Shown: one piece after another, positions 1 to 64,000 of the stretch
How the letters are laid out: each line of letters starts with the position of its first letter
Numbering within the stretch: the stretch's first letter is position 1
Source: Candidatus Caribbeanibacter nitroreducens
GTDB lineage: Bacteria; Gemmatimonadota; Gemmatimonadetes; Palauibacterales; Palauibacteraceae
Length of the DNA stretch: 64,000 nt
Assembly (NCBI GenBank): GCA_947581645.1
Contig: CANPVF010000159.1
Location: 2,904 to 66,903 of the forward strand
Reading direction: 5' to 3'
Notes under the pieces: generated by a model
The model's database searches: none
Seen by the model: only the letters and a program-made list of their open reading frames with translations
What the model was told of the DNA's origin: nothing
Made by a program: the position numbers and the translations under genes

Positions 1-11
1 AATTTGCGGCT

Positions 12-593
12 TCAGTTCACCGCCGCGCCGGCGTGATCCGGTGTCCCGGCGCCGTTCGTCCGGGCGTCGCCGTTGCCGGCCTCCACATTGGCCGCCCCGT
101 CCCCGTTGGCGGCCACGGGCCCGAGGAGCTCGATCCATCGCTCGCGGGAGCCGTCCAGCTCCACGTGGACCGGCACCCGGTCGTCACCGAGGCGGCGCCG
201 GAAGCGCTGGACCAGGCCGGGGAGCCGGCCGGCCGGGATCTCCCCGTGCTCGGTGATGCGCTGCTCCGGAACGTCCCCGGAGGAGGCGTCGCCGTCGCCG
301 TTCCGGCGGTTGGCCATCTCCCGGTCCCGCTCCCGGGTGTATCCGTCCGGTCCCGGAAGCTCCCTCCGCTCCTCCTGCGACGGGGGGACACGGGCGCTGT
401 ACAGTCGCCGCGTGCCGTTGTCACCGAAGCGCGTGAAGAGGACGAACTCCCGGGAACCCTCCGGCTCCTCCAGCGGGGGGAAGACCCACAGCTCCCCGAT
501 CTCGGTGGGCGGAATCACGCCCTCCAGCTCCAGGAGCCGTCGGCCGACTTCTTCGGTCAGCCGCTCGTGCCCGTGCTCCGCGGTACCGTCCAT
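12..593 (-). CDS. hypothetical protein
   Basis: Minus-strand ORF 12..728. The composition looks protein-like from the internal Met at aa 46 (MDGTAEHGHERL...). The upstream 45 codons are Arg/Thr/Pro-rich and probably non-coding. No recognisable motif. Confidence 0.4.
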   Translation of the reverse strand: MDGTAEHGHERLTEEVGRRLLELEGVIPPTEIGELWVFPPLEEPEGSREFVLFTRFGDNGTRRLYSARVPPSQEERRELPGPDGYTRERDREMANRRNGDGDASSGDVPEQRITEHGEIPAGRLPGLVQRFRRRLGDDRVPVHVELDGSRERWIELLGPVAANGDGAANVEAGNGDARTNGAGTPDHAGAAVN

Positions 594-781
594 GTGGTGC
601 ACCTCGCCTGTGTTGACGTGTGTCGCTCTCGTCGTGGGAACACCACTCCGCCGGACGGGCGGCGTACGAGCCGTGCGGAGCATGGGTGGGGACGCCCAAA
701 GATACGCCGAAGCGCCCGGCGGATTCAAGATCTACCGCGGTAGACACATGTGGCACCGGAGGGAGCGGAGACCCCGCTCCC

Positions 782-1783
782 TCACAGCGTGTCCGAGCCC
801 ACCACCGCCCGCACCTCGGCGAGCACGGCGTCCAGGGCCTCGTTCATGGGCAGATTCACCAGCGCCCCCGCCGCCTTGTCGTGGCCCCCGCCCTGGAACG
901 CCTTGGCCAGCTTCGAGACGTCCGTCTCGCCGTTCGAGCGGAAGGAGACCTTGGTGCGCCCGTCGGGGAGCTCCCGGAAGAGCATGGCCACCTCGACGCC
1001 CTCCAGGCGGCGGGCGTACTCCACCAGCCCCTCCCGGTCCTCGGTGTCGGCACCCGTCTCCTGCATGTCTTCCTGGGTGATGACGATCCACGCCACGGGA
1101 AGATCGGGATCGCGCTGCAGGGTGCCCAGCGCCCGCTGCAGGAGCTCGACCCTGGACATCGTCATCCGTCCGAAGAGCCGGCGGTACATCTCCGTGGGGT
1201 CCACGCCGCACTCCAGGAGCCGGGCGGCGATCTCGTGGGTGCGCGGCGTGGTGTTCGAGAAGCGGAAGGACCCGGTGTCGCTGACCAGCGCCACGTAGAG
1301 CGGACGCGCCTCGGCCAGCTCCAGCTCGCCCCCTTCCAGGGTGATCAGGTCGTAGATCAGCTCGCCCGTGGCGCACGCCGTGGGATCCCGCACCGCCACG
1401 TCGCCGATGGCCTCCGGGTCCGGCGGATGATGGTCGATCACCACCATACGCTTGCGGCGCAGGTCGTCCCACAGGTCTCCGAGACGGGTGCGCTCGGAGG
1501 TGTCCAGGACCACCGACAGGTCGGCGTTCTCGATGGCCCTGCGGCCCTCGGTCCACGGGTCCGGGACGGGAACGCCCTCGGGGAGGAGGAAGCTGAAGTT
1601 GTCCGGGATGCGGCTGGCGTTGACGATCCGGGCGCCGACGCCGTGCCGCCGGAGCCAGTGGGCCAGGGCGGCCTCGCTGCCGGCCCCGTCCCCGTCCGGA
1701 TTCAGATGTGTGGAGAGTACGACCTCGGAGGAAGAGAGGAGGAGTTCCCGGATCTCGGCGAGCCGGGCGCGCGGGTCAGTCAC
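782..1783 (-). CDS. nrnA: DHH/DHHA1 family phosphoesterase (NrnA-like oligoribonuclease/pAp phosphatase)
   Basis: DHH motif HLNPDGDGAGSE and DHHA1 GGGH motif (AFQGGGHDKAAG); ~335 aa. Start taken at the GTG (VTDPRARLAEIREL) that overlaps the stop of the downstream microprotein. Confidence 0.75.
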   Translation of the reverse strand: MTDPRARLAEIRELLLSSSEVVLSTHLNPDGDGAGSEAALAHWLRRHGVGARIVNASRIPDNFSFLLPEGVPVPDPWTEGRRAIENADLSVVLDTSERTRLGDLWDDLRRKRMVVIDHHPPDPEAIGDVAVRDPTACATGELIYDLITLEGGELELAEARPLYVALVSDTGSFRFSNTTPRTHEIAARLLECGVDPTEMYRRLFGRMTMSRVELLQRALGTLQRDPDLPVAWIVITQEDMQETGADTEDREGLVEYARRLEGVEVAMLFRELPDGRTKVSFRSNGETDVSKLAKAFQGGGHDKAAGALVNLPMNEALDAVLAEVRAVVGSDTL

Positions 1784-1934
1784 CAGACCTCGGCTCCTCC
1801 CCGTCCGCCGTATCGTAGGCCACATCACCGCCCCGGAGGATCCTCCAGAAGCAGTACACCATGAGGACGGTGACGGAGACCATGCTCACCAGCATGAAGG
1901 TCATGGCGAAGGGGGTCAGCGAAGGCTCGTCCAT
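1776..1934 (-). CDS. MetS-like small single-TM subunit of an NSS transporter (52 aa)
   Basis: ORF not in the supplied track (<60 aa). Reverse-strand ATG 11 codons downstream of the NSS transporter stop encodes MDEPSLTPFAMTFMLVSMVSVTVLMVYCFWRILRGG..., one hydrophobic helix followed by an acidic tail. The position immediately 3' of an NSS transporter matches MetP/MetS-type two-component importers. Its stop overlaps the nrnA GTG start. Confidence 0.45.
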   Translation of the reverse strand: MDEPSLTPFAMTFMLVSMVSVTVLMVYCFWRILRGGDVAYDTADGEEPRSGD

Positions 1935-2063
1935 GGTCTCCTCCCGTCGTGTCCCGTCAGTCTCGTTGCGTGTCCAGCTCCGTCGGCCGCGTGCGTTCCG
2001 CGCGGTCCGTCCGTCACGTCCGGGGTCATATCGCCCGGGGTCACATCGCTCCGCGCCCCGGAG

Positions 2064-3638
2064 CTACTGCCGGCGATCCCAGGCCTTCTTGATCAGGTAG
2101 CACGCTCCGGCCGCGATGCCCAGGATGGTGATTCGGCTCGCCCAGCGGTAGGGCAGATTCTCCGGATCCGCCACGTCCTGCATGAGAAGCACGTCGATGG
2201 CCTGTGTGCCGCCCCACCAGAGCAGGATGACCGCAAGGAAGGCCGGCGTCACGTACTTCATCACCGGCTTGTAGATCTCCGGCACCTGCAGGTCGGCCCC
2301 CTTGTGCATCCAGTCCCAGCCCCGGTCCAGGCCGAAGATGTAGACGAACAGGAAGACCTCGATCGTGGCCAGGGCCACCAGGCCGAAGGTGCCGGCCCAG
2401 TAGTCCCACTCGTTCATGAAGCCGAACTGGTAGAACACCACGTGGGCCAGGCCCAGGGTGAAGGCCACCGCCATGATCGAGTAGGAGGCCTTCTTTCGCT
2501 CCCAGTCGAACTCCTCCTGCAGGAACGCCATGGAGGGCGTGGCCAGGGCCACGCAGGACGTCACGCCGCCCACGAAGAGCAGGAAGAACCAGAAGAAGCC
2601 GAAGATCTGCCCCCAGATCTCCGGTCCCGGCAGGCCCTGGAAGACCACCGCCATGGCCACGATGCCCAGGTCGTAGGTGCCGCCCTCGGCGATGCCCACC
2701 GCGCCCTGCACGCCGAAGAAGACCACCGCCGCCGTGATGGCGATGGTGCCGCCCAGGACGATCTCGGCGAACTCGTTGGTGGCCGCCGTCGAGAGGCCCG
2801 TGAGGGTGATGTCGTCCTTGGCGTCCAGGTAGGACGCATAGGCGTGCACGTGTCCCGCGCCCAGGGAGAGCGTGAAGAACACCTGCCCCGCTGCCGCCAG
2901 CCACACCGATGGTTGGGACAGACTCGACCAGTTCGGGTCCCAGATGAAGTTGAGCCCCTGGGACGGCGTGGCCGCGGCCTCCGGCAGGGTCAGCACCCGG
3001 ACCATGAGCACGATGGCGAAGAGGAACAGCATCGGCACGCCGATGAGGGCCAGCTTCTCGATACCCCCGCTGATTCCCCGGGACAGCACCCAGCCCAGGA
3101 AGAGCAGCGTGACCAGGAAGAACAGGAGCGCCAGCGCCGGGACGCCTCCCAGGGCCGGCGAGGCCTCGAAGATGTTCTGGAAGTTGTAGAGGAAGTCCCG
3201 CATCTGACCGATGTCGGCGAACCCGAAGTAGTCGCCGGTGATGCTGAAGACGCTGAACCCCAGCATCCAGGACACCACGTAGGTGTAGTAGATGAAGATG
3301 ATCAGGGGGATGATCAGCCCCAGGACGCCCAGGTACTTCGCCCACGGCTTCTCCCGGTCCACCAGCGCGTCGAACATGCCGGGCAGGCTGCCGTGGCCCT
3401 TCGTGCCCCCGAAGCGCCCGATCGTCCACTCCATCCACATGAGGGGGATCCCCAGGAGGAGGAAGGAGACGAAGTACGGGATCATGAAGGTCCCGCCGCC
3501 GTTCTGGGCGGCCTGGACCGGGAAGCGGAGGAAGTTGCCCAGGCCGACCGCGTTCCCGGCCATGGCCAGGATCAGACCGATGCGTGTCGCCCAGTGCTCC
3601 TGGGAGTGGGTATCGGAGCTCAAGCGTCTCCTCCTCAC
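2064..3638 (-). CDS. sodium-dependent transporter, NSS (SNF) family
   Basis: N-terminus HWATRIGLILAMAGNAVGLGNFLRFP is the NSS signature. ~12 predicted TM helices, 524 aa. Confidence 0.9.
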   Translation of the reverse strand: MRRRRLSSDTHSQEHWATRIGLILAMAGNAVGLGNFLRFPVQAAQNGGGTFMIPYFVSFLLLGIPLMWMEWTIGRFGGTKGHGSLPGMFDALVDREKPWAKYLGVLGLIIPLIIFIYYTYVVSWMLGFSVFSITGDYFGFADIGQMRDFLYNFQNIFEASPALGGVPALALLFFLVTLLFLGWVLSRGISGGIEKLALIGVPMLFLFAIVLMVRVLTLPEAAATPSQGLNFIWDPNWSSLSQPSVWLAAAGQVFFTLSLGAGHVHAYASYLDAKDDITLTGLSTAATNEFAEIVLGGTIAITAAVVFFGVQGAVGIAEGGTYDLGIVAMAVVFQGLPGPEIWGQIFGFFWFFLLFVGGVTSCVALATPSMAFLQEEFDWERKKASYSIMAVAFTLGLAHVVFYQFGFMNEWDYWAGTFGLVALATIEVFLFVYIFGLDRGWDWMHKGADLQVPEIYKPVMKYVTPAFLAVILLWWGGTQAIDVLLMQDVADPENLPYRWASRITILGIAAGACYLIKKAWDRRQ

Positions 3639-3880
3639 TGTGTTCGGGACCCCGCGACCCGATGGCCGGGGAGGGAGTACGTGCGTCCAGACCCTGTATC
3701 CTCCGGGAGGACGGCGCGCGACGTGCCGTGCGCGGCCGACCCCTCACCAGCGAACGGGGCAGGGTACGTCCGGGTTCCGGGGCCGTCAAGGACGCTTGCA
3801 CGGGCCGGACGCCTCGGCGAATCCGGCCGGATCGGGGGAACGCCGTACCGCCGGAGGGCGCCCCCGGGAACGGCGTCGCG

Positions 3881-4543
3881 TCAGCCCCGGATCGTGCCGA
3901 AGAGGCGGGCCAGGGTCGACCCCAGGTGGACGAGCCAGCTCGACTCGCGCCCCCTGATCTCCCCCTCTCGGGCCGACTCGAGGAACTCCGTCGGCCCATC
4001 GAAGGGGCGGAGACGCAGGCGCCCCCGCCCCACGGCCCGGAGGAGATGGGCGTCGCTCCCGGCCCCCAGGGGCAGGTCCCTGTCGGCGGCCCACCGCTCG
4101 GCGCGCCGGTGCGCCTCGTCGTCGTGGGTGCGGGCGTTGAAGCCCTCCACCAGGTCGACGCAGTCCACGCGGCTCTCCAGGAAGGACTCGGTGGTGCCCC
4201 GACGGGGATCGAAGGGGTGGGGCAGGTAGGTGACGCCCCCCTGCTCCCGGATGGCGTCCGCCGTCTCGCGGAAGGAGCGCCCCGGCGGGATGTGCTCCTC
4301 CAGGAAGAGGCCGATGAGCTCCGGGCCGTCCGAGGTGCGGACCTCCTCGCCGACGATCACCAGCTCGGGATCGATGTCGCGGGCGGCGAAGGCGCCCTCG
4401 ATCCGGTCGTGGTCGGTGACCGCCAGCCGGTCGAGGCCCACCTCCCGGGCCCGGCCGACCAGCGCGCCCGGAGCCGTCAGGCAGTCCGGCGAGCGATCGG
4501 TGTGCGTGTGGAGATCCACGTCCCACCGGCCGTCGCCCGTCAC
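3881..4543 (-). CDS. PHP domain phosphoesterase
   Basis: VDLHTHTDRSPDC (PHP HxH motif) and later HP...D/H motifs. Start set at the GTG (VTGDGRWDVDLHTHT) giving a 4-bp overlap with the coaE stop. The longer ORF (to 4672) would overlap coaE by 132 bp. Confidence 0.7.
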   Translation of the reverse strand: MTGDGRWDVDLHTHTDRSPDCLTAPGALVGRAREVGLDRLAVTDHDRIEGAFAARDIDPELVIVGEEVRTSDGPELIGLFLEEHIPPGRSFRETADAIREQGGVTYLPHPFDPRRGTTESFLESRVDCVDLVEGFNARTHDDEAHRRAERWAADRDLPLGAGSDAHLLRAVGRGRLRLRPFDGPTEFLESAREGEIRGRESSWLVHLGSTLARLFGTIRG

Positions 4544-5154
4544 GAGCCGCCGCTCCCCGCCGCCTCCGGAATCCGGCCCCACGCCCTGCGCGCCTTCTCC
4601 TCCAGCTCCTCCAGGCTGCCGTCGTTCTCGATGGCCAGGTCGGCTGCCGCGAGCTTGCGGTCGCCGGACCACTGCGCGCTCTCCATGGACGCGAAATGCG
4701 CCTCCGGGAGGTCACGCTCCTCCTGCACGCGCTCCAGGCGTCGGGCCCTGGGGGCGTCCACGGTGACCGTGACGTCGAAGCGATCCGCCAGGTCGTTCTC
4801 GAACAGGAGCGGCACCTCCACGACGGCCACCTCGACCCCCTCCTCCTCGGCCTCCCGGAGCTCCTGCTCCATGAGGCGGCGGATCTCGGGGTGGAGGAGC
4901 TTCTCGAGCTCCCGCCGCGCCGCCGGATCCCGGCTCACGATCTCACGCAGGGCGTCGCGGTCCAGGCCTCCGTCCTCGTCGGCGACGGCGGGGCCCCAGC
5001 GGTCCCGGATCTCCCGGAGCGCCGGCTGCCCCGGGGCCACCGCCTCCCGCGCCAGCCGGTCGGTGTCGATGCGCCGTGCCCCCCACTCCTCGAACAGCGC
5101 CGCCACGGTACTCTTGCCGGCCCCGAGAGTGCCGGTGAGGCCCACACGGATCAC
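4540..5154 (-). CDS. coaE: dephospho-CoA kinase
   Basis: VIRVGLTGTLGAGKST Walker A motif of CoaE; ~204 aa. Start set at the GTG of VIRVGL. The upstream extension of the ORF is Gly/Arg-rich junk. Confidence 0.85.
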   Translation of the reverse strand: MIRVGLTGTLGAGKSTVAALFEEWGARRIDTDRLAREAVAPGQPALREIRDRWGPAVADEDGGLDRDALREIVSRDPAARRELEKLLHPEIRRLMEQELREAEEEGVEVAVVEVPLLFENDLADRFDVTVTVDAPRARRLERVQEERDLPEAHFASMESAQWSGDRKLAAADLAIENDGSLEELEEKARRAWGRIPEAAGSGGS

Positions 5155-6278
5155 CCTTCCTCCCCCCCTCCCGGGATCACGGGCTCCAGGGCGCCCGGAT
5201 CCACGCCCAGCGCGTCCAGGAAGTCCCGGAACAGGGAGCGCTGCACCCGGTCGACCTCGTCGTCGGTCAGGCTTCCCACGGGCACCTGGGCCCCGGCCAG
5301 GGCCCCGTGTCCACCGGCGGAGCCCCGGTCCCCGATGACCGCGCGGATCACGTCGCCGGCGTGCGTCGTGGGCTCGTAGCTGCGGGCCGAGAGCAGCAGG
5401 TCGTCGTGGTATCGCCCGGCGGCCAGCGTCCACTCCACGCCCTCCACGCGCATGAAGAGGTCGGCCAGCTCCGCCACCATGTCCGGATAGTCCATCTGAC
5501 CCGCGGGCACGCAGACCACGCCGTCGGCCCGGCGGGCCTCCTCGAGGGCGTCGTGGATCGAGCTGTAGTAGCTGGCGGGCACCCGCGCGTGGCGGATGCG
5601 GGCGATGGCCGCGGGATCGGAGCGGGTGTACAGGTACATGCTGGCGTCCACGTCCGCCGGGACCGCCTCGCGACCCAGGTCCTGCGTCTCGCTCTGGATC
5701 CCGTAGAAGAGAGCGGTGGCCAGCCGGCGCCCGGGCTGGATCCCGGCCGCCCGCAGGTATTCGACGAGGATCGAGCAGCTGGCGCCGTACTCGGGCCGCA
5801 CGTCGGCATAGCTGCAGGCGGTGGTCTCGGGGCGCACCGGGTGGTGGTCCAGCACGATGCTCACGATGCGCCCCTCCGGCAGGGAGTTGTTGCCGGTGCG
5901 GGGCTGGGTGTCGACCAGGGCGATGGGCAGCGTCGTGGGCAGCTCCTCCGGACGGACCCGGTCGAAGCGGACCCCGAGCTCGTCGATGAGCGCCCGGTTC
6001 TCGGCCCGGCCCACGATGCCGCCGAAGGCCAGGGTGGTCTCGACTCCCGCCTCCTCCTCCAGGAGCCGCGCCAGGGCCGCGGACGAGGCGATGGCGTCGG
6101 GATCCGGGTTGTCGTGCGTGAGGACCAGCACGCGGTCGGCGTCCTCCACGGCGCCCACCATCTGCGCCAGGCGCACGGTGTCCTCCACCGTCTCCCGGTC
6201 GGGAGAGTCGGCAGCCGCGTCCCCGGCGGGCCGGCCGGGAGCCTCGCCGGTCTGGTCCGGGTCCTCCTGCTCGCTCAT
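5151..6278 (-). CDS. DHH/DHHA1 family phosphoesterase (second NrnA-like paralog)
   Basis: DHH motif VLVLTHDNPDPDAIAS and DHHA1 GGH (GSAGGHGALAG). Start at MSEQEDPDQ. 4-bp overlap with the coaE start. Confidence 0.75.
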   Translation of the reverse strand: MSEQEDPDQTGEAPGRPAGDAAADSPDRETVEDTVRLAQMVGAVEDADRVLVLTHDNPDPDAIASSAALARLLEEEAGVETTLAFGGIVGRAENRALIDELGVRFDRVRPEELPTTLPIALVDTQPRTGNNSLPEGRIVSIVLDHHPVRPETTACSYADVRPEYGASCSILVEYLRAAGIQPGRRLATALFYGIQSETQDLGREAVPADVDASMYLYTRSDPAAIARIRHARVPASYYSSIHDALEEARRADGVVCVPAGQMDYPDMVAELADLFMRVEGVEWTLAAGRYHDDLLLSARSYEPTTHAGDVIRAVIGDRGSAGGHGALAGAQVPVGSLTDDEVDRVQRSLFRDFLDALGVDPGALEPVIPGGGEEG

Positions 6279-6291
6279 CTCGCGTGCGGGG

Positions 6292-6486
6292 TCAGTCCGA
6301 GCAGTCGCCGTGCGGATACGGGTGCCCGCAGTTGGGACAGTGCCCACCCTTGCACCCCATGAGCCGCACCGGCAGCGGGACGCCGCAGCGGAGGCACGGC
6401 TCCGTCTCCTCCCCGCCCCCGCTCCCGGCGTCGGACAGGAGCTCCCGGGCCGCCGCCCTGCCGCCGGCCTTCCCCTCTGCCGTGCT
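6292..6486 (-). CDS. zinc-ribbon domain microprotein (65 aa)
   Basis: CLRCG...(15)...CKGGHCPNCGHPYPHGDC gives two CxxC pairs plus additional His/Cys. The ATG shares one base with the MBL hydrolase stop (TGATG). Confidence 0.45.
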   Translation of the reverse strand, partial: STAEGKAGGRAAARELLSDAGSGGGEETEPCLRCGVPLPVRLMGCKGGHCPNCGHPYPHGDCSD

Positions 6487-7157
6487 CATCCCGCGTTCCC
6501 GAACGCGCCGGTGAGGAACGGATTCGAGCTCGCCTCCTTCTCCACGCTGGTCTTCGGGCCGTGGCCGGGGTACAGCGTCGTGTCGGAGGGCAGGGTGAGG
6601 ATCTGCTCCTGGATGGAGCGGATCAGGGTCTCGCCGTCCCCGCCGGGCAGGTCCGTGCGGCCGATCGAGCCCGAGAAGACGCAGTCCCCGACGAAGGCCG
6701 CGCCGTCGGTGCACAGTGTCACGCCGCCGGGGGAGTGTCCCGGCGTGTGTCGCACCTGGAGCTCGATCCCCGCCAGCTCCAGCTGCTGGCCGTCCTCGAG
6801 GGGGTGATCGGGCTCCGGCATCGGCGGGATCCGGAGGCCGAAGCTGGCCCCCTGGTCCGGGGCTCGCCCGTACAGGTCCCGGTCGTCGGGATGGAGGTAG
6901 ACGGGCGCTCCGGTCCGCTCGTGCAGCGCCGGCAACCCGGCGACGTGGTCCACGTGGGCGTGGGTCAGCAGGATGGCCGCCAGGTCGACGCCCCACTCCT
7001 CCAGGGTGCTCCGGATCCGCGGGTCGTCGTGTCCCGGGTCCACCACCAGGGCACGGCCGCTCTCCGGGCCCGGGTCCCCCTGGAGCCGGAGCAGATAGCA
7101 GTTCGACTCCATCGGGCCCACCGCGAGCCCACGGATCTCGAGTGTCTCGGCGCCCAT
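6486..7157 (-). CDS. MBL-fold metallo-hydrolase (hydroxyacylglutathione hydrolase-like)
   Basis: THAHVDHVAG (HxHxDH) motif, 223 aa, GloB-like size. Confidence 0.85.
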   Translation of the reverse strand: MGAETLEIRGLAVGPMESNCYLLRLQGDPGPESGRALVVDPGHDDPRIRSTLEEWGVDLAAILLTHAHVDHVAGLPALHERTGAPVYLHPDDRDLYGRAPDQGASFGLRIPPMPEPDHPLEDGQQLELAGIELQVRHTPGHSPGGVTLCTDGAAFVGDCVFSGSIGRTDLPGGDGETLIRSIQEQILTLPSDTTLYPGHGPKTSVEKEASSNPFLTGAFGNAG

Positions 7158-7231
7158 TGGTCCCCACCTCTACTGGACCGCTCGTCGTGCTCTGGCCCGG
7201 CCGTCCTCGGATCGATTCCGGCCGCCTACAG

Positions 7232-7260
7232 AAAAAGGGCCCGCTCGGACGCGGACCCTG
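7232..7260 (-). terminator. rho-independent terminator after erpA
   Basis: On the minus strand, GGGTCCGCGTCCGAGCGGGCCC (8-bp GC stem) followed by TTTTTCTG, ~50 nt downstream of the erpA stop. A U-tract is rare in this genome. Confidence 0.45.
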
Positions 7261-7307
7261 TCCTCCAGCGGTGTCGCGACGCCCCCGCGGCTCCCGGAGG
7301 CGGCGAC

Positions 7308-7685
7308 TCAGACCTTGAACGAGGAGCCGCAGCCGCAGCTCCCCGTGGCGTTCGGGTTCTCGAAGGTGAACCCGGACGCCTGGAAGCTGCTCTTCCAGCC
7401 GATGACCGTGCCCTCCAGGTACTGGGCGCTGAACGGGTCCACGAAGAGCGTGATCCCCCGCCGCTTCACGACCAGGTCGTCCTCCTCGGAGGACTCCTCG
7501 ATGTTGAGGCCGTACTCGAAGCCGGAGCATCCACCCGGCACCACGCTCACGCGAAGGCCCGCCACCTCGTCGGTGAGGTCCTCCTCGGTGAGGAACTCCC
7601 GCACCTTCTCGGCGGCCTGCTCGGTGAGCTGGATGTCGCACCCGGGGCTGTCGGTCTCTCGTTCCGCTACCTGGGCGTCACTCAT
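7308..7685 (-). CDS. erpA: iron-sulfur cluster insertion protein (A-type carrier, HesB/IscA/ErpA family)
   Basis: C-terminal GSCGCGSSF plus an upstream conserved Cys (PGGCSGFEY), the three-Cys A-type carrier signature. Start at MSDAQVAE. Confidence 0.85.
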   Translation of the reverse strand: MSDAQVAERETDSPGCDIQLTEQAAEKVREFLTEEDLTDEVAGLRVSVVPGGCSGFEYGLNIEESSEEDDLVVKRRGITLFVDPFSAQYLEGTVIGWKSSFQASGFTFENPNATGSCGCGSSFKV

Positions 7686-7767
7686 GGCGGATCCCGTCCG
7701 TGCTGAATGTGTGTTCATGCCGATCGTAGAGCCCGCTCGCCCGCGCCTCAACCGGAGGCGCGAGTCG

Positions 7768-8877
7768 TCAGGAGGCCGTCGCCGGCGTCCTGCCCGTCTC
7801 CTCGGGGCTCATCTCGCCGCTCCGAACCTCCACCTGGGCCTCGAACTCGGGGCTGTCCTCGGCGGGCGGCCAGTGCGGCTCCTCGCCCTCGGCCTCCGCC
7901 TCGCGGAGCTCCTGCAGGTACTCCTCGGCGGCGAAGACCGCCGTCGTGGCGTCGCCCACGGCGGTGGTGATCTGCCGCACCAGCTGTGACCGGACGTCCC
8001 CGGCCACGAAGAGACCCGGCGTCGAGCTCCGCATGTGACTGTCGGTGATGATGTACCCGGCGTCGTCGTGCTCGGCGTGCTCGCCGACGATGCCGGTGTT
8101 GGGGACGAAGCCGATGAAGATGAACACGCCGGTCACCGGGAGCTCCCGCGTCTCGTCCAGCTCGATGACGTCGCCGGTCTCCGGATCGGTCTTCACCTTC
8201 CGGAGCCGGAGGCCGCTGACGCCGGTCTCCGGATCGCCCTCGATCTCCTCGACGACGTGGTTCCAGACGATCTCCGCCTCGTCCTCCTCCACCTTGTCCA
8301 TCAGCCGGTCCTCCAGGACCGCCTGCGCGGTGAAGTGGTCGCGGCGGTGCACCACGGTGACCTTGCTGGCGTAGCGGGTGAGGAACGTGGCTTCCTCCAC
8401 GGCCGAGTCGCCGCCCCCGACGACGGCGATGTGCTCGCCCTTGAAGAAGGCGCCGTCGCAGATGGCGCAGTAGCTGACGCCCTTGCCCCGGTACTCGTCC
8501 TCGCCGGGAACGCCCAGCGTCCGGTAGCTGCCGCCGGCGGTCATGATCACCACCGGCGAGCGGTAGGTCTCGCCGTCGGCGGTGTGGACCAGGAAGCGAC
8601 GATCCTCGTCGCGCTCGATGCTCGTGACCTCACCCCGCGCGACGCCGACGCCGAACTTCTCGGCGTGATCGGTCATCGCCCGGGCCAGCTCCATCCCGCC
8701 CACGTCCTCCAGGCCGGGATAGTCGTCCACCGTGTCGGTGAGGAGCAGCTGGCCGCCCGGCATGTCCTTGTCGAGCACGAGGGTGTCGAGCTCGGACCGG
8801 CCCGCGTACAGGGCGGCGCACAGGCCCGCCGGGCCCGCGCCGACGATGATCATCTCGTGCTCCGACTCGATCTCCAT
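7768..8877 (-). CDS. trxB: thioredoxin-disulfide reductase with a ~50-aa acidic C-terminal extension
   Basis: FAD motif IVGAGPAG, redox CAICDG (CxxC), NADPH motif VVGGGDSAVE. 369 aa versus ~315 typical. Confidence 0.9.
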   Translation of the reverse strand: MEIESEHEMIIVGAGPAGLCAALYAGRSELDTLVLDKDMPGGQLLLTDTVDDYPGLEDVGGMELARAMTDHAEKFGVGVARGEVTSIERDEDRRFLVHTADGETYRSPVVIMTAGGSYRTLGVPGEDEYRGKGVSYCAICDGAFFKGEHIAVVGGGDSAVEEATFLTRYASKVTVVHRRDHFTAQAVLEDRLMDKVEEDEAEIVWNHVVEEIEGDPETGVSGLRLRKVKTDPETGDVIELDETRELPVTGVFIFIGFVPNTGIVGEHAEHDDAGYIITDSHMRSSTPGLFVAGDVRSQLVRQITTAVGDATTAVFAAEEYLQELREAEAEGEEPHWPPAEDSPEFEAQVEVRSGEMSPEETGRTPATAS

Positions 8878-8944
8878 CTCCTGTCACGTCTCCCTGGATT
8901 CGTCCTCGAAGTCGGCTCCGCCGGCGTACCCCGACCTAAGCCTA

Positions 8945-9841
8945 CTAACCCGCAGCCGTCGTCGCGTGCGCCCCGTCGGCCCCGCAGCGTCGCTCGATCG
9001 CGTCCATCCACTCCGCGGGGACCCCCTCGGTACCGAGGTCCGCCCGGTGTCCCTCGGGGCCGTGCCAGTCCGATCCGCCGCTCCGGAGGAGGTCCAGCTC
9101 CTCGGCCAGCGCGTCCATCCTCCGTCGCACGTCCGGGGCGTTGGCGGGGTGCAGCACCTCGACGCCGTCGATCCCGTCGTCCACCCACCGGCGGATGTCG
9201 TCCGCGGTGTGGGCCCGGCCCGGATGGGCGACGAGCGTCACGCCGCCGGCCTCGTGCACCCGATCGCAGACCTCCTTCGGGCGGAGCGGCGGCTTCTCGA
9301 CGAAGGCGGGATTCCCCCGGGAGAGATACCGGCCGAAGGCGGTCTCCTGGTCCGGGACCAGCCCCTCGGCCTCCAGCGCCCGGCCCAGGTGGGCGCGCGT
9401 CAGGATGTCGCCGCCGGCCTGCTTCCGGACGTCCTCCATGGTGAGGTCCAGCCCCTGCTCGCGGAGCCGGACCACCATCTCCTCGGCCCGGCGCGCCCGG
9501 GCGTCGCGCCACCCCTCCAGGAAGTCGCGCAAACCCTCGTGATCCGGGTCGAAGCCGAAGGCCAGGATGTGGATGGAGGCCCCGGGCTCGTTGGCCGACA
9601 GCTCGGCTCCGGGCAGGAAGCGCAGGCCGTGCTCCTCGGCGGCACGGGCCGCCTCCTCCAGGCCGTCCACGGTGTCGTGATCGGTCAGGGACAGGCCCTC
9701 CAGACCCTGCCGGGCCGCCCGCTCCACGACCTCCGTCGGCGTCTCGGTGCCGTCGGAGGCCGTGGAGTGCAGGTGGAGGTCCACCTCGCCCCGCTCGGCC
9801 GAGCCCGGGCCGGTCGGACCGCCCGCGGAGGACGCCGTCAC
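8945..9841 (-). CDS. PHP domain phosphoesterase (TrpH/YciV-like)
   Basis: VDLHLHSTASDGT PHP motif; 298 aa. Confidence 0.8.
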   Translation of the reverse strand: MTASSAGGPTGPGSAERGEVDLHLHSTASDGTETPTEVVERAARQGLEGLSLTDHDTVDGLEEAARAAEEHGLRFLPGAELSANEPGASIHILAFGFDPDHEGLRDFLEGWRDARARRAEEMVVRLREQGLDLTMEDVRKQAGGDILTRAHLGRALEAEGLVPDQETAFGRYLSRGNPAFVEKPPLRPKEVCDRVHEAGGVTLVAHPGRAHTADDIRRWVDDGIDGVEVLHPANAPDVRRRMDALAEELDLLRSGGSDWHGPEGHRADLGTEGVPAEWMDAIERRCGADGAHATTAAG

Positions 9842-9854
9842 GCCCGGCCCCCGG

Positions 9855-10115
9855 TCACGAGGTGCCCTTCACCGACCGTTCCTCGGCGGACCCCATGGAG
9901 CCGGAATCGCGGAACAGCTCGGTCAGCTCGCGCTCCGAGAGCGCCTCCAGGTCCCCGGCGTCGGCGATCCGGTCGTCCGGCACCTCGGTCACGCGATACG
10001 GTCGCTGGTCGGTGGTCTTGCAGAAGAACACGATCGTCGTCACGCCGGGCGCCTCCCGGTGCTCCCCGACGCGCACGACCCACGTGTCCCCGTCCGCCTC
10101 GATCTTCCGGGCCAT
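9855..10115 (-). CDS. hypothetical small protein (86 aa)
   Basis: MARKIEADGDTWVVRVGEH...TTIVFFCKTTDQRPYRV. The C-terminal part of ORF 9855..10499 has ordinary composition, while the upstream part is Gly/Arg junk. Sits between the DtxR and PHP genes in the same orientation. Confidence 0.5.
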   Translation of the reverse strand: MARKIEADGDTWVVRVGEHREAPGVTTIVFFCKTTDQRPYRVTEVPDDRIADAGDLEALSERELTELFRDSGSMGSAEERSVKGTS

Positions 10116-10117
10116 CT

Positions 10118-10861
10118 CTACAGCTCCTCCACCACGATTGATTCGGCCAGCTTCTGGTCCAGCACGTGCGACTCCCCCTCCACGCGGACCGTGATCGGCC
10201 CGTCCAGGGGAGCCTCCGACTCCACGGTGACTTCCGTCCCGGGGAAGAGCCCCATGGAGGCCAGATACCGGAGGCGCTCGGAGTCGTCGTCCGCCACCTC
10301 GCGGACCACGACCCGGGCGCCGGACCCCAGGTCGCTCAGGGCCACCCCGGCCCGGTCCTCCATCTCCCCTTCCGACGTGGGGATCGGCGAGCCGTGCGGG
10401 TCGAAGTCGGGATCGCCCAGGGCGGCGGCCATCCGGTCCACCAGCTCGTCGGAGGCGGCGTGCTCCATGCGCTCCGCCTCCTCGTGCACGTTGTCCCACC
10501 GGTAGCCGAGCTTCTCGATCAGGTACAGCTCGATGACCCGGTGGCGACGTATGATGCGCAGGGCCGCCTGCTCTCCCCGGCGCGTGAGCCGGACCCCGTG
10601 ATAGGGGACGTGCTCCGCGTGCCCCTTCTCGGCCAGGCTCTTCACCATGTTGGTCACGGCGGCCGCCGAGCGGCCCAGCTCCTCCGCCAGGGCCGACGTC
10701 GACACGGTTCCGCCCGAGGGCGGCTGCAGCTTGTAGATCGCCTTCAGGTAGTCCTCGGCGGCACCGCTGGGCTCCTCGCCGTCCCCGTCGTCCGGGGCAC
10801 GGGCCGGCTCACCGTCCGCCGGGGCGGGACGATCGGCTGCGGAGGAATCTCCCGGGGGCAC
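10118..10861 (-). CDS. DtxR/IdeR/MntR family metal-dependent transcriptional regulator
   Basis: DtxR-type winged helix (EDYLKAIYKL...TVSTSALAEELGRSAAAVTNMVKSL), metal-binding/dimerisation region, and C-terminal SH3-like (FeoA) domain. The N-terminal ~35 aa acidic/Pro-rich extension may reflect a later true start. Confidence 0.8.
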   Translation of the reverse strand: MPPGDSSAADRPAPADGEPARAPDDGDGEEPSGAAEDYLKAIYKLQPPSGGTVSTSALAEELGRSAAAVTNMVKSLAEKGHAEHVPYHGVRLTRRGEQAALRIIRRHRVIELYLIEKLGYRWDNVHEEAERMEHAASDELVDRMAAALGDPDFDPHGSPIPTSEGEMEDRAGVALSDLGSGARVVVREVADDDSERLRYLASMGLFPGTEVTVESEAPLDGPITVRVEGESHVLDQKLAESIVVEEL

Positions 10862-10908
10862 TCCGACCTCGCTGTCCGGCGGATTGGGGCTGACGGCCGA
10901 CGGCGCCG

Positions 10909-11979
10909 TCAGCGGGGTATGAACTCCGTGTCGGCGTCCAGCCGCACCAGGAACTCCGAGATCAGCTCGGCGGCGGCCTCGACGTCGTCCTCGGAGACCA
11001 TCTGGTTGGGGCTGTGCATGTACCGGTCCGGGATCGAGACGATGGCCGTGGCCACGCCGGCCCGGCTGGTGTAGATGGAGTCGGCGTCGGTCCCGGAGCT
11101 GGCGGGCTCGGCCAGGTACTGCACGTCGATCCCGGCCGCCTCCGCCGCCTCCCGCATCCGCTCCAGCATCACCGGGTTGACCACGGCCCCGCGGGTCAGG
11201 ACCGGCCCGTCCCCGAGTTCTACGTCACCGTGCTCCGTCTGGTCCACGCTCGGATGGTCGGTGGCGTGGGTGACGTCGACGACCACGGCCGCGTCGGGAT
11301 CGAGTCCGAAGGTGCTGGTGCTGGCTCCGCCCCCGGACTTGTAGCCGATCTCCTCCTGGGTCGTCGCCACGGAGACGGCGTGGCAGTCCGCCCCCTTCTG
11401 CTCCGCCCGCCGCAGGGCCTCGAGCACCGTCACCGCGCCGATGCGGTCGTCGATGGAGCGTGCGGCGAACCGGCCGTTCTCCAGGTGGATCGTGTCGGAG
11501 CGGATGACCGCCGTGTCGCCCAGGTCCACCATCTCCCGGGCCTCCTCGGCGCTCTCGGCGCCGATGTCCAGCCACAGCTCCTTCATCTTCACGGCCTTGT
11601 CCCGGTCGTCGCGCTCGATGAGATGGATGGCGCGACGGCCGATGACGCCGACCACCGGTCCGTTGCGCGTCAGGAGCTCCACTCTCTGCCCCACCAGGAC
11701 CTGCGGGTCCCAGCCTCCCACGGACTTCACCCACAGGTAGCCGTCGTCGTCGACGTGGTGCACCATGAGGCCGATCTCGTCGATATGGCCCGCCATCATC
11801 ACCGTGGGCGAGGCTCCCTCGCCGATGGACGCGAAGGTGTTGCCGTAGACGTCGGTCCACGTCCGCTCGGCGAAGCTCTCCGTCTCCTCGCGCCAGACGG
11901 CGGCCGCGTCCGTCTCGAAGCCGGACGGGCCGGGGGCGTCGAGGAGGCGTGTGAGAACGTCGCGCATGGCACTCTTCAT
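10909..11979 (-). CDS. M42 family metallopeptidase (glutamyl aminopeptidase / FrvX-like)
   Basis: MMAGHIDEIGLMV and later His/Asp/Glu metal ligands typical of M42; start at MKSAMRDVL. Confidence 0.85.
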   Translation of the reverse strand: MKSAMRDVLTRLLDAPGPSGFETDAAAVWREETESFAERTWTDVYGNTFASIGEGASPTVMMAGHIDEIGLMVHHVDDDGYLWVKSVGGWDPQVLVGQRVELLTRNGPVVGVIGRRAIHLIERDDRDKAVKMKELWLDIGAESAEEAREMVDLGDTAVIRSDTIHLENGRFAARSIDDRIGAVTVLEALRRAEQKGADCHAVSVATTQEEIGYKSGGGASTSTFGLDPDAAVVVDVTHATDHPSVDQTEHGDVELGDGPVLTRGAVVNPVMLERMREAAEAAGIDVQYLAEPASSGTDADSIYTSRAGVATAIVSIPDRYMHSPNQMVSEDDVEAAAELISEFLVRLDADTEFIPR

Positions 11980-12160
11980 GGGCTGCCCTCGAGAATCTGG
12001 AAACGGTGGTGTGGAGAGCGGCGGAGGTCGCGGCGGAGGGCCGTGGTCCATGCAGCTACACGTGAACTCATCAGAGGACCCGGCTCCCGCCTGCTCGTGC
12101 CGGGGAACCCGCCGATTCCGGCCGAGCGAGCGGCAAACGTACGGGGTCGAAAGGAGGTGG

Positions 12161-13012
12161 TCAACGAGCCGTGCGTCCCGAGGTGTCCGGGGCCCTGAAC
12201 AGGCTGTCCGGGAGCTCGGGATTGATCACCACGTCGTCGATCCGGAGCTGCTTGGTGGGCACGCGATCCTCGTTCTCGTAGTGGCGCGTGCCCACGTAGG
12301 TGATCGGCTCCTGGTCACGGAAGTCGCGCCACTGCATGCGGTTGCGGGTGTCGGAGCCCTCCGAGATGTAGTGGGCCTCCTCCGGGAAGGGGTCTTCGTC
12401 CAGGAAGTAGTAGAAGTAGCGGTCCCCGGGATGCTGTCCGATTTGCTCCCCGAAGGTGATCCGGACCTCCACTCCCCCCTGTCCGCGGGTGAGCAGCGGC
12501 GCCTCGCCGGCCTCGAAGCGCCGGGCCTCGGCGTTCACGCCGGGATCGCGGAGCTTGTAGGGCAGGCCGATCCAGTAGTAGACGTCCCGCCCCACGTACT
12601 CCGTCTCCTCGGCCGCCGGGTGATCCGGTGGCAGCGGGTGGTCGTTCAGCGTGGCCCAGCCGGTGTCCCCCGTGAAGGCCTGCACGTACAGCCCCTCCCC
12701 CTCCGGCCGCTCGATTCGGGACATGAACCCGTCCGGGGTCTTCCGGATCCCCACCATGCGGGGCCGGACCCAGTCCACGGTGCCCGTGGAGTCGTAGAGG
12801 GCCGTCGTGACGGTGTACCGGAGCGTGCGGACGGAGTCCCAGGCGGCCAGGCCGCCGGCGCGGTCGATCCAGGCGCCCAGCGTGGAGTCCGCCAGGCTGG
12901 CCGGGTTGGAGGCGCCGGCGCTCTCGCTTCCGCCGCCGGCACCGTCGCCGGCGCATCCGGGGACTCCGACGGCCAGTGCGCTTGCCAGGACGACGGCGAG
13001 TAGGGATCTCAT
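12161..13012 (-). CDS. hypothetical lipoprotein
   Basis: MRSLLAVVLASALAVGVPGCAGDG is a lipobox (VPGC). No recognisable catalytic motif. Confidence 0.6.
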   Translation of the reverse strand: MRSLLAVVLASALAVGVPGCAGDGAGGGSESAGASNPASLADSTLGAWIDRAGGLAAWDSVRTLRYTVTTALYDSTGTVDWVRPRMVGIRKTPDGFMSRIERPEGEGLYVQAFTGDTGWATLNDHPLPPDHPAAEETEYVGRDVYYWIGLPYKLRDPGVNAEARRFEAGEAPLLTRGQGGVEVRITFGEQIGQHPGDRYFYYFLDEDPFPEEAHYISEGSDTRNRMQWRDFRDQEPITYVGTRHYENEDRVPTKQLRIDDVVINPELPDSLFRAPDTSGRTAR

Positions 13013-13169
13013 GCTGTGCCTCGATCCATTGAACGGTGCTCTCGACGGGCATCGGGGTACGACGGCTACAACATATACACTCGTCGGCGCGCGTCGCCCC
13101 CGTCGTTCGTCGCCGGCACCGCCGTCCGGCGTGAGACCGCTCATCACCCTGAAGCTCCGAGGAGACCAT

Positions 13170-15857
13170 ATGCCGCCCGACGCCACCAGCGAAGGAGGGA
13201 ACGGCCGCGAGTCCGGCGTCCGCGGCCGCCGGGGAGGTCGCCGACGCGGCGCCCCGGACGTCGGCCGGATCCTGAAGTGGGTCGGCGGGGTCCTGGCCGG
13301 CGTCGTGATCCTCTACCTGGGTGCGGCCCTGGCGCTCCGCACGCTGGTTCCGCCGGAGACGGTGGCGGCGTGGGCCGAGCCCCGCGCGGAGGCGGCGCTG
13401 AACCGCGACGTGGAGATCGGGGGCGCGGAGCTGGCCATCTTCCCGCACCTGGGCCTGGCGCTGGAGGACGTGACGGTGGGGAACCTGGCCGGGTTCCAGG
13501 GGCCGCCGCTGGCCCGGGCGGAGCGGGCCGAGCTCCGGGTCGCCCTGTGGCCGCTGGTCCGCGGCGACGTGGTCGTCGACGAGGCCGTGGCCCGCGGGCT
13601 CGACGTCCGGGTCCAGGTCGACGAGGACGGCGACACGAACTACGGGGACCTGCTGCCGGCGTCGGCGGAGCCGGATACGGTGGGCGCCGAACAGGGGCTC
13701 CCGGTCTCCCTCGCCGTCCGGTCGGTGGGCCTCGAGGGCTCCCGGCTGGAGTACCGCGACCGGCAGTCCGGACGCCTGTTCCTCCTGGACGACCTCCGAC
13801 TCCAGGGAAGCCTGGCCCGAGGAGAGGCGGGCTGGGAGCTGGAGACCGACGCGGCCGCCGATCGGGTGACGGCGACGCTGCCCTCCTTCCGGGACTCGCC
13901 GATGCGCCCCGGCGGGGCCACGCTCCGCCTCAGCATGCGGGCGGGGCCGGACTTCGGCTGGGTCGAGGTCGGAGAGGGGCGCCTGTCCGTCGGCGGGGTT
14001 CCCCTGTCCGTGACCGGGAGGGTGGACTCGATCACGGCCCCGGTGCGGCGGCTCTCCCTGGGCCTCGACGCCGACTCCCTGGACCTGGCCTCCCTGGCCG
14101 GCTCGGCGCCCGCGGGGGCGGTGCCCGACGCCGTCGAGTCGCTGGCCGGCACGGCCACCGTACAGATCGGCGTCACCGGGGAGCTGGGCGAGGGGAGCAC
14201 CCCGGAGGTGAGCGGCCAGATCCGGCTTCGGGGCGTCGGCGCCACCCTGGCGGAGCGGGGCCGGGTGGCCGAGGACGTCGGGGGCACCGTCCGTCTGCGC
14301 GGTGACACGCTGGCCCTCGAGGGGATGGAGGGCACGGTGCTGGGCGGCCCCTTCCGGATGTCGGGGGCCGTGGCGCTGGATTCGGCCCGGGCGTTCTCGG
14401 GCAGCGTGCAGTCCACGGTGTCGCTCTCGGCCCTCCGGGCGCCCGGCGCGGAGGCGGGTCCCACCGGGACCGTGGAGGCGTCCCTGGACCTGGCGGGCGA
14501 GGCGAGTCGGCCGGCGGCCACCTCCGCCGACGGCTCGGTCCTCCTCAGGGAGGTCGTGGTGCCCGCCGACTCGCCCCGGTCGCCGGTCCGGATCCCCCGG
14601 GGCGAGCTCAGCTTCGTGGACCGGGCGGTCACGTGGACCGATCTGACGGTGGCCGTCGGCGAGGACCGGATCACGACCACGGGGCGGCTGGACCGCTGGG
14701 GCGGCTTCCTGTCCGAGGACGCGGGCCTCCCGACGCTCCGGGGGCGGGCCGAGTCGGGGCGCCTGGACCTGGACCGGCTCCTCCCGAAGCCCGACGACTC
14801 GCCCACCTACGGCCAGCTCCTCTTCGTGCGCCTGGGCCGGGACAGCGTCGGAGGGCGGGCGACGGCCGACGTGGCCCGGGAGCTGGGCTACACCCGTCCA
14901 CCGACGCTGCCGGTGGCCGGCGAGCTGGAGGTGGCCGTGGACACCCTGCTCTTCGCCCCCTACCGGTTCGCGCCGATGACGGCCCGGCTGGAGTTCGGAC
15001 CGGACCTGATCCGGGTCTCCCGGGCGGAGCTCGGCGTCTTCGGGGGGACGCTGGCGATGACCCTGTCGGCCTCCCTGGGCGAGGCCGCACAGCAGCCCTT
15101 CTCGGCCACCCTCGAGGGGCGGGGACTCCGGGCGGCCGACTTCCTGGCCACCTCGTCGCCCATGGGGCGCCTGCTCACGGGGACGGCGAGCCTGGACCTG
15201 GAGGCCGCCGGGCGCCTGGACGGTGCGCTCCTCCCGGTGCGGGACTCCCTGGTGGGGAGCGGACGGTTCACCGTGGACGGGGGCGGGATGGCGCAGAACC
15301 CCGTGACGTCGGCCGTGGCCGACATGCTCACCTTCCCGGCGCTCCGGTCGCCGTCGGTGGAGCGTGTGGCCGTCCCGTTCCGGCTGGAGGGGACGCGTGT
15401 GCGATTCGACACCGCCCGGCTGGCGGCGCCGGTGGCGGGCGTGAGCTGGGCCGGATCCATGGACCTGGGTGGGAGCCTGGAGCTGGGGGCCAGCCTCGAG
15501 GTGCCCCGCTCCCGGGTGCCGGAGCTCAGCCTGAAGGGCGCCGGCCTGCCCGGCGAGCTCCTCTCACGGATCAGGCAGGGGGAGGGACCGCTCCAGCTGG
15601 GCCTCGGGGTCGGCGGCACGATCTCCTCCCCCCGGGTCGGGCTCGACACCGACGCCCTGCGCGCCCGGGCGGAGGAGGCGGCCCGAGGCGCCGCCCGTGA
15701 GGCGGTGGAGAAGAAGATCGACGAGGGGCGGAACGTCCTGGAGAAGCGGGCACGGGGGCTGCTGCAGCGCCTCACCGGCCCGCGGGACACGGCGGCGGCA
15801 TCCGACACCTCCGCCGCGCCGGACACGGCCGCGGCCGACACGACGGGGCTGCGCTGA
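13170..15857 (+). CDS. AsmA family protein (outer-membrane biogenesis)
   Basis: N-terminal TM anchor (ILKWVGGVLAGVVILYLGAALAL) followed by a long, repetitive beta-rich periplasmic region with charged C-terminus; ~895 aa. Start at MPPDATSE. Confidence 0.7.
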   Translation: MPPDATSEGGNGRESGVRGRRGGRRRGAPDVGRILKWVGGVLAGVVILYLGAALALRTLVPPETVAAWAEPRAEAALNRDVEIGGAELAIFPHLGLALEDVTVGNLAGFQGPPLARAERAELRVALWPLVRGDVVVDEAVARGLDVRVQVDEDGDTNYGDLLPASAEPDTVGAEQGLPVSLAVRSVGLEGSRLEYRDRQSGRLFLLDDLRLQGSLARGEAGWELETDAAADRVTATLPSFRDSPMRPGGATLRLSMRAGPDFGWVEVGEGRLSVGGVPLSVTGRVDSITAPVRRLSLGLDADSLDLASLAGSAPAGAVPDAVESLAGTATVQIGVTGELGEGSTPEVSGQIRLRGVGATLAERGRVAEDVGGTVRLRGDTLALEGMEGTVLGGPFRMSGAVALDSARAFSGSVQSTVSLSALRAPGAEAGPTGTVEASLDLAGEASRPAATSADGSVLLREVVVPADSPRSPVRIPRGELSFVDRAVTWTDLTVAVGEDRITTTGRLDRWGGFLSEDAGLPTLRGRAESGRLDLDRLLPKPDDSPTYGQLLFVRLGRDSVGGRATADVARELGYTRPPTLPVAGELEVAVDTLLFAPYRFAPMTARLEFGPDLIRVSRAELGVFGGTLAMTLSASLGEAAQQPFSATLEGRGLRAADFLATSSPMGRLLTGTASLDLEAAGRLDGALLPVRDSLVGSGRFTVDGGGMAQNPVTSAVADMLTFPALRSPSVERVAVPFRLEGTRVRFDTARLAAPVAGVSWAGSMDLGGSLELGASLEVPRSRVPELSLKGAGLPGELLSRIRQGEGPLQLGLGVGGTISSPRVGLDTDALRARAEEAARGAAREAVEKKIDEGRNVLEKRARGLLQRLTGPRDTAAASDTSAAPDTAAADTTGLR

Positions 15858-15903
15858 GGCGACCCGGAGCCGACGCCCCGCCGGCCGGGGGGGGGACCTC
15901 TCC

Positions 15904-16101
15904 CTACCGCTCCTGGCCGGCCAGCCCCAGGCTCTCCAGGATGTTCTCCATCAGGCACCACTTCGTGAAGGACGACTGCAGCAGGTTGACGCCCACGAAG
16001 GCGGTGAACAGGAACCACCACGGGCTCACCCACCACCCCAGCGCCAGGCTGGCCAGGACGAAGGTCCCCGCGATGGCGCGGATCCGGTAGTGCAGGCTCA
16101 T
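15904..16101 (-). CDS. DUF2892 (YgaP-like) small membrane protein
   Basis: 65 aa, two TM helices (FVLASLALGWWVSPWWFLFTAFVGVNLLQSSFTKWC). Confidence 0.55.
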   Translation of the reverse strand: MSLHYRIRAIAGTFVLASLALGWWVSPWWFLFTAFVGVNLLQSSFTKWCLMENILESLGLAGQER

Positions 16102-16157
16102 CGTCTCCTCCTCGTTCTCGGGTTCTCGTCGGCTCTACGTCGGTCGTCGGGCGTCGA

Positions 16158-16469
16158 TCAGCCGTCTCTGGGGCCGGTGGCCGCCGACCGCTCGACGCCC
16201 AGCTGGTAGGCGTGGATGGGGTGCCGGGCGTCCTCCAGGCCCGAGCACTCCGCCACCGCCTCCAGCAGCTCGTCCGCCCGCTCGTCCGGGACGACGGCCA
16301 CCACCATGGAGGAGGCGTAGGGGGCGCTCTTCCCGTACCACCCGGGCCCCGAGCCCGGGCGGTGCCCCTCGGCGTCCATCTCCGTGAACACCGGGACCTC
16401 GTGGTCGGCCAGGAGGCGCTGCACGCACCCCCGGTCCTCCTCCAGGTACATCAGCAGCACCATCTTCAT
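16158..16469 (-). CDS. small PII-like/DUF3240-like protein translationally coupled to the RND pump
   Basis: 103 aa (MKMVLLMYLEEDRGCVQRLL...). ATG overlaps the pump stop (ATGA). DUF3240-type proteins characteristically follow RND (CzcA-like) pump genes. Confidence 0.5.
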   Translation of the reverse strand: MKMVLLMYLEEDRGCVQRLLADHEVPVFTEMDAEGHRPGSGPGWYGKSAPYASSMVVAVVPDERADELLEAVAECSGLEDARHPIHAYQLGVERSAATGPRDG

Positions 16470-19400
16470 GTCGCTTCTCCCGTTGCGGTCGCCCGGCCCC
16501 GGGACGGCGTGCCGGCGGGCTCGCCCGACGGCTCCCCGCCGTCCGGTCCTCCGTCGTCCTCCCGGTGGGCCAGGAAGTAGATGCTCGGCACGACGATCAG
16601 CGTGAGCGCCGTGGAGGCCACCGCGCCCGTGATCAGCGAGACCGCCAGCCCCTCGAAGATCGGATCGAAGAGGATCACGGCGGCGCCGATGATCACGGTG
16701 CCGGCGGTCAGTGCGATGGGGCGCGTCCGGACGGCGCCGGCCTCGATGACCGCCTTCTTCAGCGGCACGCCGGCGTCCAGCCGCACCTCCAGGTAGTCGA
16801 TGAGCAGGATGCCGTTGCGGACCATGATGCCCGCCAGCGCGATCATTCCGATCATGGAGGTGGCCGTGAAGAAGGCCCCGAAGGCCCAGTGGCCCGGGGC
16901 GATCCCGATCAGGGTGAGCGGGATGGCGGCCATCATCACCAGCGGCGTGGTCAGCGAGCCGAACCACCCCACGATGAGGGCGTAGATGAGCAGCAGCGCC
17001 CCGGCGAAGGCGATCCCCAGGTCCCGGAACACCTCGTAGGTGATCTGCCACTCCCCGTCCCACTTGACGGCGGGGACGTCCGTGGACTCGGGCTGGTCGG
17101 TGTACAGCTGCCGCAGGTCTCCCCCGCCGGGGACCTCGATCTGGGCCAGCTTCTCCCTCAGGTCCAGGATGGCGTAGACCGGGCTCTCCTCCTCGCCGGC
17201 CACGGCGGCCGTCACGTAGACGACGCGCCGCATGTTCTTCCGGTCGATCACCTGGGGCACGGTGTCCTCCACGGCGTGGACCAGCTCGCCCACCGGCACC
17301 AGGCCGCCGCCGCGGGAGGCCACCCGCAGGCCCGCCAGCCGGTCGGCGCCCGAGCGCTCCGCCTCGGAGAGCTGCACCCGGATCGGAACCGGGCTGCGGG
17401 CGTCCGGGGCCGAGAGGTGGGTGGGGGTGGAGCCGTGCAGGCCGATGCGCAGCGACTGCACCACCGCGGGCTTCGAGACCCCGGAGAGCGCGGCCTTCTC
17501 CTCGTCCACCCGGAAGCGGACTTCCCGCTGCGGCGCCGTCAGGGACCAGTCGACGTCCACGACGCCCGGCTGCTGCTCGAAGAGCTCCCGCACCCGCCGC
17601 GCCACCTGCCGCTGCTCGCCCGGGTCGTCGCCGTAGACCTCGGCCACCAGCGTGGCCCGGACCGGCGGCCCCGGCGGGACCTCGACGATCTTGGAGACCA
17701 CGCCCGAGTCGGCCCCGGCCAGGGCCTCCTTCACCACCGGACGGACCCGGCGGGCCACGTCGTGGCTCTGGGCCGACCGCTCGCCCTTGGGCACCAGGTT
17801 CACCTGCAGGTCGGCCACGTTGGGCCCCTGGCGCAGGTAGTAATGGCGAATCAGGCCGTTGAAGTTGAACGGTGCGGCCGTGCCGCCGTAGAGCTGCACG
17901 TCCTCCACCTCGGGCACCCGGCCCAGCGCCGCGTGCACCCGCGTCGCCAGGTTGGTGGTGGTCTCCAGCGACGTCCCCTCCGGCGTGTCCACCAGCACCT
18001 GCATCTCGTTCTTGTCGTCGAAGGGGAGCATCTTCACCGTCACGGCGCGGATGGCGAACAGCCCCACCGACCCCAGCAGGAGGAGGACGACGCCGCCGAG
18101 CATCCACTTGATGCGCGCCGGCTTCTCCAGGAGGGGATCCATGACCCGCCGGTAGAAGCGGTACATCCGCGTGTCCTCCAGGACGTACCCCTCCTCGCCG
18201 CCGGGGCCGCCGGCGCCCTCACCGCCGGAGGGCGCTCCGCCCGCGGCGCCCCCTTCCCCTCCCTCTTCTTCCTCCACTTCGCCGGGGAGGAGTCGGAAGG
18301 CGAGCCACGGGGCCCCCACCAGGGCGATGATCAGCGAGAACGTCATGGCCAGCGTGGACCCGATGGGCATGGGGCTCATGTACGGGCCCATGAGGCCGGA
18401 GACGAAGAGCATGGGGAGGACCGCGGCGATCACGGTGAGGGTGGCCAGGATGGTGGGATTCCCCACCTCGTCCACCGCCGCCCGCGCCGCCGCCATGAGC
18501 GGCCGGTCCTTCATCTTGAAGTGCCGGTACATGTTCTCGACGACGATGATGGAGTCGTCGATCACGATGCCGGTGACGAAGATCAGGGCGAAGAGCGTCA
18601 CCCGGTTCAGCGTGTAGCCGAAGATCCGGTACACGAAGAGGGTCAGGGCGAAGGTGATGGGCACGGCCATCATCACCACCACCGCGCTCCGCCACCCCAT
18701 GAACAGCGCCACCACCAGCCCCACGGCCAGGATCGCCATGAGCAGGTGGAGCCGCAGGGTGCTCACCTTCTCCCGGGCGGTCTCGCCGTAGTTGCGGGTG
18801 ACGTCGGCCCGGACCCCCTCGGGGATGACCTGCGCCTCCAGGTCCTCGACACGGTCCTCGAGCTGACGTCCGAGCTCGGTGGCGTCGGAGCCGCCGCGCT
18901 TGGACACCGCGAGGGTGACCATGGGCGACAGGTCGCCTCCGGCGGGCCCGCTGAAGGTGTAGCTGTCCACCTCCTCCGAGCCGTCGGTGACCGTGGCCAC
19001 GTCCCCCAGGCGGATCGCCTGTCCGTCGCGGACGTCGAGCACCACGCCCCGCACGTCGGCGGCGGAGCTGAGGAAGGGGCCGGCCTCGACCCGGATCACC
19101 CGGTTGCCCCGGGCGAAGCGTCCGGACTCCAGGTTCGTGTTCGCGGCCTCCAGGCGCCGGGCCACCAGCGCCGGGTCCACGCCGTAGGCGGCCATCCGGT
19201 CCGGGCTGAGCTCCACCTGGATGGCCCGGGAGAACCCACCGATCACCGACACGTCCCGCACGTTCTCGGTGGCCTTGAAGCTGGTGGCCACCTCCTCGCC
19301 CACCGCCCGCAGCTCCCGGTGGTCCAGGGAGTCGCTGGAGAGGGTGAGGGTGAAGAAGGGCACGTCGTCGATGGTGACGGTCTTGACCATGGGCGTCCGG

Positions 19401-19783
19401 AGCCCCTCGGGCATCCGGTCCATGTTCTTCATCAGGGTGCTGTACAGCCGCACCAGGCTCCGCTCCATGTCGGCGCCGACCTCGAAGCGCACCGTCATGA
19501 AGGCCATGCCCGGTGAGGCGTGGCTGTAGACGTACTTCACGCCCTCGATGCCGGCCACCACGTTCTCGGCCGGGATCAGGACCCGGTTCTCGATCTCGTG
19601 CGGCTCGTAGCCGGGCGTGGGCATGTACATGTCGGCCACGGGCACCACGATCTCGGGCTCCTCGCGGCTCGGCATGGTGAACACCGAGTACAGGCCGATG
19701 GCCAGCGCCGCCGCCAGGAGCAGCGGCGTCAGCTTCGAGGTGATCGAGCTCTCGGCCAGTCGGCCGGCGATTCCCGTCTTCAT
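16466..19783 (-). CDS. efflux RND transporter permease subunit
   Basis: 12-TM RND architecture with two large periplasmic loops. TM4 motif GIVIDDSIIVVEN (DD, HAE1-like rather than the HME D-x5-D-x6-E). Start at MKTGIAGRLA with a 4-bp overlap with the adaptor gene. Confidence 0.9.
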   Translation of the reverse strand: MKTGIAGRLAESSITSKLTPLLLAAALAIGLYSVFTMPSREEPEIVVPVADMYMPTPGYEPHEIENRVLIPAENVVAGIEGVKYVYSHASPGMAFMTVRFEVGADMERSLVRLYSTLMKNMDRMPEGLRTPMVKTVTIDDVPFFTLTLSSDSLDHRELRAVGEEVATSFKATENVRDVSVIGGFSRAIQVELSPDRMAAYGVDPALVARRLEAANTNLESGRFARGNRVIRVEAGPFLSSAADVRGVVLDVRDGQAIRLGDVATVTDGSEEVDSYTFSGPAGGDLSPMVTLAVSKRGGSDATELGRQLEDRVEDLEAQVIPEGVRADVTRNYGETAREKVSTLRLHLLMAILAVGLVVALFMGWRSAVVVMMAVPITFALTLFVYRIFGYTLNRVTLFALIFVTGIVIDDSIIVVENMYRHFKMKDRPLMAAARAAVDEVGNPTILATLTVIAAVLPMLFVSGLMGPYMSPMPIGSTLAMTFSLIIALVGAPWLAFRLLPGEVEEEEGGEGGAAGGAPSGGEGAGGPGGEEGYVLEDTRMYRFYRRVMDPLLEKPARIKWMLGGVVLLLLGSVGLFAIRAVTVKMLPFDDKNEMQVLVDTPEGTSLETTTNLATRVHAALGRVPEVEDVQLYGGTAAPFNFNGLIRHYYLRQGPNVADLQVNLVPKGERSAQSHDVARRVRPVVKEALAGADSGVVSKIVEVPPGPPVRATLVAEVYGDDPGEQRQVARRVRELFEQQPGVVDVDWSLTAPQREVRFRVDEEKAALSGVSKPAVVQSLRIGLHGSTPTHLSAPDARSPVPIRVQLSEAERSGADRLAGLRVASRGGGLVPVGELVHAVEDTVPQVIDRKNMRRVVYVTAAVAGEEESPVYAILDLREKLAQIEVPGGGDLRQLYTDQPESTDVPAVKWDGEWQITYEVFRDLGIAFAGALLLIYALIVGWFGSLTTPLVMMAAIPLTLIGIAPGHWAFGAFFTATSMIGMIALAGIMVRNGILLIDYLEVRLDAGVPLKKAVIEAGAVRTRPIALTAGTVIIGAAVILFDPIFEGLAVSLITGAVASTALTLIVVPSIYFLAHREDDGGPDGGEPSGEPAGTPSRGRATATGEAT

Positions 19784-20898
19784 CGACCGCCTCCCGTCTC
19801 CGTCGGCGTCCACGAGCGGCTGGCCACGTCCCCGGCGGGCGTGCCGTCCGCCAGCCGCGGCGCCGGGCTCCGCACGACGCGGTCGCCGGGCGAGAGGCCC
19901 GCCAGGGCCTCCACGCTGCCCTCGCGGCGCTCACCGGTTCGAATCCAGCGGAGCCGGAGCGTGTCCGCGCTCAGGACGAAGACGCCGGCCAGCTGGCCGC
20001 GGTGCACCACGGCGTCCTCCGGGACCCACACCGAGGGAGGCGCGAACCCCGGCAGCCTCAGACGGACGAAGCTCCCGGGGGAGAGAGCGAGTCCTCCGGC
20101 CCCTTCCTCCCGGAAGCGGGCCTCCACGCGGAACTGCCGGGTGGAAGCCTCCACGGCCGGCGACACGCGGACGATCTCCGCGGCGGCCGTCCGCCCGCTG
20201 GCGGGGTCGACCACCGTGGCCCCGGTGCCGGACTCCACCTCCGGAGCGAGCTCCGCCGGCAGGTCCGCCACGATCTTCACCGACCCGGTCTCGACCAGCG
20301 TGAGCACCGGTCGTCCCGGGGCCGCCAGGTCGCCCGGATCCACGCTCCGCCGGGTCACGACGCCGTCGAAGGGCGCCCTCAGGACCACGTAGTCGCGCTG
20401 GGCCCGGGCCTCCTCCAGCGCCGCCCGTGCCTGCTCCAGGCCGGCCCGGGCGTCGTCGAGCTCCTGCTCGGTGGCCGCGCCGTCGGCGGCCAGGGACTGG
20501 ATGCGGCCGTAGTACTTCTCCGCCTTCCGGAGGGCGGCCTCGGCCCGGGAGATGCGGGCCTGCACGTCCTCGCCGTCCAGGGCCACCAGGGTGTCGCCGC
20601 GGCTCACCCGGCTCCCGACGTCCACGGTCACGCGCTCGACGGTGCCGCTCATCCGGGTGGCGATGCCGGCGGTGCTGGCCGCCTCCACGGTGGCCGCCAC
20701 CGACCGCTCGGTCGCCGCCGTCTCGGCTCCGCTCACCTGGACGTCCACCGGCGAGAGGGTCTCCCCGTGGGGAGCCGTCTCCTCGCCGCCGCACGCCGCC
20801 AGGCCCGCCGCGACGAACACCGCCGCCGCGGCCGCTGCGGTCCGCAGCCTGTTGCCCCCGACAGGGGGCGAGCTGTCCCTGCGATCGTGTCCAATCAT
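19780..20898 (-). CDS. efflux RND transporter periplasmic adaptor subunit
   Basis: Lipobox LAACGG, coiled-coil hairpin (ARISRAEAALRKAEK...LEQARAALEEARAQRDYV), and beta-barrel/MP domains; 372 aa. Confidence 0.85.
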   Translation of the reverse strand: MIGHDRRDSSPPVGGNRLRTAAAAAAVFVAAGLAACGGEETAPHGETLSPVDVQVSGAETAATERSVAATVEAASTAGIATRMSGTVERVTVDVGSRVSRGDTLVALDGEDVQARISRAEAALRKAEKYYGRIQSLAADGAATEQELDDARAGLEQARAALEEARAQRDYVVLRAPFDGVVTRRSVDPGDLAAPGRPVLTLVETGSVKIVADLPAELAPEVESGTGATVVDPASGRTAAAEIVRVSPAVEASTRQFRVEARFREEGAGGLALSPGSFVRLRLPGFAPPSVWVPEDAVVHRGQLAGVFVLSADTLRLRWIRTGERREGSVEALAGLSPGDRVVRSPAPRLADGTPAGDVASRSWTPTETGGGR

Positions 20899-22304
20899 CG
20901 TCCCCCTCCGGGGCTTCTCGAGTCTGTGACATCCTGTGATTCGGCGAAGCGGAGGCGAGCGCGTGCCACGTGATAGCCGGCCAGCGCCTCGATGGCCCGA
21001 CTCCGCATGGCCGTGACCCGGCTCTCGGCCCGCAGCACGTCCGAAGCGATGGCGAGCCCCTCCTCGAAGCGGCGCCGCGTCAGGTCACGGCCCCGTTCCG
21101 CGGCCCGTCGCGCCGCCCGCGTGGCCTGGAGCCGCTGGCGGGCGGACTCCACGGCGCGCCGGGCCTGGCGCACCTCCGCGGTGGCCTCCCGCACCGCGCT
21201 CGTGTACTGGAGCCTGGCCTCCTGTGCGGCCAGGTCGGCCCGCTCCCGGGCCGCCTCCCGGCCGAGTCCGGCGAACAGCGTCCACCGGAGCTGCACCCCC
21301 ACCGACCAGTGGTCCCCGTCGGCGCCGAGCGGCGTGTCGGCGTCGTGCAGGGCCCAGCGGCCGAAGGCGTCCAGGGCCGGCAGGTACTGGCGCCAGGCGG
21401 CGTCCTCCTCGGAGCGCGCCGCCTCGGCCATGGCCTCCAGGGCCCGGAGGTCGGCACGGCCCTCCGGACGGAACTCCCCATCCGGCGCCGGCGTCTCGGG
21501 AGCGGTCATGGTGTCGGCGGGCACGGGCACCGAGTCCGGGCTCCACCCCAGGAAGAGACCCAGGCGCTCCCGGGCCTCCCTCAGGTTCCTGCGTGCCTCG
21601 ATCCTCCGGGCCCGGGCGGCCTCCACCTCCGCCTCGGCCTGCAGCACGTCGGCGTCGGTCAGGAGGCCCTCGTCGCGGCGCCTCCGGAACAGCTCCAGGT
21701 TGGACTCGGCGGCGTCCTCGGCGGCCCGCGCCGCCTCGAGCTGAGCCTCGGCCCGGGCCGCGCCGTAATAGAGGGCCCGCGCGCGGAACTCCGTGCCCTC
21801 CCGGCTCCGCTCCGCCCGCCACCGGGCCGCCGCCGCCTGGCTGGACGCCGCGCTCCTCTGCGCCCAGCGGCTCGGGTCGACGACGCTCCACTGGACCTCG
21901 GCCGCCGACGTCCAGTCGGAGATCGCGGCCGGATCGTTCAGGGCGTCGATGGCCAGGTCCGCCCCCGCGAAGCGTCCCTGGCGGAGCTTCGTCCCGAAGA
22001 CGCCCACCGGGTCCGTGGTGCGCTGCCAGCCGCTGGTGACCTGCACCCTCGGAAGCAGCGCGCTGGTGGCGCCCCGGACCCCGGCGTCCGCCATCCGCTC
22101 CCGTAGACGGCTCGCCTCCAGGTCCGGATTCCCCTCCACCGCCTCGGCCACGGTCTCCTCCAGCGTGAGCGGGCGACGGAGCACGGTGTCGGACGCGGCG
22201 GCGGGCGCCTCCTGCGCCCCGGCCGAGGCCACGGGCAGCAGCAGTGCCGCGGCGGCCGCCACGAGCAGCCCTCCCGCCCTGTCGATGGCTGTGATCCTGG
22301 GCAT
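20895..22304 (-). CDS. TolC-family outer membrane efflux protein
   Basis: Two-repeat OEP architecture. Signal peptide MPRITAIDRAGGLLVAAAAALLLPVASAGAQE. 4-bp overlap with the adaptor gene. Confidence 0.85.
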   Translation of the reverse strand: MPRITAIDRAGGLLVAAAAALLLPVASAGAQEAPAAASDTVLRRPLTLEETVAEAVEGNPDLEASRLRERMADAGVRGATSALLPRVQVTSGWQRTTDPVGVFGTKLRQGRFAGADLAIDALNDPAAISDWTSAAEVQWSVVDPSRWAQRSAASSQAAAARWRAERSREGTEFRARALYYGAARAEAQLEAARAAEDAAESNLELFRRRRDEGLLTDADVLQAEAEVEAARARRIEARRNLREARERLGLFLGWSPDSVPVPADTMTAPETPAPDGEFRPEGRADLRALEAMAEAARSEEDAAWRQYLPALDAFGRWALHDADTPLGADGDHWSVGVQLRWTLFAGLGREAARERADLAAQEARLQYTSAVREATAEVRQARRAVESARQRLQATRAARRAAERGRDLTRRRFEEGLAIASDVLRAESRVTAMRSRAIEALAGYHVARARLRFAESQDVTDSRSPGGGR

Positions 22305-22370
22305 GCGGACGATCCTCCCGATGAACGGTGGCAGCCCCGGTCGTTTCCGCGCCGTGCGGAGCCCCCGGAG

Positions 22371-22410
22371 CATTATTTAACTGATTAGTTATATAGTTAT
22401 GTAGTCGCCG
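22371..22410. promoter_or_regulatory. AT-rich island with candidate operator/promoter upstream of the RND operon
   Basis: CATTATTTAACTGATTAGTTATATAGTTATGTAG is ~25% GC in a ~70% GC genome, ~70 nt upstream of the TolC-family start. Contains TAACT-N4-AGTTA and the direct repeat TAGTTAT/ATAGTTAT. Confidence 0.3.
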
Positions 22411-22588
22411 TGTTCCGCCGAACCTCGCTCTCGGCTCGGAACCGACAAGCTAGCGGGGGTGACGGGCAGCGTCCGTCGGGGAAGTGCGGACCGCCGATGT
22501 GGGGAAGACTCCGGGATCGGAGCCGGGGAAGTTCAGAGGATGGGGCGGGGCTCGGGCCCCGGAGAGCTGAGGCTCCGGACGGTCGGGC

Positions 22589-23797
22589 TCAGCCGCCGCA
22601 CCAGAGGTCGCCGACCAGTTCCGCCTTGCTCCAGTGCTCGCCCGGGAGGCCCGTCCCGCCCTTCCGCCACCGGGCGGCGGGGCTCCCGCAGCGACCCTCC
22701 GGGCACGAGAACCAGCCCAGGGCGCCCGGCTTCAGGGGCACCCGGGCCGCGTCCACCACCCGCCGCCGGGCGGCGTCCACCGTGACCACGAGGCCCGGAT
22801 CCGGCACCGTCACCAGCGCGCGTCGGCCGTCGGGGGAGAAGCGCAGCGCCCGCGGCCGGCCCGGCAGCTCCACGCCTCCCACACGCTCGCGCCGGCCGGC
22901 GTCGAAGATCTGGAGGTCGCCGCTGCCGGCGTGGAGGGCCCACACCTCCCCGGCCCCGGGGCGGCGCTGCAGCTGCACGGGAACCGAGCCGCCGGAGGGC
23001 ATCTCGCCCAGGATCTCCTCGGTGCGGCCGTCCACGATCCACAGCCGGTCGCCGTCGCGGTCGGCCACCCAGGCCGCGCCCTCCGGGCCCACGGCCACGC
23101 TCCCGACGCCCCGGTCCAGCGGCACCGTGTTGGCCGCCACCGTCACCCGGTCGATGACGGTGAGGGTCCCGGCCTCGCGGTTGGTGACGAAGAGGTACCG
23201 GTCGTCGCGGCTCACGGCGCCGGACTGGGGCGAGCTCTCCCCGATCGTCCACTGCATCAGGAGCTCGCCGGTGGCCGCCTCCAGCGTGAGCACCCGGCCG
23301 TTCCGCTCCGCCGCCACCCAGATCCGGCTGCCCTCGTGCCCGGACCACACGTCGGTGATGGCCCCGGTGCGTCCGAGGTAGAACCGGCCGGCCGTCCGGC
23401 GGCCCGCCAGGTCGAGCACCGTCACGGCTCCCACCTCCGCGGCCCGCTCTCCGTCGCCGGGGGGCGGCGCCGGCCCGCGCCCGGCCTCGGGACCGGACGT
23501 CGTCGCCGGCGGCCGCACCGAGTGGGCCACGTACGCTCGCGAGCCTCCCGGCGCCGGCGACAGCTGGTGCACCTGGCCTCCCATGCTCATGCGGGCGGCC
23601 ACGCCCCAGCAGGTCGTGTCCAGCAGCGAGACGTCCCCGGACGTCACGTCGGCCGCCGCCACCACCCCGGATTCCTGGGCGTGGAGCGCCGCCGGCAGCA
23701 CTCCGATGACGAGCAGTGCGACGACCGCCAGTGCGAGGACCGGAGCCAGCGGGGGGCGGTCGGCTACCGACTGTGGGCGAGGCGGACGAAAACTCAT
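22589..23797 (-). CDS. YVTN-family beta-propeller repeat protein (secreted)
   Basis: Signal peptide (LAPVLALAVVALLVIGVLPAALHAQE) and repeated ~40-aa blades. Start at MSFRPPRP. Confidence 0.65.
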   Translation of the reverse strand: MSFRPPRPQSVADRPPLAPVLALAVVALLVIGVLPAALHAQESGVVAAADVTSGDVSLLDTTCWGVAARMSMGGQVHQLSPAPGGSRAYVAHSVRPPATTSGPEAGRGPAPPPGDGERAAEVGAVTVLDLAGRRTAGRFYLGRTGAITDVWSGHEGSRIWVAAERNGRVLTLEAATGELLMQWTIGESSPQSGAVSRDDRYLFVTNREAGTLTVIDRVTVAANTVPLDRGVGSVAVGPEGAAWVADRDGDRLWIVDGRTEEILGEMPSGGSVPVQLQRRPGAGEVWALHAGSGDLQIFDAGRRERVGGVELPGRPRALRFSPDGRRALVTVPDPGLVVTVDAARRRVVDAARVPLKPGALGWFSCPEGRCGSPAARWRKGGTGLPGEHWSKAELVGDLWCGG

Positions 23798-23986
23798 CGA
23801 ATCGGCACCAGGTCGTTCGGCCACGGGAGAGAGGGCGTAAGGCGGTCGGGGAGCCGCGCGCTGCAGGGAGCGCGGCCGCCGGTGCGCCGGCGGGGAAAGA
23901 TACGGAGAGGGAGCGCTCCGTGCAGGCGGCGTAAAGCGGTCCGGACGCGGCAGAGGCAGGCGACCGGAGGCCGCTCCGCGCCGGAG

Positions 23987-25012
23987 CTACGAGGCCCGCA
24001 CCCGGCTCTCCTCGCCGACCCGGTGCGGGAGGCGAAGGGTGGCCCGGGTCCCCCCCGCACACTCCGCGGCCGCCAGATCGAGCCCTCCGTCGTCCCCGTA
24101 CAGGCGACCGAGCCGGGAGCGGACGGCCCGCAATCCCACGCCCGTCTCCTCCGGCGGCCACGGCTCGGGCAGGCCCACGCCGTCGTCCACGACGGCGACC
24201 TCCAGGGTCTCGCCGTCGGTGCGGGCGGCGATCCGGATCGTGCCCCGCCCGCCCTCCGGCGCCAGCCCGTGGCGCACCGCGTTCTCCACCAGGGGCTGGA
24301 GGATCAGGTTGGGGACCAGCGCCTCCCCCGCCCCGTCCTCCACGTCCACATCGAGCCGCAGCTCGCCCCCGAAGCGGGCACGCTCCACGTCCAGGTACTT
24401 GCCCACCAGCTCGATCTCCCGCCCGAGCGGCACCTCCTCCTCCCCGGCCCGGCCGATGGCCCGACGCAGGATGTCGCCGACCTTGGCCAGCGCCTCCACC
24501 GCTTCGTCGCTCCGTCGCTCGCGCACGAGGACGCCGATGGCGTGGAGCGAGTTCAGGAGGAAGTGGGGCGGCAGGTGCGTCTCGGAGAGGCGGAGCTCCA
24601 GCGACTCGATGCGGCGCAGGAGCTCGTCCGCGGTCTCCCGGTCCGGCGCCTCCTGGGCCACGCCCACGATGGCCTGTCGCTCGCCGTCGCTGCCGGCGAG
24701 CCCCCGGAGCGACACGACCAGCCGGCTCCGCCGGCCGTCGCTCGTGCGGTGGGGCATCTCGAGCTCGTCGAACTCCTCGCCCTCCCGCAGCCGCTCGAAG
24801 AGCTCCATGTACTCCGCCTCGTACTCCGGCGGCATGAAGGGGAGGAAGCGGCCCATGGCTTCCTGCTCGGTCCACCCGAAGATCCGGGTCGCCCCGCGGT
24901 TCCAGAGGATGACCCGGCCCCGGAGGTCCACGGCGACGATGGCCACGGTGGAGCTCAGGAGCACCGTGTCCGTGAATGCGTCGGTGGCCAGAGGCAGGTC
25001 CCGATCGGCCAT
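23987..25012 (-). CDS. cytoplasmic PAS-domain sensor histidine kinase (LytS/YehU-type His_kinase + HATPase)
   Basis: N-terminal PAS (VILWNRGATRIFGWTEQEAMG). HLPPHFLLNSLHAIGVLV is the PF06580-type phospho-His region. N/G1/G2 boxes (LQPLVENAVRHG, DDGVGL, GVGL). No TM segments. Confidence 0.8.
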   Translation of the reverse strand: MADRDLPLATDAFTDTVLLSSTVAIVAVDLRGRVILWNRGATRIFGWTEQEAMGRFLPFMPPEYEAEYMELFERLREGEEFDELEMPHRTSDGRRSRLVVSLRGLAGSDGERQAIVGVAQEAPDRETADELLRRIESLELRLSETHLPPHFLLNSLHAIGVLVRERRSDEAVEALAKVGDILRRAIGRAGEEEVPLGREIELVGKYLDVERARFGGELRLDVDVEDGAGEALVPNLILQPLVENAVRHGLAPEGGRGTIRIAARTDGETLEVAVVDDGVGLPEPWPPEETGVGLRAVRSRLGRLYGDDGGLDLAAAECAGGTRATLRLPHRVGEESRVRAS

Positions 25013-25175
25013 GGTCAGCGTCGTCCTCCGGGGAGCGGCGTCGTCGGCTCACCTTGCACAACGAGGCTGGAGCCGGTCCGGTTTCAGCCCCCGTACGGAG
25101 CGTGCGCTGTCTCCGCGACGTCGGACGTGGCACCGGTCGGTGCCGGCTCCACTTACTGTGACGTCGCCCGTCGCC

Positions 25176-26582
25176 TCAGGGTTGCACGGACGGGTGGCCG
25201 GTGGGCAGCGACCGCCACCGCGGGGGCACCGCCGGATGTCCCGACGGCAGCTCGCCCCGGACGGTCGAGACGGCCGGAAGGCCGCCGGCCCGGCCTGTCG
25301 CCCGCACGCCGGGGTGTCCCTCCGGCAGACCGGACGCCGCCACCGTCGTGTCGCCGACGCTCATTTCCGGGTGGTCCCCGGGCAGCTGGCGGCCCGGCTC
25401 GGCGCCGGCGATGTCCGCGTGGCACGCGCCGCAGTTGCTGCCCTCCACCTCCCATCCGTGGGCGTCGTGGCAGGCCGCGCAGTCCTCCAGCTTCACCCCG
25501 GCCAGCCCGCGGTGGAAGGGCGTCAGGGTGTCCGGGCTCGCATGGCAACCGGCGCCCGTGCAGGTGGCGAACGCCGCCGCCGGCTGCTCCTGCGCGTGCG
25601 GATCGTGGCACTGGCCGCACCCGGGGCCGTGGGGGTCCTCGCCCACCTGCACCGTCTCCATCTCCTCCTCCATCTCGTGGCACGCCAGGCACTGCCTGCG
25701 GGACGGGCTGATGGCCACGCGGGCGGTATCCAGCGCCGCCCGCTCCGGGGCCGGCGCCGTGAACTCGTGGCACCCGAGACAGTGGAACGTGGTCTGGGAG
25801 GAGGCCATCTCGCCCAGGACGATCTCCGTGTCGCTCTCGGCGTGGCAGTCCGAGCCCGCACAGGTCTGGCTCGCCGGCACGAACTCGTGGACCTCCTCCC
25901 CGTGGCAGGTGACGCACATGACCTCCTCCAGCGCGGAGGAGTCGGACTCAAGGTGGATCCGATGTCCCGCCGTGGACGCTATGCGCTGCCAGGTGCTGTC
26001 CGGGTCCGCCTGGATGTGGCACTCCGTGCACCGCTCGTTCGGCACCGGGGCGTGCCCCCCGATCTCCTCGGGCCGCTCCAGGACCCAGAGGTAGACCTGC
26101 CGCATGCTGGCGCTGATGGGCTGCTGGTGGCAGTCGTGGCACTCGAGCTGGGCGTGCTCGCTGGCCGTGAACCGCTCGAAGGAGTCGCTCATCACGTGGC
26201 AGGAGACGCAGAAGGCGTTCTCGTGCTGCGTGTAGTTCCAGGCCTCCTGGCCGAACCAGGCCGCCCCGGTGACGAAGATCACCACGACCAGCCCCATGGC
26301 GGCCTGGACGGTGGCCGGCCGGGTCCGGATCCACTCCCAGATCTCCAGGCGCCGGTTCCAGAGGAAGACGGCCAGCCACACCGCGACGATGACGCCGAGC
26401 ACGGCCCCGCCGATCTGGATCCACTGGGGGACCTCGGAGAAGAAGAAGCGGAGGACCTCGGCGAGCCCGCCGGGAAGCGGGGCGCCCAGCTCCTCCCCGG
26501 GTCGCCCGTGGGGGATCGGCTGCTGCACCTGCTGCAGGGTCAGGGCCGCGTCCTGCAGGGTCGGTACCCGCGAGAGCATCAT
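25176..26582 (-). CDS. membrane-anchored multihaem cytochrome c, NapC/NirT/NrfH-like quinol dehydrogenase module plus extended multihaem domain (~11 haems)
   Basis: N-terminal TM helices then AFCVSCHVM...CHDCH (NapC/NirT-type). Nine canonical CxxCH motifs (CVSCH, CHDCH, CTECH, CVTCH, CLGCH, CLACH, CGQCH, CAACH, CGACH) plus two CxxxxCH (CAGSDCH, CTGAGCH). Confidence 0.8.
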   Translation of the reverse strand: MMLSRVPTLQDAALTLQQVQQPIPHGRPGEELGAPLPGGLAEVLRFFFSEVPQWIQIGGAVLGVIVAVWLAVFLWNRRLEIWEWIRTRPATVQAAMGLVVVIFVTGAAWFGQEAWNYTQHENAFCVSCHVMSDSFERFTASEHAQLECHDCHQQPISASMRQVYLWVLERPEEIGGHAPVPNERCTECHIQADPDSTWQRIASTAGHRIHLESDSSALEEVMCVTCHGEEVHEFVPASQTCAGSDCHAESDTEIVLGEMASSQTTFHCLGCHEFTAPAPERAALDTARVAISPSRRQCLACHEMEEEMETVQVGEDPHGPGCGQCHDPHAQEQPAAAFATCTGAGCHASPDTLTPFHRGLAGVKLEDCAACHDAHGWEVEGSNCGACHADIAGAEPGRQLPGDHPEMSVGDTTVAASGLPEGHPGVRATGRAGGLPAVSTVRGELPSGHPAVPPRWRSLPTGHPSVQP

Positions 26583-26708
26583 GGCTGCCTCCTCTTCTCA
26601 CGCCGGGCCCGACGGCCAGCGGCCTCCACCGCGGGCACTGGCATCCTTCGAGGCGCGGCACAACAATGTTCAGCCGTCCGTATTCCGTCTACCACAAGAA
26701 ACCCCTGC

Positions 26709-27653
26709 ATGTCGACCGCCTCCCCGTCAACCGAGGTGCCCACCCGGCGCGACGTCTGGGTCCGGATGCTCATCTACCCGCGGCACACCCTGCCCACCGC
26801 GCTGGGGCCGGTCGTGGTGGCCGCGGGACTGGCCCTCCACGACGGGATGTTCGCCCCCGGCGCGGCGGTCGCCGCCCTGGCCGCCGGGTGGCTCATCCAG
26901 CTCGGCGGAGTCATCGCCGACAACTACCACAACCTCCGGCGGCACCCCGACGATCGCGAACATCCGCTCCTGGTCCGGGCCCTGGAGGCCGGCGTCGTGG
27001 ATCTCCGGCTCCTGGCCCGGGCCACGGCCGGCTGCTATCTGCTGGCCGCGCTGCCCGGCGCCTACCTGGTATGGGTCGGTGGTCTCCCGATGGTGGCCCT
27101 CGGTGTCGCCAGCGCGGCCGCCAGCCTCGCCTATTCCTCCGATCCGCTGCGACTCGGCGACCGTGGCCTCGGTGATCCCCTCTTCTTCCTCTTCTTCGGG
27201 CTCGTCTCGGTCTGGGGCGCCTACTACGCCCAGGCCGCGGCGACGCTGGGAGGAGCGTTCCCGGCGGAGGCGCTGACGCCGGAGTCCCTGGTGGCGAGCC
27301 TCCCCATGGCGGCCCTGATCACGAACATCCTCCTCATCGACAACATCCGCGACCTCCGCTTCGATCGCGAGAAGGGCGAGCGGACGCTGGCCGTGATCAT
27401 CGGCCGCGACTGGACCGAGGTGGAGATGGGCGTCCTCACCGCCCTGGCGTACGCCGTGCCGTTCTGGTTCCTGACGCGAGCGGATCACGGCCCGGCGCTC
27501 CTCCTCCCCCTGCTCACGGCCCCCTTCGCCGTGGTGATCCTCCGGAGGGTGCGGGGGGCGGATCACTGGAAGGATCTCGTGCCGCTCACGCCCCGGGCCG
27601 GTCAGCTCGTCGTGGCCTACGCGGCCCTCTTCGCCCTGGGCCTGGCCCTCTGA
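26709..27653 (+). CDS. menA: 1,4-dihydroxy-2-naphthoate polyprenyltransferase (UbiA superfamily)
   Basis: UbiA-family Asp-rich motifs (NYHNLRRHPDD; second-half DNIRDLRFDREKG) and ~8 TM helices. Only the last 315 codons of the long + ORF 24039..27653 are coding. Confidence 0.75.
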   Translation: MSTASPSTEVPTRRDVWVRMLIYPRHTLPTALGPVVVAAGLALHDGMFAPGAAVAALAAGWLIQLGGVIADNYHNLRRHPDDREHPLLVRALEAGVVDLRLLARATAGCYLLAALPGAYLVWVGGLPMVALGVASAAASLAYSSDPLRLGDRGLGDPLFFLFFGLVSVWGAYYAQAAATLGGAFPAEALTPESLVASLPMAALITNILLIDNIRDLRFDREKGERTLAVIIGRDWTEVEMGVLTALAYAVPFWFLTRADHGPALLLPLLTAPFAVVILRRVRGADHWKDLVPLTPRAGQLVVAYAALFALGLAL

Positions 27654-27675
27654 GCGTCGGCGCCGGAGAGGGATC

Positions 27676-28317
27676 CTACGGCCCCACCAGGCCGAGCCAG
27701 TAGATCCCGACGAACACCGAGAGCGCGGAGCAGCCCGCCAGCAGACCCGCGTAGGCGTTCCGCCCCGAGAGGGAGAGTCGCCGCCCGGCGTGACCCATCA
27801 GGGCGGCGTAGATCGACATCGCCGCCACGGTGCCGGCGGCGAAGAAGAGCAGATAGGCGATCGAGCCGAGACGGGTGGGAAGCGCCAGGGCCGGAAGCAC
27901 GCCCAGGACGTGGCCGGCCCCGGCCGTGCCGTGCAGCAGGCCGACGGCGAACGCCGCCCGTCCTTCCCGCCCGTGCAGCGCCTCCTGGTGACGCTCCGCG
28001 TCGTCGGGGCTCCGGAGGACGCGGATCACCGCGGTCAGCGCCCACAGCCCCACCGCCACGAGGCTGATGCCGACGGCTCGCTCGCTCCACGCCGTCACCT
28101 GCTCCATGGGGAGCGCCTCGCGCAGCAGCGCCGCGGCCAGCCCGATCACCATCACGCCGCCGGCGTGGCCGACGCCCCACCGGAATCCGGTGCGCCACGC
28201 TCCCGACTGGCGACTGGCGGCCAGGGGCGAGACCACCGCCAGGTGGTCGGCGCCGGCCAGCACGTGGCCGGCCCCCGCCACCAGCCCGATCAGCGCCCCC
28301 TCCAGCACGACGGTCAT
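27676..28317 (-). CDS. hupE: HupE/UreJ family nickel transporter
   Basis: 213 aa with 6 TM helices and the HupE signature H-x5-DH (GAGHVLAGADHLAV). Internal repeat with second His cluster (HGTAGAGH). Last gene of the hydrogenase operon, with a 4-bp overlap with the upstream gene. Confidence 0.7.
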   Translation of the reverse strand: MTVVLEGALIGLVAGAGHVLAGADHLAVVSPLAASRQSGAWRTGFRWGVGHAGGVMVIGLAAALLREALPMEQVTAWSERAVGISLVAVGLWALTAVIRVLRSPDDAERHQEALHGREGRAAFAVGLLHGTAGAGHVLGVLPALALPTRLGSIAYLLFFAAGTVAAMSIYAALMGHAGRRLSLSGRNAYAGLLAGCSALSVFVGIYWLGLVGP

Positions 28318-29162
28318 CGGGACACGTCCCCGCCGTCGAACTCGGGGCTCCGCTTCTCGAAGAACGCCGCCAGGCCCTCGGCGAAGTCCTCGCCGTCGGC
28401 GACCCGGGACAGGTTCTCCAGCTCGTCGTCCATGTGGTAATCCAGCTGGTCGATACCCGCCGCCTGGTGCACCAGCCGCTTCGCCACGGCGTAGGCCTCC
28501 GTGGGCCCGGAGGCCAGCTCCCGGGCCACGCTCCGCAGCTCGTCGTCGAACGCCTGCGCCGGCCACACGCGATTCACCAGCCCCATCTCGGCGGCCTCCG
28601 CGGCGTCGAGCCGGGGGTTCAGGAACACCAGCTCCAGCGCCTTCCGGAGGCCCAGGAGCCGGGGGAGGAAGAACGTGGAGCTCTCGGCCCCGGTGAGGCC
28701 CGTCTTGTGGTACGCCCACTCGAAGCGGGCGTCCTCCGAGGCGAAGACCAGGTCGCACGCCATGGCGATGCCGAAACCGCCGGCGGCCGCCATGCCGTCC
28801 ACACCGGCCAGGAAGGGCTTCGGCGCCCGCTTGATCTCCGAGATGGCGCTGTGGATGTACTCCAGGATCTCCTTGAAGGCGCGGCCGTGGCCGCCCTCCT
28901 CGGCGCCGACGCCCTCGGGCTGCAGATAGCCGAAGTCCTCGTCGTCGCCGTGGTCGCGGACGTACTTCAGGTCGGCGCCGCTGCAGAACACGCCGCCGCT
29001 CCCGCGGAGGATCACGCACCGGACCTCCTCCTCGCGGGAGAACTGGAGCCCGGCCTTCCGGAAGTCCTTCGCCGTGGCCACGTCCAGGGAGTTGAAGCGG
29101 TCCGGCCGGTCGATGGTGATGATCCCCACGGCACCGTCCCGCTCCATCCGGATGTTCTCCAT
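28314..29162 (-). CDS. enoyl-CoA hydratase/crotonase-fold protein, candidate C-terminal half of a split HypX
   Basis: Crotonase oxyanion motif VFCSGADLKY; 282 aa. Start at MENIRMERDG. The upstream in-frame extension is Gly/Arg junk. Lies between hypE and hupE directly after a formyltransferase gene. Confidence 0.7.
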   Translation of the reverse strand: MENIRMERDGAVGIITIDRPDRFNSLDVATAKDFRKAGLQFSREEEVRCVILRGSGGVFCSGADLKYVRDHGDDEDFGYLQPEGVGAEEGGHGRAFKEILEYIHSAISEIKRAPKPFLAGVDGMAAAGGFGIAMACDLVFASEDARFEWAYHKTGLTGAESSTFFLPRLLGLRKALELVFLNPRLDAAEAAEMGLVNRVWPAQAFDDELRSVARELASGPTEAYAVAKRLVHQAAGIDQLDYHMDDELENLSRVADGEDFAEGLAAFFEKRSPEFDGGDVSR

Positions 29163-29179
29163 GCCCTCCGCCCGCGCCG

Positions 29180-30040
29180 TCACGGTCGTCCCCCGCCCAC
29201 CACCGCCCGGAGGACGGCCGCCGACCCGGCGGGGCGCGCACCGGCGCGCCGCTCGTCCAGCTCCACCGGGGCCGGCGCACCGTCCACCGCGGCCCGACCG
29301 TCGCCCGTGACCCGGATCCGCCCCGCGGCCTCGAGCTCCAGGGTCCGGTCCAGGAGGGCTCCCCAGCTCGCCCTCATCATCCACTCCCGCTGGGCGTAGG
29401 CGTACGCCTTCAGCAGGTCCTCGGCCTCCCACTCACGCGCATCCGTCACCATCGGGTGGACCGGGAACGACCGGGAGAGCAGGAGCGGCGGCCCGACGTC
29501 CACCCGCTCCGTGGCCAGGTGCACGGTGCTTCGCGTCTCGGGCTCCCCGGCGAAGACCGCATCCCGTGTGGAGCGGAGCCCCCGGTAGAGCGGCACGCCG
29601 TCCCCGTCCCTGAGGGTCAGGTCGGCATCGTGGACGTTGAACACGCGGTCCGGGAACGCCGCCAGGAGCTCCCCGGTGGCGATCCACAGGTAGCCGCACA
29701 TGAGCACGGCCTCGGCGCCGGAAGCGTGGAGCCGGTCGACCAGGCGCCGGTCGAAGGCCTCCCGTGCTCCCCGGTCGCCGACGTCCGCCCCGCGCCGGCG
29801 GCAGAAAGCCTCGGGGCAGCGGACCTCCGTGGCGACGCCCGCCGACTCCGCCGCCGGGAGGGCGGAGCTCTCCGGGTCGCTGGCCACCACGGCCACGATC
29901 CGGTAGGGCGCGCCGCGTCCGGCGCTCCGCTCCAGCAACCGCTCGAGCCCCGGCGCACGGGCCGAGGTGAGCACCGCGACGCGCAGCGGGTCCCCCGCCG
30001 TGCGCCGTCCGTTCGTCGTACCGCCGGACACGTTCTCCAC
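29180..30040 (-). CDS. formyltransferase-fold protein (PurN/Fmt-like), candidate N-terminal half of a split HypX
   Basis: Aligns to PurN (VAVLTS...LERLL; CGYLWIATGELLAAFPDRVFNVHDADL with the conserved N-x-H; HLATERVDVGPPLL). GTG start (VENVSGG) 2 nt after the hypE stop. Confidence 0.65.
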   Translation of the reverse strand: MENVSGGTTNGRRTAGDPLRVAVLTSARAPGLERLLERSAGRGAPYRIVAVVASDPESSALPAAESAGVATEVRCPEAFCRRRGADVGDRGAREAFDRRLVDRLHASGAEAVLMCGYLWIATGELLAAFPDRVFNVHDADLTLRDGDGVPLYRGLRSTRDAVFAGEPETRSTVHLATERVDVGPPLLLSRSFPVHPMVTDAREWEAEDLLKAYAYAQREWMMRASWGALLDRTLELEAAGRIRVTGDGRAAVDGAPAPVELDERRAGARPAGSAAVLRAVVGGGRP

Positions 30041-30042
30041 CC

Positions 30043-31113
30043 CTAGCAGATCCGGGGGAGCGGTTCGCCCTGGGGCTCCGTCACCAGTCGCCGGCCGATG
30101 CCGGTGTCCAGCACCACCCGGCCCGGGTGCTCCGCGGCGACCTCGCCGACGATGGCGGCCCGTCCGCCGGCCGGATGCTCCCGGATGGCTTCCAGCACCG
30201 CCTCCGCCGACTCCGGCCGCACCCCCACGACCGCCTTCCCCTCGTTGGCGATGTGGAAGGGATCGAGCCCCAGCATCTCGGCCGCGGACCGCACCACGTC
30301 GGAGACGGGCACCGCCCTCTCCTCGATCACCACCGAGACGCCGGCCTTCTCGGCCATCTCGTGCAGGGCGCTGGCCACGCCGCCGCGGGTGGGGTCCTTG
30401 AGCGCGGTGATTCCGCCCCCGGCGGCCGCGAGCGCCCGGGCCACCAGGCCGTTGATCGGGGCCACGTCGGAGACCAGGTCGCCCCGGAGGTCCAGCTCGT
30501 GCCGGAGGGCCATGAGCGCGATCCCGTGGTCGCCGATGTCCCCGGTGAGGATGATCCGGTCGCCGGGCCGGAGCCCCGCGTCCCGGACCAGGGGCTCGGC
30601 GAACCCGACGCCGGTGGTGTTGATCACGACGCCGTCGATCTCGCCGCGGCCCATGACCTTGGTGTCTCCGGTGACGATCCTCGTCCCCGCCTCCCGACAC
30701 GTCTCCCGCATGGAGGCCTGGATCCGCTCCAGCTCCTCCCGGGCCAGCCCCTCCTCCGCGATGACCGAGGAGGTGAGCCCCAGCGGCTCGGCGGCCCCCA
30801 TCATGGCCAGGTCGTTCACCGTCCCGGCCACGGCCAGCCGGCCGATGTCGCCGCCCGGGAACCGGACGGGGTGGATCACGTGGGAGTCGGTGGTGAGGAC
30901 CAGCCAGCGGCCGTCGGGCAGACGGAAGGCGGCCCCGTCGTCCATGGCGGCGAGCCCCACCTCCCCGTCGCGCTCGTCCAGGAAGCCCGCCGCCAGCGTC
31001 TCCTCCACCAGCTGCCGCATGGCGCCGCCGCCGGCGCCGTGCTTCAGCGTGATCCGCTCGACGGCCGTGGCCGCCCCTCCGGCTCCTCCGTTTCTTCGGG
31101 CGGGTCCGCTCAT
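30043..31113 (-). CDS. hypE: hydrogenase expression/formation protein HypE
   Basis: AIR-synthase-like fold; conserved C-terminal ...PRIC. Start at MSGPARRNGG with a 4-bp overlap with hypD. Confidence 0.9.
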   Translation of the reverse strand: MSGPARRNGGAGGAATAVERITLKHGAGGGAMRQLVEETLAAGFLDERDGEVGLAAMDDGAAFRLPDGRWLVLTTDSHVIHPVRFPGGDIGRLAVAGTVNDLAMMGAAEPLGLTSSVIAEEGLAREELERIQASMRETCREAGTRIVTGDTKVMGRGEIDGVVINTTGVGFAEPLVRDAGLRPGDRIILTGDIGDHGIALMALRHELDLRGDLVSDVAPINGLVARALAAAGGGITALKDPTRGGVASALHEMAEKAGVSVVIEERAVPVSDVVRSAAEMLGLDPFHIANEGKAVVGVRPESAEAVLEAIREHPAGGRAAIVGEVAAEHPGRVVLDTGIGRRLVTEPQGEPLPRIC

Positions 31114-32294
31114 AGGTCCGGGTGTCCTCCGTACTGGTGCCAGATCTTGCAGGTGCCCTCGCTGCTCACCATGCAGGCGCCCACCGGGTTCTCCGGCGTG
31201 CACTCCTCGCCGAACAGCGAGCAGTCGTGCGGCGAGGAGCGGCCGGCCATGATGTCGCCGCAGATGCAGGCCTGCGTGAGCGGCGTCGGCGAGCCCCGCC
31301 GGAGCGACCCGACGTCGATGTCGAAGCGCCGGCGGGCGTCGACGCCGGCGTACTCGTCCCTGAGGCGCAGGTTGCCGTTGGGGACGTGGGCGATGCCCCG
31401 CCACTTGCCGCCGGTGGGCCGGAACACCTTCCACAGCTGCTCCTGGGCGTTCCGGTTGCCCTGCTCGGTGACGCACCGGGGGTACATGTTCACCACCCGC
31501 GGATCGTCGTCCCGGACGAGCTCCACCAGCTGGACCAGTCCCGCCAGCACGTCCAGCGGCTCGAAGCCGGCCACCACCACCGGGATGCCGTGCCGGTCCA
31601 CGAAGCGCTCGAAGAGCGCGGAGCCGGTGATCGTGGCGGCGTGCCCCGCTGCCAGGTATCCCTCGACCCGGGTGTGGGGCATCTCGGCCACGATCTCCAT
31701 GACCGGCGGGATGTACTTGTGGGCCGAGAGCACGGAGAAGTTGTCCGGCGGTTCGGCCAGCACCACCGCGGCCGTGGCCACGGCCGTCGTCTCGAAGCCG
31801 CTGGCGAAGAAGACCACCTCGTCGTCCGTGTCCCGCGCCAGCTCCACCGCCTGCGAGGCGCTGTAGACCACGTCCACCCGGGCCCCGTCGGCCTGGGCAT
31901 CGGCCAGCGACTGGACGGTGCCGGGCACATGGAGCATGTCGCCGTAGGTGGCGACCCGGACGCCCTGCCGGGCCAGGGCCACGGCCTCGTCGACCTCGGG
32001 CATGTCGGTGACGCAGACCGGGCAGCCCGGCCCCATGATCACGTCGAGCCCCTGCGGGAGGATGGTACGGATCCCGTACTTGGCGATGGACTGCTCGTGG
32101 CTCCCGCAGACGTGCATCACCGAGACCCGGTCGCGGTCCACCTCGCCCACGACTCGCTCCAGGGCTTCGGCCAGCGCCCGTGCCTTCTCGGGATCCCTGA
32201 ACTCGAGCTCGCGCGCCGACCGGCCCGCGGCGCCGCCGTCGGGTCCCTCCGTCGGTGGCGCGGCGGTCGGCTGTCCTCCGGGCGCGTCGCTCAT
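31110..32294 (-). CDS. hypD: hydrogenase formation protein HypD
   Basis: CGSHE (CGxH), GPGCPVC and C-terminal CxxC...C motifs. Confidence 0.9.
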   Translation of the reverse strand: MSDAPGGQPTAAPPTEGPDGGAAGRSARELEFRDPEKARALAEALERVVGEVDRDRVSVMHVCGSHEQSIAKYGIRTILPQGLDVIMGPGCPVCVTDMPEVDEAVALARQGVRVATYGDMLHVPGTVQSLADAQADGARVDVVYSASQAVELARDTDDEVVFFASGFETTAVATAAVVLAEPPDNFSVLSAHKYIPPVMEIVAEMPHTRVEGYLAAGHAATITGSALFERFVDRHGIPVVVAGFEPLDVLAGLVQLVELVRDDDPRVVNMYPRCVTEQGNRNAQEQLWKVFRPTGGKWRGIAHVPNGNLRLRDEYAGVDARRRFDIDVGSLRRGSPTPLTQACICGDIMAGRSSPHDCSLFGEECTPENPVGACMVSSEGTCKIWHQYGGHPDL

Positions 32295-32617
32295 CGGTTC
32301 CCCTCCGGACCGCGGGGCACGCCCGGCGTCGGGTCGGACGACGGCATGCTCGCCTGTTCGATCTCGTCGCGGACGTCCTCGGCCATCATGTCTCCTCCGG
32401 CCTCCTCCAGGAGCTCGCTGTAGAGGGCCAGCGTCTCTCCGATCTCGGCCTCCGGGATCTTGCGGATCGCGAAGCCCACGTGATTCAGGATGTAGTCCCC
32501 CGGCGACACCGGCTCGTCCACGACATCGAGCCGCGTCTCGCGCCGCACGCCCCAGAAGTCCACGACGGCGACGTCGCCCTTCACCTCGACCACCTTGCCC
32601 GGCACGCCCAGACACAT
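32291..32617 (-). CDS. hypC: hydrogenase assembly chaperone HypC/HupF family (with ~25-aa C-terminal extension)
   Basis: MCLGVPGKVVEV N-terminus (essential Cys2). ATGA overlap with hypD. Confidence 0.8.
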   Translation of the reverse strand: MCLGVPGKVVEVKGDVAVVDFWGVRRETRLDVVDEPVSPGDYILNHVGFAIRKIPEAEIGETLALYSELLEEAGGDMMAEDVRDEIEQASMPSSDPTPGVPRGPEGNR

Positions 32618-32631
32618 GTTCTCGCTCCTCT

Positions 32632-33324
32632 CTAGCTGGTGCCCAGCGACCCGCGGGCGTAGTTCCCGCTCCCGACTTCGGAACGGAGGAAGTCGCACCA
32701 CTCCTCCATGCCCTCGCCGTTCCGGGCGGACGTGAAGAAGAAGCGGAGGTCGGGATTGACCTCCCGCGCGTAGCTCACCGCCCGCTCGACGTCGAAGTCC
32801 AGGTGCGGGAGCAGGTCCATCTTCGTGATCACGGCGTACCGGGCGAGCCGGAACATCTTCGGGTACTTCACCGGCTTGTCCTCGCCCTCGGTCACCGAGA
32901 ACAGGACCACCTTCTCCTGCTCGCCCAGGTCCCAGCTCGCCGGGCAGACCAGGTTGCCCACGTTCTCGATGAACAGGAGCCGGGTCTCGTCGAGGTCCAG
33001 CGCGTCCAGCGCCTCGGAGACCTGACGTGCGTCCAGGTGGCACGCTCCGTCGGTGACCACCGCCTGGACGAGCCTCGGCGTGAGCCGCGCGATGCGGTTG
33101 GCGTCGTTCTCCGTCTGGACGTCGCCGGTGACGACGGCGATGGGGAACTCGGCGTCCAGCCGCTCCAGCGTGGCCTCCAGCAGGGCCGTTTTCCCGGATC
33201 CGGGCGAGGAGACGAGGTTGTAGGTCGTCACCCCCGCATCGGTGAGCCGGCGCCGGACGTCGGCCGCGAGCTCGTCGTTCTTCTTCATCACTTTCTCGCG
33301 CACCTGAATGCGGCGAACCGTCAT
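32632..33324 (-). CDS. hypB: hydrogenase nickel incorporation GTPase HypB
   Basis: G1 motif SSPGSGKT, CH metal site (GACHLDAR), G3/G4 motifs. No N-terminal CxxCGC/His-rich Ni-storage motif. True start may be the internal MKKNDELAAD. Confidence 0.9.
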   Translation of the reverse strand: MTVRRIQVREKVMKKNDELAADVRRRLTDAGVTTYNLVSSPGSGKTALLEATLERLDAEFPIAVVTGDVQTENDANRIARLTPRLVQAVVTDGACHLDARQVSEALDALDLDETRLLFIENVGNLVCPASWDLGEQEKVVLFSVTEGEDKPVKYPKMFRLARYAVITKMDLLPHLDFDVERAVSYAREVNPDLRFFFTSARNGEGMEEWCDFLRSEVGSGNYARGSLGTS

Positions 33325-33734
33325 CGGACACCCTTCCCCTGGTTCGAGTCTGCTCTGCTACCGTCTCCGGCACCGCGCGGCGGTCCGGCCTCGGAGGGCA
33401 GGGGCGCGTCGCCCAGCGGGCTCGGCCCGTTCCCGCCCCCGTCCGCCACCGCGGCCGTGCCGTCCCGGTCTCCGTCTCCGTCCTCGATCCCGTCCTCCAC
33501 GTCGATCCACGCCAGCCGCAGCACGTCCCCCCGGCAGCGCTCCAGCACCGGCCGGGCGTCGTCGAAGGGAGGCTCCGTGAGCACCGCCTGGAGACAGAAC
33601 TCCAGGGCGTCGATCACCACGCCCGCGCGATCGCCCACCTCCACGCCCACGGCCGAGACGCGCGGCAGGAGCTCCCGGTCCACCTGCTCGGCGGCCAGGC
33701 GTCCCACCTCCATGGCGAGGCTCATCTCGTGCAC
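33321..33734 (-). CDS. hypA: HypA-like hydrogenase nickel metallochaperone with degenerate zinc site
   Basis: N-terminus MHEMSLAMEV (M-H-E Ni-binding motif). Only one Cys pair region (LERCRGD); no second CxxC. Asp/Gly-rich tail. 4-bp overlap with hypB. Confidence 0.6.
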   Translation of the reverse strand: MHEMSLAMEVGRLAAEQVDRELLPRVSAVGVEVGDRAGVVIDALEFCLQAVLTEPPFDDARPVLERCRGDVLRLAWIDVEDGIEDGDGDRDGTAAVADGGGNGPSPLGDAPLPSEAGPPRGAGDGSRADSNQGKGVR

Positions 33735-33771
33735 CGGCGCCCCCCCGTCCCGTGTCGCATGGCCGTCCCGA

Positions 33772-34362
33772 TCACGCGCGACCCGGCTCGCCCGCCACGG
33801 GCTCCTCCGCGGGCCGGTGTTCGGCCCCGACGCCCCAGCTCCGGAGCCGGTCCACGGCGCGGATGACCAGGTCGTCGAGGCCGGCCACGGCCTCGGGGCT
33901 GAGGGCCGTCTCGGTGGCCAGCTCGGCGGGCTGGAGGCCCACGGCCACCGTCTCCTCCGGGAGCGTCCCCCGGAGCGAGGCCAGGGCCAGGACCTCCCGG
34001 ATGCCCACCTGGTGCGTCGAGATCTTGCCGTCCAGGAAGAGCGGGAGGTCGTCCCGCTCCAGGACCACCGTCTCGCCGGGCTCGTCGCCCACGTCGATGG
34101 CGTCCAGCAGGAGCAGCCGGTCGGCGTCCTCCACGGCGGGCAGGAGCATCATGCCCCACGTGCCGCCGTCCAGCAGCTCCACGTCGGGAGAGAGGCTCCA
34201 CTCCTCCCGCAGCCGGGCCAGCGCCGCCAGCCCGATCCCGTCGTCCGCCAGCAGGGGGTTGCCCAGCCCGATCACCACGACCCGCGAGCCGGCGCCGGGC
34301 GGGGCGTCTCCGGGTCGGGGCCGGCGTCCTCCACCGGCCTCACCCGGGTGCTCACTCCTCAT
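33772..34362 (-). CDS. hupD: hydrogenase maturation protease (HyaD/HupD family)
   Basis: VVVIGLGNPLLADDGIGL with conserved Asp/His metal ligands. Confidence 0.85.
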   Translation of the reverse strand: MRSEHPGEAGGGRRPRPGDAPPGAGSRVVVIGLGNPLLADDGIGLAALARLREEWSLSPDVELLDGGTWGMMLLPAVEDADRLLLLDAIDVGDEPGETVVLERDDLPLFLDGKISTHQVGIREVLALASLRGTLPEETVAVGLQPAELATETALSPEAVAGLDDLVIRAVDRLRSWGVGAEHRPAEEPVAGEPGRA

Positions 34363-35128
34363 CGACGAACTCCTGGTCCCGGGGCAGGAACCGGCCGCCG
34401 CTCACCATGGAGGAGACGGTGCCCGTCGATTCCGTCAGCTCCGCCCGGATGGTCAGGTAGACGTGGATCGGAATGAAGATGAGGAAGACCCACGTCAGGA
34501 CGTGGTGCACCAGGCGCGTGTACTGGACGCCGCCCAGGAGCCCGTTCACCCAGGAGAAGGCCGCGTAGAAGAAGCCGTCGGGATTGGCCTGTCCGTACAT
34601 GGCGAAGCCGGTGAGCACCATCACCACGGTCACCGCGTACAGGCCGGTGTAGGAAATCTGCTGGATGGGGTTGTGCCCCATGTACTCCGGCTCCTCGTCC
34701 CCGACCATCATGTAGTGCTTCACGATCTTCCACATGTTGACCCAGTCCTCCCGTCGGAACGGGAAGAGGGCCCGCCAGCTCTCGAACTTGTTGCCGACGA
34801 AGAGCCAGTAGACCCGGACGATGCCGGTGGCCACCAGCAGGCCGGCCGCCGCGAAGTGGATGAAGCGCATCCACCCCATCAGGTAGTGGTTGGCCGGCTC
34901 GCCAGTGGTCATGAAGTACGGGGCGCCGATGTAGAAGCCGGTGACGACGAGGGCGACGATGGCCACGGCGGCCACCCAGTGCATGGCGCGAATGGGCCAG
35001 TGCCACAGGTAGACCCACTCGTAGTCGCCCTCGGGCGGCCTCGGGATGGCGGCCAGACCGGGCTGCTCCGTCCGCTCGGGCTCGTGCGTGCTCTGGCGTC
35101 CCCCGCGTTCCTCCCGCTCGGTGCTCAC
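34352..35128 (-). CDS. hupC: Ni/Fe-hydrogenase b-type cytochrome subunit (HyaC/HupC/CybH)
   Basis: 4 TM helices with conserved haem-ligand His (WHWPIRAMHW, RFIHFAAAG, HHVLTWVFL). Confidence 0.85.
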   Translation of the reverse strand: MSTEREERGGRQSTHEPERTEQPGLAAIPRPPEGDYEWVYLWHWPIRAMHWVAAVAIVALVVTGFYIGAPYFMTTGEPANHYLMGWMRFIHFAAAGLLVATGIVRVYWLFVGNKFESWRALFPFRREDWVNMWKIVKHYMMVGDEEPEYMGHNPIQQISYTGLYAVTVVMVLTGFAMYGQANPDGFFYAAFSWVNGLLGGVQYTRLVHHVLTWVFLIFIPIHVYLTIRAELTESTGTVSSMVSGGRFLPRDQEFVDEE

Positions 35129-36936
35129 GACGCACCTCCCGCCTCCACCTCATCGGCGGCGTCCGAGGGTCGACCGACCTCGTCGTCGGCCACGTCCGGA
35201 GGGCTCCCGAACCCCAGGCCGGTACCGTGGTCCAGCCGCACCTTCGTCACGACGTTTCCGCGGTCGTCCAGGACGTGGGCCCCGCAGGCCATGCAGGGGT
35301 CGAAGGAGTGGACCGTCCGGAGCAGCTCGATCGGCTCCTCGGGATCGACCAGCGGGTGGTTGTCCACCAGGGAAGCCTCGTAGGGCCCCATCTGCCCCTC
35401 GGCGTCCCGCGGCGAGCAGTTCCAGGTGCTGGGCACGACGCACTGGTACTTCGAGATCTCGCCGTTCTCGATGCGCACCCAGTGGCCCAGCGAGCCCCGG
35501 GCCGCGTCGCAGTAGCCGTATCCGCGTGCCGACTCCGGCCACGTCTCCGGCTCCCACTTCTCGCCGTTGAACGTTTCCGTGTCGCCGCCCCGGATGCGCT
35601 CCACGAGCCGGTCGTACCAGTCCTCCATCTTGCGGGCCAGCAGCACCGTCTCGGCGCCGCGCGCGGCCGTCCGTCCCAGGGTGGAGAAGAGGGCCTCGGG
35701 GCCCACCTCGAGCCGACCCAGGGCCTCGTCGACGATGGCCTGGATGTCCTCGTGGCCCGAGGCGTAGCCCACCAGCATCCTGGCCAGGGGTCCGACCTCC
35801 ATGGGGCGCCCGTCGTAGCGGGGCGCCTTCATCCAGGTGTACTTCTCCTCGTCCTGGAGGTACTCCCAGGGCGGCTCGGGGCCCGTGTAGTTCGGCGTCG
35901 TCTCGCCGTCGTAGGGGTGGAGCCCCGTTCCCGGTCCGTCCTCGTAGCTGTACCAGGAGCTGTCCACGTACTCCCTCACCAGCGAGGGGTCGTACTCGTG
36001 CACCGTGGACAGGTCGTTGTCGAGGATGATCCCCCGCGGGAAGTACAGGGAGTCGAGGTCGCGGACGTCGTTCTCGGGGAATTCGCCGCACGCCATGTAG
36101 TTGGGCACGCCGCCGCCGATGGACGCCCACTCCTTGTAGAACGACGCGATGGTCAGCAGGTCCGGCCAGTACACCTGCTCCACGAAGCGCCGGGCCCGGC
36201 CGATCATGTCGTGGATGTCCGTGAGGCTCTCGGCGTTGATCGTGGCCGTGTCGTCCAGGTTGATGGCCGAGGCCATGCCGCCCACGACGAAGTTCGGGTG
36301 CGGGTTCTTGCCGCCGAAGATCGCGTGGATGCGGATCACGTCCCGCTGCCAGTCCAGGGCCTCCAGGTAGTGGGCCACCGCCATCAGGTTGGCCTCCGGA
36401 GGCAGGCTGTAGGCCTCGTGCCCCCAGTAGGCGTTGGCGAAGATCCCCAGCTGGCCGGACTCGGCGAACGTCTCCAGCCGGTCCTTGATCTCCCGGAAGT
36501 AGTTCCGGGAGTGCTTCGGCCAGGGGGAGACCTCTCCGGCGAGATCCGCGGTGGCAACCGGATCCGCCTCCAGGGCGCTCATCACGTCCACCCAGTCCAG
36601 GGCGTGGAGGTGATAGAAGTGGATCACGTGATCCTGGATGGTCTGGATGCCGTGTACGATGTTCCGGATGATGTTGGCGTTCGGCGGAATCCGGATGTCC
36701 AGGGCGTCCTCCACGGCACGGAGCGACGCGATGGCGTGCACCACGGTGCACACCCCGCAGATCCGCTGGGTGAAGGCCCAGGCGTCGCGGGGGTCCCGCC
36801 CCTCCATGATGGTCTCGATGCCCCGGAACTGGGTGGACGAGGCCCAGGCGTCCTGAATCCGTCCGTTCTCCTGCCGGGCCTCGATCCGGAGATGTCCCTC
36901 GATCCGCGTGATCGGGTCGACGACGACTCTAGGCAT
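35125..36936 (-). CDS. hupL: [NiFe]-hydrogenase large subunit (group 1, membrane-bound uptake type)
   Basis: L1 motif RIEGH...RICGVC, C-terminal DPCMACGAH, followed by an unusually long 47-aa extension. Confidence 0.95.
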   Translation of the reverse strand: MPRVVVDPITRIEGHLRIEARQENGRIQDAWASSTQFRGIETIMEGRDPRDAWAFTQRICGVCTVVHAIASLRAVEDALDIRIPPNANIIRNIVHGIQTIQDHVIHFYHLHALDWVDVMSALEADPVATADLAGEVSPWPKHSRNYFREIKDRLETFAESGQLGIFANAYWGHEAYSLPPEANLMAVAHYLEALDWQRDVIRIHAIFGGKNPHPNFVVGGMASAINLDDTATINAESLTDIHDMIGRARRFVEQVYWPDLLTIASFYKEWASIGGGVPNYMACGEFPENDVRDLDSLYFPRGIILDNDLSTVHEYDPSLVREYVDSSWYSYEDGPGTGLHPYDGETTPNYTGPEPPWEYLQDEEKYTWMKAPRYDGRPMEVGPLARMLVGYASGHEDIQAIVDEALGRLEVGPEALFSTLGRTAARGAETVLLARKMEDWYDRLVERIRGGDTETFNGEKWEPETWPESARGYGYCDAARGSLGHWVRIENGEISKYQCVVPSTWNCSPRDAEGQMGPYEASLVDNHPLVDPEEPIELLRTVHSFDPCMACGAHVLDDRGNVVTKVRLDHGTGLGFGSPPDVADDEVGRPSDAADEVEAGGAS

Positions 36937-36939
36937 GGG

Positions 36940-38154
36940 TCACTCCCTCTCTTCCGCGTTCGTTTCGCCCCTCTCGGGCGAGCTCTCGCCGCCGCCCTGG
37001 TCCGCCACCGGCAGCTCCCGTCCCTTCTTCTTTTCCCGCATGCGCTGCACGCCCGTGGCGATCGCGTGCGCGCCCACACCGGCGGCCGCCCCCACGGCCA
37101 GCCCGAGGCCGATCTCGTCGGCCGTACGCTCGACGCCGAACCCGGCCACGCCGGGCAGCCTCTCGTAGAAGGGGGTCATGGAGTCCCAGAAGTAGGGCTC
37201 GGTGCACCCGATGCACGGGTGGCCGGCGCCGATGGGCCAGTCCGTGCCGGAGTTCCACTGGAAGATCGGGCATGGGGAGAACGTCGCCGGCCCCTTGCAG
37301 CCCACCTCGTACAGGCACCAGCCCCGCCGCGCGCCCTCGTCGTCGAACTCCTGCACGAACTGCCCGGCGTCGTAGTTGGCCCGCTTCGGGCACTGGTCGT
37401 GGATGCGGGCGCCGTAGGCGAAGAGCGGCCGCCCCTCGCCGTCCAGGTCCGGCATGCTCCCGAAGGTGAGGTAGTGCACCAGGGTGGCGGTGACGGTGTC
37501 CGCGATGGGCGGACAGCCCGCGAGGTTCACCACCGGCCTGTCCGTGACGATCTCGTCCGTCCGGACCGCACCGGTGGGATTCGGATCGGCGGCCTGGACG
37601 CTGCCGTAGTGGGCGCAGGCGCCCACCGCGATCACGCCGGCGGCGCCCTCGGCCGCCTCCACCAGAACGTCGTGGGCGGTGCGTCCCCCCATCGTGGTGT
37701 AGACGCCGCCCTCGTTCATGGGCACCGAACCGGTGACAACGAGCAGGTACTCGCCCCGCTTCTCCTCCATGGTCTGCTGCAGGACTTCCTCGGCCCGATG
37801 TCCGGCCGCCGCCATCAGCGTGTGCTGGTAGTCCAGCGACACCTTGTTCAGGATCAGGTCGCCGATGGTCGGCGACTCCGACCGGAGGACGCTCTCCACG
37901 CAGCCCGTGCACTCCTGCAGCTGCAGCCAGATGACGCTGGGCCGCTGCTGCTCGGAGAGGGACTGCATGATCGCGGGACCCATGGCGCTCCCGACCCCGA
38001 GGATCACGCCCATCTCTCCGCAGTAGGTCAGGAATTCCCGGCGGTTGATGCCCTGGCGCTCCAGGTTCTCGCCCAGGGTCTCGTCGTTCTTCCACGCGAA
38101 CTCGTTGGGGACGAACATCGCTGCCTCCCGGAATGATGGACGCTCCGGCGACAT
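36940..38154 (-). CDS. hupS: [NiFe]-hydrogenase small subunit (Tat-exported, C-terminal membrane anchor)
   Basis: Twin-arginine motif NRREFLTYCG, proximal-cluster motif QECTGCVES (CTGC, standard type), distal HxxC...C cluster, C-terminal TM helix GLGLAVGAAAGVGAHAIATGV. Confidence 0.9.
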   Translation of the reverse strand: MSPERPSFREAAMFVPNEFAWKNDETLGENLERQGINRREFLTYCGEMGVILGVGSAMGPAIMQSLSEQQRPSVIWLQLQECTGCVESVLRSESPTIGDLILNKVSLDYQHTLMAAAGHRAEEVLQQTMEEKRGEYLLVVTGSVPMNEGGVYTTMGGRTAHDVLVEAAEGAAGVIAVGACAHYGSVQAADPNPTGAVRTDEIVTDRPVVNLAGCPPIADTVTATLVHYLTFGSMPDLDGEGRPLFAYGARIHDQCPKRANYDAGQFVQEFDDEGARRGWCLYEVGCKGPATFSPCPIFQWNSGTDWPIGAGHPCIGCTEPYFWDSMTPFYERLPGVAGFGVERTADEIGLGLAVGAAAGVGAHAIATGVQRMREKKKGRELPVADQGGGESSPERGETNAEERE

Positions 38155-38483
38155 GCGCCGGTCGGAGAGGCCGGGGCCGGTCCGCGGGCTGCCACCCTCT
38201 CAAGCTCGCTTGGGAAGCTAGAGTCCGCGATAGGAGGCGTCTGTCGGGGCCCGCCCGGAGAGGAATGTGGGAGATTCCGCCGCGACGGTGTGGGGAGGCT
38301 CCCCGCGCCGGCCGAAAGGCACCGACGGCCGGTCGGGCGGCAGGCGACCTCCTCCCGCCGAGCGAACCGTGCGTTCGGATCCCTCCGGACGGGAGTGGCG
38401 CCGCTGGCGTGGGAAATCTCCCTACAGCAGGAGAGCGACAGCTCCCTCGCGCGCGGGACCTCGAAGCCCCCTATCCGGTTACA

Positions 38484-38503
38484 TGTCATCTGATTGGATG
38501 ACA
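38484..38503. promoter_or_regulatory. perfect inverted repeat TGTCATC-N6-GATGACA in the divergent hydrogenase/cytochrome promoter region
   Basis: acaTGTCATCtgattgGATGACAgta sits ~330 nt upstream of hupS and ~210 nt upstream of the first cytochrome gene. 7-bp perfect arms. AT-richer than the surroundings. Confidence 0.35.
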
Positions 38504-38712
38504 GTATCCGGCGGGCAACCATCCCCCGCCCACGGGACAGGCGGGTTGATCGAGGAAAAAGGGCTTGATTAGCTTGTGGGCGGTCAATGTTCTGGGCCGC
38601 GTCCGTCACAGGATGCTGACGCCCTGGGAACGGGGAGTCCGGCGTCTCCTGCGGGAGAGCGCTCGGTGGGGACGGACTGCCGTGAGACGGGAAACAGACG
38701 AAGGAGTGGGCC

Positions 38713-40293
38713 ATGACGACGGAGAGCGGGAAACGGATCCGTAGAGCCCTTCTTCTCCTGCCGGTCGCCGCAGCACTCGCGCTGACCGGGTGCGTGGACG
38801 AGAAGGTCGTCTTCCAGGAGCGTCCCCTCTTCGAGCAGCCCGCCAGCGCGGCCGAGGGCTTCCTGGGCTACAGCCAGCAGGACGCCAAGCTCACGGTCTG
38901 CGGCAACTGCCACGTCGGCACCCAGAACGCCTGGGAGGAGTCGGGCCACGCCGCCGCCTGGGAGGGGCTGCAGAGCAGTGGGGGCGCCCAGGACTTCTGC
39001 GAGGGCTGCCACACGGTGAACGAGCGGGGCAACTCCTTCGAGGGCGACGCCGGCTTCGCGGCCATGGGCTCCGACCGCTACCACGACGTCCAGTGCGAGT
39101 CGTGCCACGGCCCGGGCCAGACCCACGTCGAGAACCCCGACGGAAACCAGCCCCTGGCCAGCATCCAGGCCGGGGTGGACCTGGAGACCGGATGCGGTGA
39201 GTGCCACTCCGGCGCCCACCATCCCTTCACCAACCAGTGGGCCCAGTCCGCCCACGGCATCGCCTCGGTGAAGGACCGGCCGTACGTGAGCGGCTCCTGC
39301 CTGGACTGCCACGAGGGCGAGGCCGCCATGCAGAACACGTTCGGCGAGACGGCCAACTTCGTCGGCAAGGACGACGACCAGCGCTCGTCCATCACCTGCG
39401 CCGTCTGCCACGATCCCCACGGCTCCGAGAACGCCGCTCAGCTCCGCGCCCCGGTGGACGTGGCCAGCGAGGAGCATCTCTGTGTGCGGTGCCACTCGCA
39501 GCGGGGCACGCCCGGACTGACGCAGCCCAACCTGCACGGCCCCCACGGCTACCAGGGCAACCTGGTGCTGGGCGAGGACATCGGGTGGATCCCGCCCAAC
39601 GCGGACCTCAGCGGCACCTTCGCCTCCACCCACGGTACCGAGGGCAACCCGGAGCTGTGCGCCACCTGCCACGTGGCACAGCGGACCATCACCGACGAGG
39701 AGGGCGACTTCCAGGTGGAGGCCGTGGGCCACACCTTCGAGGCCACCCCCTGCCTGGACGACCAGGGCCTGCCGCGTGAGAACTGCACCATCCAGGAGCA
39801 GAACTTCGAGGCCTGCGCCACCAGCGGGTGTCACGGCAACGCCGAGACGGCCCGGAACCTGTTCGTCACGTCGAAGAACGGAATCAACGACCTGCTGGAT
39901 CAGCTCTGGACGGACACCGACGACGATCACAACCTGGAGACCACCGACGACGGACTGCTGCCCCAGGTTCTGGCCGCGCAGGGCGAGGGCGAGATCAACC
40001 CGGCCGACAGCACGTTCACCACGGCCGAGGGCGCGCTGTGGAACGCCCAGGTGGCGCACACCCAGGACCGGCTGTACTGGGGCGACTTCACCGTCGGCTC
40101 GAACCCGACCCACTTCGGGGCCCACAAGGGCAGCGGCGACGGCGTCCACAACCCGTTCCTGCTGGAAGCCCTGCTCAGGGCCTCCATCGACGCGGTGGAG
40201 AACGAGTACGGCGTGACCGCCAGCGCCACCGTCCAGCGCTTCTCCACACCTCCGCCCGGGATCGACGTCAACCTCAGCAGCGGCTCCGAGTAA
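38713..40293 (+). CDS. lipoprotein multihaem cytochrome c (~9 haems)
   Basis: Lipobox LALTGC. CGNCH, CEGCH, CESCH, CGECH, CLDCH, CAVCH, CVRCH, CATCH plus CATSGCH (CxxxxCH). Confidence 0.85.
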   Translation: MTTESGKRIRRALLLLPVAAALALTGCVDEKVVFQERPLFEQPASAAEGFLGYSQQDAKLTVCGNCHVGTQNAWEESGHAAAWEGLQSSGGAQDFCEGCHTVNERGNSFEGDAGFAAMGSDRYHDVQCESCHGPGQTHVENPDGNQPLASIQAGVDLETGCGECHSGAHHPFTNQWAQSAHGIASVKDRPYVSGSCLDCHEGEAAMQNTFGETANFVGKDDDQRSSITCAVCHDPHGSENAAQLRAPVDVASEEHLCVRCHSQRGTPGLTQPNLHGPHGYQGNLVLGEDIGWIPPNADLSGTFASTHGTEGNPELCATCHVAQRTITDEEGDFQVEAVGHTFEATPCLDDQGLPRENCTIQEQNFEACATSGCHGNAETARNLFVTSKNGINDLLDQLWTDTDDDHNLETTDDGLLPQVLAAQGEGEINPADSTFTTAEGALWNAQVAHTQDRLYWGDFTVGSNPTHFGAHKGSGDGVHNPFLLEALLRASIDAVENEYGVTASATVQRFSTPPPGIDVNLSSGSE

Positions 40294-40318
40294 CGGCACG
40301 GGAGCGGGAATCGGTGAC

Positions 40319-41062
40319 GTGCGCGGTTCCGCCACCGGGAGCGCGCTCCTCCCGATCCTGACGGCCCTGGCCGCGGTGGCCCTCCACCCCGGGATCGCCG
40401 CGGCGCAGGAGGCGGAGGCCGGCGCCGGCGACACGACGTTCGTCGCCGACGGGGACACGGTACCCTTCCGGCACGCCGAGCACACGGAGGTGGCGTGCAC
40501 CGACTGCCACTCCACGGAGGAGGGGCACGGGACGCTCACGGTCACGTCGATCCGCGGCTGCCGCTCCTGCCACCACTCCGGGTCCACCGCGGAGCCCTGC
40601 ACCGACTGCCACGAGCGTTCGGAGCTCCGCGCGGCGGGGTCGTATCCCGTCACCAGCGACCTGGTGATGTCGGTGGACACGGTCCGCGGACGCGATCTCC
40701 CCTTCGATCACGCCTCCCACGAGGATCTCGAGTGCGCGGAGTGCCACTCGGACGGAACCGAGCTGTCGGCCGGCTCCGTCCGGTGCGCCGAGTGCCACGA
40801 GGAGCACCACGGCGCCGAAGTGCGATGCGTCTCCTGTCACCGGGAAGCACCGGAGGAGACCCACACCCTGGCCGTCCACGCCACGTGCTCGGGGAGCGGC
40901 TGCCACGAGGCCGCGACCCTGCCGGTCACGACCAGGACCATGGCGCGTAGCCCGCGGAACGTCTGTCTCACCTGCCACCAGGACCAGGTAGACCACCGTC
41001 CCGGGGAGCGGTGCGCCCGCTGTCACCTCCTCCCGGAGGGAGAGGGAGGCGGTACGCCGTGA
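40319..41062 (+). CDS. periplasmic multihaem cytochrome c (~9 haems)
   Basis: Signal peptide (ALLPILTALAAVALHPGIAAAQE). CTDCH, CRSCH, CTDCH, CAECH, CAECH, CVSCH, CLTCH, CARCH plus CSGSGCH. Confidence 0.8.
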   Translation: MRGSATGSALLPILTALAAVALHPGIAAAQEAEAGAGDTTFVADGDTVPFRHAEHTEVACTDCHSTEEGHGTLTVTSIRGCRSCHHSGSTAEPCTDCHERSELRAAGSYPVTSDLVMSVDTVRGRDLPFDHASHEDLECAECHSDGTELSAGSVRCAECHEEHHGAEVRCVSCHREAPEETHTLAVHATCSGSGCHEAATLPVTTRTMARSPRNVCLTCHQDQVDHRPGERCARCHLLPEGEGGGTP

Positions 41063-42537
41063 CCCGCACGCCGCACATCCCACGGCGCCGGTGGCTCCTG
41101 TCCCTGGGCGTTGGGTTCCTGGCGCTGGCCCTGCTGCCGGGGGCGGTCCCGGCCCAGGACTTCCGCGGACACGCCTGGGCCACGGCCCGCACGGTGGAGG
41201 TCCGCCCCATCGCCCAGGACACGGTGGCCCGGAGCCAGGTCACGGAGCTGCCCGGCGGCGGGTTGGCCTACCAGGGTCGGCCGGTGACGTGCAGGGGCGA
41301 CGAGTGCACCTTCTACCGCTCGTCCCCCTCCGAGCACGCGCTGCACACGACCCAGGACCTCCGCTTCACCGCCTGGGGCTTCGGCCTGGAGGGCCTGTCC
41401 GCCACGGTGCACGTCCGGGGCCGGCAGGACGTGGGCGGCGACTTCACCTGGCCCCGGAGCGACGACCCCTTCGACGCCATCGTCGCTTACGCGCAGTACA
41501 ACCGGCCCGATCTGCGCGTACGGCTGGGGCGCCAGCGGACCCGGTCGGGCCTGGGCTTCGCCAGCTACGACGGGGCCAGCGTGTTGGCCGAGCCCCTGGA
41601 CGGCCTGTCGCTGGAGGCCTACGGCGGCCGGAGCCTGGCCCGCGGCCTGCACGATCCGCGGAACGAGGCCCTGGAGGGCGTGGAGGACTTCCTGCCGGAC
41701 CGTGACGCCTGGCTCCTGGGCGCCGCGGCCACCGTGGAGGGAGGGGCCGGGAGCTCGCTCACGGCCCGGTATCAGAGGGAGATCTTCTCCAACCGTGCCG
41801 CGCTGCTCTCCGAGCGGGCCTCGGTCGACGGCCGCACCTCCGTCCTGGCGCCGGTGCGCCTCACGGGCTCGATGGACTACGACTTCGCGCGGGGAGAGAT
41901 CGGCAAGTCGCACCTGTCGGCGGAGCTCCCGGTGACGGACGACCTGGTCCTGGAAGCCCGCGGTCGCCGCTACATGCCCTACTTCGAGCTGTGGACCATC
42001 TGGGGCCTGTTCAGCCCGGTGGCCTATCACGAGGGGCGGCTCGGCGCATCGTGGTCGGCCACCTCCGACCTCGGTCTGCAGGTGAGCGGGGGCGCCCGGA
42101 GCTACGAGGACACCCACACCGACCCGATCCTGGGCCCGGTGGAGGACGACGCGTGGTTCGCCTCCGCCTCCGGCCGCTGGTCGCCGGCGTCGGACCTGCG
42201 CCTCCACGGCCGCTACCGGGTGGAGCGCGGCGCCGGGGCCTTCCTCAGCTCCGGAGAGCTGGGCGGTCGGTGGCGAGCCTCCGACCTGCTGGCGCTGCGC
42301 CTGGACCTGACGGCGAGCCAGCAGATCGAGGAGTTCCGGATCGGCGAAGGCATGCTGGCCGGCGGCACGGCATCCGTTGAGCTCCGTCCGCTGGACGGTG
42401 TGCGGCTGGACACGGGCGTCTCCGTGTACCGCCAGTACTTCGACAACCGCCCCAGCGCCGTCGACTGGAATCAGCTCCGCGGGTGGAGCACCCTGCGCCT
42501 GGACCTGGGCGGCGACCCCGCGCTGGAGGGGCGCTGA
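41059..42537 (+). CDS. predicted outer-membrane beta-barrel protein (porin-cytochrome conduit candidate)
   Basis: GTG start overlapping the previous stop (GTGA). Signal peptide (RRRWLLSLGVGFLALALLPGAVPAQD). ~490 aa of alternating amphipathic beta-strands rich in Gly/Arg/aromatics with Y/F/W at strand ends. Terminal residues are ...DPALEGR rather than the classic C-terminal aromatic. Confidence 0.6.
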   Translation: MTRTPHIPRRRWLLSLGVGFLALALLPGAVPAQDFRGHAWATARTVEVRPIAQDTVARSQVTELPGGGLAYQGRPVTCRGDECTFYRSSPSEHALHTTQDLRFTAWGFGLEGLSATVHVRGRQDVGGDFTWPRSDDPFDAIVAYAQYNRPDLRVRLGRQRTRSGLGFASYDGASVLAEPLDGLSLEAYGGRSLARGLHDPRNEALEGVEDFLPDRDAWLLGAAATVEGGAGSSLTARYQREIFSNRAALLSERASVDGRTSVLAPVRLTGSMDYDFARGEIGKSHLSAELPVTDDLVLEARGRRYMPYFELWTIWGLFSPVAYHEGRLGASWSATSDLGLQVSGGARSYEDTHTDPILGPVEDDAWFASASGRWSPASDLRLHGRYRVERGAGAFLSSGELGGRWRASDLLALRLDLTASQQIEEFRIGEGMLAGGTASVELRPLDGVRLDTGVSVYRQYFDNRPSAVDWNQLRGWSTLRLDLGGDPALEGR

Positions 42538-42540
42538 CCG

Positions 42541-44286
42541 GTGGAGACCCGCGCCCGGACCTCCGTCCGCGTCACCGCCCTCGCGCTCGCGCTGGGGGTC
42601 GTCGCCCTGGCCGGCGCGGTGGCGTACGCCGGGAGCGACGCGGCCTCCGCGGCGGCACTCGCGGACCCCGCGCCGACGCCGTCGACGGCGCGCGGCGGAG
42701 GGGCGGAACCGGCCGCCGCCGACACCTCGGAGGGCTTCCCGCACGAGGAGCACGCGGGACTGTTCGCCCTGTGCACGGGGTGCCACGGGGGAATCGGCCG
42801 CGGCGACACGGCCTCCTTCTACCCGGAGCCGGAGTCCTGCGCCAACTGCCACGACGGGGAGCAGGAGGAACGGGTGGAGTGGGCGGGGCCGGAGCGCCGG
42901 GTCAGCGGGCTCACCTACGACCACGGTGAGCACGCCGCCGAGCTGGAGCGGGAGGGCGAGGAGCCGGCCGCCTGCGAGTCGTGCCACACGCCGGCCGGCG
43001 CGACGCGCATGGCGGTGGCCCGGCGGGCCGTACCGGAGCGGTGCCTGAGCTGTCACGAGCACGAGGCCCGGGACCACTACGTGGACGCCAGCTGCGCCAC
43101 CTGCCACCGGCCGCTGGCCGAGACAGGCTTCGGCCGTGCTCGCATCGCTTCCCTGCCCGAGCCGGACGACCACGACCGTAGCGCCTTCCTGGCCGAGGCC
43201 CACGGCGAGTCGGCGGAGCGCACGGTGACCACCTGCCAGACCTGCCATACGCAGGAGCGCTGCACCAGCTGCCACGTGGAGGGTTCGGAGCGGGAGGCGG
43301 TGGCCTCGATGCCCGTCGCGCCGGCCGGGATGGAGCTTCCCGACCTCGCCGCCCGCTACCCGACGCCGGAGACCCACGAGTCGGAGGGCTGGCTGGACGC
43401 GCACGGCGAGCGGGCCCGCCCCGGTGAGTGCTCCACCTGCCACACGCGCCAGAGCTGCACGACCTGTCACCGCGACGTTCCCTCTTCCGCCGTGGCCCGG
43501 CTGCCGGACGCCGGGGAGACGGACGCGCCGGGCGTCGAGGTGCACCGCCGCGCCCCGGCGTCCCACCGCTCGCTCGACTTCCCGACGGACCACGGCGACC
43601 TGGCGGCCGCCGATCCGGGGAGCTGCACGTCCTGCCACACGGAGGCCACCTGCACCGACTGCCACGCGGGGGGCGTGGCCGGCGCCGGTGACGCGGCGGG
43701 ACGGCGGAGCTCGCCGGCGGTGGGCTCGCCCGCCAGCGCGGGCGGGGTCGGGGGAGGCCCGTCCCCCGGGGGGTGGACGGGCGGTCCGGCCGTCCCTGCC
43801 CGGGACACCACTCATGCCGACACCACCGTCGCGGACACGAGCTCCGACGGAGACGCGACGGCCACGCCGTGGCCCGGCGCCACCCCGCGGAGCGAGCCCG
43901 GCGGCTTCCACCCCGAGAACTTCATGGCGCGGCACGCCTCCGCCGCGTACGGGAACCGCATGGAGTGCTCGACGTGCCACAGCACGGGAGCCTTCTGCCG
44001 GGAGTGCCACCAGCAGACCGGCATGGGCAGCAGCGGCCGCATCGGACCGGGCTTCCATGACGCCCAGCCCCTCTGGCTGCTGCGCCACGGACAGGCGGCG
44101 CGCCAGTCGCTCGAGAGCTGCGCCAGCTGCCATCGCCAGAGAGACTGCATCCAGTGCCATTCCATCACGGGAGCATTCAGCGTGAGCCCCCACGGACCGG
44201 AGTTCGACGCCCAGCAGTACGCCGACCGGAACCGGCAGGTGTGCCTCGCCTGCCACCTCTCGGATCCCCTGGGAGGTGGCTCGTGA
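42541..44286 (+). CDS. multihaem cytochrome c (16 CxxCH)
   Basis: Signal peptide. 16 canonical CxxCH in two blocks separated by an ~80-aa Gly/Ala/Ser/Thr low-complexity linker. Confidence 0.85.
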   Translation: METRARTSVRVTALALALGVVALAGAVAYAGSDAASAAALADPAPTPSTARGGGAEPAAADTSEGFPHEEHAGLFALCTGCHGGIGRGDTASFYPEPESCANCHDGEQEERVEWAGPERRVSGLTYDHGEHAAELEREGEEPAACESCHTPAGATRMAVARRAVPERCLSCHEHEARDHYVDASCATCHRPLAETGFGRARIASLPEPDDHDRSAFLAEAHGESAERTVTTCQTCHTQERCTSCHVEGSEREAVASMPVAPAGMELPDLAARYPTPETHESEGWLDAHGERARPGECSTCHTRQSCTTCHRDVPSSAVARLPDAGETDAPGVEVHRRAPASHRSLDFPTDHGDLAAADPGSCTSCHTEATCTDCHAGGVAGAGDAAGRRSSPAVGSPASAGGVGGGPSPGGWTGGPAVPARDTTHADTTVADTSSDGDATATPWPGATPRSEPGGFHPENFMARHASAAYGNRMECSTCHSTGAFCRECHQQTGMGSSGRIGPGFHDAQPLWLLRHGQAARQSLESCASCHRQRDCIQCHSITGAFSVSPHGPEFDAQQYADRNRQVCLACHLSDPLGGGS

Positions 44287-44288
44287 CG

Positions 44289-44846
44289 ATGGACCGCGTG
44301 CGACAGTCCCCCGGCGGACGGCCGCGGCTCGCCGCCGTGACCGCGGTCCTCCTGGTGGCCCTCCTCCCGGTCGTCGCGGGATGCGGCGGAGAGGGCGGAG
44401 GGGCCGGCGACGGGAGCGGCGAGAGCCGCTTCTCCATCGGCGGGCGCGGGCTCAACGAGGCCGTGGACAGCGTACGCTCCTCCCGGCGCCGGCCCCCGAC
44501 CGGAGGGATGGGCGCCGGGAGCGGCGCCTCCCAACGCTCGAGCCTGCCGCCGGAGATCCAGTCCGCCCTGGACAGCGGCAACGTGGCCTACCGGGCCGGG
44601 AACTACCGCGCGGCCCTTGAGCAGTTCGAGTCGCTGGCCGAGGAGCATCCCGACGTCCGGGCCGCCTGGTTCGGGGTCTTCATGGCCCACCGGGCCCTGG
44701 GGAACACCGCCGCCGCCGACAGCGCCATGCGGCGAGCCGGCATGGGCTCCTCCGACGCCACGGAGCTGCACGGATCGGCGGCCGACAGCGGGACCAGCAC
44801 CGCCCCGCATCCTCCCATGACCGACACCACGGACTCGCCGATCTGA
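44289..44846 (+). CDS. TPR-like lipoprotein
   Basis: Start overlaps the previous stop. Lipobox VVAGCGGEG. YRAGNYRAALEQFESLAEEHPDVRAAWFGVFMAHRALGN is a TPR-like helix pair. Confidence 0.6.
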   Translation: MDRVRQSPGGRPRLAAVTAVLLVALLPVVAGCGGEGGGAGDGSGESRFSIGGRGLNEAVDSVRSSRRRPPTGGMGAGSGASQRSSLPPEIQSALDSGNVAYRAGNYRAALEQFESLAEEHPDVRAAWFGVFMAHRALGNTAAADSAMRRAGMGSSDATELHGSAADSGTSTAPHPPMTDTTDSPI

Positions 44847-45081
44847 CGTCCCCGTCGGGTGCGCGTCCCGACGGCCCTTCCCGCCCGGCCCGCCCTCCGC
44901 GTGGGAAGTCTCCCCACATCGGACCTCCCCGATTCCCGCCGAGACCGATCCCGCTGCTCCCGACAGATCCCCGGGCCCCTCGGCCCTACGTTCCCGACGG
45001 AATTTCGGCCCGGCAGCGTCCTCCTCGGCGGCACGGACGCCGCCGGGCCGCGCTGCGGACCATCCGGAACGGACGCTCTCC

Positions 45082-45480
45082 ATGAACGCACGACCAGACG
45101 CGGCACCGGGCGGCGGGGCCGATTTCACGGCCCCGGAGGAGTCCCGTGAGCCCGGAGCCGCGGAGGACAGCTACCTGGCCCGGCTCCTGGCGGCCGAGTC
45201 CCGGCTGGAGGCCTCGCTCGCCGAGGAGCGTCGCCGCGCCGATGCCATGATCGAGAGCGCCCGGGAGCAGGCCCGGGCCGTCCGCCGGGACGGGGCCGCC
45301 CGGCTCGAAGAGGAGCTCGTGGAGATGCGGTCGCGGGTCCGGGACGAGCACCGGGAGGCCGTCGAGGAGATCCGGCGCCGCGCAGAGCGACGGGCGCGCC
45401 GCTACCGCGAGACCACGGACGAGACGGTGGAGAAGCTGGCCCGGGCCGTGGCCGAGAGGCTCGTGGGGGACCCGCCGTGA
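45082..45480 (+). CDS. V/A-type ATPase peripheral-stalk subunit (G/H-like)
   Basis: 132-aa charged coiled-coil protein at the first position of a G-I-K-E-C-F-A-B-D operon. 4-bp overlap with the subunit I gene. Confidence 0.5.
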   Translation: MNARPDAAPGGGADFTAPEESREPGAAEDSYLARLLAAESRLEASLAEERRRADAMIESAREQARAVRRDGAARLEEELVEMRSRVRDEHREAVEEIRRRAERRARRYRETTDETVEKLARAVAERLVGDPP

Positions 45481-47378
45481 TCCTCACCATGTCCCGAGTT
45501 CGGATTCTCGGTCCGCGCCATCGCCTGTCCGAGATGGTGGGGGTCCTCCAGGACGCCGGCACGGTCCACCTGACCCGGCCGTCGGCAGAGGCCCTGCACC
45601 CGGTACCGGAGTCCCTCCATCGGGACGAGGAGTCCCGGCTGCGCGAGGCGCTCGAAAACGTCGAGGCGACGCTGGAGGCCCTTCCGGTGCAGGACGTGCA
45701 GCCGGAGATTCCCGACGCGATCTCCGCCGAGGACCTCCGTCGCTGGGAGCAGCTGGCGGAGCGTCTCCGCCGCCGGGCCGAGGACCTGACCGGACGCGCC
45801 CGGGAGCTGGAGCGGCGCGCGGTCGACCTCGACCGCTTCCTCGACCTCTTCCGGCGATTCGGCGATCTGCTGCCGGAGGAGCCGGGGAACGACGGTGTCC
45901 GCAGCTGGTTCCTGGTGCTCCGCACCGGGGGCTCCGACAGCACGGACCGCCTGCGGGGAGCGCTGGAGGAGAAGCTCGGCGAGGGCTTCGAGCTCACGGT
46001 GGGCGAGGAGCGGGGCGAGGGTCGGGCCGCCGTGCTCCGCGCCTCCGGGGAGGCCGCCCGGGGCATCGACGACGTCCTGTCCGGCGCCGGCGTCGAGGAG
46101 GTGGGGCTCCCGACGCGACTCCCGGGAGGAGCGTCCCTGGCGGGGGCCACCGACGCCATGCGGGAGCGCAGGAGCGAGCTGCGCGACAAGGTGCAGCGCC
46201 TGGAGCGGGAGCGGCAGGGGCTGGCGGCCGAGCACGGCCCCGGCCTCCTGGGCGTCCGGCTGGCCATCCGTGACCGACTGGCCCGGATCGAGGCCCTGCG
46301 CACGGCCGCCCGGACGGATCGGGCCTTCGTACTGGAGGGCTGGGTCCCGGAGGAGGAGCTGGACGGGCTCCGCCAGCGCATTGAGAACGACTTCGGCGAC
46401 GCCGCGGCGCTGGAGAAGATCGCCACGGAGAAGTGGCGGGGCGAGCAGGCCCCCGTCGCCCTCTCCAATCCGCGCATCTTCCGCCCCTTCGAGGCCGTGA
46501 CCCGGATGCTCCCGCTCCCGACCTACGGCAGCATCGACCCGACGCCCTACGTGGCCGTCTTCTTCCCCATGTTCTTCGGCATCATCCTGGGGGACGTGGC
46601 CTACGGGCTGACCCTCGGGGCGCTGGCGGCCTGGCTCCACCACCGATCGGACGCCGACTCCATCCTGCGCTCGGTCTCCGAGGTCGCCGGCGCGTGCGCC
46701 GCCTTCACGGTGGTCTTCGGCTTCGTGTACGGCGAGTTCCTGGGCGACCTGGGACACCGCGTGTTCGGCCTCGAGCCGCTGATCTTCGACCGCGAGGACG
46801 CGCTGATCCCCTTCCTGGGGCTGGCGGTGGCCCTGGGCGTCGTGCACGTGCTCATCGGCTTCATCCTCGGCGCGGTCTCCTCCGTCCGGGACGAGCCCAG
46901 GGAAGCCGTGGGCAGGGGGCTCTACGCCCTCATGGTCGTCCTCGTGGCCGTGGCGCTTCTGGCCGCCGTCCGGATCCTCCCGGGCGCCTTCTTCACCCCC
47001 GCCGTCGTGGCGCTCCTGGTGGCCTTCCCCGTGCTGATCATCGTCGAGGGGGTGCTGGCACCGGTGGAGCTCATCTCCACGCTGGGGAACGTCCTCTCCT
47101 ACGCCCGCATCATGGCCCTGGGCACGGCCTCCGTCGTCATGGCCGTGGTGGCGAACGAGCTGGTGGGAACGGTGGGGAGCGCCCTGGTGGGAGCCCTCTT
47201 CGGCCTCCTCTTCCACCTGGTGAACTTCGCCCTGGGAGTGTTCGGTCCCACCATTCACGGGCTCCGGCTCCACTACGTGGAATTCTTCGACAAGTTCTAC
47301 AGCCCCGGCGGCGAGCAGTACCGCCCCTTCCGGCACGTCCGGTCCGAGGACCGGGCCGCCGCTTCCCTGGACACCTGA
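45477..47378 (+). CDS. atpI: V-type ATP synthase subunit I (a-subunit)
   Basis: 633 aa. N-terminal soluble hairpin plus C-terminal ~8 TM helices with the conserved Arg region (LSYARIMALGTAS). Confidence 0.85.
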   Translation: MILTMSRVRILGPRHRLSEMVGVLQDAGTVHLTRPSAEALHPVPESLHRDEESRLREALENVEATLEALPVQDVQPEIPDAISAEDLRRWEQLAERLRRRAEDLTGRARELERRAVDLDRFLDLFRRFGDLLPEEPGNDGVRSWFLVLRTGGSDSTDRLRGALEEKLGEGFELTVGEERGEGRAAVLRASGEAARGIDDVLSGAGVEEVGLPTRLPGGASLAGATDAMRERRSELRDKVQRLERERQGLAAEHGPGLLGVRLAIRDRLARIEALRTAARTDRAFVLEGWVPEEELDGLRQRIENDFGDAAALEKIATEKWRGEQAPVALSNPRIFRPFEAVTRMLPLPTYGSIDPTPYVAVFFPMFFGIILGDVAYGLTLGALAAWLHHRSDADSILRSVSEVAGACAAFTVVFGFVYGEFLGDLGHRVFGLEPLIFDREDALIPFLGLAVALGVVHVLIGFILGAVSSVRDEPREAVGRGLYALMVVLVAVALLAAVRILPGAFFTPAVVALLVAFPVLIIVEGVLAPVELISTLGNVLSYARIMALGTASVVMAVVANELVGTVGSALVGALFGLLFHLVNFALGVFGPTIHGLRLHYVEFFDKFYSPGGEQYRPFRHVRSEDRAAASLDT

Positions 47379-47402
47379 CGAACACCTGAAAGGACGCCTG
47401 CC

Positions 47403-47630
47403 ATGAACGACGTCTTCTGGCTGACGCTGAGCGCCGCGCTGGCGGTGGGGATTCCCGCCCTGGCCACGGCGTGGGCACAATCGAAGATCGGCTCCTCCGT
47501 GGCCGCCACCCTGGCGGAGAAGCCGGAGCTGAGCACCACCGCGATCCTCATGATCGCGATTCCGGAGACCATGGTCGTCCTGGGGTTCGTGGTGGCGCTC
47601 GTCATCATGCTCCAGGGCGGCGGAGGCTGA
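47403..47630 (+). CDS. atpK: V-type ATP synthase subunit K (proteolipid c, 2-TM)
   Basis: 75 aa. Helix 1 ...ATAWAQSKIG, helix 2 ...IAIPETMVVLGF (ion-binding Glu). Confidence 0.85.
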   Translation: MNDVFWLTLSAALAVGIPALATAWAQSKIGSSVAATLAEKPELSTTAILMIAIPETMVVLGFVVALVIMLQGGGG

Positions 47631-47637
47631 GACCGGC

Positions 47638-48243
47638 GTGGGCATCGACGCACTGCTCCGGGAGCTGCGGGAGCGCTCCCGGGAGGAGGAGGCCGAGATC
47701 CGGCGGGAGGCCGAGGAGCAGGCCGAGCGGATCGTCGAGGAGGCGCGCCGGGAGGCCGAGAAGCGGCGACGGGAGGCGCTGCAGGAGGCCGAGGACGAGC
47801 TCCGGGAGGAGCTGCGCGCCGAGCGGGAGCGGGAGGAGAACGACGTCCGCCGGCAGGTGATGGAGGCCCGGGAGGAGCTGCTCGATCGCGTGCGTGAGAC
47901 GGCCCGGGAGCTGCTGGACGAGGCCGCCGCCTCCGGGGCGTACCGCCGCGAGCTCCCCGCCCGGATCCGGGAGGCGCTCGCCTGTCTGCCGGAGGACCGC
48001 GAGGTCGTGCTCCGCTGCCCGCCGTCGCTGGAAGAGGCGATTCGGGAGGCCCTCTCCGGCACGGACGGCCGGGTCCGCGTCGAGACCGACGACGAGGGGG
48101 CGGGCTTCCGGGCCAGCACGCCCGGCGGGACGATCACCGCCGACGCCTCCCTGGCACGCCGGCTGGAGCGTGACTGGACCGACCTGGCCCCCATGGTACT
48201 GGAGAAACTGGAGGAGCGATGGGCGGAGACTGGGGACCGCTGA
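47638..48243 (+). CDS. atpE: V-type ATP synthase subunit E
   Basis: Highly charged coiled-coil N-terminus plus globular C-terminus; operon position. Confidence 0.7.
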   Translation: MGIDALLRELRERSREEEAEIRREAEEQAERIVEEARREAEKRRREALQEAEDELREELRAEREREENDVRRQVMEAREELLDRVRETARELLDEAAASGAYRRELPARIREALACLPEDREVVLRCPPSLEEAIREALSGTDGRVRVETDDEGAGFRASTPGGTITADASLARRLERDWTDLAPMVLEKLEERWAETGDR

Positions 48244-49235
48244 ACGCCCGCTCCCGCGGGCTCGGGTCGACCCTCCTGCCGCGCTCCTCGATCGGGGACG
48301 CGGCCGGGACCGGCTCACCCGGTGAGCTCGCCGGTCGGCTGTCCCGGGCCGGATATCCTCCGGACCGTGGGGACCTGCCCTCCACGGCACGCGGGCTGGA
48401 CCGGGCCGTCGGACGGGTCCACGGCTGGCGCCTCACGGTTCTCCATCGATGGGCGGGCGACCTCCGTGAGCTGCTTCCCGTGGTGTTCGAGGCGGAGGAC
48501 CGGCGGAGCCTGCGCGCTCTCCTCCGCGGGGTCCGGGAGGGAGCGAGCCCGGAGCGTCGGCTGCGGGGCCTCGTCCCCACCCCGACCCTGCCCCGAACGG
48601 CCCTGGAGCGTATGGCGGAGACGAGCAGCATCGAGGATCTCTCCCAGCTGCTGCGGGACGAGGCACATCCCCTGGCCGGTGCGCTGAGGGACACGGCGAG
48701 TCCGCCCCTCTCCCCGGCGGACCTCTACGACGCGGAGCTGGCGCTGGACCGGGCCTTCGCGCAGAGGGCGACCGGAGCCGCCTCTGGGGACCGGGAGCTC
48801 CAGCGGTTCGCGGCCCGGATCGTGGACCGGACCAACGCATGGACGCTCCTCCTGGCCGACGCCGCCGAGGGAGAGCCGGGCCCCGGGGACCTCCGCCTCC
48901 CGGGCGGCGAGGCGTTCCCGGAGGAGCAGTTCACCAGCATCTACGGGGTCGAGGACGGGGAGGAGCGGCGGCGGCTCGTGGCGGAGCAGCTGGACGGCCG
49001 CGGCGGCGAACTGCTCTCCGATCCGACGGTCCCCCCCTCGCGGCTGGGCGACCACCTCCTGGAGAGCGACATTCGCTGGACCCGCGAACGGGCCCTCCGG
49101 TCTCCCCTGGGCCCGTGGCCGTTCCTCCACCTGGTCCTCCGGTCCCGCGCCGAGAGCCGGGACCTCAGGAGCCTGGTGTGGTCGGCGGCCATGGGTGCGC
49201 CGGCTTCCGCCTTCCGACCGGTGACCCCGTCGTGA
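48219..49235 (+). CDS. atpC: V-type ATP synthase subunit C (central stalk d/C)
   Basis: 338 aa all-helical protein at operon position 5. Confidence 0.65.
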   Translation: MGGDWGPLNARSRGLGSTLLPRSSIGDAAGTGSPGELAGRLSRAGYPPDRGDLPSTARGLDRAVGRVHGWRLTVLHRWAGDLRELLPVVFEAEDRRSLRALLRGVREGASPERRLRGLVPTPTLPRTALERMAETSSIEDLSQLLRDEAHPLAGALRDTASPPLSPADLYDAELALDRAFAQRATGAASGDRELQRFAARIVDRTNAWTLLLADAAEGEPGPGDLRLPGGEAFPEEQFTSIYGVEDGEERRRLVAEQLDGRGGELLSDPTVPPSRLGDHLLESDIRWTRERALRSPLGPWPFLHLVLRSRAESRDLRSLVWSAAMGAPASAFRPVTPS

Positions 49236-49573
49236 ACGGCGCCGTCGACGAGGGATCGGTCCGGGTCGTGGCCCGGCCCGAGACGTCCCGGGGCTTCCGG
49301 CTGGCCGGCCTGCCCGTCCGGCCCGCCACCGACGGCCCCGGTGCCGAAGAGGTGACCCGACGTCTCGCCAGTCAGGACGACGTGGCCGTGATCTTCGTCC
49401 AGCGCGAGCTGTTCGACGGCCTCGGCGAGGGGCTCCGCCGCTCCCTGGAGGCCACCTCCGTCCCGGTGGTGGTCCCCTTCCCCGATCCCTCGTGGGAGGA
49501 GGCCGGACCGTCGGAGGAGTGGGTCGTGGAGCTGCTGAGGCGCGCCGTGGGGTACCGGGTGCAGCTGCGATGA
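49232..49573 (+). CDS. atpF: V-type ATP synthase subunit F
   Basis: ~113 aa. GTG start overlapping the previous stop. VAVIFVQRELFDGL resembles subunit F. Stop overlaps the subunit A start. Confidence 0.65.
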   Translation: MNGAVDEGSVRVVARPETSRGFRLAGLPVRPATDGPGAEEVTRRLASQDDVAVIFVQRELFDGLGEGLRRSLEATSVPVVVPFPDPSWEEAGPSEEWVVELLRRAVGYRVQLR

Positions 49574-51432
49574 GCGGCGCCGACGGCGGCGGGAGAGACG
49601 GGGCCGCGGAGGCCCGGGTGACGCGGGTGGCCGGCGCCCTGGTGGAGGCGGCTCCGCTGCCCGCCGCGGCGCTCTACGAGCAGGTGCTCGTCGGCGAGTC
49701 GGGCCTGGCCGGCGAAGTGATCCGAACCCGGGGCGAGATCGCCGTCGTCCAGCTGTTCGAGGACAGCGACGGGCTGGAGCTGGGCGAGCCGGTGGAGCGC
49801 ACCGGGTCCACGCTCACCGCGGAGCTCGGCCCCGGGCTCCTGGGCTCGGTGCTGGACGGCGTCGGGCGGCCGCTCGAGCTGATCGCCGACGAGACCGGGC
49901 CGTTCATCGAACCGGGGAGTAGCGCCCGGACCCTGGACCGGGAGCGGACCTGGGCCTTCACGCCGGAGCGATCCGCCGGCGAGGAGGTGGCGCCGGGCGA
50001 CGTCCTGGGACACGTCCGGGAGACCCCGGAGATCGCCCACCAGGTGCTGGTGCCACGCGATGGAGGCGGAATCCTGGCCGGGATCGACGGCGGGGAGTAC
50101 GCGGTGGACGAGCCCATCGGCCGGATGGAGGACGGCCGCGAGCTCACCCTCCTCCGCCGGTGGCCGGTGCGCCGACCGCGTCCCGCCGGGGAGCGCCTCC
50201 CGGCCGACCGCCCCTTCGTCACCGGCCAGCGCGTCTTCGACCTCCTCTTTCCCGTGGCCGAAGGGGGGAGCGTCTCGGTGCCGGGCGGCTTCGGCACCGG
50301 GAAGACCGTGGTGGAGCAGACCCTGGCCCGGTACGGCGACGCCGACGTCATCGTCTACGTGGGCTGCGGCGAGCGGGGCAACGAGATGGCGGAGCTGCTG
50401 TCGGAGTTTCCCGAGCTGGAGGACCCGAGGACGGGCCGCCCCCTCATGGAGCGGACGGTCCTGGTGGTGAACACCTCGAACATGCCCGTCGTGGCCCGTG
50501 AGGCGTCGGTCTACCTGGGGATCACCATCGCCGAGTACTACCGGGACATGGGCCTCCGGGTGGCGCTGCTGGCCGACTCGATCTCGCGGTGGGCCGAGGC
50601 GCTGCGGGAGATCAGCTCGCGACTCCAGGAGATGCCGGGGGAGGAGGGCTACCCCACCTACCTGGCCGACCGGCTCGGCAAGATTTACGAGCGGTCGGGC
50701 CGCGTCCGGGTGCCGGGCTCGCCCGAGCGGGCCGGTGCCCTCACCCTGATCACCGCCGTCTCGCCTCCCGGGGGCGACTTCTCGGAGCCGGTGACCCAGG
50801 CCTCCCTGCGGGTGGCCGGCGGCGTGTGGGCGCTGGACAGCGAGCTGGCCAACCAGCGGCACTATCCCGCCGTGGACTGGGAGACCAGCTACAGCCTGTA
50901 CGAGGAGCAGACCGGGGAGTGGTTCGCCGGGGAGGTGGCCCCGGACTGGCCCGAGGTGCGCCGCGACGCGCTGGAGCTCCTGGACCGGGAGCGGGACCTG
51001 CGGGAGATCGTGAACCTGGTGGGACCCGAGTCCCTGGAGGACGACGACCGCCTCCTCCTGGAGGCCGCGCGCATGCTGAGGGAGCTGGTCCTGGCCCAGA
51101 ACGCCTTCGACCCCGTGGACGCCTACTCCCCGCCGGAGAAGACCCATCTCCTGACCTCCCTGATCCTGGACTACCGCCGGGCGGCCGCCGACGTCCTGGA
51201 GGAGGGCGTGGAGTTCGTCCGCCTGAAGACGGGGCCGGTGAGGGAAGCCGTGCGGCGCGTGCGCCAGGCGCCGGAGGACGAGCTCGATGAGCGCGCCCGT
51301 CGCGCGCAGGAGCTGGTGGCAGAGGTTCCCCGCGGGGAGCCCGCCGGCGGTACCGGGAAGCCAACGGACGAGGCGCCGGAACGCGGGGACGACGGGGAGC
51401 CGGAGCCGCCGGAGGAGGAGGGCGGACCGTGA
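49570..51432 (+). CDS. atpA: V-type ATP synthase catalytic subunit A
   Basis: Walker A GGFGTGKTVV, Walker B region, non-homologous insert typical of A subunits; 620 aa. Confidence 0.9.
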   Translation: MSGADGGGRDGAAEARVTRVAGALVEAAPLPAAALYEQVLVGESGLAGEVIRTRGEIAVVQLFEDSDGLELGEPVERTGSTLTAELGPGLLGSVLDGVGRPLELIADETGPFIEPGSSARTLDRERTWAFTPERSAGEEVAPGDVLGHVRETPEIAHQVLVPRDGGGILAGIDGGEYAVDEPIGRMEDGRELTLLRRWPVRRPRPAGERLPADRPFVTGQRVFDLLFPVAEGGSVSVPGGFGTGKTVVEQTLARYGDADVIVYVGCGERGNEMAELLSEFPELEDPRTGRPLMERTVLVVNTSNMPVVAREASVYLGITIAEYYRDMGLRVALLADSISRWAEALREISSRLQEMPGEEGYPTYLADRLGKIYERSGRVRVPGSPERAGALTLITAVSPPGGDFSEPVTQASLRVAGGVWALDSELANQRHYPAVDWETSYSLYEEQTGEWFAGEVAPDWPEVRRDALELLDRERDLREIVNLVGPESLEDDDRLLLEAARMLRELVLAQNAFDPVDAYSPPEKTHLLTSLILDYRRAAADVLEEGVEFVRLKTGPVREAVRRVRQAPEDELDERARRAQELVAEVPRGEPAGGTGKPTDEAPERGDDGEPEPPEEEGGP

Positions 51433-52844
51433 CGATTCCCCGAGTTCACCACGGTGTCGCCGCGGCACGGGGCCCCCTGCTCTTCCTGGACGGCACCCGC
51501 CGGGCCGTCATGGGCGAGTGGGCGGAGATCGAGACCGAGGAAGGGCGGTCCCTCCGCGGGCAGGTCATCGAGGCCGGCCGTGAGGTGACGGTGGTCCAGG
51601 TGCTGGAGGAGACCCTGGGCCTCGCCCCCGGAGACGTCGAGGTGACGCTCACCGGCAGGCTGGCCACGGCGGCCGTCGGCCGCGAGATGCTGGGGCGGGT
51701 CTTCTCGGGCAACGGTGTCCCCCTGGACGACCTGCCGGAGCCGGCGGGCGCCGAGTCCCGACCTCTGTCCGGCCGCCCCATGAACCCGGTGCGCCGCGAC
51801 CGCCCCTCCGACTTCATCGAGACCGGGATCTCGGTCATCGACGGCATGAATACCCTGGTGCGGGGCCAGAAGCTGCCGGTGTTCTCCGGCCCCGGCCTGC
51901 CGGGTCTCGAGCTGGCCGCGCGGGTCGTGGAGGGGGCACGGATCCCCGGCGACCGTCCCTTCGCCGTGATCTTCGTGGCGCTGGGCATCACGGAGCGGGA
52001 GACGCGTCGGTTCCTGGATCGGTTCCGGGGGAGCGACGTCATGACCCGGACGACCCTCTTCCTGAACCGGGCGGCCGACCCCACCATCGAGCGGCTCCTG
52101 GCGCCGCGGCACGCCCTGTCGCTGGCCGAGCACCTGGCTTTCGACGAGGGCATGGAAGTGCTCGTCGTGAGCGCCGACATCACCCACTACTGCGAGGCCC
52201 TGCGAGAGATCAGCGCCGCGCGGGAGGAGATGCCCGGCCGGCGGGGCTTCCCCGGACACATGTACACCGACCTGGCCAGCCTCTTCGAGCGGGCCGGCGT
52301 GGTCGAGGGACGGGACGGCTCCCTCACCCAGATGCCGGTGCTCACCATGCCCAACGACGACATCACCCACCCGGTTCCGGACCTCACCGGCTACATCACC
52401 GAGGGACAGATCGTCCTGGGGCGGGAGCTCCACCGCCGGGGACTCTTCCCGCCGGTGGACGTCCTTCCGTCCCTGTCGCGACTGATGAACGCCGGCGTGG
52501 GCGAGGAGAAGACCGTGGCGGACCACCGGGCGTGGGCCGACCAGCTCTACGCCGTCTACTCCCGGGGACGCGACGCCCGAGAGACCGCCGCCATCGTCGG
52601 CGAGGGGGGACTCCCCGACGAGGACCGGCGGGCCCTGGAGTTCGCCGACCGGTTCGAGGAGGCGTTCGTCCACCAGGGCGAGGAGCGGCGCACGGTGGAA
52701 GAGAGCGTGGAGATCGGCTGGGGGCTGCTGCGGGACCTGCCCCGGGACGACCTGGGACGGATCGACGACGAGGTGTGGAGCCGGCACGGTGAGGGGCGGG
52801 ATCGGAGCGGGGCCGGGCGGACGGAGCGGGAGGACGAGCCGTGA
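51429..52844 (+). CDS. atpB: V-type ATP synthase subunit B
   Basis: Non-catalytic B-type nucleotide-binding fold; 471 aa; 4-bp overlaps on both sides. Confidence 0.9.
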   Translation: MTIPRVHHGVAAARGPLLFLDGTRRAVMGEWAEIETEEGRSLRGQVIEAGREVTVVQVLEETLGLAPGDVEVTLTGRLATAAVGREMLGRVFSGNGVPLDDLPEPAGAESRPLSGRPMNPVRRDRPSDFIETGISVIDGMNTLVRGQKLPVFSGPGLPGLELAARVVEGARIPGDRPFAVIFVALGITERETRRFLDRFRGSDVMTRTTLFLNRAADPTIERLLAPRHALSLAEHLAFDEGMEVLVVSADITHYCEALREISAAREEMPGRRGFPGHMYTDLASLFERAGVVEGRDGSLTQMPVLTMPNDDITHPVPDLTGYITEGQIVLGRELHRRGLFPPVDVLPSLSRLMNAGVGEEKTVADHRAWADQLYAVYSRGRDARETAAIVGEGGLPDEDRRALEFADRFEEAFVHQGEERRTVEESVEIGWGLLRDLPRDDLGRIDDEVWSRHGEGRDRSGAGRTEREDEP

Positions 52845-53533
52845 ACGGCGGGAGCCGCCGTCCCCCGACCCGGTTCAACCTGGTGCGCGCCCGCCGGCGG
52901 CTGGAACGGATCCGCCGGGGCCGCGACCTCCTGAAGCGGAAGCGGCGCGCCCTGGTGAGCGAGCTCTTCCGCATCGCCCGCCCTGCGGTCGACGCCCGGG
53001 CCCGGGTCTCGGAGCAGGCCGCCCGGGCCTATCCGGCGCTCCTGGATGCGCACTCCGCGCGTCCCGACGCGGATCTGGAGGCGCTGGGCTGGCCCACGCG
53101 CGACCTCCGGGTCCGCCTGCGGCCCGTGGAAGTGTGGGGCATCTCCGCGGCCGAGATCGCCGACCGCGACGAGCCCGGGCGCACCCTGGAGGCGCGGGGC
53201 ACCCCCGCCTCGTCCGCGGGACCCGCCGCGGTGCGGGCCGCCGCCGAGTTCGAGGCTCTGACGGGCCTGCTCCTGGACGCCGCGTCCCGCGAGATGCTGC
53301 TGCGCAGCCTGGCCCGGGCCCTGCGGCGGACCACGCGTCAGCTCAACACGCTGGAGCAGCGACTCATCCCGGAGCTTGAGACCGAGATCGACGAGATCGA
53401 GAGGATCCTGGACGAGCGGGAGCGCGAGGAGCACGTCCGCGTGCGCCGGCTCCTCCGGCGCCGGGGCCGCGGCCCGCTCTCGGGATCGGCCCCCGACGCG
53501 GGCAGGACCTCGTCCCTGGGCGCCGGCGTCTGA
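52841..53533 (+). CDS. atpD: V-type ATP synthase subunit D
   Basis: Basic coiled-coil protein (RFNLVRARRRLERIRRGRDLLKRKRRAL) at the terminal operon position. Confidence 0.8.
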   Translation: MNGGSRRPPTRFNLVRARRRLERIRRGRDLLKRKRRALVSELFRIARPAVDARARVSEQAARAYPALLDAHSARPDADLEALGWPTRDLRVRLRPVEVWGISAAEIADRDEPGRTLEARGTPASSAGPAAVRAAAEFEALTGLLLDAASREMLLRSLARALRRTTRQLNTLEQRLIPELETEIDEIERILDEREREEHVRVRRLLRRRGRGPLSGSAPDAGRTSSLGAGV

Positions 53534-53586
53534 TCGGCGGTGGGCCGGGCGAACGCCCTGCCCTCTGACGCTCCTCTCCCGCCGCG

Positions 53587-54240
53587 TCAGAACCCCAGCT
53601 TCAGCCCCAGCGTGACCGGGACCGTCGTGCCCTGGTCGAACCCGCCGATACCGTCCCGGATCTCGCCGAAGATGTCGGTGTCGTCCTCGTCGGTGAACAT
53701 CATCGTCCAGGAGCCCCGGAGGAAGAGGTCTCCGGAGAGATCCATGGAGCTGAAGACCGGATAGGCGACTTCCAGGCCTCCGGCGACCGTGGGATAGGTC
53801 TCGGCGAAGTCACCGACGGGATCCCCCGTACCCGGATCGAAGACCACCTGCGGGAAGACCTCTGTGTTGTAGGAGGTCAGCCCGCCCAGGGCGTGGGCCG
53901 AGATGTCCACCGGGCTTCCGGCACCCAGGATCCGGACGTTGGCCCCGACCAGCGCTCTCCACAGCTCCGTGTCCGGCGTGGGCTGGTCGCCCTCGAGCCC
54001 GTACAGGAGCCCCAGCTCGCCGTCGATCCGGAGGTCGACCCGCGGGTGCACCCGATAGCGGGCGGACACGCCGGCCGTCGGTCCCAGGTCCGCCACGTCC
54101 GCCATGTCGGAGACCGGAATCTCCACGCCGCCCCGCGCGTCCACGCTGAACGTGCTCGCGTCCTGCGCGGTGAGCGCGGCGGGTGCCGCGACCAGCAGGA
54201 CGGCAGTGAGTCCCGCGGCGATGCTCGTCCTCTTCCCCAT
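53587..54240 (-). CDS. small outer-membrane beta-barrel protein (OmpW/OmpA-beta-barrel-like)
   Basis: Signal peptide AAGLTAVLLVAAPAALTAQD; 8-10 amphipathic strands; C-terminal ...LGLKLGF aromatic. Confidence 0.6.
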   Translation of the reverse strand: MGKRTSIAAGLTAVLLVAAPAALTAQDASTFSVDARGGVEIPVSDMADVADLGPTAGVSARYRVHPRVDLRIDGELGLLYGLEGDQPTPDTELWRALVGANVRILGAGSPVDISAHALGGLTSYNTEVFPQVVFDPGTGDPVGDFAETYPTVAGGLEVAYPVFSSMDLSGDLFLRGSWTMMFTDEDDTDIFGEIRDGIGGFDQGTTVPVTLGLKLGF

Positions 54241-54339
54241 GGCACGACCCTCCGTTGAGTTCCCGACGTTCTTCGTCTCGACCGCTGCGGCACGTCCACC
54301 CGGCCGCAGATGCTCCCTCGTACCGCAGTCTGTCTCTTC

Positions 54340-54364
54340 TTCAACGCGTTGAAAAGGCGTTTTC
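54340..54364. promoter_or_regulatory. perfect 14-bp palindrome TTCAACGCGTTGAA overlapping GAAAAGGCGTTTTC in a divergent promoter region
   Basis: Located between the minus-strand OM-protein gene (start 54240) and the plus-strand lipoprotein gene (start 54503). Downstream TATATT (-10-like) and GAGGAGG RBS 8 nt before the ATG. Confidence 0.3.
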
Positions 54365-54502
54365 CCGGGTTCCGGGGCCGACGCGGGTCATTCCCGACGC
54401 TCCGTCGGGGGAATGTCCCCACATCACCGGCCCGTCAGGAGCAGTCGGGACACGGCAGACGTGCTATATTGGGATACATACGTTTCCATAGAGGAGGCCC
54501 CC

Positions 54503-54937
54503 ATGAACAACCGTGCTGCAGACAGCGGCACACGGACCCTGCTCGTCGCCGCGACGCTTCTGGCCCTGGCGGTGGCCACGGCGTCGTGCGCCACGCGCAG
54601 CCGCGACACCTCGGACGGCCCGGCCGACCGCGGCCCCACCGTCGTCCAGGTCGACAACGGCAACTTCTCCGACGTCGTGGTCTATGCCCTGAGCACGGGA
54701 CAGTACTATCGGCTCGGCGAGGTCACCGGCCACGACCGGGCGACCCTGAGTCTGCCTCGCCAGCTGGACACGGTGAGCGATCTCCGTCTGGTGGCCGATC
54801 CCATCGGATCGAGGAGCTCGTACTTCTCGGACCCGATCCTGTTCGAGCCCGGGGACGTCCTGGTTCTCAACGTCGGGCCGACGATGAACCTCTCCAACGT
54901 CGCGGTGCGAGCCGGGAGGGCCGGCACCGAACGCTGA
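54503..54937 (+). CDS. hypothetical lipoprotein
   Basis: Lipobox AVATASC; strong RBS GAGGAGG; no known domain. Confidence 0.55.
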   Translation: MNNRAADSGTRTLLVAATLLALAVATASCATRSRDTSDGPADRGPTVVQVDNGNFSDVVVYALSTGQYYRLGEVTGHDRATLSLPRQLDTVSDLRLVADPIGSRSSYFSDPILFEPGDVLVLNVGPTMNLSNVAVRAGRAGTER

Positions 54938-54942
54938 CCGGG

Positions 54943-55257
54943 TCAGGTCCGGGTGGCGTCCAGGCTGACCACCTCTTCGTCACCGAGCACGCGCGCCGTG
55001 TGCGTGGTGCCGGCGGGGATCGAGGCCCAGTCGCCGGGCTCGAGGACGACCTCCTCGCCCCCGGCCGTCATCCGGAAGCGGCCCGAGACCACGGCGTCGA
55101 TCTTGTCGCGGCGGTGGGTGTGCTCGTCGAAGTAGGTGCCCGGGCGGTACACGTGCCGGGAGACCATGTACCCCTTCGCCTCGAGCTCCGCGCGTAGCGT
55201 CTCCGCGTCGGGGGACTCGTCCTCGTCGTGCCGGTCGCTCCAGCGGCTGACGTCCAT
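54943..55257 (-). CDS. cupin domain protein
   Basis: Cupin motifs (HTHRRDKIDAVVSG...PAGTTHTA). Start at MDVSRWSD. Confidence 0.7.
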   Translation of the reverse strand: MDVSRWSDRHDEDESPDAETLRAELEAKGYMVSRHVYRPGTYFDEHTHRRDKIDAVVSGRFRMTAGGEEVVLEPGDWASIPAGTTHTARVLGDEEVVSLDATRT

Positions 55258-55446
55258 GCTCCTCCCGTGTCCGTTTCCGACTCCGTCCGCAGCTCGGTCG
55301 TGGAGACGGTAAGGTGCGCCGTGCCTCCCGTAGATCGAAGCGCTTTCTCCCGTCCGGCGCACCCCCGATATTCGGCCCGGGCCGAGTCCCGCGGCCCGCC
55401 CGTCGTCCGCCCTCCCGCACGCACGCCCCCGCCAGCAGAGGTCCCC

Positions 55447-57582
55447 ATGCGTCCCGTTTCAGGCTCCCGCCTCTCCGTCTCCTCCGTCTCCGTCCTGGCT
55501 CTCGTCGCCGGTGCCGTGCTGGGGCTCCCCGCGGCCGCGACGGCCCAGGACGGGCTCTCCGTGTCCGAGGTCATGAGCGCCCCGTTCCCGTCCGAGCTCA
55601 CGGCGGCACCGGGCGGCGGGACCGTGGCGTGGGCCCTGTACGAGGAGGGCGTCCGGAACGTCTACGTCGCCGGAGCGCCGGACTACCGGGGGCGGCGCCT
55701 CACCCCGTATACCCGGGACGACGGACAGGCCATCGGGGACGTGTCCTTCACCGCGACCGGCGACCGGGTGGTCTACGTGCGTGGCGGATCTCCGAACGAC
55801 GCCGGGCTCAGCCCCAACCCGACGAACGCCCCGGGCGGCCAGGAGCGGGCCATCTGGAGCGTCTCCGTCTCGGGAGACGGAGATCCCGTGCGGCTGGCCG
55901 AGGGGCACAGCCCGGTTCCCTCTCCTGCCGGCAGCCGCGTGGCCTTCGTCCGGGACGGCGACCTGTGGCTCGTGCCGGCGGCGGGAGACGGGGAGCCGCG
56001 GCGCGCCGTGCGCGAGAAGGGGAGCGTGGAGGAGATCCGCTGGTCGCCTGCGGGCGACCGGATCGCCTTCGTCACCGACCGGGGCGAGCACGCCTTCGTG
56101 GCGATCCACGAGCCGGGTGGCGAGGCCGTGACCTACCTGGACCCGGGCCTGTCGGAGGACCGCAGTCCGGTCTGGTCGCCGGACGGCCGCCGGGTGGCGT
56201 TCATCCGCGTTCACCCGTCGTCGGATCCACCCTACTCCACCGACCGCACCGGCCCGGGCTGGGAGCTCCGCGTGGCGGACGCCGGCTCCGGAGAGGGCCG
56301 GGTGGTGTGGAGCGCTCCCGAGGGCCGGGGAAGCGCCTTCTACCCCCTGGCCGGCGACCGGCAGCTCTTCTGGAGTGTCGGGGGGAACCTGATCTTTCCC
56401 TGGGAGCGGGACGGCTGGCGCCACCTGTACGCCGTGCCGGTCGACGGCGGCGACCCCGACCGGCTCACCCCGGGGGAGGGGATCGTCGAGAGCGCCACCC
56501 TCGACCCGGACCGGGAGACACTGCTCTACACCTCGAACATCGGCGACATCGATCGGCGCCACGTGTGGCGCGTCCCGGCCGACGGCGGGGGTGAGCCGCG
56601 GCAGCTGACGTCGGACGACGGCATCCAGTGGTCCCCGGTCGTCGCCTCCGGGGACGGCGCCGTGGCCTACCTGGCCTCCGGCGCGCGGCGCCCCGGGCAC
56701 GCCCGCATCGACCCGGAGGACGGGGAGGACCGCGCCCTGGCGCCGCAGAACCTGCCCGAGGAGTTCCCGGGGCAGCGGCTGGTGGAGCCCGAGCCGGTGA
56801 CCCTCTCCGGGGCCGACGGAAAGCGCGTTCGCGGACAGCTCTTCACCCCGCCGGGGGCGGAGGCCGGCGACGGGCGGCCTGCCGTGCTCTTCCTCCACGG
56901 GGGCTCGCGGCGCCAGATGCTCCTGGGCTGGCACTACATGCGGTACTACCACAACTCGTACGCCATGAACCAGTACCTGGCGAGCCGGGGCTACGTGGTG
57001 CTGTCGCTCAACTACCGGAGCGGCATCGGCTACGGACTCGAGTTCCGGGAGGCCCGTCGCTGGGGCGCCCGCGGGGCCAGCGAGTTCCTGGACGTGCTGG
57101 GGGCCGGCCTCTGGCTCCGGGACCGCCCCGAGGTCGACGGCGACCGAATCGGCCTGTACGGCGGCTCCTACGGCGGATATCTGACGGCGCTGGGCCTGGC
57201 CCGCGCCTCCGACCTGTTCGCCGCCGGCGCCGACTTCCACGGCGTCCACGACTGGAACATCGAATTCGAGTTCGACGGCGTGGACCTGCCGTACGCGGTG
57301 GACTCGCTGGAGAGCGTGCAGCAGCTGGCCTGGCGCTCCTCGCCCATGGCATGGACCGATGGATGGAGCTCGCCCGTACTCTTCGTACACGGCGACGACG
57401 ACCGCACCGTTCCCTTCCGCGAGTCCGTCCGCCTGGCCGAGCGCCTCCGAGCCCGGGGCGTCCCCTTCGAGGAGTTCGTGATCCCCGGCGACGTGCACGA
57501 CTTCCTCATGCACCGCCACTGGGTCGAGGCGTACCGCCGGACGGCGGACTTCTTCCGACGAGAGCTGAAAGGACGACGATGA
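55447..57582 (+). CDS. S9 family peptidase (prolyl oligopeptidase/acylaminoacyl-peptidase) with N-terminal beta-propeller
   Basis: Signal peptide. Catalytic GGSYGGY (Ser), Asp in GDDDR, His in DVHDF. Confidence 0.9.
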   Translation: MRPVSGSRLSVSSVSVLALVAGAVLGLPAAATAQDGLSVSEVMSAPFPSELTAAPGGGTVAWALYEEGVRNVYVAGAPDYRGRRLTPYTRDDGQAIGDVSFTATGDRVVYVRGGSPNDAGLSPNPTNAPGGQERAIWSVSVSGDGDPVRLAEGHSPVPSPAGSRVAFVRDGDLWLVPAAGDGEPRRAVREKGSVEEIRWSPAGDRIAFVTDRGEHAFVAIHEPGGEAVTYLDPGLSEDRSPVWSPDGRRVAFIRVHPSSDPPYSTDRTGPGWELRVADAGSGEGRVVWSAPEGRGSAFYPLAGDRQLFWSVGGNLIFPWERDGWRHLYAVPVDGGDPDRLTPGEGIVESATLDPDRETLLYTSNIGDIDRRHVWRVPADGGGEPRQLTSDDGIQWSPVVASGDGAVAYLASGARRPGHARIDPEDGEDRALAPQNLPEEFPGQRLVEPEPVTLSGADGKRVRGQLFTPPGAEAGDGRPAVLFLHGGSRRQMLLGWHYMRYYHNSYAMNQYLASRGYVVLSLNYRSGIGYGLEFREARRWGARGASEFLDVLGAGLWLRDRPEVDGDRIGLYGGSYGGYLTALGLARASDLFAAGADFHGVHDWNIEFEFDGVDLPYAVDSLESVQQLAWRSSPMAWTDGWSSPVLFVHGDDDRTVPFRESVRLAERLRARGVPFEEFVIPGDVHDFLMHRHWVEAYRRTADFFRRELKGRR

Positions 57583-58331
57583 CCGGCAGCGACGAGACAC
57601 CGACCGTGGCCGTGACGGCCCCCGTTCGCCTGAGCGAGAGGGCGATCCCGGAGGTGGTCCTGGAGGCCGGCTACCAGCAGGGCCTCGACATCGCCGAGAC
57701 GGACCTCCTGCCGGTCTCTCCCGTCGATTCCGTGCCCAACGCCCGCCGCAAGGTGCGGCGCGCCGACGGTCTCCTGCTCACCGGAGGCGAGGACGTGGAT
57801 CCGCGCCGCTACGGAGAAGATCCCGACGGGGCGCGGCAGGTGTCCTTCGAGCGGGACGAGGTGGAGTTCGCCGCCGTGGAGCAGGCCGTGGAGGACGGGG
57901 TGCCCACCTTCGGCGTCTGCCGGGGCATGCAGCTCCTGAACGTGGCCCTCGGGGGCTCTCTCTGGCAGGACCTCGGGCACCGGGACGTCGAGCCCGACAT
58001 CGACCACCACGACCGCTTCTCCGTGGACCGGCCGGTGCACGACATCCGGGTCCGGGACCCGGAGCTGATGGACGGGGTCTTCGCCTCGCCGCTCTTCAGC
58101 CCGAACTCCTCCCACCACCAGGGCGTACGCGAGGTCGCCGACCCCCTGGAGCCCGTGTGCCGCGCCGAGGACGGGCTGGTGGAGGGGCTCGAGTTCCGGC
58201 CCGGGGACGAGGGGGTCCCGTGGATCGCCGGCGTGCAGTGGCATCCCGAGCGGATGATCGGCGAGGGGTCCGGCACCCACCGCCGGCTCTTCCGGCGCTT
58301 CGGCAGCGTGGTCCGCGGCCGCCCCGCGTGA
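57579..58331 (+). CDS. class I glutamine amidotransferase-like hydrolase (gamma-glutamyl-GABA hydrolase family)
   Basis: GVCRGMQ (catalytic Cys) and WHPE (His). ATG overlaps the S9 peptidase stop. Confidence 0.8.
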   Translation: MTGSDETPTVAVTAPVRLSERAIPEVVLEAGYQQGLDIAETDLLPVSPVDSVPNARRKVRRADGLLLTGGEDVDPRRYGEDPDGARQVSFERDEVEFAAVEQAVEDGVPTFGVCRGMQLLNVALGGSLWQDLGHRDVEPDIDHHDRFSVDRPVHDIRVRDPELMDGVFASPLFSPNSSHHQGVREVADPLEPVCRAEDGLVEGLEFRPGDEGVPWIAGVQWHPERMIGEGSGTHRRLFRRFGSVVRGRPA

Positions 58332-58340
58332 GACGCTCCG

Positions 58341-60188
58341 TCACACCCCCCAGAGCAGAGCCACGACGGTCGGCGTGACCACCGCCAGCAGGAGCTGCAG
58401 GGGCGCCCCGACGCGCCAGAAGTCGGCGAAGCGATAGCCGCCCGGCGTGAAGACCATGAGGTTGGTCTGGTAGCCCACCGGGCTGAGAAACGCCGTGTTG
58501 GCGGCGAACATCACCACCAGGAGAAACGCGAAGGGATCGGCGCCGATGCGGGCCGCCGCCTCCACCGCCACCGGCGCCATGAGCACCAGGCTGGCGGTCC
58601 CCGTGATGACGTTGGTCAGGAGGGAGGTCAGGAGGTAGAACAGGGCCAGCGTCCCCACCGCCGGGAGCACCTCGGCCCGTGCCATGACGGCCCGGGCCAG
58701 GAAGTCGGCGGCCCCCGTCCGGTCCATGGCCACGCCCAGGGGGATGATGCCCGCCAGCAGCAGGACCACGTTCCAGTTCACCGCCTCGTACGCCTCGGTC
58801 GTCCGCAGGCAACCGGTGGCGACCATGAGCACCACCCCGCCCAGCGCCGCCACGTAGATGGGGAGCAGCCCGGCCGCCGCCGTGCCCACCACCGCCAGCA
58901 GGATCCCGGCGGCCACCGGCGTCTTCTCCCGCCGTAGCACCTCCCCCGCCTCGCCGCCCTCGCGCTCCGCGTCGCCCCGTTCCGTCTCGGCCGGAGTGGT
59001 GCCCGTCAGCACCAGGTCCGGCTCCTTCACCGCCGCCCGGAGCCGCTCCCGACTGGCCAGAAGGAGGAGGGAATCCCCCTCCCGGAGCACCTGGTGCTCC
59101 ACCCGGTCCCGGACCAGCTCGTCGCCGCGCCGGACGGCCAGGACGGTGCCGCCGAAGCGGTTCCGGAAGTCCGCGGTCACCAGCGTCTCTCCGTCCAGGG
59201 CGGAGCCCGGGGCCAGCGTCACCTCGGCCAGGGTGTGCTCCTCGTCGACGAAGGCGTCGTCGCCCGGCGGGATCGCGTCCACGGCCTCGAGCGCGTAGCG
59301 GCGGGAGAAGCGCTCCAGGGTGGCCTTCGCCGCACGGACGGTGAGAACGTCGCCGGCCTCGACGGTCTGGTCCGTCGTGGGGCCCAGGTAGACGCGGTCC
59401 CCCCGTACGATCTGCAGGACGTCCAGGTCGAAGCTCTCCGCGCGCTGACTCTCCCGGAGCTCCCGCCCCACCAGGGTCGACCCCTCGGGCACGCGTACCC
59501 GCCCCAGGTAGGCCCCCATCCGATACTTGTCCGAGAAGTCCGCCTCCGGGTGCACCCGCTCCGGAATGAGCCGCCGCCCCGCCGTGAACAGGTAGCCGAC
59601 CCCCGTGGCGAAGATGACGGCACCGGCCGCGGTGAACTCGAACATGGAGACGGGATGGCCGATCAGGCGGAGCGAGAGATCGGCGGCCAGGATGTTGGCG
59701 GAGGTCCCGATGAGCGTCAGCGTGCCGCCCAGCATGGAGGCGAAGGAGAGGGGGATCAGCAGCTTCGAGGGCGAGCTGCGCGTGCGCTTCGCCAGCCGCA
59801 CGACCATGGGGATCAGCACCGCCACGAGGGGGGTGTTGTTCACGAGCCCCGCCGCCGGGCCTCCGAGGCCGATCGTCGCCGCCAGCCTCCGTCCCTCGCT
59901 CTCCCTGGTGAACGGCAGGAGGCGGTCGCCGAGCCGATGCACGATTCCCGTTCGCCGCACCCCCTCGCTCAGGATGAACATGGCCAGCACGGTGACCGTG
60001 GCCGGGCTCGAGAACCCCGCGATGGCGTCCGTGGGCGTCACGGCGGTCCACGGCGAGAGGACCGCCAGGAGCACCGCCACGGCCAGGGCCGTGATCTCCA
60101 CCGGGACCCATCCAGTGGCGAAGCTCACCGCCGCCGCCCCCATCAGGACGAAGACGACGGCCATCCCGGCTGTGAACTCGACGCCCAT
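58341..60188 (-). CDS. SLC13/DASS family permease with two central TrkA-C (RCK_C) domains
   Basis: Two transporter halves separated by two RCK_C-like domains (VLQIVRGDRVYLGP...; TVLAVRRGDELVRD...). Confidence 0.85.
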   Translation of the reverse strand: MGVEFTAGMAVVFVLMGAAAVSFATGWVPVEITALAVAVLLAVLSPWTAVTPTDAIAGFSSPATVTVLAMFILSEGVRRTGIVHRLGDRLLPFTRESEGRRLAATIGLGGPAAGLVNNTPLVAVLIPMVVRLAKRTRSSPSKLLIPLSFASMLGGTLTLIGTSANILAADLSLRLIGHPVSMFEFTAAGAVIFATGVGYLFTAGRRLIPERVHPEADFSDKYRMGAYLGRVRVPEGSTLVGRELRESQRAESFDLDVLQIVRGDRVYLGPTTDQTVEAGDVLTVRAAKATLERFSRRYALEAVDAIPPGDDAFVDEEHTLAEVTLAPGSALDGETLVTADFRNRFGGTVLAVRRGDELVRDRVEHQVLREGDSLLLLASRERLRAAVKEPDLVLTGTTPAETERGDAEREGGEAGEVLRREKTPVAAGILLAVVGTAAAGLLPIYVAALGGVVLMVATGCLRTTEAYEAVNWNVVLLLAGIIPLGVAMDRTGAADFLARAVMARAEVLPAVGTLALFYLLTSLLTNVITGTASLVLMAPVAVEAAARIGADPFAFLLVVMFAANTAFLSPVGYQTNLMVFTPGGYRFADFWRVGAPLQLLLAVVTPTVVALLWGV

Positions 60189-60456
60189 GAGCGTTCCGTC
60201 TCCCTTCCTGGCCCGGTGGACCCGCCGGAGGTCCCCACTCGCCGTACGTGACCGACGTCACGGCCAACAAGGTGTGGGGGAGGTGCGCCGGCGGGCGAGG
60301 TCCGGCGCCGCGACGAGCGGGCGGCCGAGAACATGGACCACAGCGGCCGCGGTTCACCTATCACTGGATGGACCGAGGAACGGGACGCCGGGCGTCGGAA
60401 GTCCGCCGGTCCGCGGCGGCCGGCCGGAAAGGCGCCACGGGAGCCACGAACAGGGG

Positions 60457-60690
60457 GTGAGGACGCTGGATCACGAGGACGACGAGCCGGAGCGGGGACG
60501 CGACGGGCAGGAGGCACGGGCCACGATCTACCCGGACACCCTGGCAGCCCTGGCGACGGGCCTCGAGGCCTGTCGCCTGGTGGCCGACGGCGACACGGTG
60601 GAGGCCGGCGACCGCGACCGCTTCGTCAAGGCCAGAACGGACTTACGGGTGCTCAGGAAAGAGCTGGAGCGGCAACTCGACGGCAAGTGA
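60457..60690 (+). CDS. hypothetical small protein (77 aa, GTG start)
   Basis: Within a 628-bp intergenic gap. High-GC3 codon usage, ordinary composition (…EACRLVADGDTVEAGDRDRFVKARTDLRVLRKELERQLDGK). Lies in the frame of the spurious long + ORF 59605..60690. Confidence 0.35.
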   Translation: MRTLDHEDDEPERGRDGQEARATIYPDTLAALATGLEACRLVADGDTVEAGDRDRFVKARTDLRVLRKELERQLDGK

Positions 60691-60731
60691 ATTGCGTCGC
60701 CCCATCCACCTCGTGAAGGGACCTTTTTACG

Positions 60732-60752
60732 GGTTTCGTACGTAGTAGAACC
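60732..60752. promoter_or_regulatory. candidate BlaI-family operator (GGTTTCG-TACGTA-GTAGAACC imperfect palindrome)
   Basis: ~65 nt upstream of the blaI-family gene. Central TACGTA with GGTT/AACC outer arms. RBS AGGAGG 6 nt before the TTG start. Confidence 0.3.
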
Positions 60753-60816
60753 TCTCGCGGAGTGCACCCGGAACGCAGAGTCGGACCTCGACAGGCGATT
60801 CGCCAGGAGGATTCTG

Positions 60817-61197
60817 TTGGACATTCAGTTCACCGACCGTCAGCTGGACATCATGAACATCCTCTGGGACCGGGGCTCCTCCACGGTCCGGGAGGCGAAG
60901 GAGGAGATCGAGGAGGACCTTGCCTACACCAGCGTGCTCACGGTCTTCCAGACGCTGGAGGAGAAGGGACACGTTCGCCACGAGCGCGAGGGGAAGGCCT
61001 ATCGCTACTATCCCACCGTCGCCCGTGACGAGGCGGGCAGGAGCGCCGTCGGCTACATCCTCGACCGGATCTTCCGAAACTCCCCCAGCGCCCTGCTCAC
61101 CTCCCTGGTCGAGCACAAGGACATCTCGGAGGAGGAGGCCCGCGAGCTCAGCGCGCTGCTGGAGGGAGAGCGGGGCACCGAGACGGCCGTGAGTTGA
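60817..61197 (+). CDS. BlaI/MecI/CopY family transcriptional repressor
   Basis: TDRQLDIMNILWDRGSSTVREAKEEIE...YTSVLTVFQTLEEKGHV is a BlaI-type winged helix. TTG start. Stop overlaps the next gene's start. Confidence 0.8.
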   Translation: MDIQFTDRQLDIMNILWDRGSSTVREAKEEIEEDLAYTSVLTVFQTLEEKGHVRHEREGKAYRYYPTVARDEAGRSAVGYILDRIFRNSPSALLTSLVEHKDISEEEARELSALLEGERGTETAVS

Positions 61198-63101
61198 TCC
61201 CGCACGCCACCGACCCCACTGCACCGGTGCCCTCGCTCCCGGGCACCGCTTCGGCCGTCGCCCTGGCCGGCCTCCTCCTGGCCGGGTGCGGCGGGGGAGA
61301 CATCACCAGTCCCTCGGACTGCGACGTCGGGGACCTCCTGCAGCCCGCGGTCGGGGAGCTCCAGGCGATCGGCCCGGACAGCGACGGCTGCCTCGCCTTC
61401 CGGCTCGCCGGAGCGGGCGGCCCCGCCGAGTACGTCGTCATGGCACAGGAGACCAGTCGGAGCACGGGCTTCACGCCGCTCCGCCTACAGGTCGAGGGCG
61501 GCTCCGGTGCCTCCGGAGCCCTGGCGCCCGCTCTCGCCCAGCGGGTCTCGGCCAGCGGGGCCCTGGCCTCGGCACGGAGCCGGATCCGGGGCGGGGAGCT
61601 GGCGCGCCGAATTCGGGAGAACGCCCTCCGCGAGCTGGAGCGGCGCCACGCCCGTCCCGCCGTCCGGGCCTCGCGGTCCGGCCGACCCGGTGTGAGCCGC
61701 AACTCCCTGCTCCCCGACGGCGAGGCGCCGCAGGTGGGGGACGAGCTGAAGGTCCGACTCACCGTCCAGTCCGACCTCTCGGTGAGCTGCGACACGATGG
61801 AGGCGGACACGGTCACGGCCGAGGTCCAGTCGGTGGGCGACGAAGTGGCCATCGTGGCCGACACGGCCATCGCCGACGACGCCGCCTCGCAGATCGACTG
61901 GAGCGGGCTGGCCGACGAGTACGACCGGTCGGTCCTCGGCGTGCCGGAGGCCTACTTCGGGCAGGCCACGGACATCGACGACAACGGCAAGGTCCTGGTC
62001 CTGTTCACCCCCGAGGTGAACAAGCTCACCGACCGGGGATCGGACGTCCGCATCGGCGGCTTCTTCGTCCCGGCGGACCTGGCGGACTCCGGCGACCCGG
62101 GCAAGGACGGGAGCACCACGGACGGCATCTGCCCGGCCGGCAACGAGGCCGAGATCGTGTATCTGCTGGCCCCCGACCCCACCGCCGAGTTCAGCGACAG
62201 CGTGTCGGTCGAGGGGGCCCTGCGCACCGGCATCGGCGCCAGCCCCGGGGAGTTCGAGCACCTGATCAACACCGGGAACCGCGTCATCAAGCAGGGCGGG
62301 AGCTTCGGCCAGCTCGAGACGACCTGGCTGGACGAGGGGCTCTCCCACATCGCCGAGGAGGTCGTGGGCCTGAAGCGCGCCGGGCTCCCCGTGCGGGGCA
62401 ATCTGGACCTTAAGAACGATTTTTTGACAGATTCTGTCCGTGTTGAAGCCTTCAACAACTTCCATCTGCAGAACTTCCTCCGGCTCCGCCGGTTCCTGAT
62501 CAACCCGGACAGCACCCGCGCCCTGGCCTCCGAGGACCCCGGCGGCGCGGAATCGCTGGAGATGCGCGGCTTCTCGTATCTCTTCCTGCGCTGGCTCGGC
62601 GACCACTACGGTCCCTCGGGCAGCGGGGACGTGGACGGGAGCAACGAGCAGCAGCTCTTCCGCACGCTGGCCCGGGGCAGCGGGAGCCTGGCCACCGGCA
62701 TCGCCAACATCGAGACGGCGGTGCAGCAGGTCGCCGGGAGCGACGTCTCCTGGAACGGCCTGCTCCGCGAGTTCGCCGCCATGCCGGCGGCGGACGACAC
62801 CGTCCCCAACACCGCCGACCGGCTGCAGCTGCGGACCTGGAACCTGCCGGTGACCTTCCGGCAGCTCCACGAGAACGAGGGCGCGGGCGACGCCTTCCCG
62901 GAGGTCTATCCCCTGGAGGTCAGCGACCTGGGCTCCCCGGAGCGGACCACGGTCAGCCTGGAGGTCCGGGGAGCGGCGGCCCGGTACTTCCGTGTCTCCG
63001 CCCCGTCCGGCAACGACCTCACGGTGCGCCTGACGGGCCCCGGCAACACGCTCCTCGATTCCCCGTCCTCCAGCCGTCTGCTCGTCCTCCGGACGCAGTG
63101 A
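61194..63101 (+). CDS. hypothetical lipoprotein (635 aa), translationally coupled to the BlaI-family gene
   Basis: TTG start overlapping the blaI stop (TTGA). Lipobox LLLAGCGGG. No HEXXH, so not an M56 BlaR1 peptidase. Contains a 60-bp patch of atypical codon usage. Confidence 0.55.
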   Translation: MIPHATDPTAPVPSLPGTASAVALAGLLLAGCGGGDITSPSDCDVGDLLQPAVGELQAIGPDSDGCLAFRLAGAGGPAEYVVMAQETSRSTGFTPLRLQVEGGSGASGALAPALAQRVSASGALASARSRIRGGELARRIRENALRELERRHARPAVRASRSGRPGVSRNSLLPDGEAPQVGDELKVRLTVQSDLSVSCDTMEADTVTAEVQSVGDEVAIVADTAIADDAASQIDWSGLADEYDRSVLGVPEAYFGQATDIDDNGKVLVLFTPEVNKLTDRGSDVRIGGFFVPADLADSGDPGKDGSTTDGICPAGNEAEIVYLLAPDPTAEFSDSVSVEGALRTGIGASPGEFEHLINTGNRVIKQGGSFGQLETTWLDEGLSHIAEEVVGLKRAGLPVRGNLDLKNDFLTDSVRVEAFNNFHLQNFLRLRRFLINPDSTRALASEDPGGAESLEMRGFSYLFLRWLGDHYGPSGSGDVDGSNEQQLFRTLARGSGSLATGIANIETAVQQVAGSDVSWNGLLREFAAMPAADDTVPNTADRLQLRTWNLPVTFRQLHENEGAGDAFPEVYPLEVSDLGSPERTTVSLEVRGAAARYFRVSAPSGNDLTVRLTGPGNTLLDSPSSSRLLVLRTQ

Positions 63102-63119
63102 CGTGACGGATCGGCCCGG

Positions 63120-63803
63120 GTGAGCGAAGGGGACTTCTGGAGCCAGCCGGAGCAGGTCGAACGGTTCGCCGAGCGCGACCCCGACCACCGGCTCCGGCGG
63201 CTCGTCGACGAGGGAGCCGTGGACGCCGACTCCGGGGACCGCGTCCTGGATCTGGGATGCGCCGGTGGACGGAACGCCGTCTTCCTGGCGCGACGGGGAT
63301 TCGACGTCCTCGCCCTCGACACCTCCCCGGCGATGGTGGAGGAGACCCGGCGCCGGATGTCGGAGGTCGTCGGGACGGAGGAGGCGCGCCGACGGGTGCA
63401 GCAGGGCCGGATGCAGGACCTGGCCCGCTTCGACGCCGACTCCTTCGCCCTGGTCGTCGCCCTGGGGGTCTACCACCACGCCGGCGACATGGCCGATCTC
63501 CGCCGTGCCCTGTCCGAGTCCTCCCGCGTCCTCGAACCCGGCGGGCTGCTGCTCTCCGCCACCTTCAGCCCCCGCTCCTCGCCCGGCCGAGAGGGGCTGA
63601 GCCCCGTGGAGGGGCACGACCACCTGTGGCGCGGCTTCTCCTCCGGTCCCCTCCTGCTCCTGGATGCAGACGGCCTGGACCGCGAGGCGGCCCGACACGG
63701 CCTGGTGCCGGACCGGGCGACGGAGACCGTGGAGGCCGAACACGACGGCGGAACGCGGGTTACCGTCAACGCCCTGTACAGGAAGGTCGCCGGCCGGTCC
63801 TGA
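63120..63803 (+). CDS. class I SAM-dependent methyltransferase
   Basis: Motif I VLDLGCAGGRN, motif post-I DVLALD, motif II/III region; 227 aa. Confidence 0.8.
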   Translation: MSEGDFWSQPEQVERFAERDPDHRLRRLVDEGAVDADSGDRVLDLGCAGGRNAVFLARRGFDVLALDTSPAMVEETRRRMSEVVGTEEARRRVQQGRMQDLARFDADSFALVVALGVYHHAGDMADLRRALSESSRVLEPGGLLLSATFSPRSSPGREGLSPVEGHDHLWRGFSSGPLLLLDADGLDREAARHGLVPDRATETVEAEHDGGTRVTVNALYRKVAGRS

Positions 63804-64000
63804 GCGTAATCGGGCAGGTGGGGAGATTCCCCACGAGCCGGTCGGGGTACGCCCGACCGCGCCCGTCGGATCGTTCCCGACTGACGGCCCGTCTCCCCCG
63901 GGTCAGCTTACCACTGCTCGGATCGATTCGACGCGCGCCGGCCACCCGGCCGACGTCACCACGCCGCACAAGCGCGCAGCACGACCAGAGGAGAGATCGC

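Follow-up and report, generated by a model that had tools for sequence, protein, structure and literature searches.

A putative porin-cytochrome-type electron conduit encoded divergently from a [NiFe] uptake hydrogenase operon in Gemmatimonadota

The stretch of DNA analysed here, a 64-kb window from a member of Candidatus Palauibacterales (Gemmatimonadota), contains two divergent operons, a hydrogenase and maturation operon on the minus strand and a cytochrome and β-barrel operon on the plus strand. Both divergently transcribed operons are real, and the plus-strand one is this genome's version of a cluster found across Gemmatimonadota. Based on its predicted components, this cluster probably carries respiratory electrons across the outer membrane. 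We tentatively propose, with confidence somewhat short of even, that the locus encodes a variant of the porin-cytochrome type of conduit that would be fed by the menaquinone pool and for which H2 would be one of the donors.

The minus-strand operon is that of a group-1 [NiFe] uptake hydrogenase, anchored in the membrane and facing the periplasm, together with its cytochrome b and maturation genes. The small subunit, HupS (36940-38118; TIGR00391, 444 bits), has a Tat export motif (NRREFL), the proximal-cluster motif ECTGC, and a C-terminal transmembrane-like segment (336-354); a longer reading frame reaches 38154, and the gene call of the source contig is 392 aa. The large subunit, HupL (35125-36936; PF00374, NiFeSe_Hases, 774 bits), has 3myr_B as its nearest solved structure (E = 1.5e-230). 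Next are a Ni/Fe-hydrogenase b-type cytochrome subunit, the quinone reductase anchor (34352-35128; PF01292; TIGR02125, 190 bits against a cut-off of 121.5), and a HycI/HyaD-type maturation endopeptidase (33772-34362; PF01750, E = 4.6e-25). These are followed by HypA (33321-33734; Pfam HypA), in which the zinc-finger half is missing, HypB (32632-33324; Pfam cobW), HypC (32291-32617; Pfam HupF_HypC), HypD (31110-32294; Pfam HypD), and HypE (30043-31113; Pfam AIRS/AIRS_C); hypF was not found anywhere in the 64-kb window. The first-pass annotation described 11 genes with 4-bp overlaps. Pfam and NCBIfam searches confirm the operon, which is tightly packed but has 12 genes; neighboring genes overlap by 4 bp at five junctions and by 11 bp at one, and are separated by 2-37 nt at the other five.

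The last three genes of the operon were originally read as a split HypX-like pair and a HupE nickel permease. A formyltransferase-family protein (29180-30040; Formyl_trans_N, E = 4e-16) and an enoyl-CoA hydratase/crotonase-family protein (28314-29162; ECH_1, E = 6e-49) are present and resemble the N- and C-terminal halves of HypX, respectively, but in a PDB search the pair did not match solved HypX, and the best matches were PurN and ordinary crotonases. A crotonase gene also follows hypE in relatives L123 and L157. The pair hints at aerobic maturation, and H2 oxidation may therefore mainly supply O2 respiration, which counts against our proposal. The HupE/UreJ-like membrane protein (27676-28317), a putative nickel permease, has five to six hydrophobic segments and retains the H-x3-G-x-DH signature within GHVLAGADH, but its match to HupE_UreJ_2 is weak (E = 0.0045) and below threshold (17 bits; cut-off 24.5).

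The five plus-strand genes are as initially annotated: a nine-haem lipoprotein cytochrome (cyt1), a nine-haem periplasmic cytochrome (cyt2), the barrel, a 16-haem cytochrome (cyt3), and a TPR lipoprotein. cyt1 (38713-40293; lipobox LTGC) is OcwA-like and a putative terminal or surface reductase. It has eight CxxCH motifs and one Cx4CH motif, and these nine motifs, the lipobox cysteine (Cys27), and nine other histidines are invariant among 34 homologues; the nine histidines suffice for bis-histidine coordination of all nine haems, and neither CxxCK nor another atypical catalytic motif was found in cyt1. Its family profile matches OcwA (6i5b, 1e-11), 6qvm (2e-11), which we take from its 681-aa length to be OmhA of Carboxydothermus ferrireducens, and MtrA (6r2q_A, 3e-9), with weaker matches to HAO and ONR; c554 and NrfB also match. 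The predicted structure of cyt1 is poor (pLDDT 62). Two points count against a role as a surface reductase: the protein belongs to the c554/NrfA/OcwA superfamily, which includes enzymes of soluble substrates, and lipoproteins face the periplasm by default. cyt2 (40319-41062; PF02085 and PF14522) is a small protein of c7/c3-type modules with eight plus one haem motifs and F-x-H-x-x-H motifs, and its gene is translationally coupled to that of the barrel. cyt3 (42541-44286) is predicted to be exported by Sec, has 16 CxxCH motifs and no lipobox, and contains Cytochrome_C7, Paired_CXXCH_1, and MtrC/MtrF domain II-IV (32.6 bits) matches; it is a putative wire through the periplasm or the barrel. The c7/c3 and paired CxxCH modules of cyt2 and cyt3 are typical of electron wires, and the resemblance of the cytochromes to proteins of electron transfer and terminal reduction (OcwA, the probable OmhA, MtrA, c7/c3 modules, and MtrC domain II/IV) supports their earlier description as conduit-like. 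The gene of the TPR lipoprotein (44289-44846; TPR_16 and TPR_14; lipobox VAGC) is conserved at the end of the cluster.

The product of 41059-42537, between cyt2 and cyt3, had been predicted to be an outer-membrane β-barrel, and its AF2 model (pLDDT 82) confidently supports a large, all-β, plug-less barrel of ~22-24 strands. Structure comparison gave matches generic for large barrels, and the sequence has no match in Pfam, NCBIfam, or the PDB, including TIGR03509 (MtrB/PioB), so membership of the MtrB/PioB family is not upheld. All named members of the barrel family among the best 80 of 364 matching GTDB species genomes are from Gemmatimonadota, suggesting a family that is without annotation and so far confined to this phylum. 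The GTG start of the barrel gene overlaps the TGA stop of cyt2 as GTGA, and this exact 4-bp overlap is kept in 51 of 63 loci, where the barrels are just 40-50% identical to that of the window; such retention is the pattern expected of partners in a 1:1 complex, for example mtrA-mtrB.

Our survey of barrel loci covered these best 80 of 364 matching GTDB species genomes. The barrel is flanked by cytochrome genes in all 80 loci, cyt3 lies whole or in part 3' of the barrel in 79, and most contain the TPR lipoprotein. The conserved core of the cluster is cyt1, the barrel, cyt3, and the TPR lipoprotein, to which a long form adds cyt2, overlapping the barrel start, and an NrfH/NapC-type 11-haem cytochrome. 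In the window the latter is encoded on the minus strand (25176-26582), 12 kb from cyt1 and on the opposite side of the hydrogenase block. This putative menaquinol dehydrogenase has 11 haem motifs and begins with two hydrophobic helices followed by CVSCHVM (CxxCHxM); its N terminus matches NrfH/NapC (PF03264, 28.4 bits against a cut-off of 24.1; NrfH TIGR03153, 55 bits, below the equivalog cut-off; PDB NrfH 2j7a_C, E = 3.9e-6). Its gene lies within the cytochrome cluster in 54 of the best 80 of 364 species loci and directly adjoins cyt1, with no hydrogenase between, in L005, the nearest relative (barrel 92% identical). It is thus a genuine, displaced member of the cytochrome cluster, in support of its first reading as the quinol-oxidizing entry point. 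The ~45 haem motifs originally estimated within 20 kb are 45 by our count, over 19 kb, for this protein and the three plus-strand cytochromes. A UbiA-family, MenA-like 1,4-dihydroxy-2-naphthoate prenyltransferase (26709-27653, plus strand; PF01040), for which the best NCBIfam matches are all to MenA models, none of them reaching the trusted cut-off, is encoded in the same block; we count this in favor of a menaquinone-fed conduit.

We posit that HupSL would oxidize H2 in the periplasm and that the cytochrome b would pass the electrons to menaquinone with protons taken from the cytoplasm; the NrfH-type cytochrome would re-oxidize menaquinol at the periplasmic face, and the two steps together would form a proton-motive redox loop. 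Electrons would then be relayed by cyt3 and cyt2, one of which the barrel would sheathe, to cyt1, which would reduce an acceptor that is extracellular or of low solubility, for example metal oxides, humics, an electrode, or a partner cell. In this scheme the conduit would not depend on the hydrogenase, which would be one among several potential sources of electrons for the quinone pool.

A doubtful but appreciable alternative, which we regard as unlikely, is that the conduit is real and the adjacency of the hydrogenase has no specific function, with the hydrogenase, conduit, and V-type ATPase operons being modules of a flexible respiratory island that is rearranged, acquired, and lost as a unit, and that are linked by the quinone pool only. 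HupSL and the barrel are encoded no more than 10 kb apart in just seven of the best 80 of 364 species, the other 73 clusters having no hydrogenase within that distance, and reciprocally cluster genes adjoin HupS in 5-6 of ~27 informative HupL metagenome loci (about 20%). The V-ATPase operon is the divergent neighbor of HupS in seven of those ~27 loci, and L005 lacks both the hydrogenase and V-ATPase blocks at the same junctions. However, the seven cases span three barrel clades and three architectures (divergent with the NapC-type gene displaced; divergent with it inside or absent; and co-directional, with hup-hyp followed by cyt1-barrel-cyt3), and the co-directional 13-gene array is kept in three genomes with barrels just 62-63% identical. 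Assuming one such hydrogenase per genome of ~4 Mb at a random position, a generous chance expectation is ~0.4 in 80, which the observed frequency exceeds >15-fold. The adjacency is therefore far above chance, yet it is a minority arrangement that is easily lost: the synteny does recur in relatives, but most clusters have no adjoining hydrogenase and most related hydrogenases no cluster, so obligate coupling of the two is not sustained. Common regulation, proposed earlier, fares no better. The divergent intergenic region is 594 bp (38119-38712), and not 558 bp (38155-38712) as first given, because the HupS start is shorter. It contains a single perfect palindrome, TGTCATC-N6-GATGACA (38484-38503), and neither a sigma-70-like consensus nor a conserved operator was found in it; the sole upstream palindrome conserved in relatives, 5' of cyt1, is absent from the window and from the upstream regions of stand-alone hydrogenases. 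That no operator common to the two operons was found counts against the menaquinone-fed conduit with H2 as a donor and favors the shuffled island.

The affinities of cyt1 raise the further alternative, in our view improbable, of a periplasmic reductase whose acceptor is soluble or can cross the membrane (for example nitrite, hydroxylamine, sulfite, tetrathionate, or a metal(loid) oxyanion), in which cyt1 would be the catalytic enzyme, tethered to the periplasmic face of the outer membrane, the NrfH-type protein its quinol dehydrogenase, and the barrel a porin for substrate or product. The profile matches to c554, HAO, ONR, and NrfB are consistent with this, as are the top Foldseek match of the weak cyt1 model, an octahaem nitrite reductase (E = 0.05), the NrfH-like partner typical of NrfA systems, and the reduction of nitrite and hydroxylamine by OcwA itself (PMC6703420). 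Yet the top matches of cyt1 are surface metal reductases and MtrA, it has no atypical catalytic motif and its histidines allow an all-bis-histidine protein, the 25 further haems of the wire-type cyt2 and cyt3 would be superfluous to a periplasmic enzyme, and a cytochrome gene coupled to a plug-less ~22-24-strand barrel is alien to known Nrf, Hao, and Otr loci. We consider quite improbable a conduit operating inward, as in MtoAB/PioAB, with Fe(II), reduced minerals, cathodes, or partner cells supplying electrons that pass through the barrel and cytochromes to the quinone pool via a reversed NapC-type protein, and the hydrogenase acting as a parallel lithotrophic donor system or an H2-evolving sink. 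In principle, porin-cytochrome systems can run in either direction (PMC6295460), H2 and Fe(II), both lithotrophic donors, could share one island, and such electrons could be accepted by the oxidases and by the respiration of nitrate, nitrite, and N2O that Palauibacterales encode (PMC10469786). However, NrfH-type proteins are known as quinol oxidizers, the nearest characterized relatives of cyt1 are reductases, the order has no reported genes for carbon fixation (PMC10469786), and the sequence itself gives no sign of direction.

Several known systems come close to the proposed menaquinone-fed conduit. As in Shewanella MtrCAB with CymA, the gene of a small haem-dense periplasmic cytochrome lies directly 5' of, and is coupled to, that of a large plug-less barrel, accompanied by a lipoprotein multihaem cytochrome and a NapC/NirT-family membrane quinol dehydrogenase; cyt1 resembles MtrA (E = 3e-9), and cyt3 weakly matches MtrC domain II/IV. 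In contrast, the barrel has ~22-24 predicted strands rather than 26 and no match to TIGR03509, the cytochromes number 9, 9, 16, and 11 haems in place of 10, 10, and 4, the lipoprotein resembles OcwA and not MtrC, the quinol dehydrogenase is usually encoded in the cluster, and the TPR lipoprotein is a conserved member. The cluster is similar in makeup to the OmaB/OmbB/OmcB and Ext clusters of Geobacter, which likewise combine a porin-like barrel with c7-module periplasmic and lipoprotein cytochromes and vary in composition between paralogous clusters; unlike these, it encodes a NapC-type quinol dehydrogenase, and we know of no Geobacter porin-cytochrome cluster adjacent to a hydrogenase operon. 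OcwA (Thermincola potens, PDB 6I5B) and OmhA act at the cell surface as terminal reductases of Fe(III) minerals (PMC6703420, PMC7829351). cyt1 shares with OcwA nine haem motifs, an N-terminal part resembling c554, and, toward the C terminus, a helical region alignable with the helix bundle of OcwA, but the resemblance is incomplete (47 bits), cyt1 is a diderm lipoprotein encoded with a barrel, and its nine invariant extra histidines argue against its sharing the two open-coordination haems of OcwA. Relative to the NrfH and membrane-bound HydABC-type hydrogenase loops of Wolinella and Desulfovibrio, the NrfH-type protein differs in its 11 haem motifs, against four haems, and in its two predicted helices, against one, and falls below the NrfH equivalog cut-off; the likeness lies in HupSL and cytochrome b, which would reduce menaquinone, and in an NrfH-type protein with a CxxCHxM first haem, which would re-oxidize menaquinol. 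From what is established for these protein families, the two steps together would form a proton-motive redox loop.

The five plus-strand genes are as the first-pass annotation described them: a lipoprotein cytochrome with a lipobox and nine haem motifs (cyt1, 38713–40293), a second cytochrome with a signal peptide and nine haem motifs in 247 amino acids (cyt2, 40319–41062), a barrel gene whose GTG start overlaps the TGA of cyt2 (41059–42537), a cytochrome with 16 haem motifs and no lipobox (cyt3, 42541–44286), and a TPR lipoprotein (44289–44846). A NapC-like gene with 11 haem motifs lies on the minus strand at 25176–26582 and, when it is included, 45 motifs are counted in 19 kb, in agreement with the roughly 45 in 20 kb claimed previously. 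Gene calls in the window, which has a GC content of ~72%, were made by third-position GC and frame. To place the cluster among its relatives, the proteins of the window were compared by tblastn with 80 GTDB species loci, the best 80 of the 364 genomes with the barrel. The canonical order, on a single strand, is cyt1, NapC-like, cyt2, barrel, cyt3, and TPR; all but one of the 80 loci (79) have cyt3 after the barrel, the NapC-like gene is within the cluster in 54, and about 15 have a short cluster composed of cyt1, barrel, cyt3, and TPR only. In 51 of the 63 loci with cyt2, the overlap between its stop and the start of the barrel gene is exactly 4 bp, with barrels 40–50% identical to that of the window. 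The association of the barrel with multihaem cytochromes is therefore effectively obligate, and the NapC-like gene, previously proposed as a quinol-oxidizing entry point 12 kb away, truly belongs to the cluster and has been displaced in this genome. One metagenome-assembled genome (MAG), SRP195330_co1_41, holds two paralogous clusters (L005 and L024) with barrels ~50% identical and with the NapC-type gene divergent from cyt1 in both copies; either the cluster can undergo duplication in one genome or this is a mixed bin.

A database entry annotated as a MAG-derived hypothetical protein of a Candidatus Palauibacterales bacterium is identical (100%) to the barrel protein, and an ENA contig shows the gene order of the window, which places the source among the uncultured Gemmatimonadota. 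An AF2 model based on an alignment of 34 homologues is confident (pLDDT 82) and all-beta, with 22 long strands and a few short ones; therefore, the product is predicted to be a large outer-membrane barrel, as had been proposed, with the fold alone being silent on what passes through it. The suggested check against MtrB-type profiles came back empty: the barrel matches neither TIGR03509 nor any other model in Pfam at E ≤ 0.01 or NCBIfam at E ≤ 0.1, and a family profile of the 34 homologues retrieves nothing among PDB sequences at E ≤ 10, MtrB (6r2q_B) included. With these empty searches, the barrel cannot be assigned to MtrB/PioB or to any named porin family. What it shares with the MtrB/PioB family is gene context, that is, a large plug-less barrel whose gene comes immediately downstream of one for a periplasmic multihaem cytochrome. 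In a 90%-clustered database the family has more than 582 members, and a set of 1.84 billion proteins contains 542 representatives of it at 50% identity; it is found in 364 GTDB species genomes, and all named members seen belong to Gemmatimonadota. Its two best-conserved motifs, EPRxEALxGxEDFxPDR and YFELWTIWGFFSPV, correspond to residues 196–213 and 305–321 (approximately 41644–41697 and 41971–42021 in the window) and are in loops of low AF2 confidence; these loops may be lumen-lining or cytochrome-contact elements.

The family of cyt1 has more than 3,200 members, 34 diverse representatives of which share an invariant lipobox cysteine, all nine haem motifs, and nine further invariant histidines, enough in principle for bis-His ligation at every haem. 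A profile of the family matches OcwA (6i5b, E 1e-11), 6qvm (E 2e-11), and MtrA (E 3e-9) in the PDB, with weaker matches to c554, HAO, ONR, and NrfB. The match to OcwA is composed of several partial segments, among them the C-terminal helices; 6qvm is probably OmhA, given that its length of 681 amino acids agrees with the gene described in PMC7829351. OcwA is a surface terminal reductase akin to the NrfA-family enzymes, with nitrite and hydroxylamine among its further substrates (PMC6703420), and it has been placed in a subclade of nonahaem cytochromes from Gram-negative bacteria (PMC7829351). For cyt1, AF2 gave a low-confidence model (pLDDT 62) that is too weak for a comparison with the c554-like plus NrfA-like haem core of OcwA-type cytochromes and whose fold matches are non-significant (ONR, E 0.05). 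Both cyt2 and cyt3 contain c7/c3-type modules as well as paired CxxCH motifs, and cyt3 has a weak match to domains II–IV of MtrC/MtrF. In the NapC-like protein, two hydrophobic helices precede CVSCHVM, a first haem motif of the CxxCHxM form found in NrfH, and the protein belongs to the NapC/NirT/NrfH family (PF03264, 28.4 bits against a cut-off of 24.1; NrfH 2j7a_C, E 3.9e-6). Two narrower assignments fail: an NrfH equivalog, given a score of 55 bits against a cut-off of 134 and 11 haems, and ImcH, whose signature is a Cx3CH motif adjoining three helices (PMC6295460), an arrangement that the NapC-like protein lacks. Beyond the NapC-type gene, on the side away from the hydrogenase genes, the minus-strand regions 16466–22373 and 22589–25012 encode a PAS/LytS-type histidine kinase, a weakly matched beta-propeller protein (YncE/cytochrome d1-like), and an RND efflux system (OEP, HlyD-like, and AcrB-like).

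The divergent minus-strand genes, from the small-subunit gene hupS (36940–38118) to a HupE-like gene (27676–28317), form an operon as claimed, but of 12 rather than 11 genes and with 4-bp overlaps at five junctions only, the other junctions being one overlap of 11 bp and five gaps of 2–37 nt. Pfam and NCBIfam identify the small and large subunits, a cytochrome b, a HycI-type protease, HypA, HypB, HypC, HypD, and HypE, together with formyltransferase-family and crotonase-family proteins and a small polytopic membrane protein. The subunit families, Tat signal, cytochrome b anchor, and processing protease are those of a group 1 membrane-bound [NiFe] uptake hydrogenase: the large subunit matches PF00374 (774 bits) and has the Allochromatium vinosum membrane-bound enzyme (3myr) as its nearest solved structure, the small subunit matches PF14720, PF01058, and TIGR00391 (444 bits) and has the Tat motif NRREFL, the b-type cytochrome matches TIGR02125 (190 bits), and the C-terminal processing protease matches PF01750. 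The small subunit carries ECTGC and not the six-cysteine O2-tolerant motif, which argues against the O2-tolerant 1d type. Two labels of the first-pass annotation are weaker than stated. The HupE-like protein reaches 17.1 bits against PF13795 (HupE_UreJ_2, cut-off 24.5) and has no match in NCBIfam, with a GHVLAGADH sequence that resembles the HPxxGxDH signature. For the proposed split HypX, both domains are present in separate adjacent genes after hypE, but solved HypX is not matched: among solved proteins, PurN and ordinary crotonases score best, with HypX absent from the formyltransferase matches at E ≤ 0.001 and from the 60 listed crotonase matches in the PDB. The same pair follows hypE in two other loci (L123 and L157), and the formyltransferase gene alone is found there at a contig end in a third (L106). 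HypA (33321–33734, minus strand) retains the N-terminal MHE nickel motif and lacks the entire zinc-finger half, with no CxxC pairs, as does HypA of a distant relative (L003, 2502–2762). We did not find hypF in the operon or in the whole 64-kb window; in L003 it is located between hypB and hypC. The NapC-type gene is separated from the operon by a MenA-like menaquinone prenyltransferase gene (26709–27653, plus strand), whose best NCBIfam matches are all MenA models, each under its trusted cut-off.

A hydrogenase next to the cytochrome cluster is not a peculiarity of this contig. Of the 80 species loci, 7 have the HupSL genes no more than 10 kb from the barrel, where chance, generously set, would give ~0.4, and the adjacency is therefore real and recurrent. 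It occurs in three barrel clades with three architectures: divergent with the NapC-type gene displaced (the window and L006), divergent with this gene inside the cluster or absent (L051, L065, and L076), and co-directional, with hupL-cytb-hycI-hypABFCDE followed by cyt1-barrel-cyt3-TPR (L007, L010, and L067, whose barrels are just 62–63% identical among themselves). The synteny that the first-pass annotation proposed to look for in relatives is kept in these lineages and not in the majority. The reciprocal comparison started from 80 metagenome loci with HupL relatives, of which about 27 extend 2 kb or more beyond hupS on its upstream side; cluster genes are found there in five to six of these and, instead, a V-ATPase gene in seven. 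The adjacency is real, yet a minority arrangement that is easily lost, and the hydrogenase is a recurrent rather than an obligate neighbor of the cluster.

The closest relative compared is L005. By blastn, it is ~87% identical to the window at the nucleotide level (barrel 92%), joins window positions 25675–26504 (NapC-like) to 38765 onward (cyt1) across ~415 bp, and also joins 44832 to 53585; it is therefore without the 12.2-kb block of the MenA-like gene and hydrogenase operon and without an 8.7-kb V-type ATPase operon. The two blocks could have been gained in the lineage of the window or lost in that of L005. Both are present in L006, whose barrel is 86% identical, and by barrel similarity L005 falls between L006 and the window, so that loss in L005 is more parsimonious than gain in the window; a search of the junctions of the 12-kb block for mobile-element signatures found neither tRNA genes nor flanking repeats, direct or inverted, of any significance. 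In the window, the V-type ATPase operon (45082–53533, plus strand; subunits I, c, E, C/AC39, F, A, B, and D) directly follows the cytochrome cluster. The V-ATPase gene in the seven metagenome loci is that of subunit I, divergent from hupS, and a subunit I gene is also upstream of cyt1 in L055. Given these positions, the hydrogenase, the cytochrome cluster, and the V-ATPase seem to travel as interchangeable neighbors.

Common regulation of the two divergent operons, which the first-pass annotation considered probable, is unsupported. A scan of the intergenic region between hupS and cyt1 (38119–38712) for promoter and terminator consensus sequences was empty, with no sigma-70 consensus. An AT-richer patch of this region has a perfect palindrome, TGTCATC-TGATTG-GATGACA (38484–38503), which is in no other fetched locus except L001, the ENA copy of the same contig, and so is missing in the 86%-identical L006. 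A second palindrome, TCCGTA-N4-TACGGA, is found 100–200 bp upstream of cyt1 in ~30 of the 80 loci (including L034, L038, L041, L045, L052, L056, L057, L061, L065, L073–L077, and L084); in L065 and L076 this places it in the spacer that hupS and cyt1 share. This second palindrome may be an operator of the cytochrome cluster, but the intergenic region of the window lacks it, and it was not found upstream of hupS in hydrogenase-only loci. On these results, co-regulation is conjecture.

The gene content, predicted export signals, barrel fold, conserved synteny, translational coupling, and recurrent hydrogenase adjacency are established directly, and from what is known of HydABC-type hydrogenases, NrfH/CymA, and MtrCAB, we infer a chain of four steps. 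Periplasmic H2 oxidation would reduce menaquinone via cytochrome b; the NrfH-type cytochrome would re-oxidize menaquinol at the periplasmic face, closing a redox loop; the c7-type wires would take electrons to and through the barrel; and the OcwA-like lipoprotein cyt1 would be the terminal reductase. We consider it fairly probable that the cytochrome/barrel cluster is a trans-outer-membrane conduit. That the entire route, from H2 through to an acceptor outside the cell, is a selected functional unit is a closer call, for which our confidence falls just short of even. Overall, the observation in the first-pass annotation holds with minor corrections, and its interpretation is supported in part. 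The broadest proposal, which we advance tentatively and with somewhat more doubt than belief, is that Gemmatimonadota own an undescribed porin-cytochrome system, present in at least 364 species, that combines a new barrel family with an OcwA-like surface lipoprotein and that in several lineages stands beside an uptake hydrogenase, once as a co-directional array. If true, such a system would let H2 fuel respiration on minerals or on another extracellular acceptor or, in reverse, let a mineral or cathode drive H2 evolution.

Gemmatimonadota are an abundant, mostly uncultured phylum common in soils, sediments, and sponges, and to our knowledge the phylum has no recognized electroactive members. 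A working conduit would extend extracellular electron transfer to this whole phylum and would give structural biologists two new subjects, a barrel family not seen before and an OcwA-type terminal reductase from a diderm. The way in which hydrogenase, conduit, and V-type ATPase repeatedly become neighbors, and readily cease to be so, also offers a useful natural experiment on the assembly of respiratory modules. In a full-text literature search, neither a porin-cytochrome cluster (PCC) from Gemmatimonadota nor a hydrogenase/PCC supercluster turned up; generic PCC screens of MAGs exist (e.g., PMC13264449), and automated screens of this kind may have flagged such clusters silently. H2-driven metal respiration has been proposed for some Palauibacterales on the basis of hyaABCD alone (PMC10469786), and a term search of the main text of that paper for multihaem cytochromes, decahaems, and Mtr-type components was negative; the cluster gives this proposal a concrete, testable molecular route. 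The cluster is best read as a porin-cytochrome system of a novel form, one in which a new barrel family is combined with an OcwA-like lipoprotein and an NrfH-type entry point of its own.

Follow-up and report, generated by a model that had tools for sequence, protein, structure and literature searches.

A formyltransferase of the PurN branch and a HypX-like crotonase, encoded as separate genes next to hypE, as a candidate two-protein equivalent of HypX

Two adjacent genes in the hydrogenase maturation cluster of an uncultured marine member of the Gemmatimonadota encode a stand-alone formyltransferase (ORF1) and a stand-alone crotonase (ORF2) that, judging from sequence comparisons, would constitute a two-protein functional equivalent of HypX with a non-orthologous transferase, a reading to which we give a probability of around 0.6. 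HypX is the sole enzyme known for making the carbonyl ligand of [NiFe] hydrogenases, which it derives from 10-formyl-tetrahydrofolate by way of formyl-CoA. The two-gene form is apparently undescribed, as no such form was found described in the literature on HypX and formyl-CoA decarbonylase, on Gemmatimonadota and on Acidobacteriota.

The window, that is, the whole stretch of 64 kb that was analysed, contains the following genes around the pair, all of them on the minus strand and listed in the order of transcription:

36940..38154, minus strand: [NiFe] hydrogenase small subunit (Pfam Oxidored_q6 and NiFe_hyd_SSU_C)
35125..36936, minus strand: large subunit (603 aa) of a [NiFe] hydrogenase of the membrane-bound group 1 type (related to A. 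vinosum MBH, 3myr)
34352..35128, minus strand: hydrogenase cytochrome b subunit (Ni_hydr_CYTB in orthologous loci)
33772..34362, minus strand: maturation endopeptidase of hupD/hyaD type (Pfam HycI in orthologous loci)
33321..33734, minus strand: hypA (window ORF and related loci)
32632..33324, minus strand: hypB (window ORF and related loci)
32291..32617, minus strand: hypC, beginning MCLGVPG (window ORF and related loci)
31110..32294, minus strand: hypD (72-93% identity to HypD ORFs of related loci)
30043..31113, minus strand: hypE (TIGR02124, 380.6 bits)
29180..30040, minus strand: ORF1, stand-alone formyltransferase of PurN/PurU type (Formyl_trans_N)
28314..29162, minus strand: ORF2, stand-alone crotonase (Pfam ECH_1, 167 bits)
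27676..28317, minus strand: hupE/ureJ-like membrane protein, putative Ni permease (HupE_UreJ_2, weak)

The TAG stop of hypE (30043-30045) is followed by the GTG start of ORF1 at 30040, whose 286 codons end in a TGA at 29180-29182, and by ORF2, with 282 codons between an ATG at 29162 and a TGA at 28314-28316, which shares an ATGA with the start of the hupE-like gene at 28317. With this start of ORF2 the two genes are 17 nt apart and lie in different frames ((30040-29162) mod 3 = 2). Public gene calls place the start of ORF2 at a GTG at 29183 (289 aa, P0241), in a GTGA overlap with the stop of ORF1, but the N-termini of the orthologues, with the consensus MxHIRMxRDGAVG, favour the ATG. For each ORF more than 100 close homologues of equal length exist, so both are real genes and not chance ORFs. 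The coordinates bear out the layout given in an initial annotation of this DNA (lengths, order, frames, spacing and packing with the hyp genes), in which hypE was also rightly named as a neighbour; the hupE gene that it placed on the other side is present, but its name rests on a weak Pfam HupE_UreJ_2 match of 17 bits, where the cut-off is 24.5. A hupE-like gene is also found 3' of the pair in six other loci (L003, L007, L024, L026, L029 and L030). No HypX, second PurN, second crotonase or hypF was found when the 64-kb window was searched for them.

The transferase family of ORF1 is present in 77 species-representative genomes. Seventy of its loci, in species-level MAGs of Gemmatimonadota and Acidobacteriota/Thermoanaerobaculia, have at least 900 nt downstream, and in 67 of these the crotonase gene follows directly, with a median gap of -4 nt, the two genes being separate and usually overlapping by 4 nt. 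Upstream of these 67 pairs lies hypE (64 loci) or hypD (3 loci). Two arrangements are found, hypC-hypD-hypE-transferase-crotonase and hypC-hypD-transferase-crotonase-hypE, the latter in L039, L044, L046 and L027, and its part from the pair to hypE also in L043 and L082; the pair thus occupies two operon positions within hyp clusters, which argues that it moves as a unit. Exceptions exist, such as a transferase gene without the crotonase (L077) and one outside any hyp context (L048). All carriers are uncultured MAGs.

The search for fused relatives found none: for each ORF, the 120 best-matching homologues, about 165-320 aa long, are all single-domain proteins, and the 150 representatives of 50% clusters that match the crotonase profile best include no true fusion either. 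Six candidates for fusions were rejected: the length of P0465, P0375 and P0439 (466-483 aa) comes from frameshifts in the gene calls, which mix in out-of-frame low-complexity sequence, and in P0372, P0406 and P0432 generic crotonases stand in tandem. Thus, the comparison of split and fused forms in related genomes that had been proposed in the initial annotation gave separate genes throughout, and the natural two-gene state claimed there holds across 67 independent assemblies. The proximity of the ORFs and their different frames could also arise from a sequencing or assembly frameshift within one fused gene, but this is excluded, as hundreds of metagenome contigs, along with those 67 species-level assemblies, carry separate genes of the same lengths, and as these homologues are single-domain and the long representatives are themselves frameshifted calls.

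ORF1 matches Pfam Formyl_trans_N (PF00551) with an E value of 4e-16, and this is its sole Pfam domain, Formyl_trans_C being absent. Three features stand out in it:

29618..29638, minus strand: N135-V-H137-D138-A-D140-L, the active-site motif, with an insertion of 8 residues specific to the family after it
29498..29500, minus strand: Asp181 (in VDVGP), equivalent to PurN Asp144 and HypX Asp109 by hhalign and MAFFT, conserved in 73/74 sequences
29375..29407, minus strand: family signature A-Y-A-Y-A-Q-R-E-W-M-M (residues 212-222), in the C-terminal helix at an insertion of 9 residues relative to PurN

The first motif, already noted in the initial annotation and located at the coordinates above, aligns with NIHPSLL of PurN and VVHP of HypX, and its residues are highly conserved: H137 in all 74 sequences, D138 in 73, N135 in 69, and D140 in 71/71 of the sequences with a residue at that position. 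R218 and W220 of the signature are invariant, and its use as a search pattern recovered 77 loci. The PurN fold and the catalytic Asn-x-His...Asp residues are thus accompanied by clear differences from PurN: the family has H-D-(A/S)-D-L plus the 8-residue insertion where PurN has H-P-S-L-L, carries the additional YAYAQREWMM stretch in its last helix, lacks the ACT domain of PurU and is encoded among hyp genes, not pur genes. ORF1 scores 77.2 bits with the PurN equivalog model TIGR00639 of NCBIfam, below its cut-off of 150.1. Moreover, SGNGSNL of PurN aligns with TSARAPGL, so that A-P-G takes the place of G-S-N, with Arg28 before it (70/74); the N-terminal G-x-G-S/T-N loop of PurN is the one that binds the phosphate of GAR in structures of the E. 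coli enzyme. As read from these motifs, the family keeps the catalytic residues for formyl-THF but is not a GAR transformylase.

ORF2 matches Pfam ECH_1 with an E value of 6e-49 and shares 60-93% identity with its 72 orthologues. It falls under every NCBIfam cut-off, the best score being 174 bits with alternative oxepin-CoA hydrolase (cut-off 300), with PaaG at 159 bits (TIGR02280, cut-off 345; other curated cut-offs, 253-400). The crotonase fold and the oxyanion-hole motifs are present, and two segments are of importance:

28968..28988, minus strand: oxyanion-hole and CoA-thioester motif F59-C-S-G-A-D-L65, with F59 and S61-L65 invariant in 72 sequences
28671..28724, minus strand: active-site segment F-E-W-A-Y151-H-K-T-G-L-T-G-A-E160-S-S-T-F, aligned with HypX

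The FCSGADL motif had likewise been noted correctly in the initial annotation. In the second segment, Tyr151, Glu160, Glu148 and Lys153 are found in 72/72 orthologues. The catalytic acids of hydratases (Glu144/Glu164) or the Asp of PaaG are absent, and Tyr151 occupies the position of hydratase Glu144. Overall ORF2 is PaaG-like, much closer to 1,2-epoxyphenylacetyl-CoA isomerase and its relatives than to the C-domain of HypX, but it differs from them in the loop, which is G-A-E and not P-D-G (the Asp is lost and a Glu appears one position later), in around 15 additional residues after GADL, in the invariant FEWAY-x-K and in the lack of paa genes nearby.

Homologues of the two proteins carry the JGI names PurN and PaaG isomerase, and among proteins of solved structure PurN and PaaG-like enzymes match best, as would be expected if ordinary purN and paaG genes, serving purine and phenylacetate or fatty-acid metabolism, were merely located in the operon. 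This is extremely improbable, because the scores are far under the curated cut-offs (77 against 150 for PurN, 159 against 345 for PaaG), the G-S-N of PurN and the catalytic Asp of PaaG are replaced, there are no pur or paa neighbours, and the hyp linkage is kept across two phyla and two operon arrangements.

The crotonase carries the likeness to HypX. Its Tyr151 and Glu160 align with Tyr439 and Glu449 of C. necator HypX, equivalent to Tyr416 and Glu426 of A. aeolicus, by BLASTP, hhalign, hmmalign and MAFFT, so the conservation of the HypX active site that had been proposed as a check is confirmed for this half. Mutation of these HypX residues of C. necator produces a HypX-minus phenotype (PMC6802093). 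The match of ORF2 to the C-domain of HypX by hhalign has a probability of 99% (E 2.7e-18). Within the set of the 150 nearest representatives of 50% clusters, the Tyr and Glu pair and the G-A-E loop are confined to the 26 whose scores place them in the family, the neighbours having the PaaG-type P-D-G; the Tyr alone is not diagnostic, being combined with Gly at the 160 position in 72 of the 150. The nearest relative without the Glu (P0371) shows no hyp linkage, and P0397, one of the 26 with both residues, also has none within the 4.7 kb of its contig. A profile of the HypX C-domain gives the 72 family members scores of 44-68 bits, with a median of 60; for the 113 nearest generic crotonases the median is 38 and the maximum 57, so that the two ranges overlap. 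In crude neighbour-joining trees, with saturated distances set to a cap, bootstrap support for grouping the HypX C-domain with the family is 143/200 and 102/150 (68-72%), falling to 73/150 without the active-site columns.

By contrast, ORF1 lies outside the Fmt/FDH/ArnA-like branch and, being of PurN/PurU type, has no recognisable or specific similarity to the N-domain of HypX. Regarding the triad His74, Asp80 and Asp109 of HypX, the first and third residues align with His137 and Asp181, whereas Asp80 aligns by hhalign with Tyr152, so that there is no aligned Asp, the family having its own Asp138 and Asp140 beside the His. HypX (HoxX) of C. necator, R. leguminosarum and A. aeolicus (PDB 6J0P) shares with the pair the order of formyltransferase and crotonase, and in C. 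necator pHG1 hypX occupies the same slot, directly 3' of hypE. However, HypX combines Formyl_trans_N, Formyl_trans_C and ECH_1 in one chain with a length of about 570-640 aa, its 120 best relatives (566-639 aa) all being fused, and the pair consists of two polypeptides, the first without Formyl_trans_C. The HypX carriers among the relatives found are Betaproteobacteria and Aquifex, whereas the pair is found in MAGs of Gemmatimonadota and Acidobacteriota.

In the initial annotation the locus had been interpreted as a split HypX, a natural domain split of the fused protein. The superfamilies, their order, the slot after hypE and the Tyr/Glu pair of the crotonase stand, but a HypX origin of the transferase does not, as this half was recruited from another branch of its superfamily, and the pair is therefore not a fission of the hypX gene. 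A true fission, in which each ORF would be the orthologue of one half of a fused ancestral hypX, is in agreement with identical superfamilies, order and operon position and with the grouping of the crotonase half in the trees, and is very unlikely given that the transferase half contradicts it. On sequence grounds, the crotonase is probably the constant part in evolution, related to the C-domain of HypX, and the transferase is assigned as a non-orthologous replacement, from the PurN branch here and from the Fmt/FDH branch in HypX.

A single metagenome contig (L089, from SRR12113385) carries hypD and hypE followed by a stand-alone formyltransferase and a stand-alone crotonase, the two genes being separate and 1 nt apart. 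Its crotonase belongs to the same Tyr/Glu family (42% identity to ORF2), whereas its transferase is of Fmt type (Formyl_trans_N and Formyl_trans_C) instead of PurN type, scoring 76.7 bits with the profile of the HypX N-domain against 18 bits with that of the transferase family of the window. This supports that the pairing of a formyltransferase with a crotonase of the family recurs with a different transferase, and it is this type that would deserve the name of split HypX. A metagenome scan with this Fmt-type transferase produced 58 relatives (36-46% identity), none of them beside hyp genes, and so L089 remains a single example; crotonase matches were nearby only in L126, where the match was generic, of 27% identity and on the opposite strand.

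As a two-protein equivalent of HypX, the pair would act as follows. The transferase would transfer the formyl group of 10-formyl-THF to the thiol of CoA, by means of His137 and Asp181 plus Asn135 and the family-specific Asp138 and Asp140, CoA as the acceptor being our guess. The resulting formyl-CoA would be held in the oxyanion hole of the crotonase and decarbonylated with Tyr151 and Glu160, and the CO would be handed to the HypC-HypD scaffold with regeneration of CoA. The overlap of stop and start codons in most species points to joint translation, so that the two proteins probably form a complex and act as such. In HypX, CoA is permanently bound in a cavity built from both domains of one chain (PMC6802093). 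We infer the chemical steps, the CoA acceptor, the complex and the link to oxygen discussed below.

Alternatively, the pair could serve hydrogenase maturation with other chemistry, such as a PurU-like hydrolysis, transfer to another formyl acceptor, or action of the crotonase on a different acyl-CoA or acyl-carrier intermediate. The hyp linkage is strong whereas the CO-making chemistry is deduced, the enzymes of the PurN branch use amines or water as formyl acceptors and are not known for thiol formylation, and several precursors have been proposed for CO without HypX (PMC12134894). We consider this unlikely while leaving it some weight, since a formyl-THF enzyme beside a CoA-thioester enzyme with the exact Tyr/Glu pair of HypX is hard to explain otherwise, and in L089 this crotonase family has a partner from a second formyltransferase type, unrelated to the first.

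If the pair does replace HypX, enzymatic synthesis of the CO ligand would reach two further phyla of hydrogen oxidisers that are abundant in soils and in the sea, and the automatic names PurN and PaaG isomerase could be corrected for several hundred database entries. Separate transferase and decarbonylase proteins would allow the half-reactions and the hand-over of formyl-CoA to be studied in isolation, and a HypX function that can use a different formyltransferase would be useful for engineering the aerobic production of hydrogenases. A wider reading, which we hold tentatively and at somewhat less than even odds, is that in uncultured Gemmatimonadota and Acidobacteriota a two-protein CO-ligand synthase is the standard accessory of hydrogenase maturation, with a crotonase that is a conserved decarbonylase ancestral to the C-domain of HypX. 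There would then have been two or more separate recruitments of the formyl donor partner, of PurN type in the present pair and of Fmt type in HypX and L089, from which it would follow that HypX arose by fusion and not the pair by fission, and the route would perhaps not be limited to oxic conditions. If so, it could bear on the source of CO in organisms without HypX, regarded as the most pressing open question of the field (PMC12134894).

The best solved relative of the hydrogenase large subunit is the A. vinosum MBH (3myr, 770 bits), followed by Hyd-5 and Hyd-1. The small subunit has a Tat motif (RREFL) and a C-terminal membrane anchor, and its proximal cluster shows the standard CTGC, whereas O2-tolerant enzymes of group 1d have a motif of six cysteines there. 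The order to which the organism belongs has been described as facultatively aerobic (PMC10469786). It is plausible, as proposed in the initial annotation, that the HypX-like pair goes along with a hydrogenase exposed to O2, although the CTGC motif does not point that way. The pair is also common in Thermoanaerobaculia, and for this reason the route may extend beyond oxic conditions.

The hydrogenase and hyp genes of the window, whose G+C content is 72%, are all on the minus strand and densely packed, in the following order:

36940-38154, minus strand, [NiFe] hydrogenase small subunit (first)
35125-36936, minus strand, large subunit (second)
between the large subunit and hypE, minus strand, cytochrome b, then hupD, hypA, hypB, hypC and hypD
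30043-31113, minus strand, hypE
29180-30040, minus strand, ORF1, formyltransferase (FT; Pfam Formyl_trans_N, E 4e-16)
28314-29162, minus strand, ORF2, crotonase (ECH; Pfam ECH_1, E 6e-49)
27676-28317, minus strand, hupE-like gene (last)

ORF1 starts 2 nt after the hypE stop, and ORF2 starts 17 nt after the ORF1 stop in a different frame, or overlaps it by 4 nt if the alternative GTG start of public gene callers is used; the ORF2 stop is in turn overlapped by the start of the hupE-like gene. This layout and the Pfam matches confirm the two ORFs described in the initial annotation, whose quoted motifs (NVHDADL, FCSGADL) are present in the sequence. Cluster members assign the region to a metagenome-assembled genome of Candidatus Palauibacterales (Gemmatimonadota). 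NCBI annotates ORF1 as "formyltransferase family protein" (MDP2498612.1) and ORF2 as "enoyl-CoA hydratase-related protein" (MDP2498611.1), and no curated model names either of them. The hyp operon in the window is hypA-B-C-D-E without hypF (30043-33734), a gene that most related loci of Gemmatimonadales have between hypB and hypC; no match to a related HypF was obtained by tblastn in the whole 64 kb, and hypF is likewise missing at that place in the closest relative (L007, FT 76% identical).

The possibility that a sequencing frameshift had broken one fused gene was addressed through homologues. ORF1 has more than 200, the best 120 of which are 165-322 aa long (nearly all 237-322 aa) with Formyl_trans_N only, and the best 120 of ORF2 are 272-310 aa long. 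In three distant relatives (52-60% identity), the hydrogenase genes are followed by hypA, B, F, C, D and E, and these by separate formyltransferase and crotonase genes. A scan for the FT family signature in 185,579 species, with one genome per species, detected 77 loci, all in MAGs, labelled as Gemmatimonadota (36), Acidobacteriota (36, mostly Thermoanaerobaculia), or single bins of Nitrospiria, Actinomycetes and Halodesulfurarchaeum, together with two contigs of one unclassified bin. Of the loci with 900 nt or more of sequence downstream of FT, 70 in number, the crotonase followed directly in 67, at a median distance of -4 nt, a stop/start overlap typical of translational coupling. FT is preceded by hypE in 64 loci and by hypD in 3. 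Two arrangements are found, hypC-D-E-FT-ECH and hypC-D-FT-ECH-hypE, the latter complete in four loci (L039, L044, L046, L027) and represented by its FT/ECH-hypE part in the shorter contigs L043 and L082. No FT-crotonase fusion was found in any surveyed locus, and frameshifted gene calls account for the few longer proteins in the set of database representatives. The frameshift is therefore excluded, and the two genes behave as a single unit linked to the hyp genes.

Some loci depart from this pattern. In the bin labelled Halodesulfurarchaeum (L048, 4311-5171) the FT homologue adjoins a DUF169 gene, with no hyp genes, and in an Acidobacteria MAG (L077, 5977-6657) FT is flanked by hypF and hypB, and no crotonase is present within 6 kb. 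In one Gemmatimonadota lineage (L003, 10827-11018; L004, 861-1052), gene calling places a 63-aa ORF that lacks a Pfam match between FT and crotonase, and the Thermoanaerobaculia MAG SMAG_U1737 carries the whole hypF-C-D-E-FT-ECH-hypB block twice, on different contigs (L070, L071).

Canonical HypX is strongly conserved (558 bits between the C. necator and A. aeolicus proteins), and among its at least 8000 relatives the best 120 are 566-639 aa long, with ECH_1, mostly Formyl_trans_N and often Formyl_trans_C. ORF1 showed nothing HypX-specific (BLASTP E 3.9), and its sequence matches in the PDB were PurN and PurU, never HypX. The ORF1-family profile scored 88.5 bits with E. coli PurN, 66 with PurU, 24 with ArnA, 22 with Fmt and 2.8 with the formyltransferase half of HypX (HypX-N), whereas the HypX-N profile gave 38 with Fmt, 31 with ArnA, 14 with PurN and -0.8 with ORF1. 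In addition, ORF1 remains collinear with PurN as far as the C-terminus, without the Formyl_trans_C subdomain present in Fmt, ArnA and HypX. Judged by these comparisons, ORF1 is not the HypX N-domain, nor is it an ordinary PurN: it scores 77 bits with the PurN model (cut-off 150), and in its family the PurN loop G-S-N is replaced by A-P-G, with a near-invariant Arg just before (70/74), H-P-S-L-L by H-D-(A/S)-D-L followed by an 8-residue insertion, and the last helix bears an invariant insertion, YAYAQREWMM. The catalytic residues are kept (His137 in 74/74, Asp181 in 73/74, Asn135 in 69/74).

ORF2 is PaaG-like in overall similarity, its best PDB matches being PaaG-type enzymes, and its family profile gave 168 bits with PaaG, 106 with PaaF, 99 with MenB and 57-66 with the crotonase half of HypX (HypX-C). 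In A. aeolicus HypX, Tyr416 and Glu426 (C. necator Tyr439 and Glu449) adjoin the CoA thiol, and mutation of this pair produces a HypX-minus phenotype (Muraki et al., PMC6802093). Tyr151 and Glu160 of ORF2 align with this pair by BLASTP, hhalign (probability 99%), MAFFT and hmmalign and, like Glu148 and Lys153, are invariant in 72 orthologues.

When 1.84 billion cluster representatives were searched with a profile, a clear gap in score separated the ORF2 family (449 to about 225 bits) from a plateau of generic crotonases. Among the 150 nearest representatives Tyr at position 151 is common in PaaG-like neighbours (72/150 with Tyr plus Gly at position 160), but these carry the loop P-D-G, and G-(A/S)-E is found only in the family and in HypX; the nearest relative without the Glu (P0371) is not adjacent to hyp genes. 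The HypX-C profile scored 44-68 bits (median 60) with the family and 12-57 (median 38) with the 113 nearest generic crotonases, and in phmmer C. necator HypX-C scored no higher than 38 bits against PDB crotonases, with a median of 39.6 (maximum 48.9) in the family. Neighbour-joining trees grouped HypX-C and the family together in 143/200 and 102/150 bootstraps, and in 73/150 without the active-site columns. These scores and trees are suggestive, not proof, of a common ancestry of the putative decarbonylase halves.

Taking HypX as the model (PMC6802093; PMC12134894), ORF1 would move the formyl group of 10-formyl-THF onto CoA, ORF2 would decarbonylate formyl-CoA through Tyr151/Glu160, and the CO would be delivered to the iron on HypCD. 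The sequences show the gene anatomy and the conservation of coupling and residues; that CoA is the acceptor, which products form, that the two proteins associate and that CO reaches HypCD are what we infer from the analogy, and we give this HypX-like route a probability of about 0.6. The main rival, by which the pair serves hydrogenase maturation through a different chemistry, draws on the facts that PurN-branch enzymes are not known to formylate thiols and that HypX depends on a CoA bound between the two domains of a single chain; we consider it rather unlikely. No description of a two-gene HypX-like pair was found in the searchable literature, and we rate the pair as an equivalent of HypX that has two components and is in part non-orthologous.

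P0370, the member of the family that lies closest to HypX-C in the tree, is encoded on a 3-kb contig of 50% G+C (L089):

224-2968, gene order hypD, hypE, stand-alone 291-aa Fmt-type transferase, crotonase 1 nt downstream

Its transferase has Formyl_trans_N and Formyl_trans_C; the HypX-N profile gives it 76.7 bits and that of the window's FT 18, so one crotonase family pairs with two unrelated transferase types. L089 is a second kind of two-gene HypX-like system, and the one that would properly be named split HypX. When metagenomes were scanned with this transferase, only unlinked relatives were found, so it is a single example. In the noisy long-read contig L091 (4368-6545), frameshifts hamper reading of a locus where a hypE fragment is directly followed, without an intervening formyltransferase, by a crotonase with the Tyr/Glu pair (P0366), and this by hypB.

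The hydrogenase belongs to the membrane-bound enzymes of group 1; among solved relatives the A. vinosum MBH (770 bits) is closest to it, and Hyd-5 and Hyd-1 come next. The small subunit (36940-38154) has the Tat motif RREFL, a C-terminal hydrophobic membrane anchor with a charged tail after it, and a CTGC proximal-cluster motif of the standard form with no extra cysteines, in contrast with the six-cysteine motif that marks group 1d hydrogenases. Cytochrome c oxidase genes lie a few kb away in two related loci, and Palauibacterales are described as facultatively aerobic and as having hydrogenases of groups 1c and 1f (PMC10469786). The O2-exposed hydrogenase put forward initially is a reasonable suggestion, to be taken with caution because the pair is abundant in Thermoanaerobaculia.

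The large subunit (603 aa, versus 571 aa in the L001, L003 and L005 orthologues) ends in a 49-residue tail after the DPCMACGAH motif (35125-35275), the last 34 or so residues being acidic and of low complexity, and its alignment to solved structures stops at residue 554. Two large multihaem c-type cytochromes with NapC/NirT-, c7- and c3-like matches flank the cluster (25179-26597, minus; 38686-40290, plus), a hint of periplasmic electron transfer in which quinone is not the only acceptor. The interval from the hupE-like gene to the multihaem cytochrome contains, on the opposite strand, a UbiA-family prenyltransferase gene (26727-27653, plus), and an operon for a V/A-type ATPase (subunits I, E, C, A, B) occupies 45150-52841 (plus).
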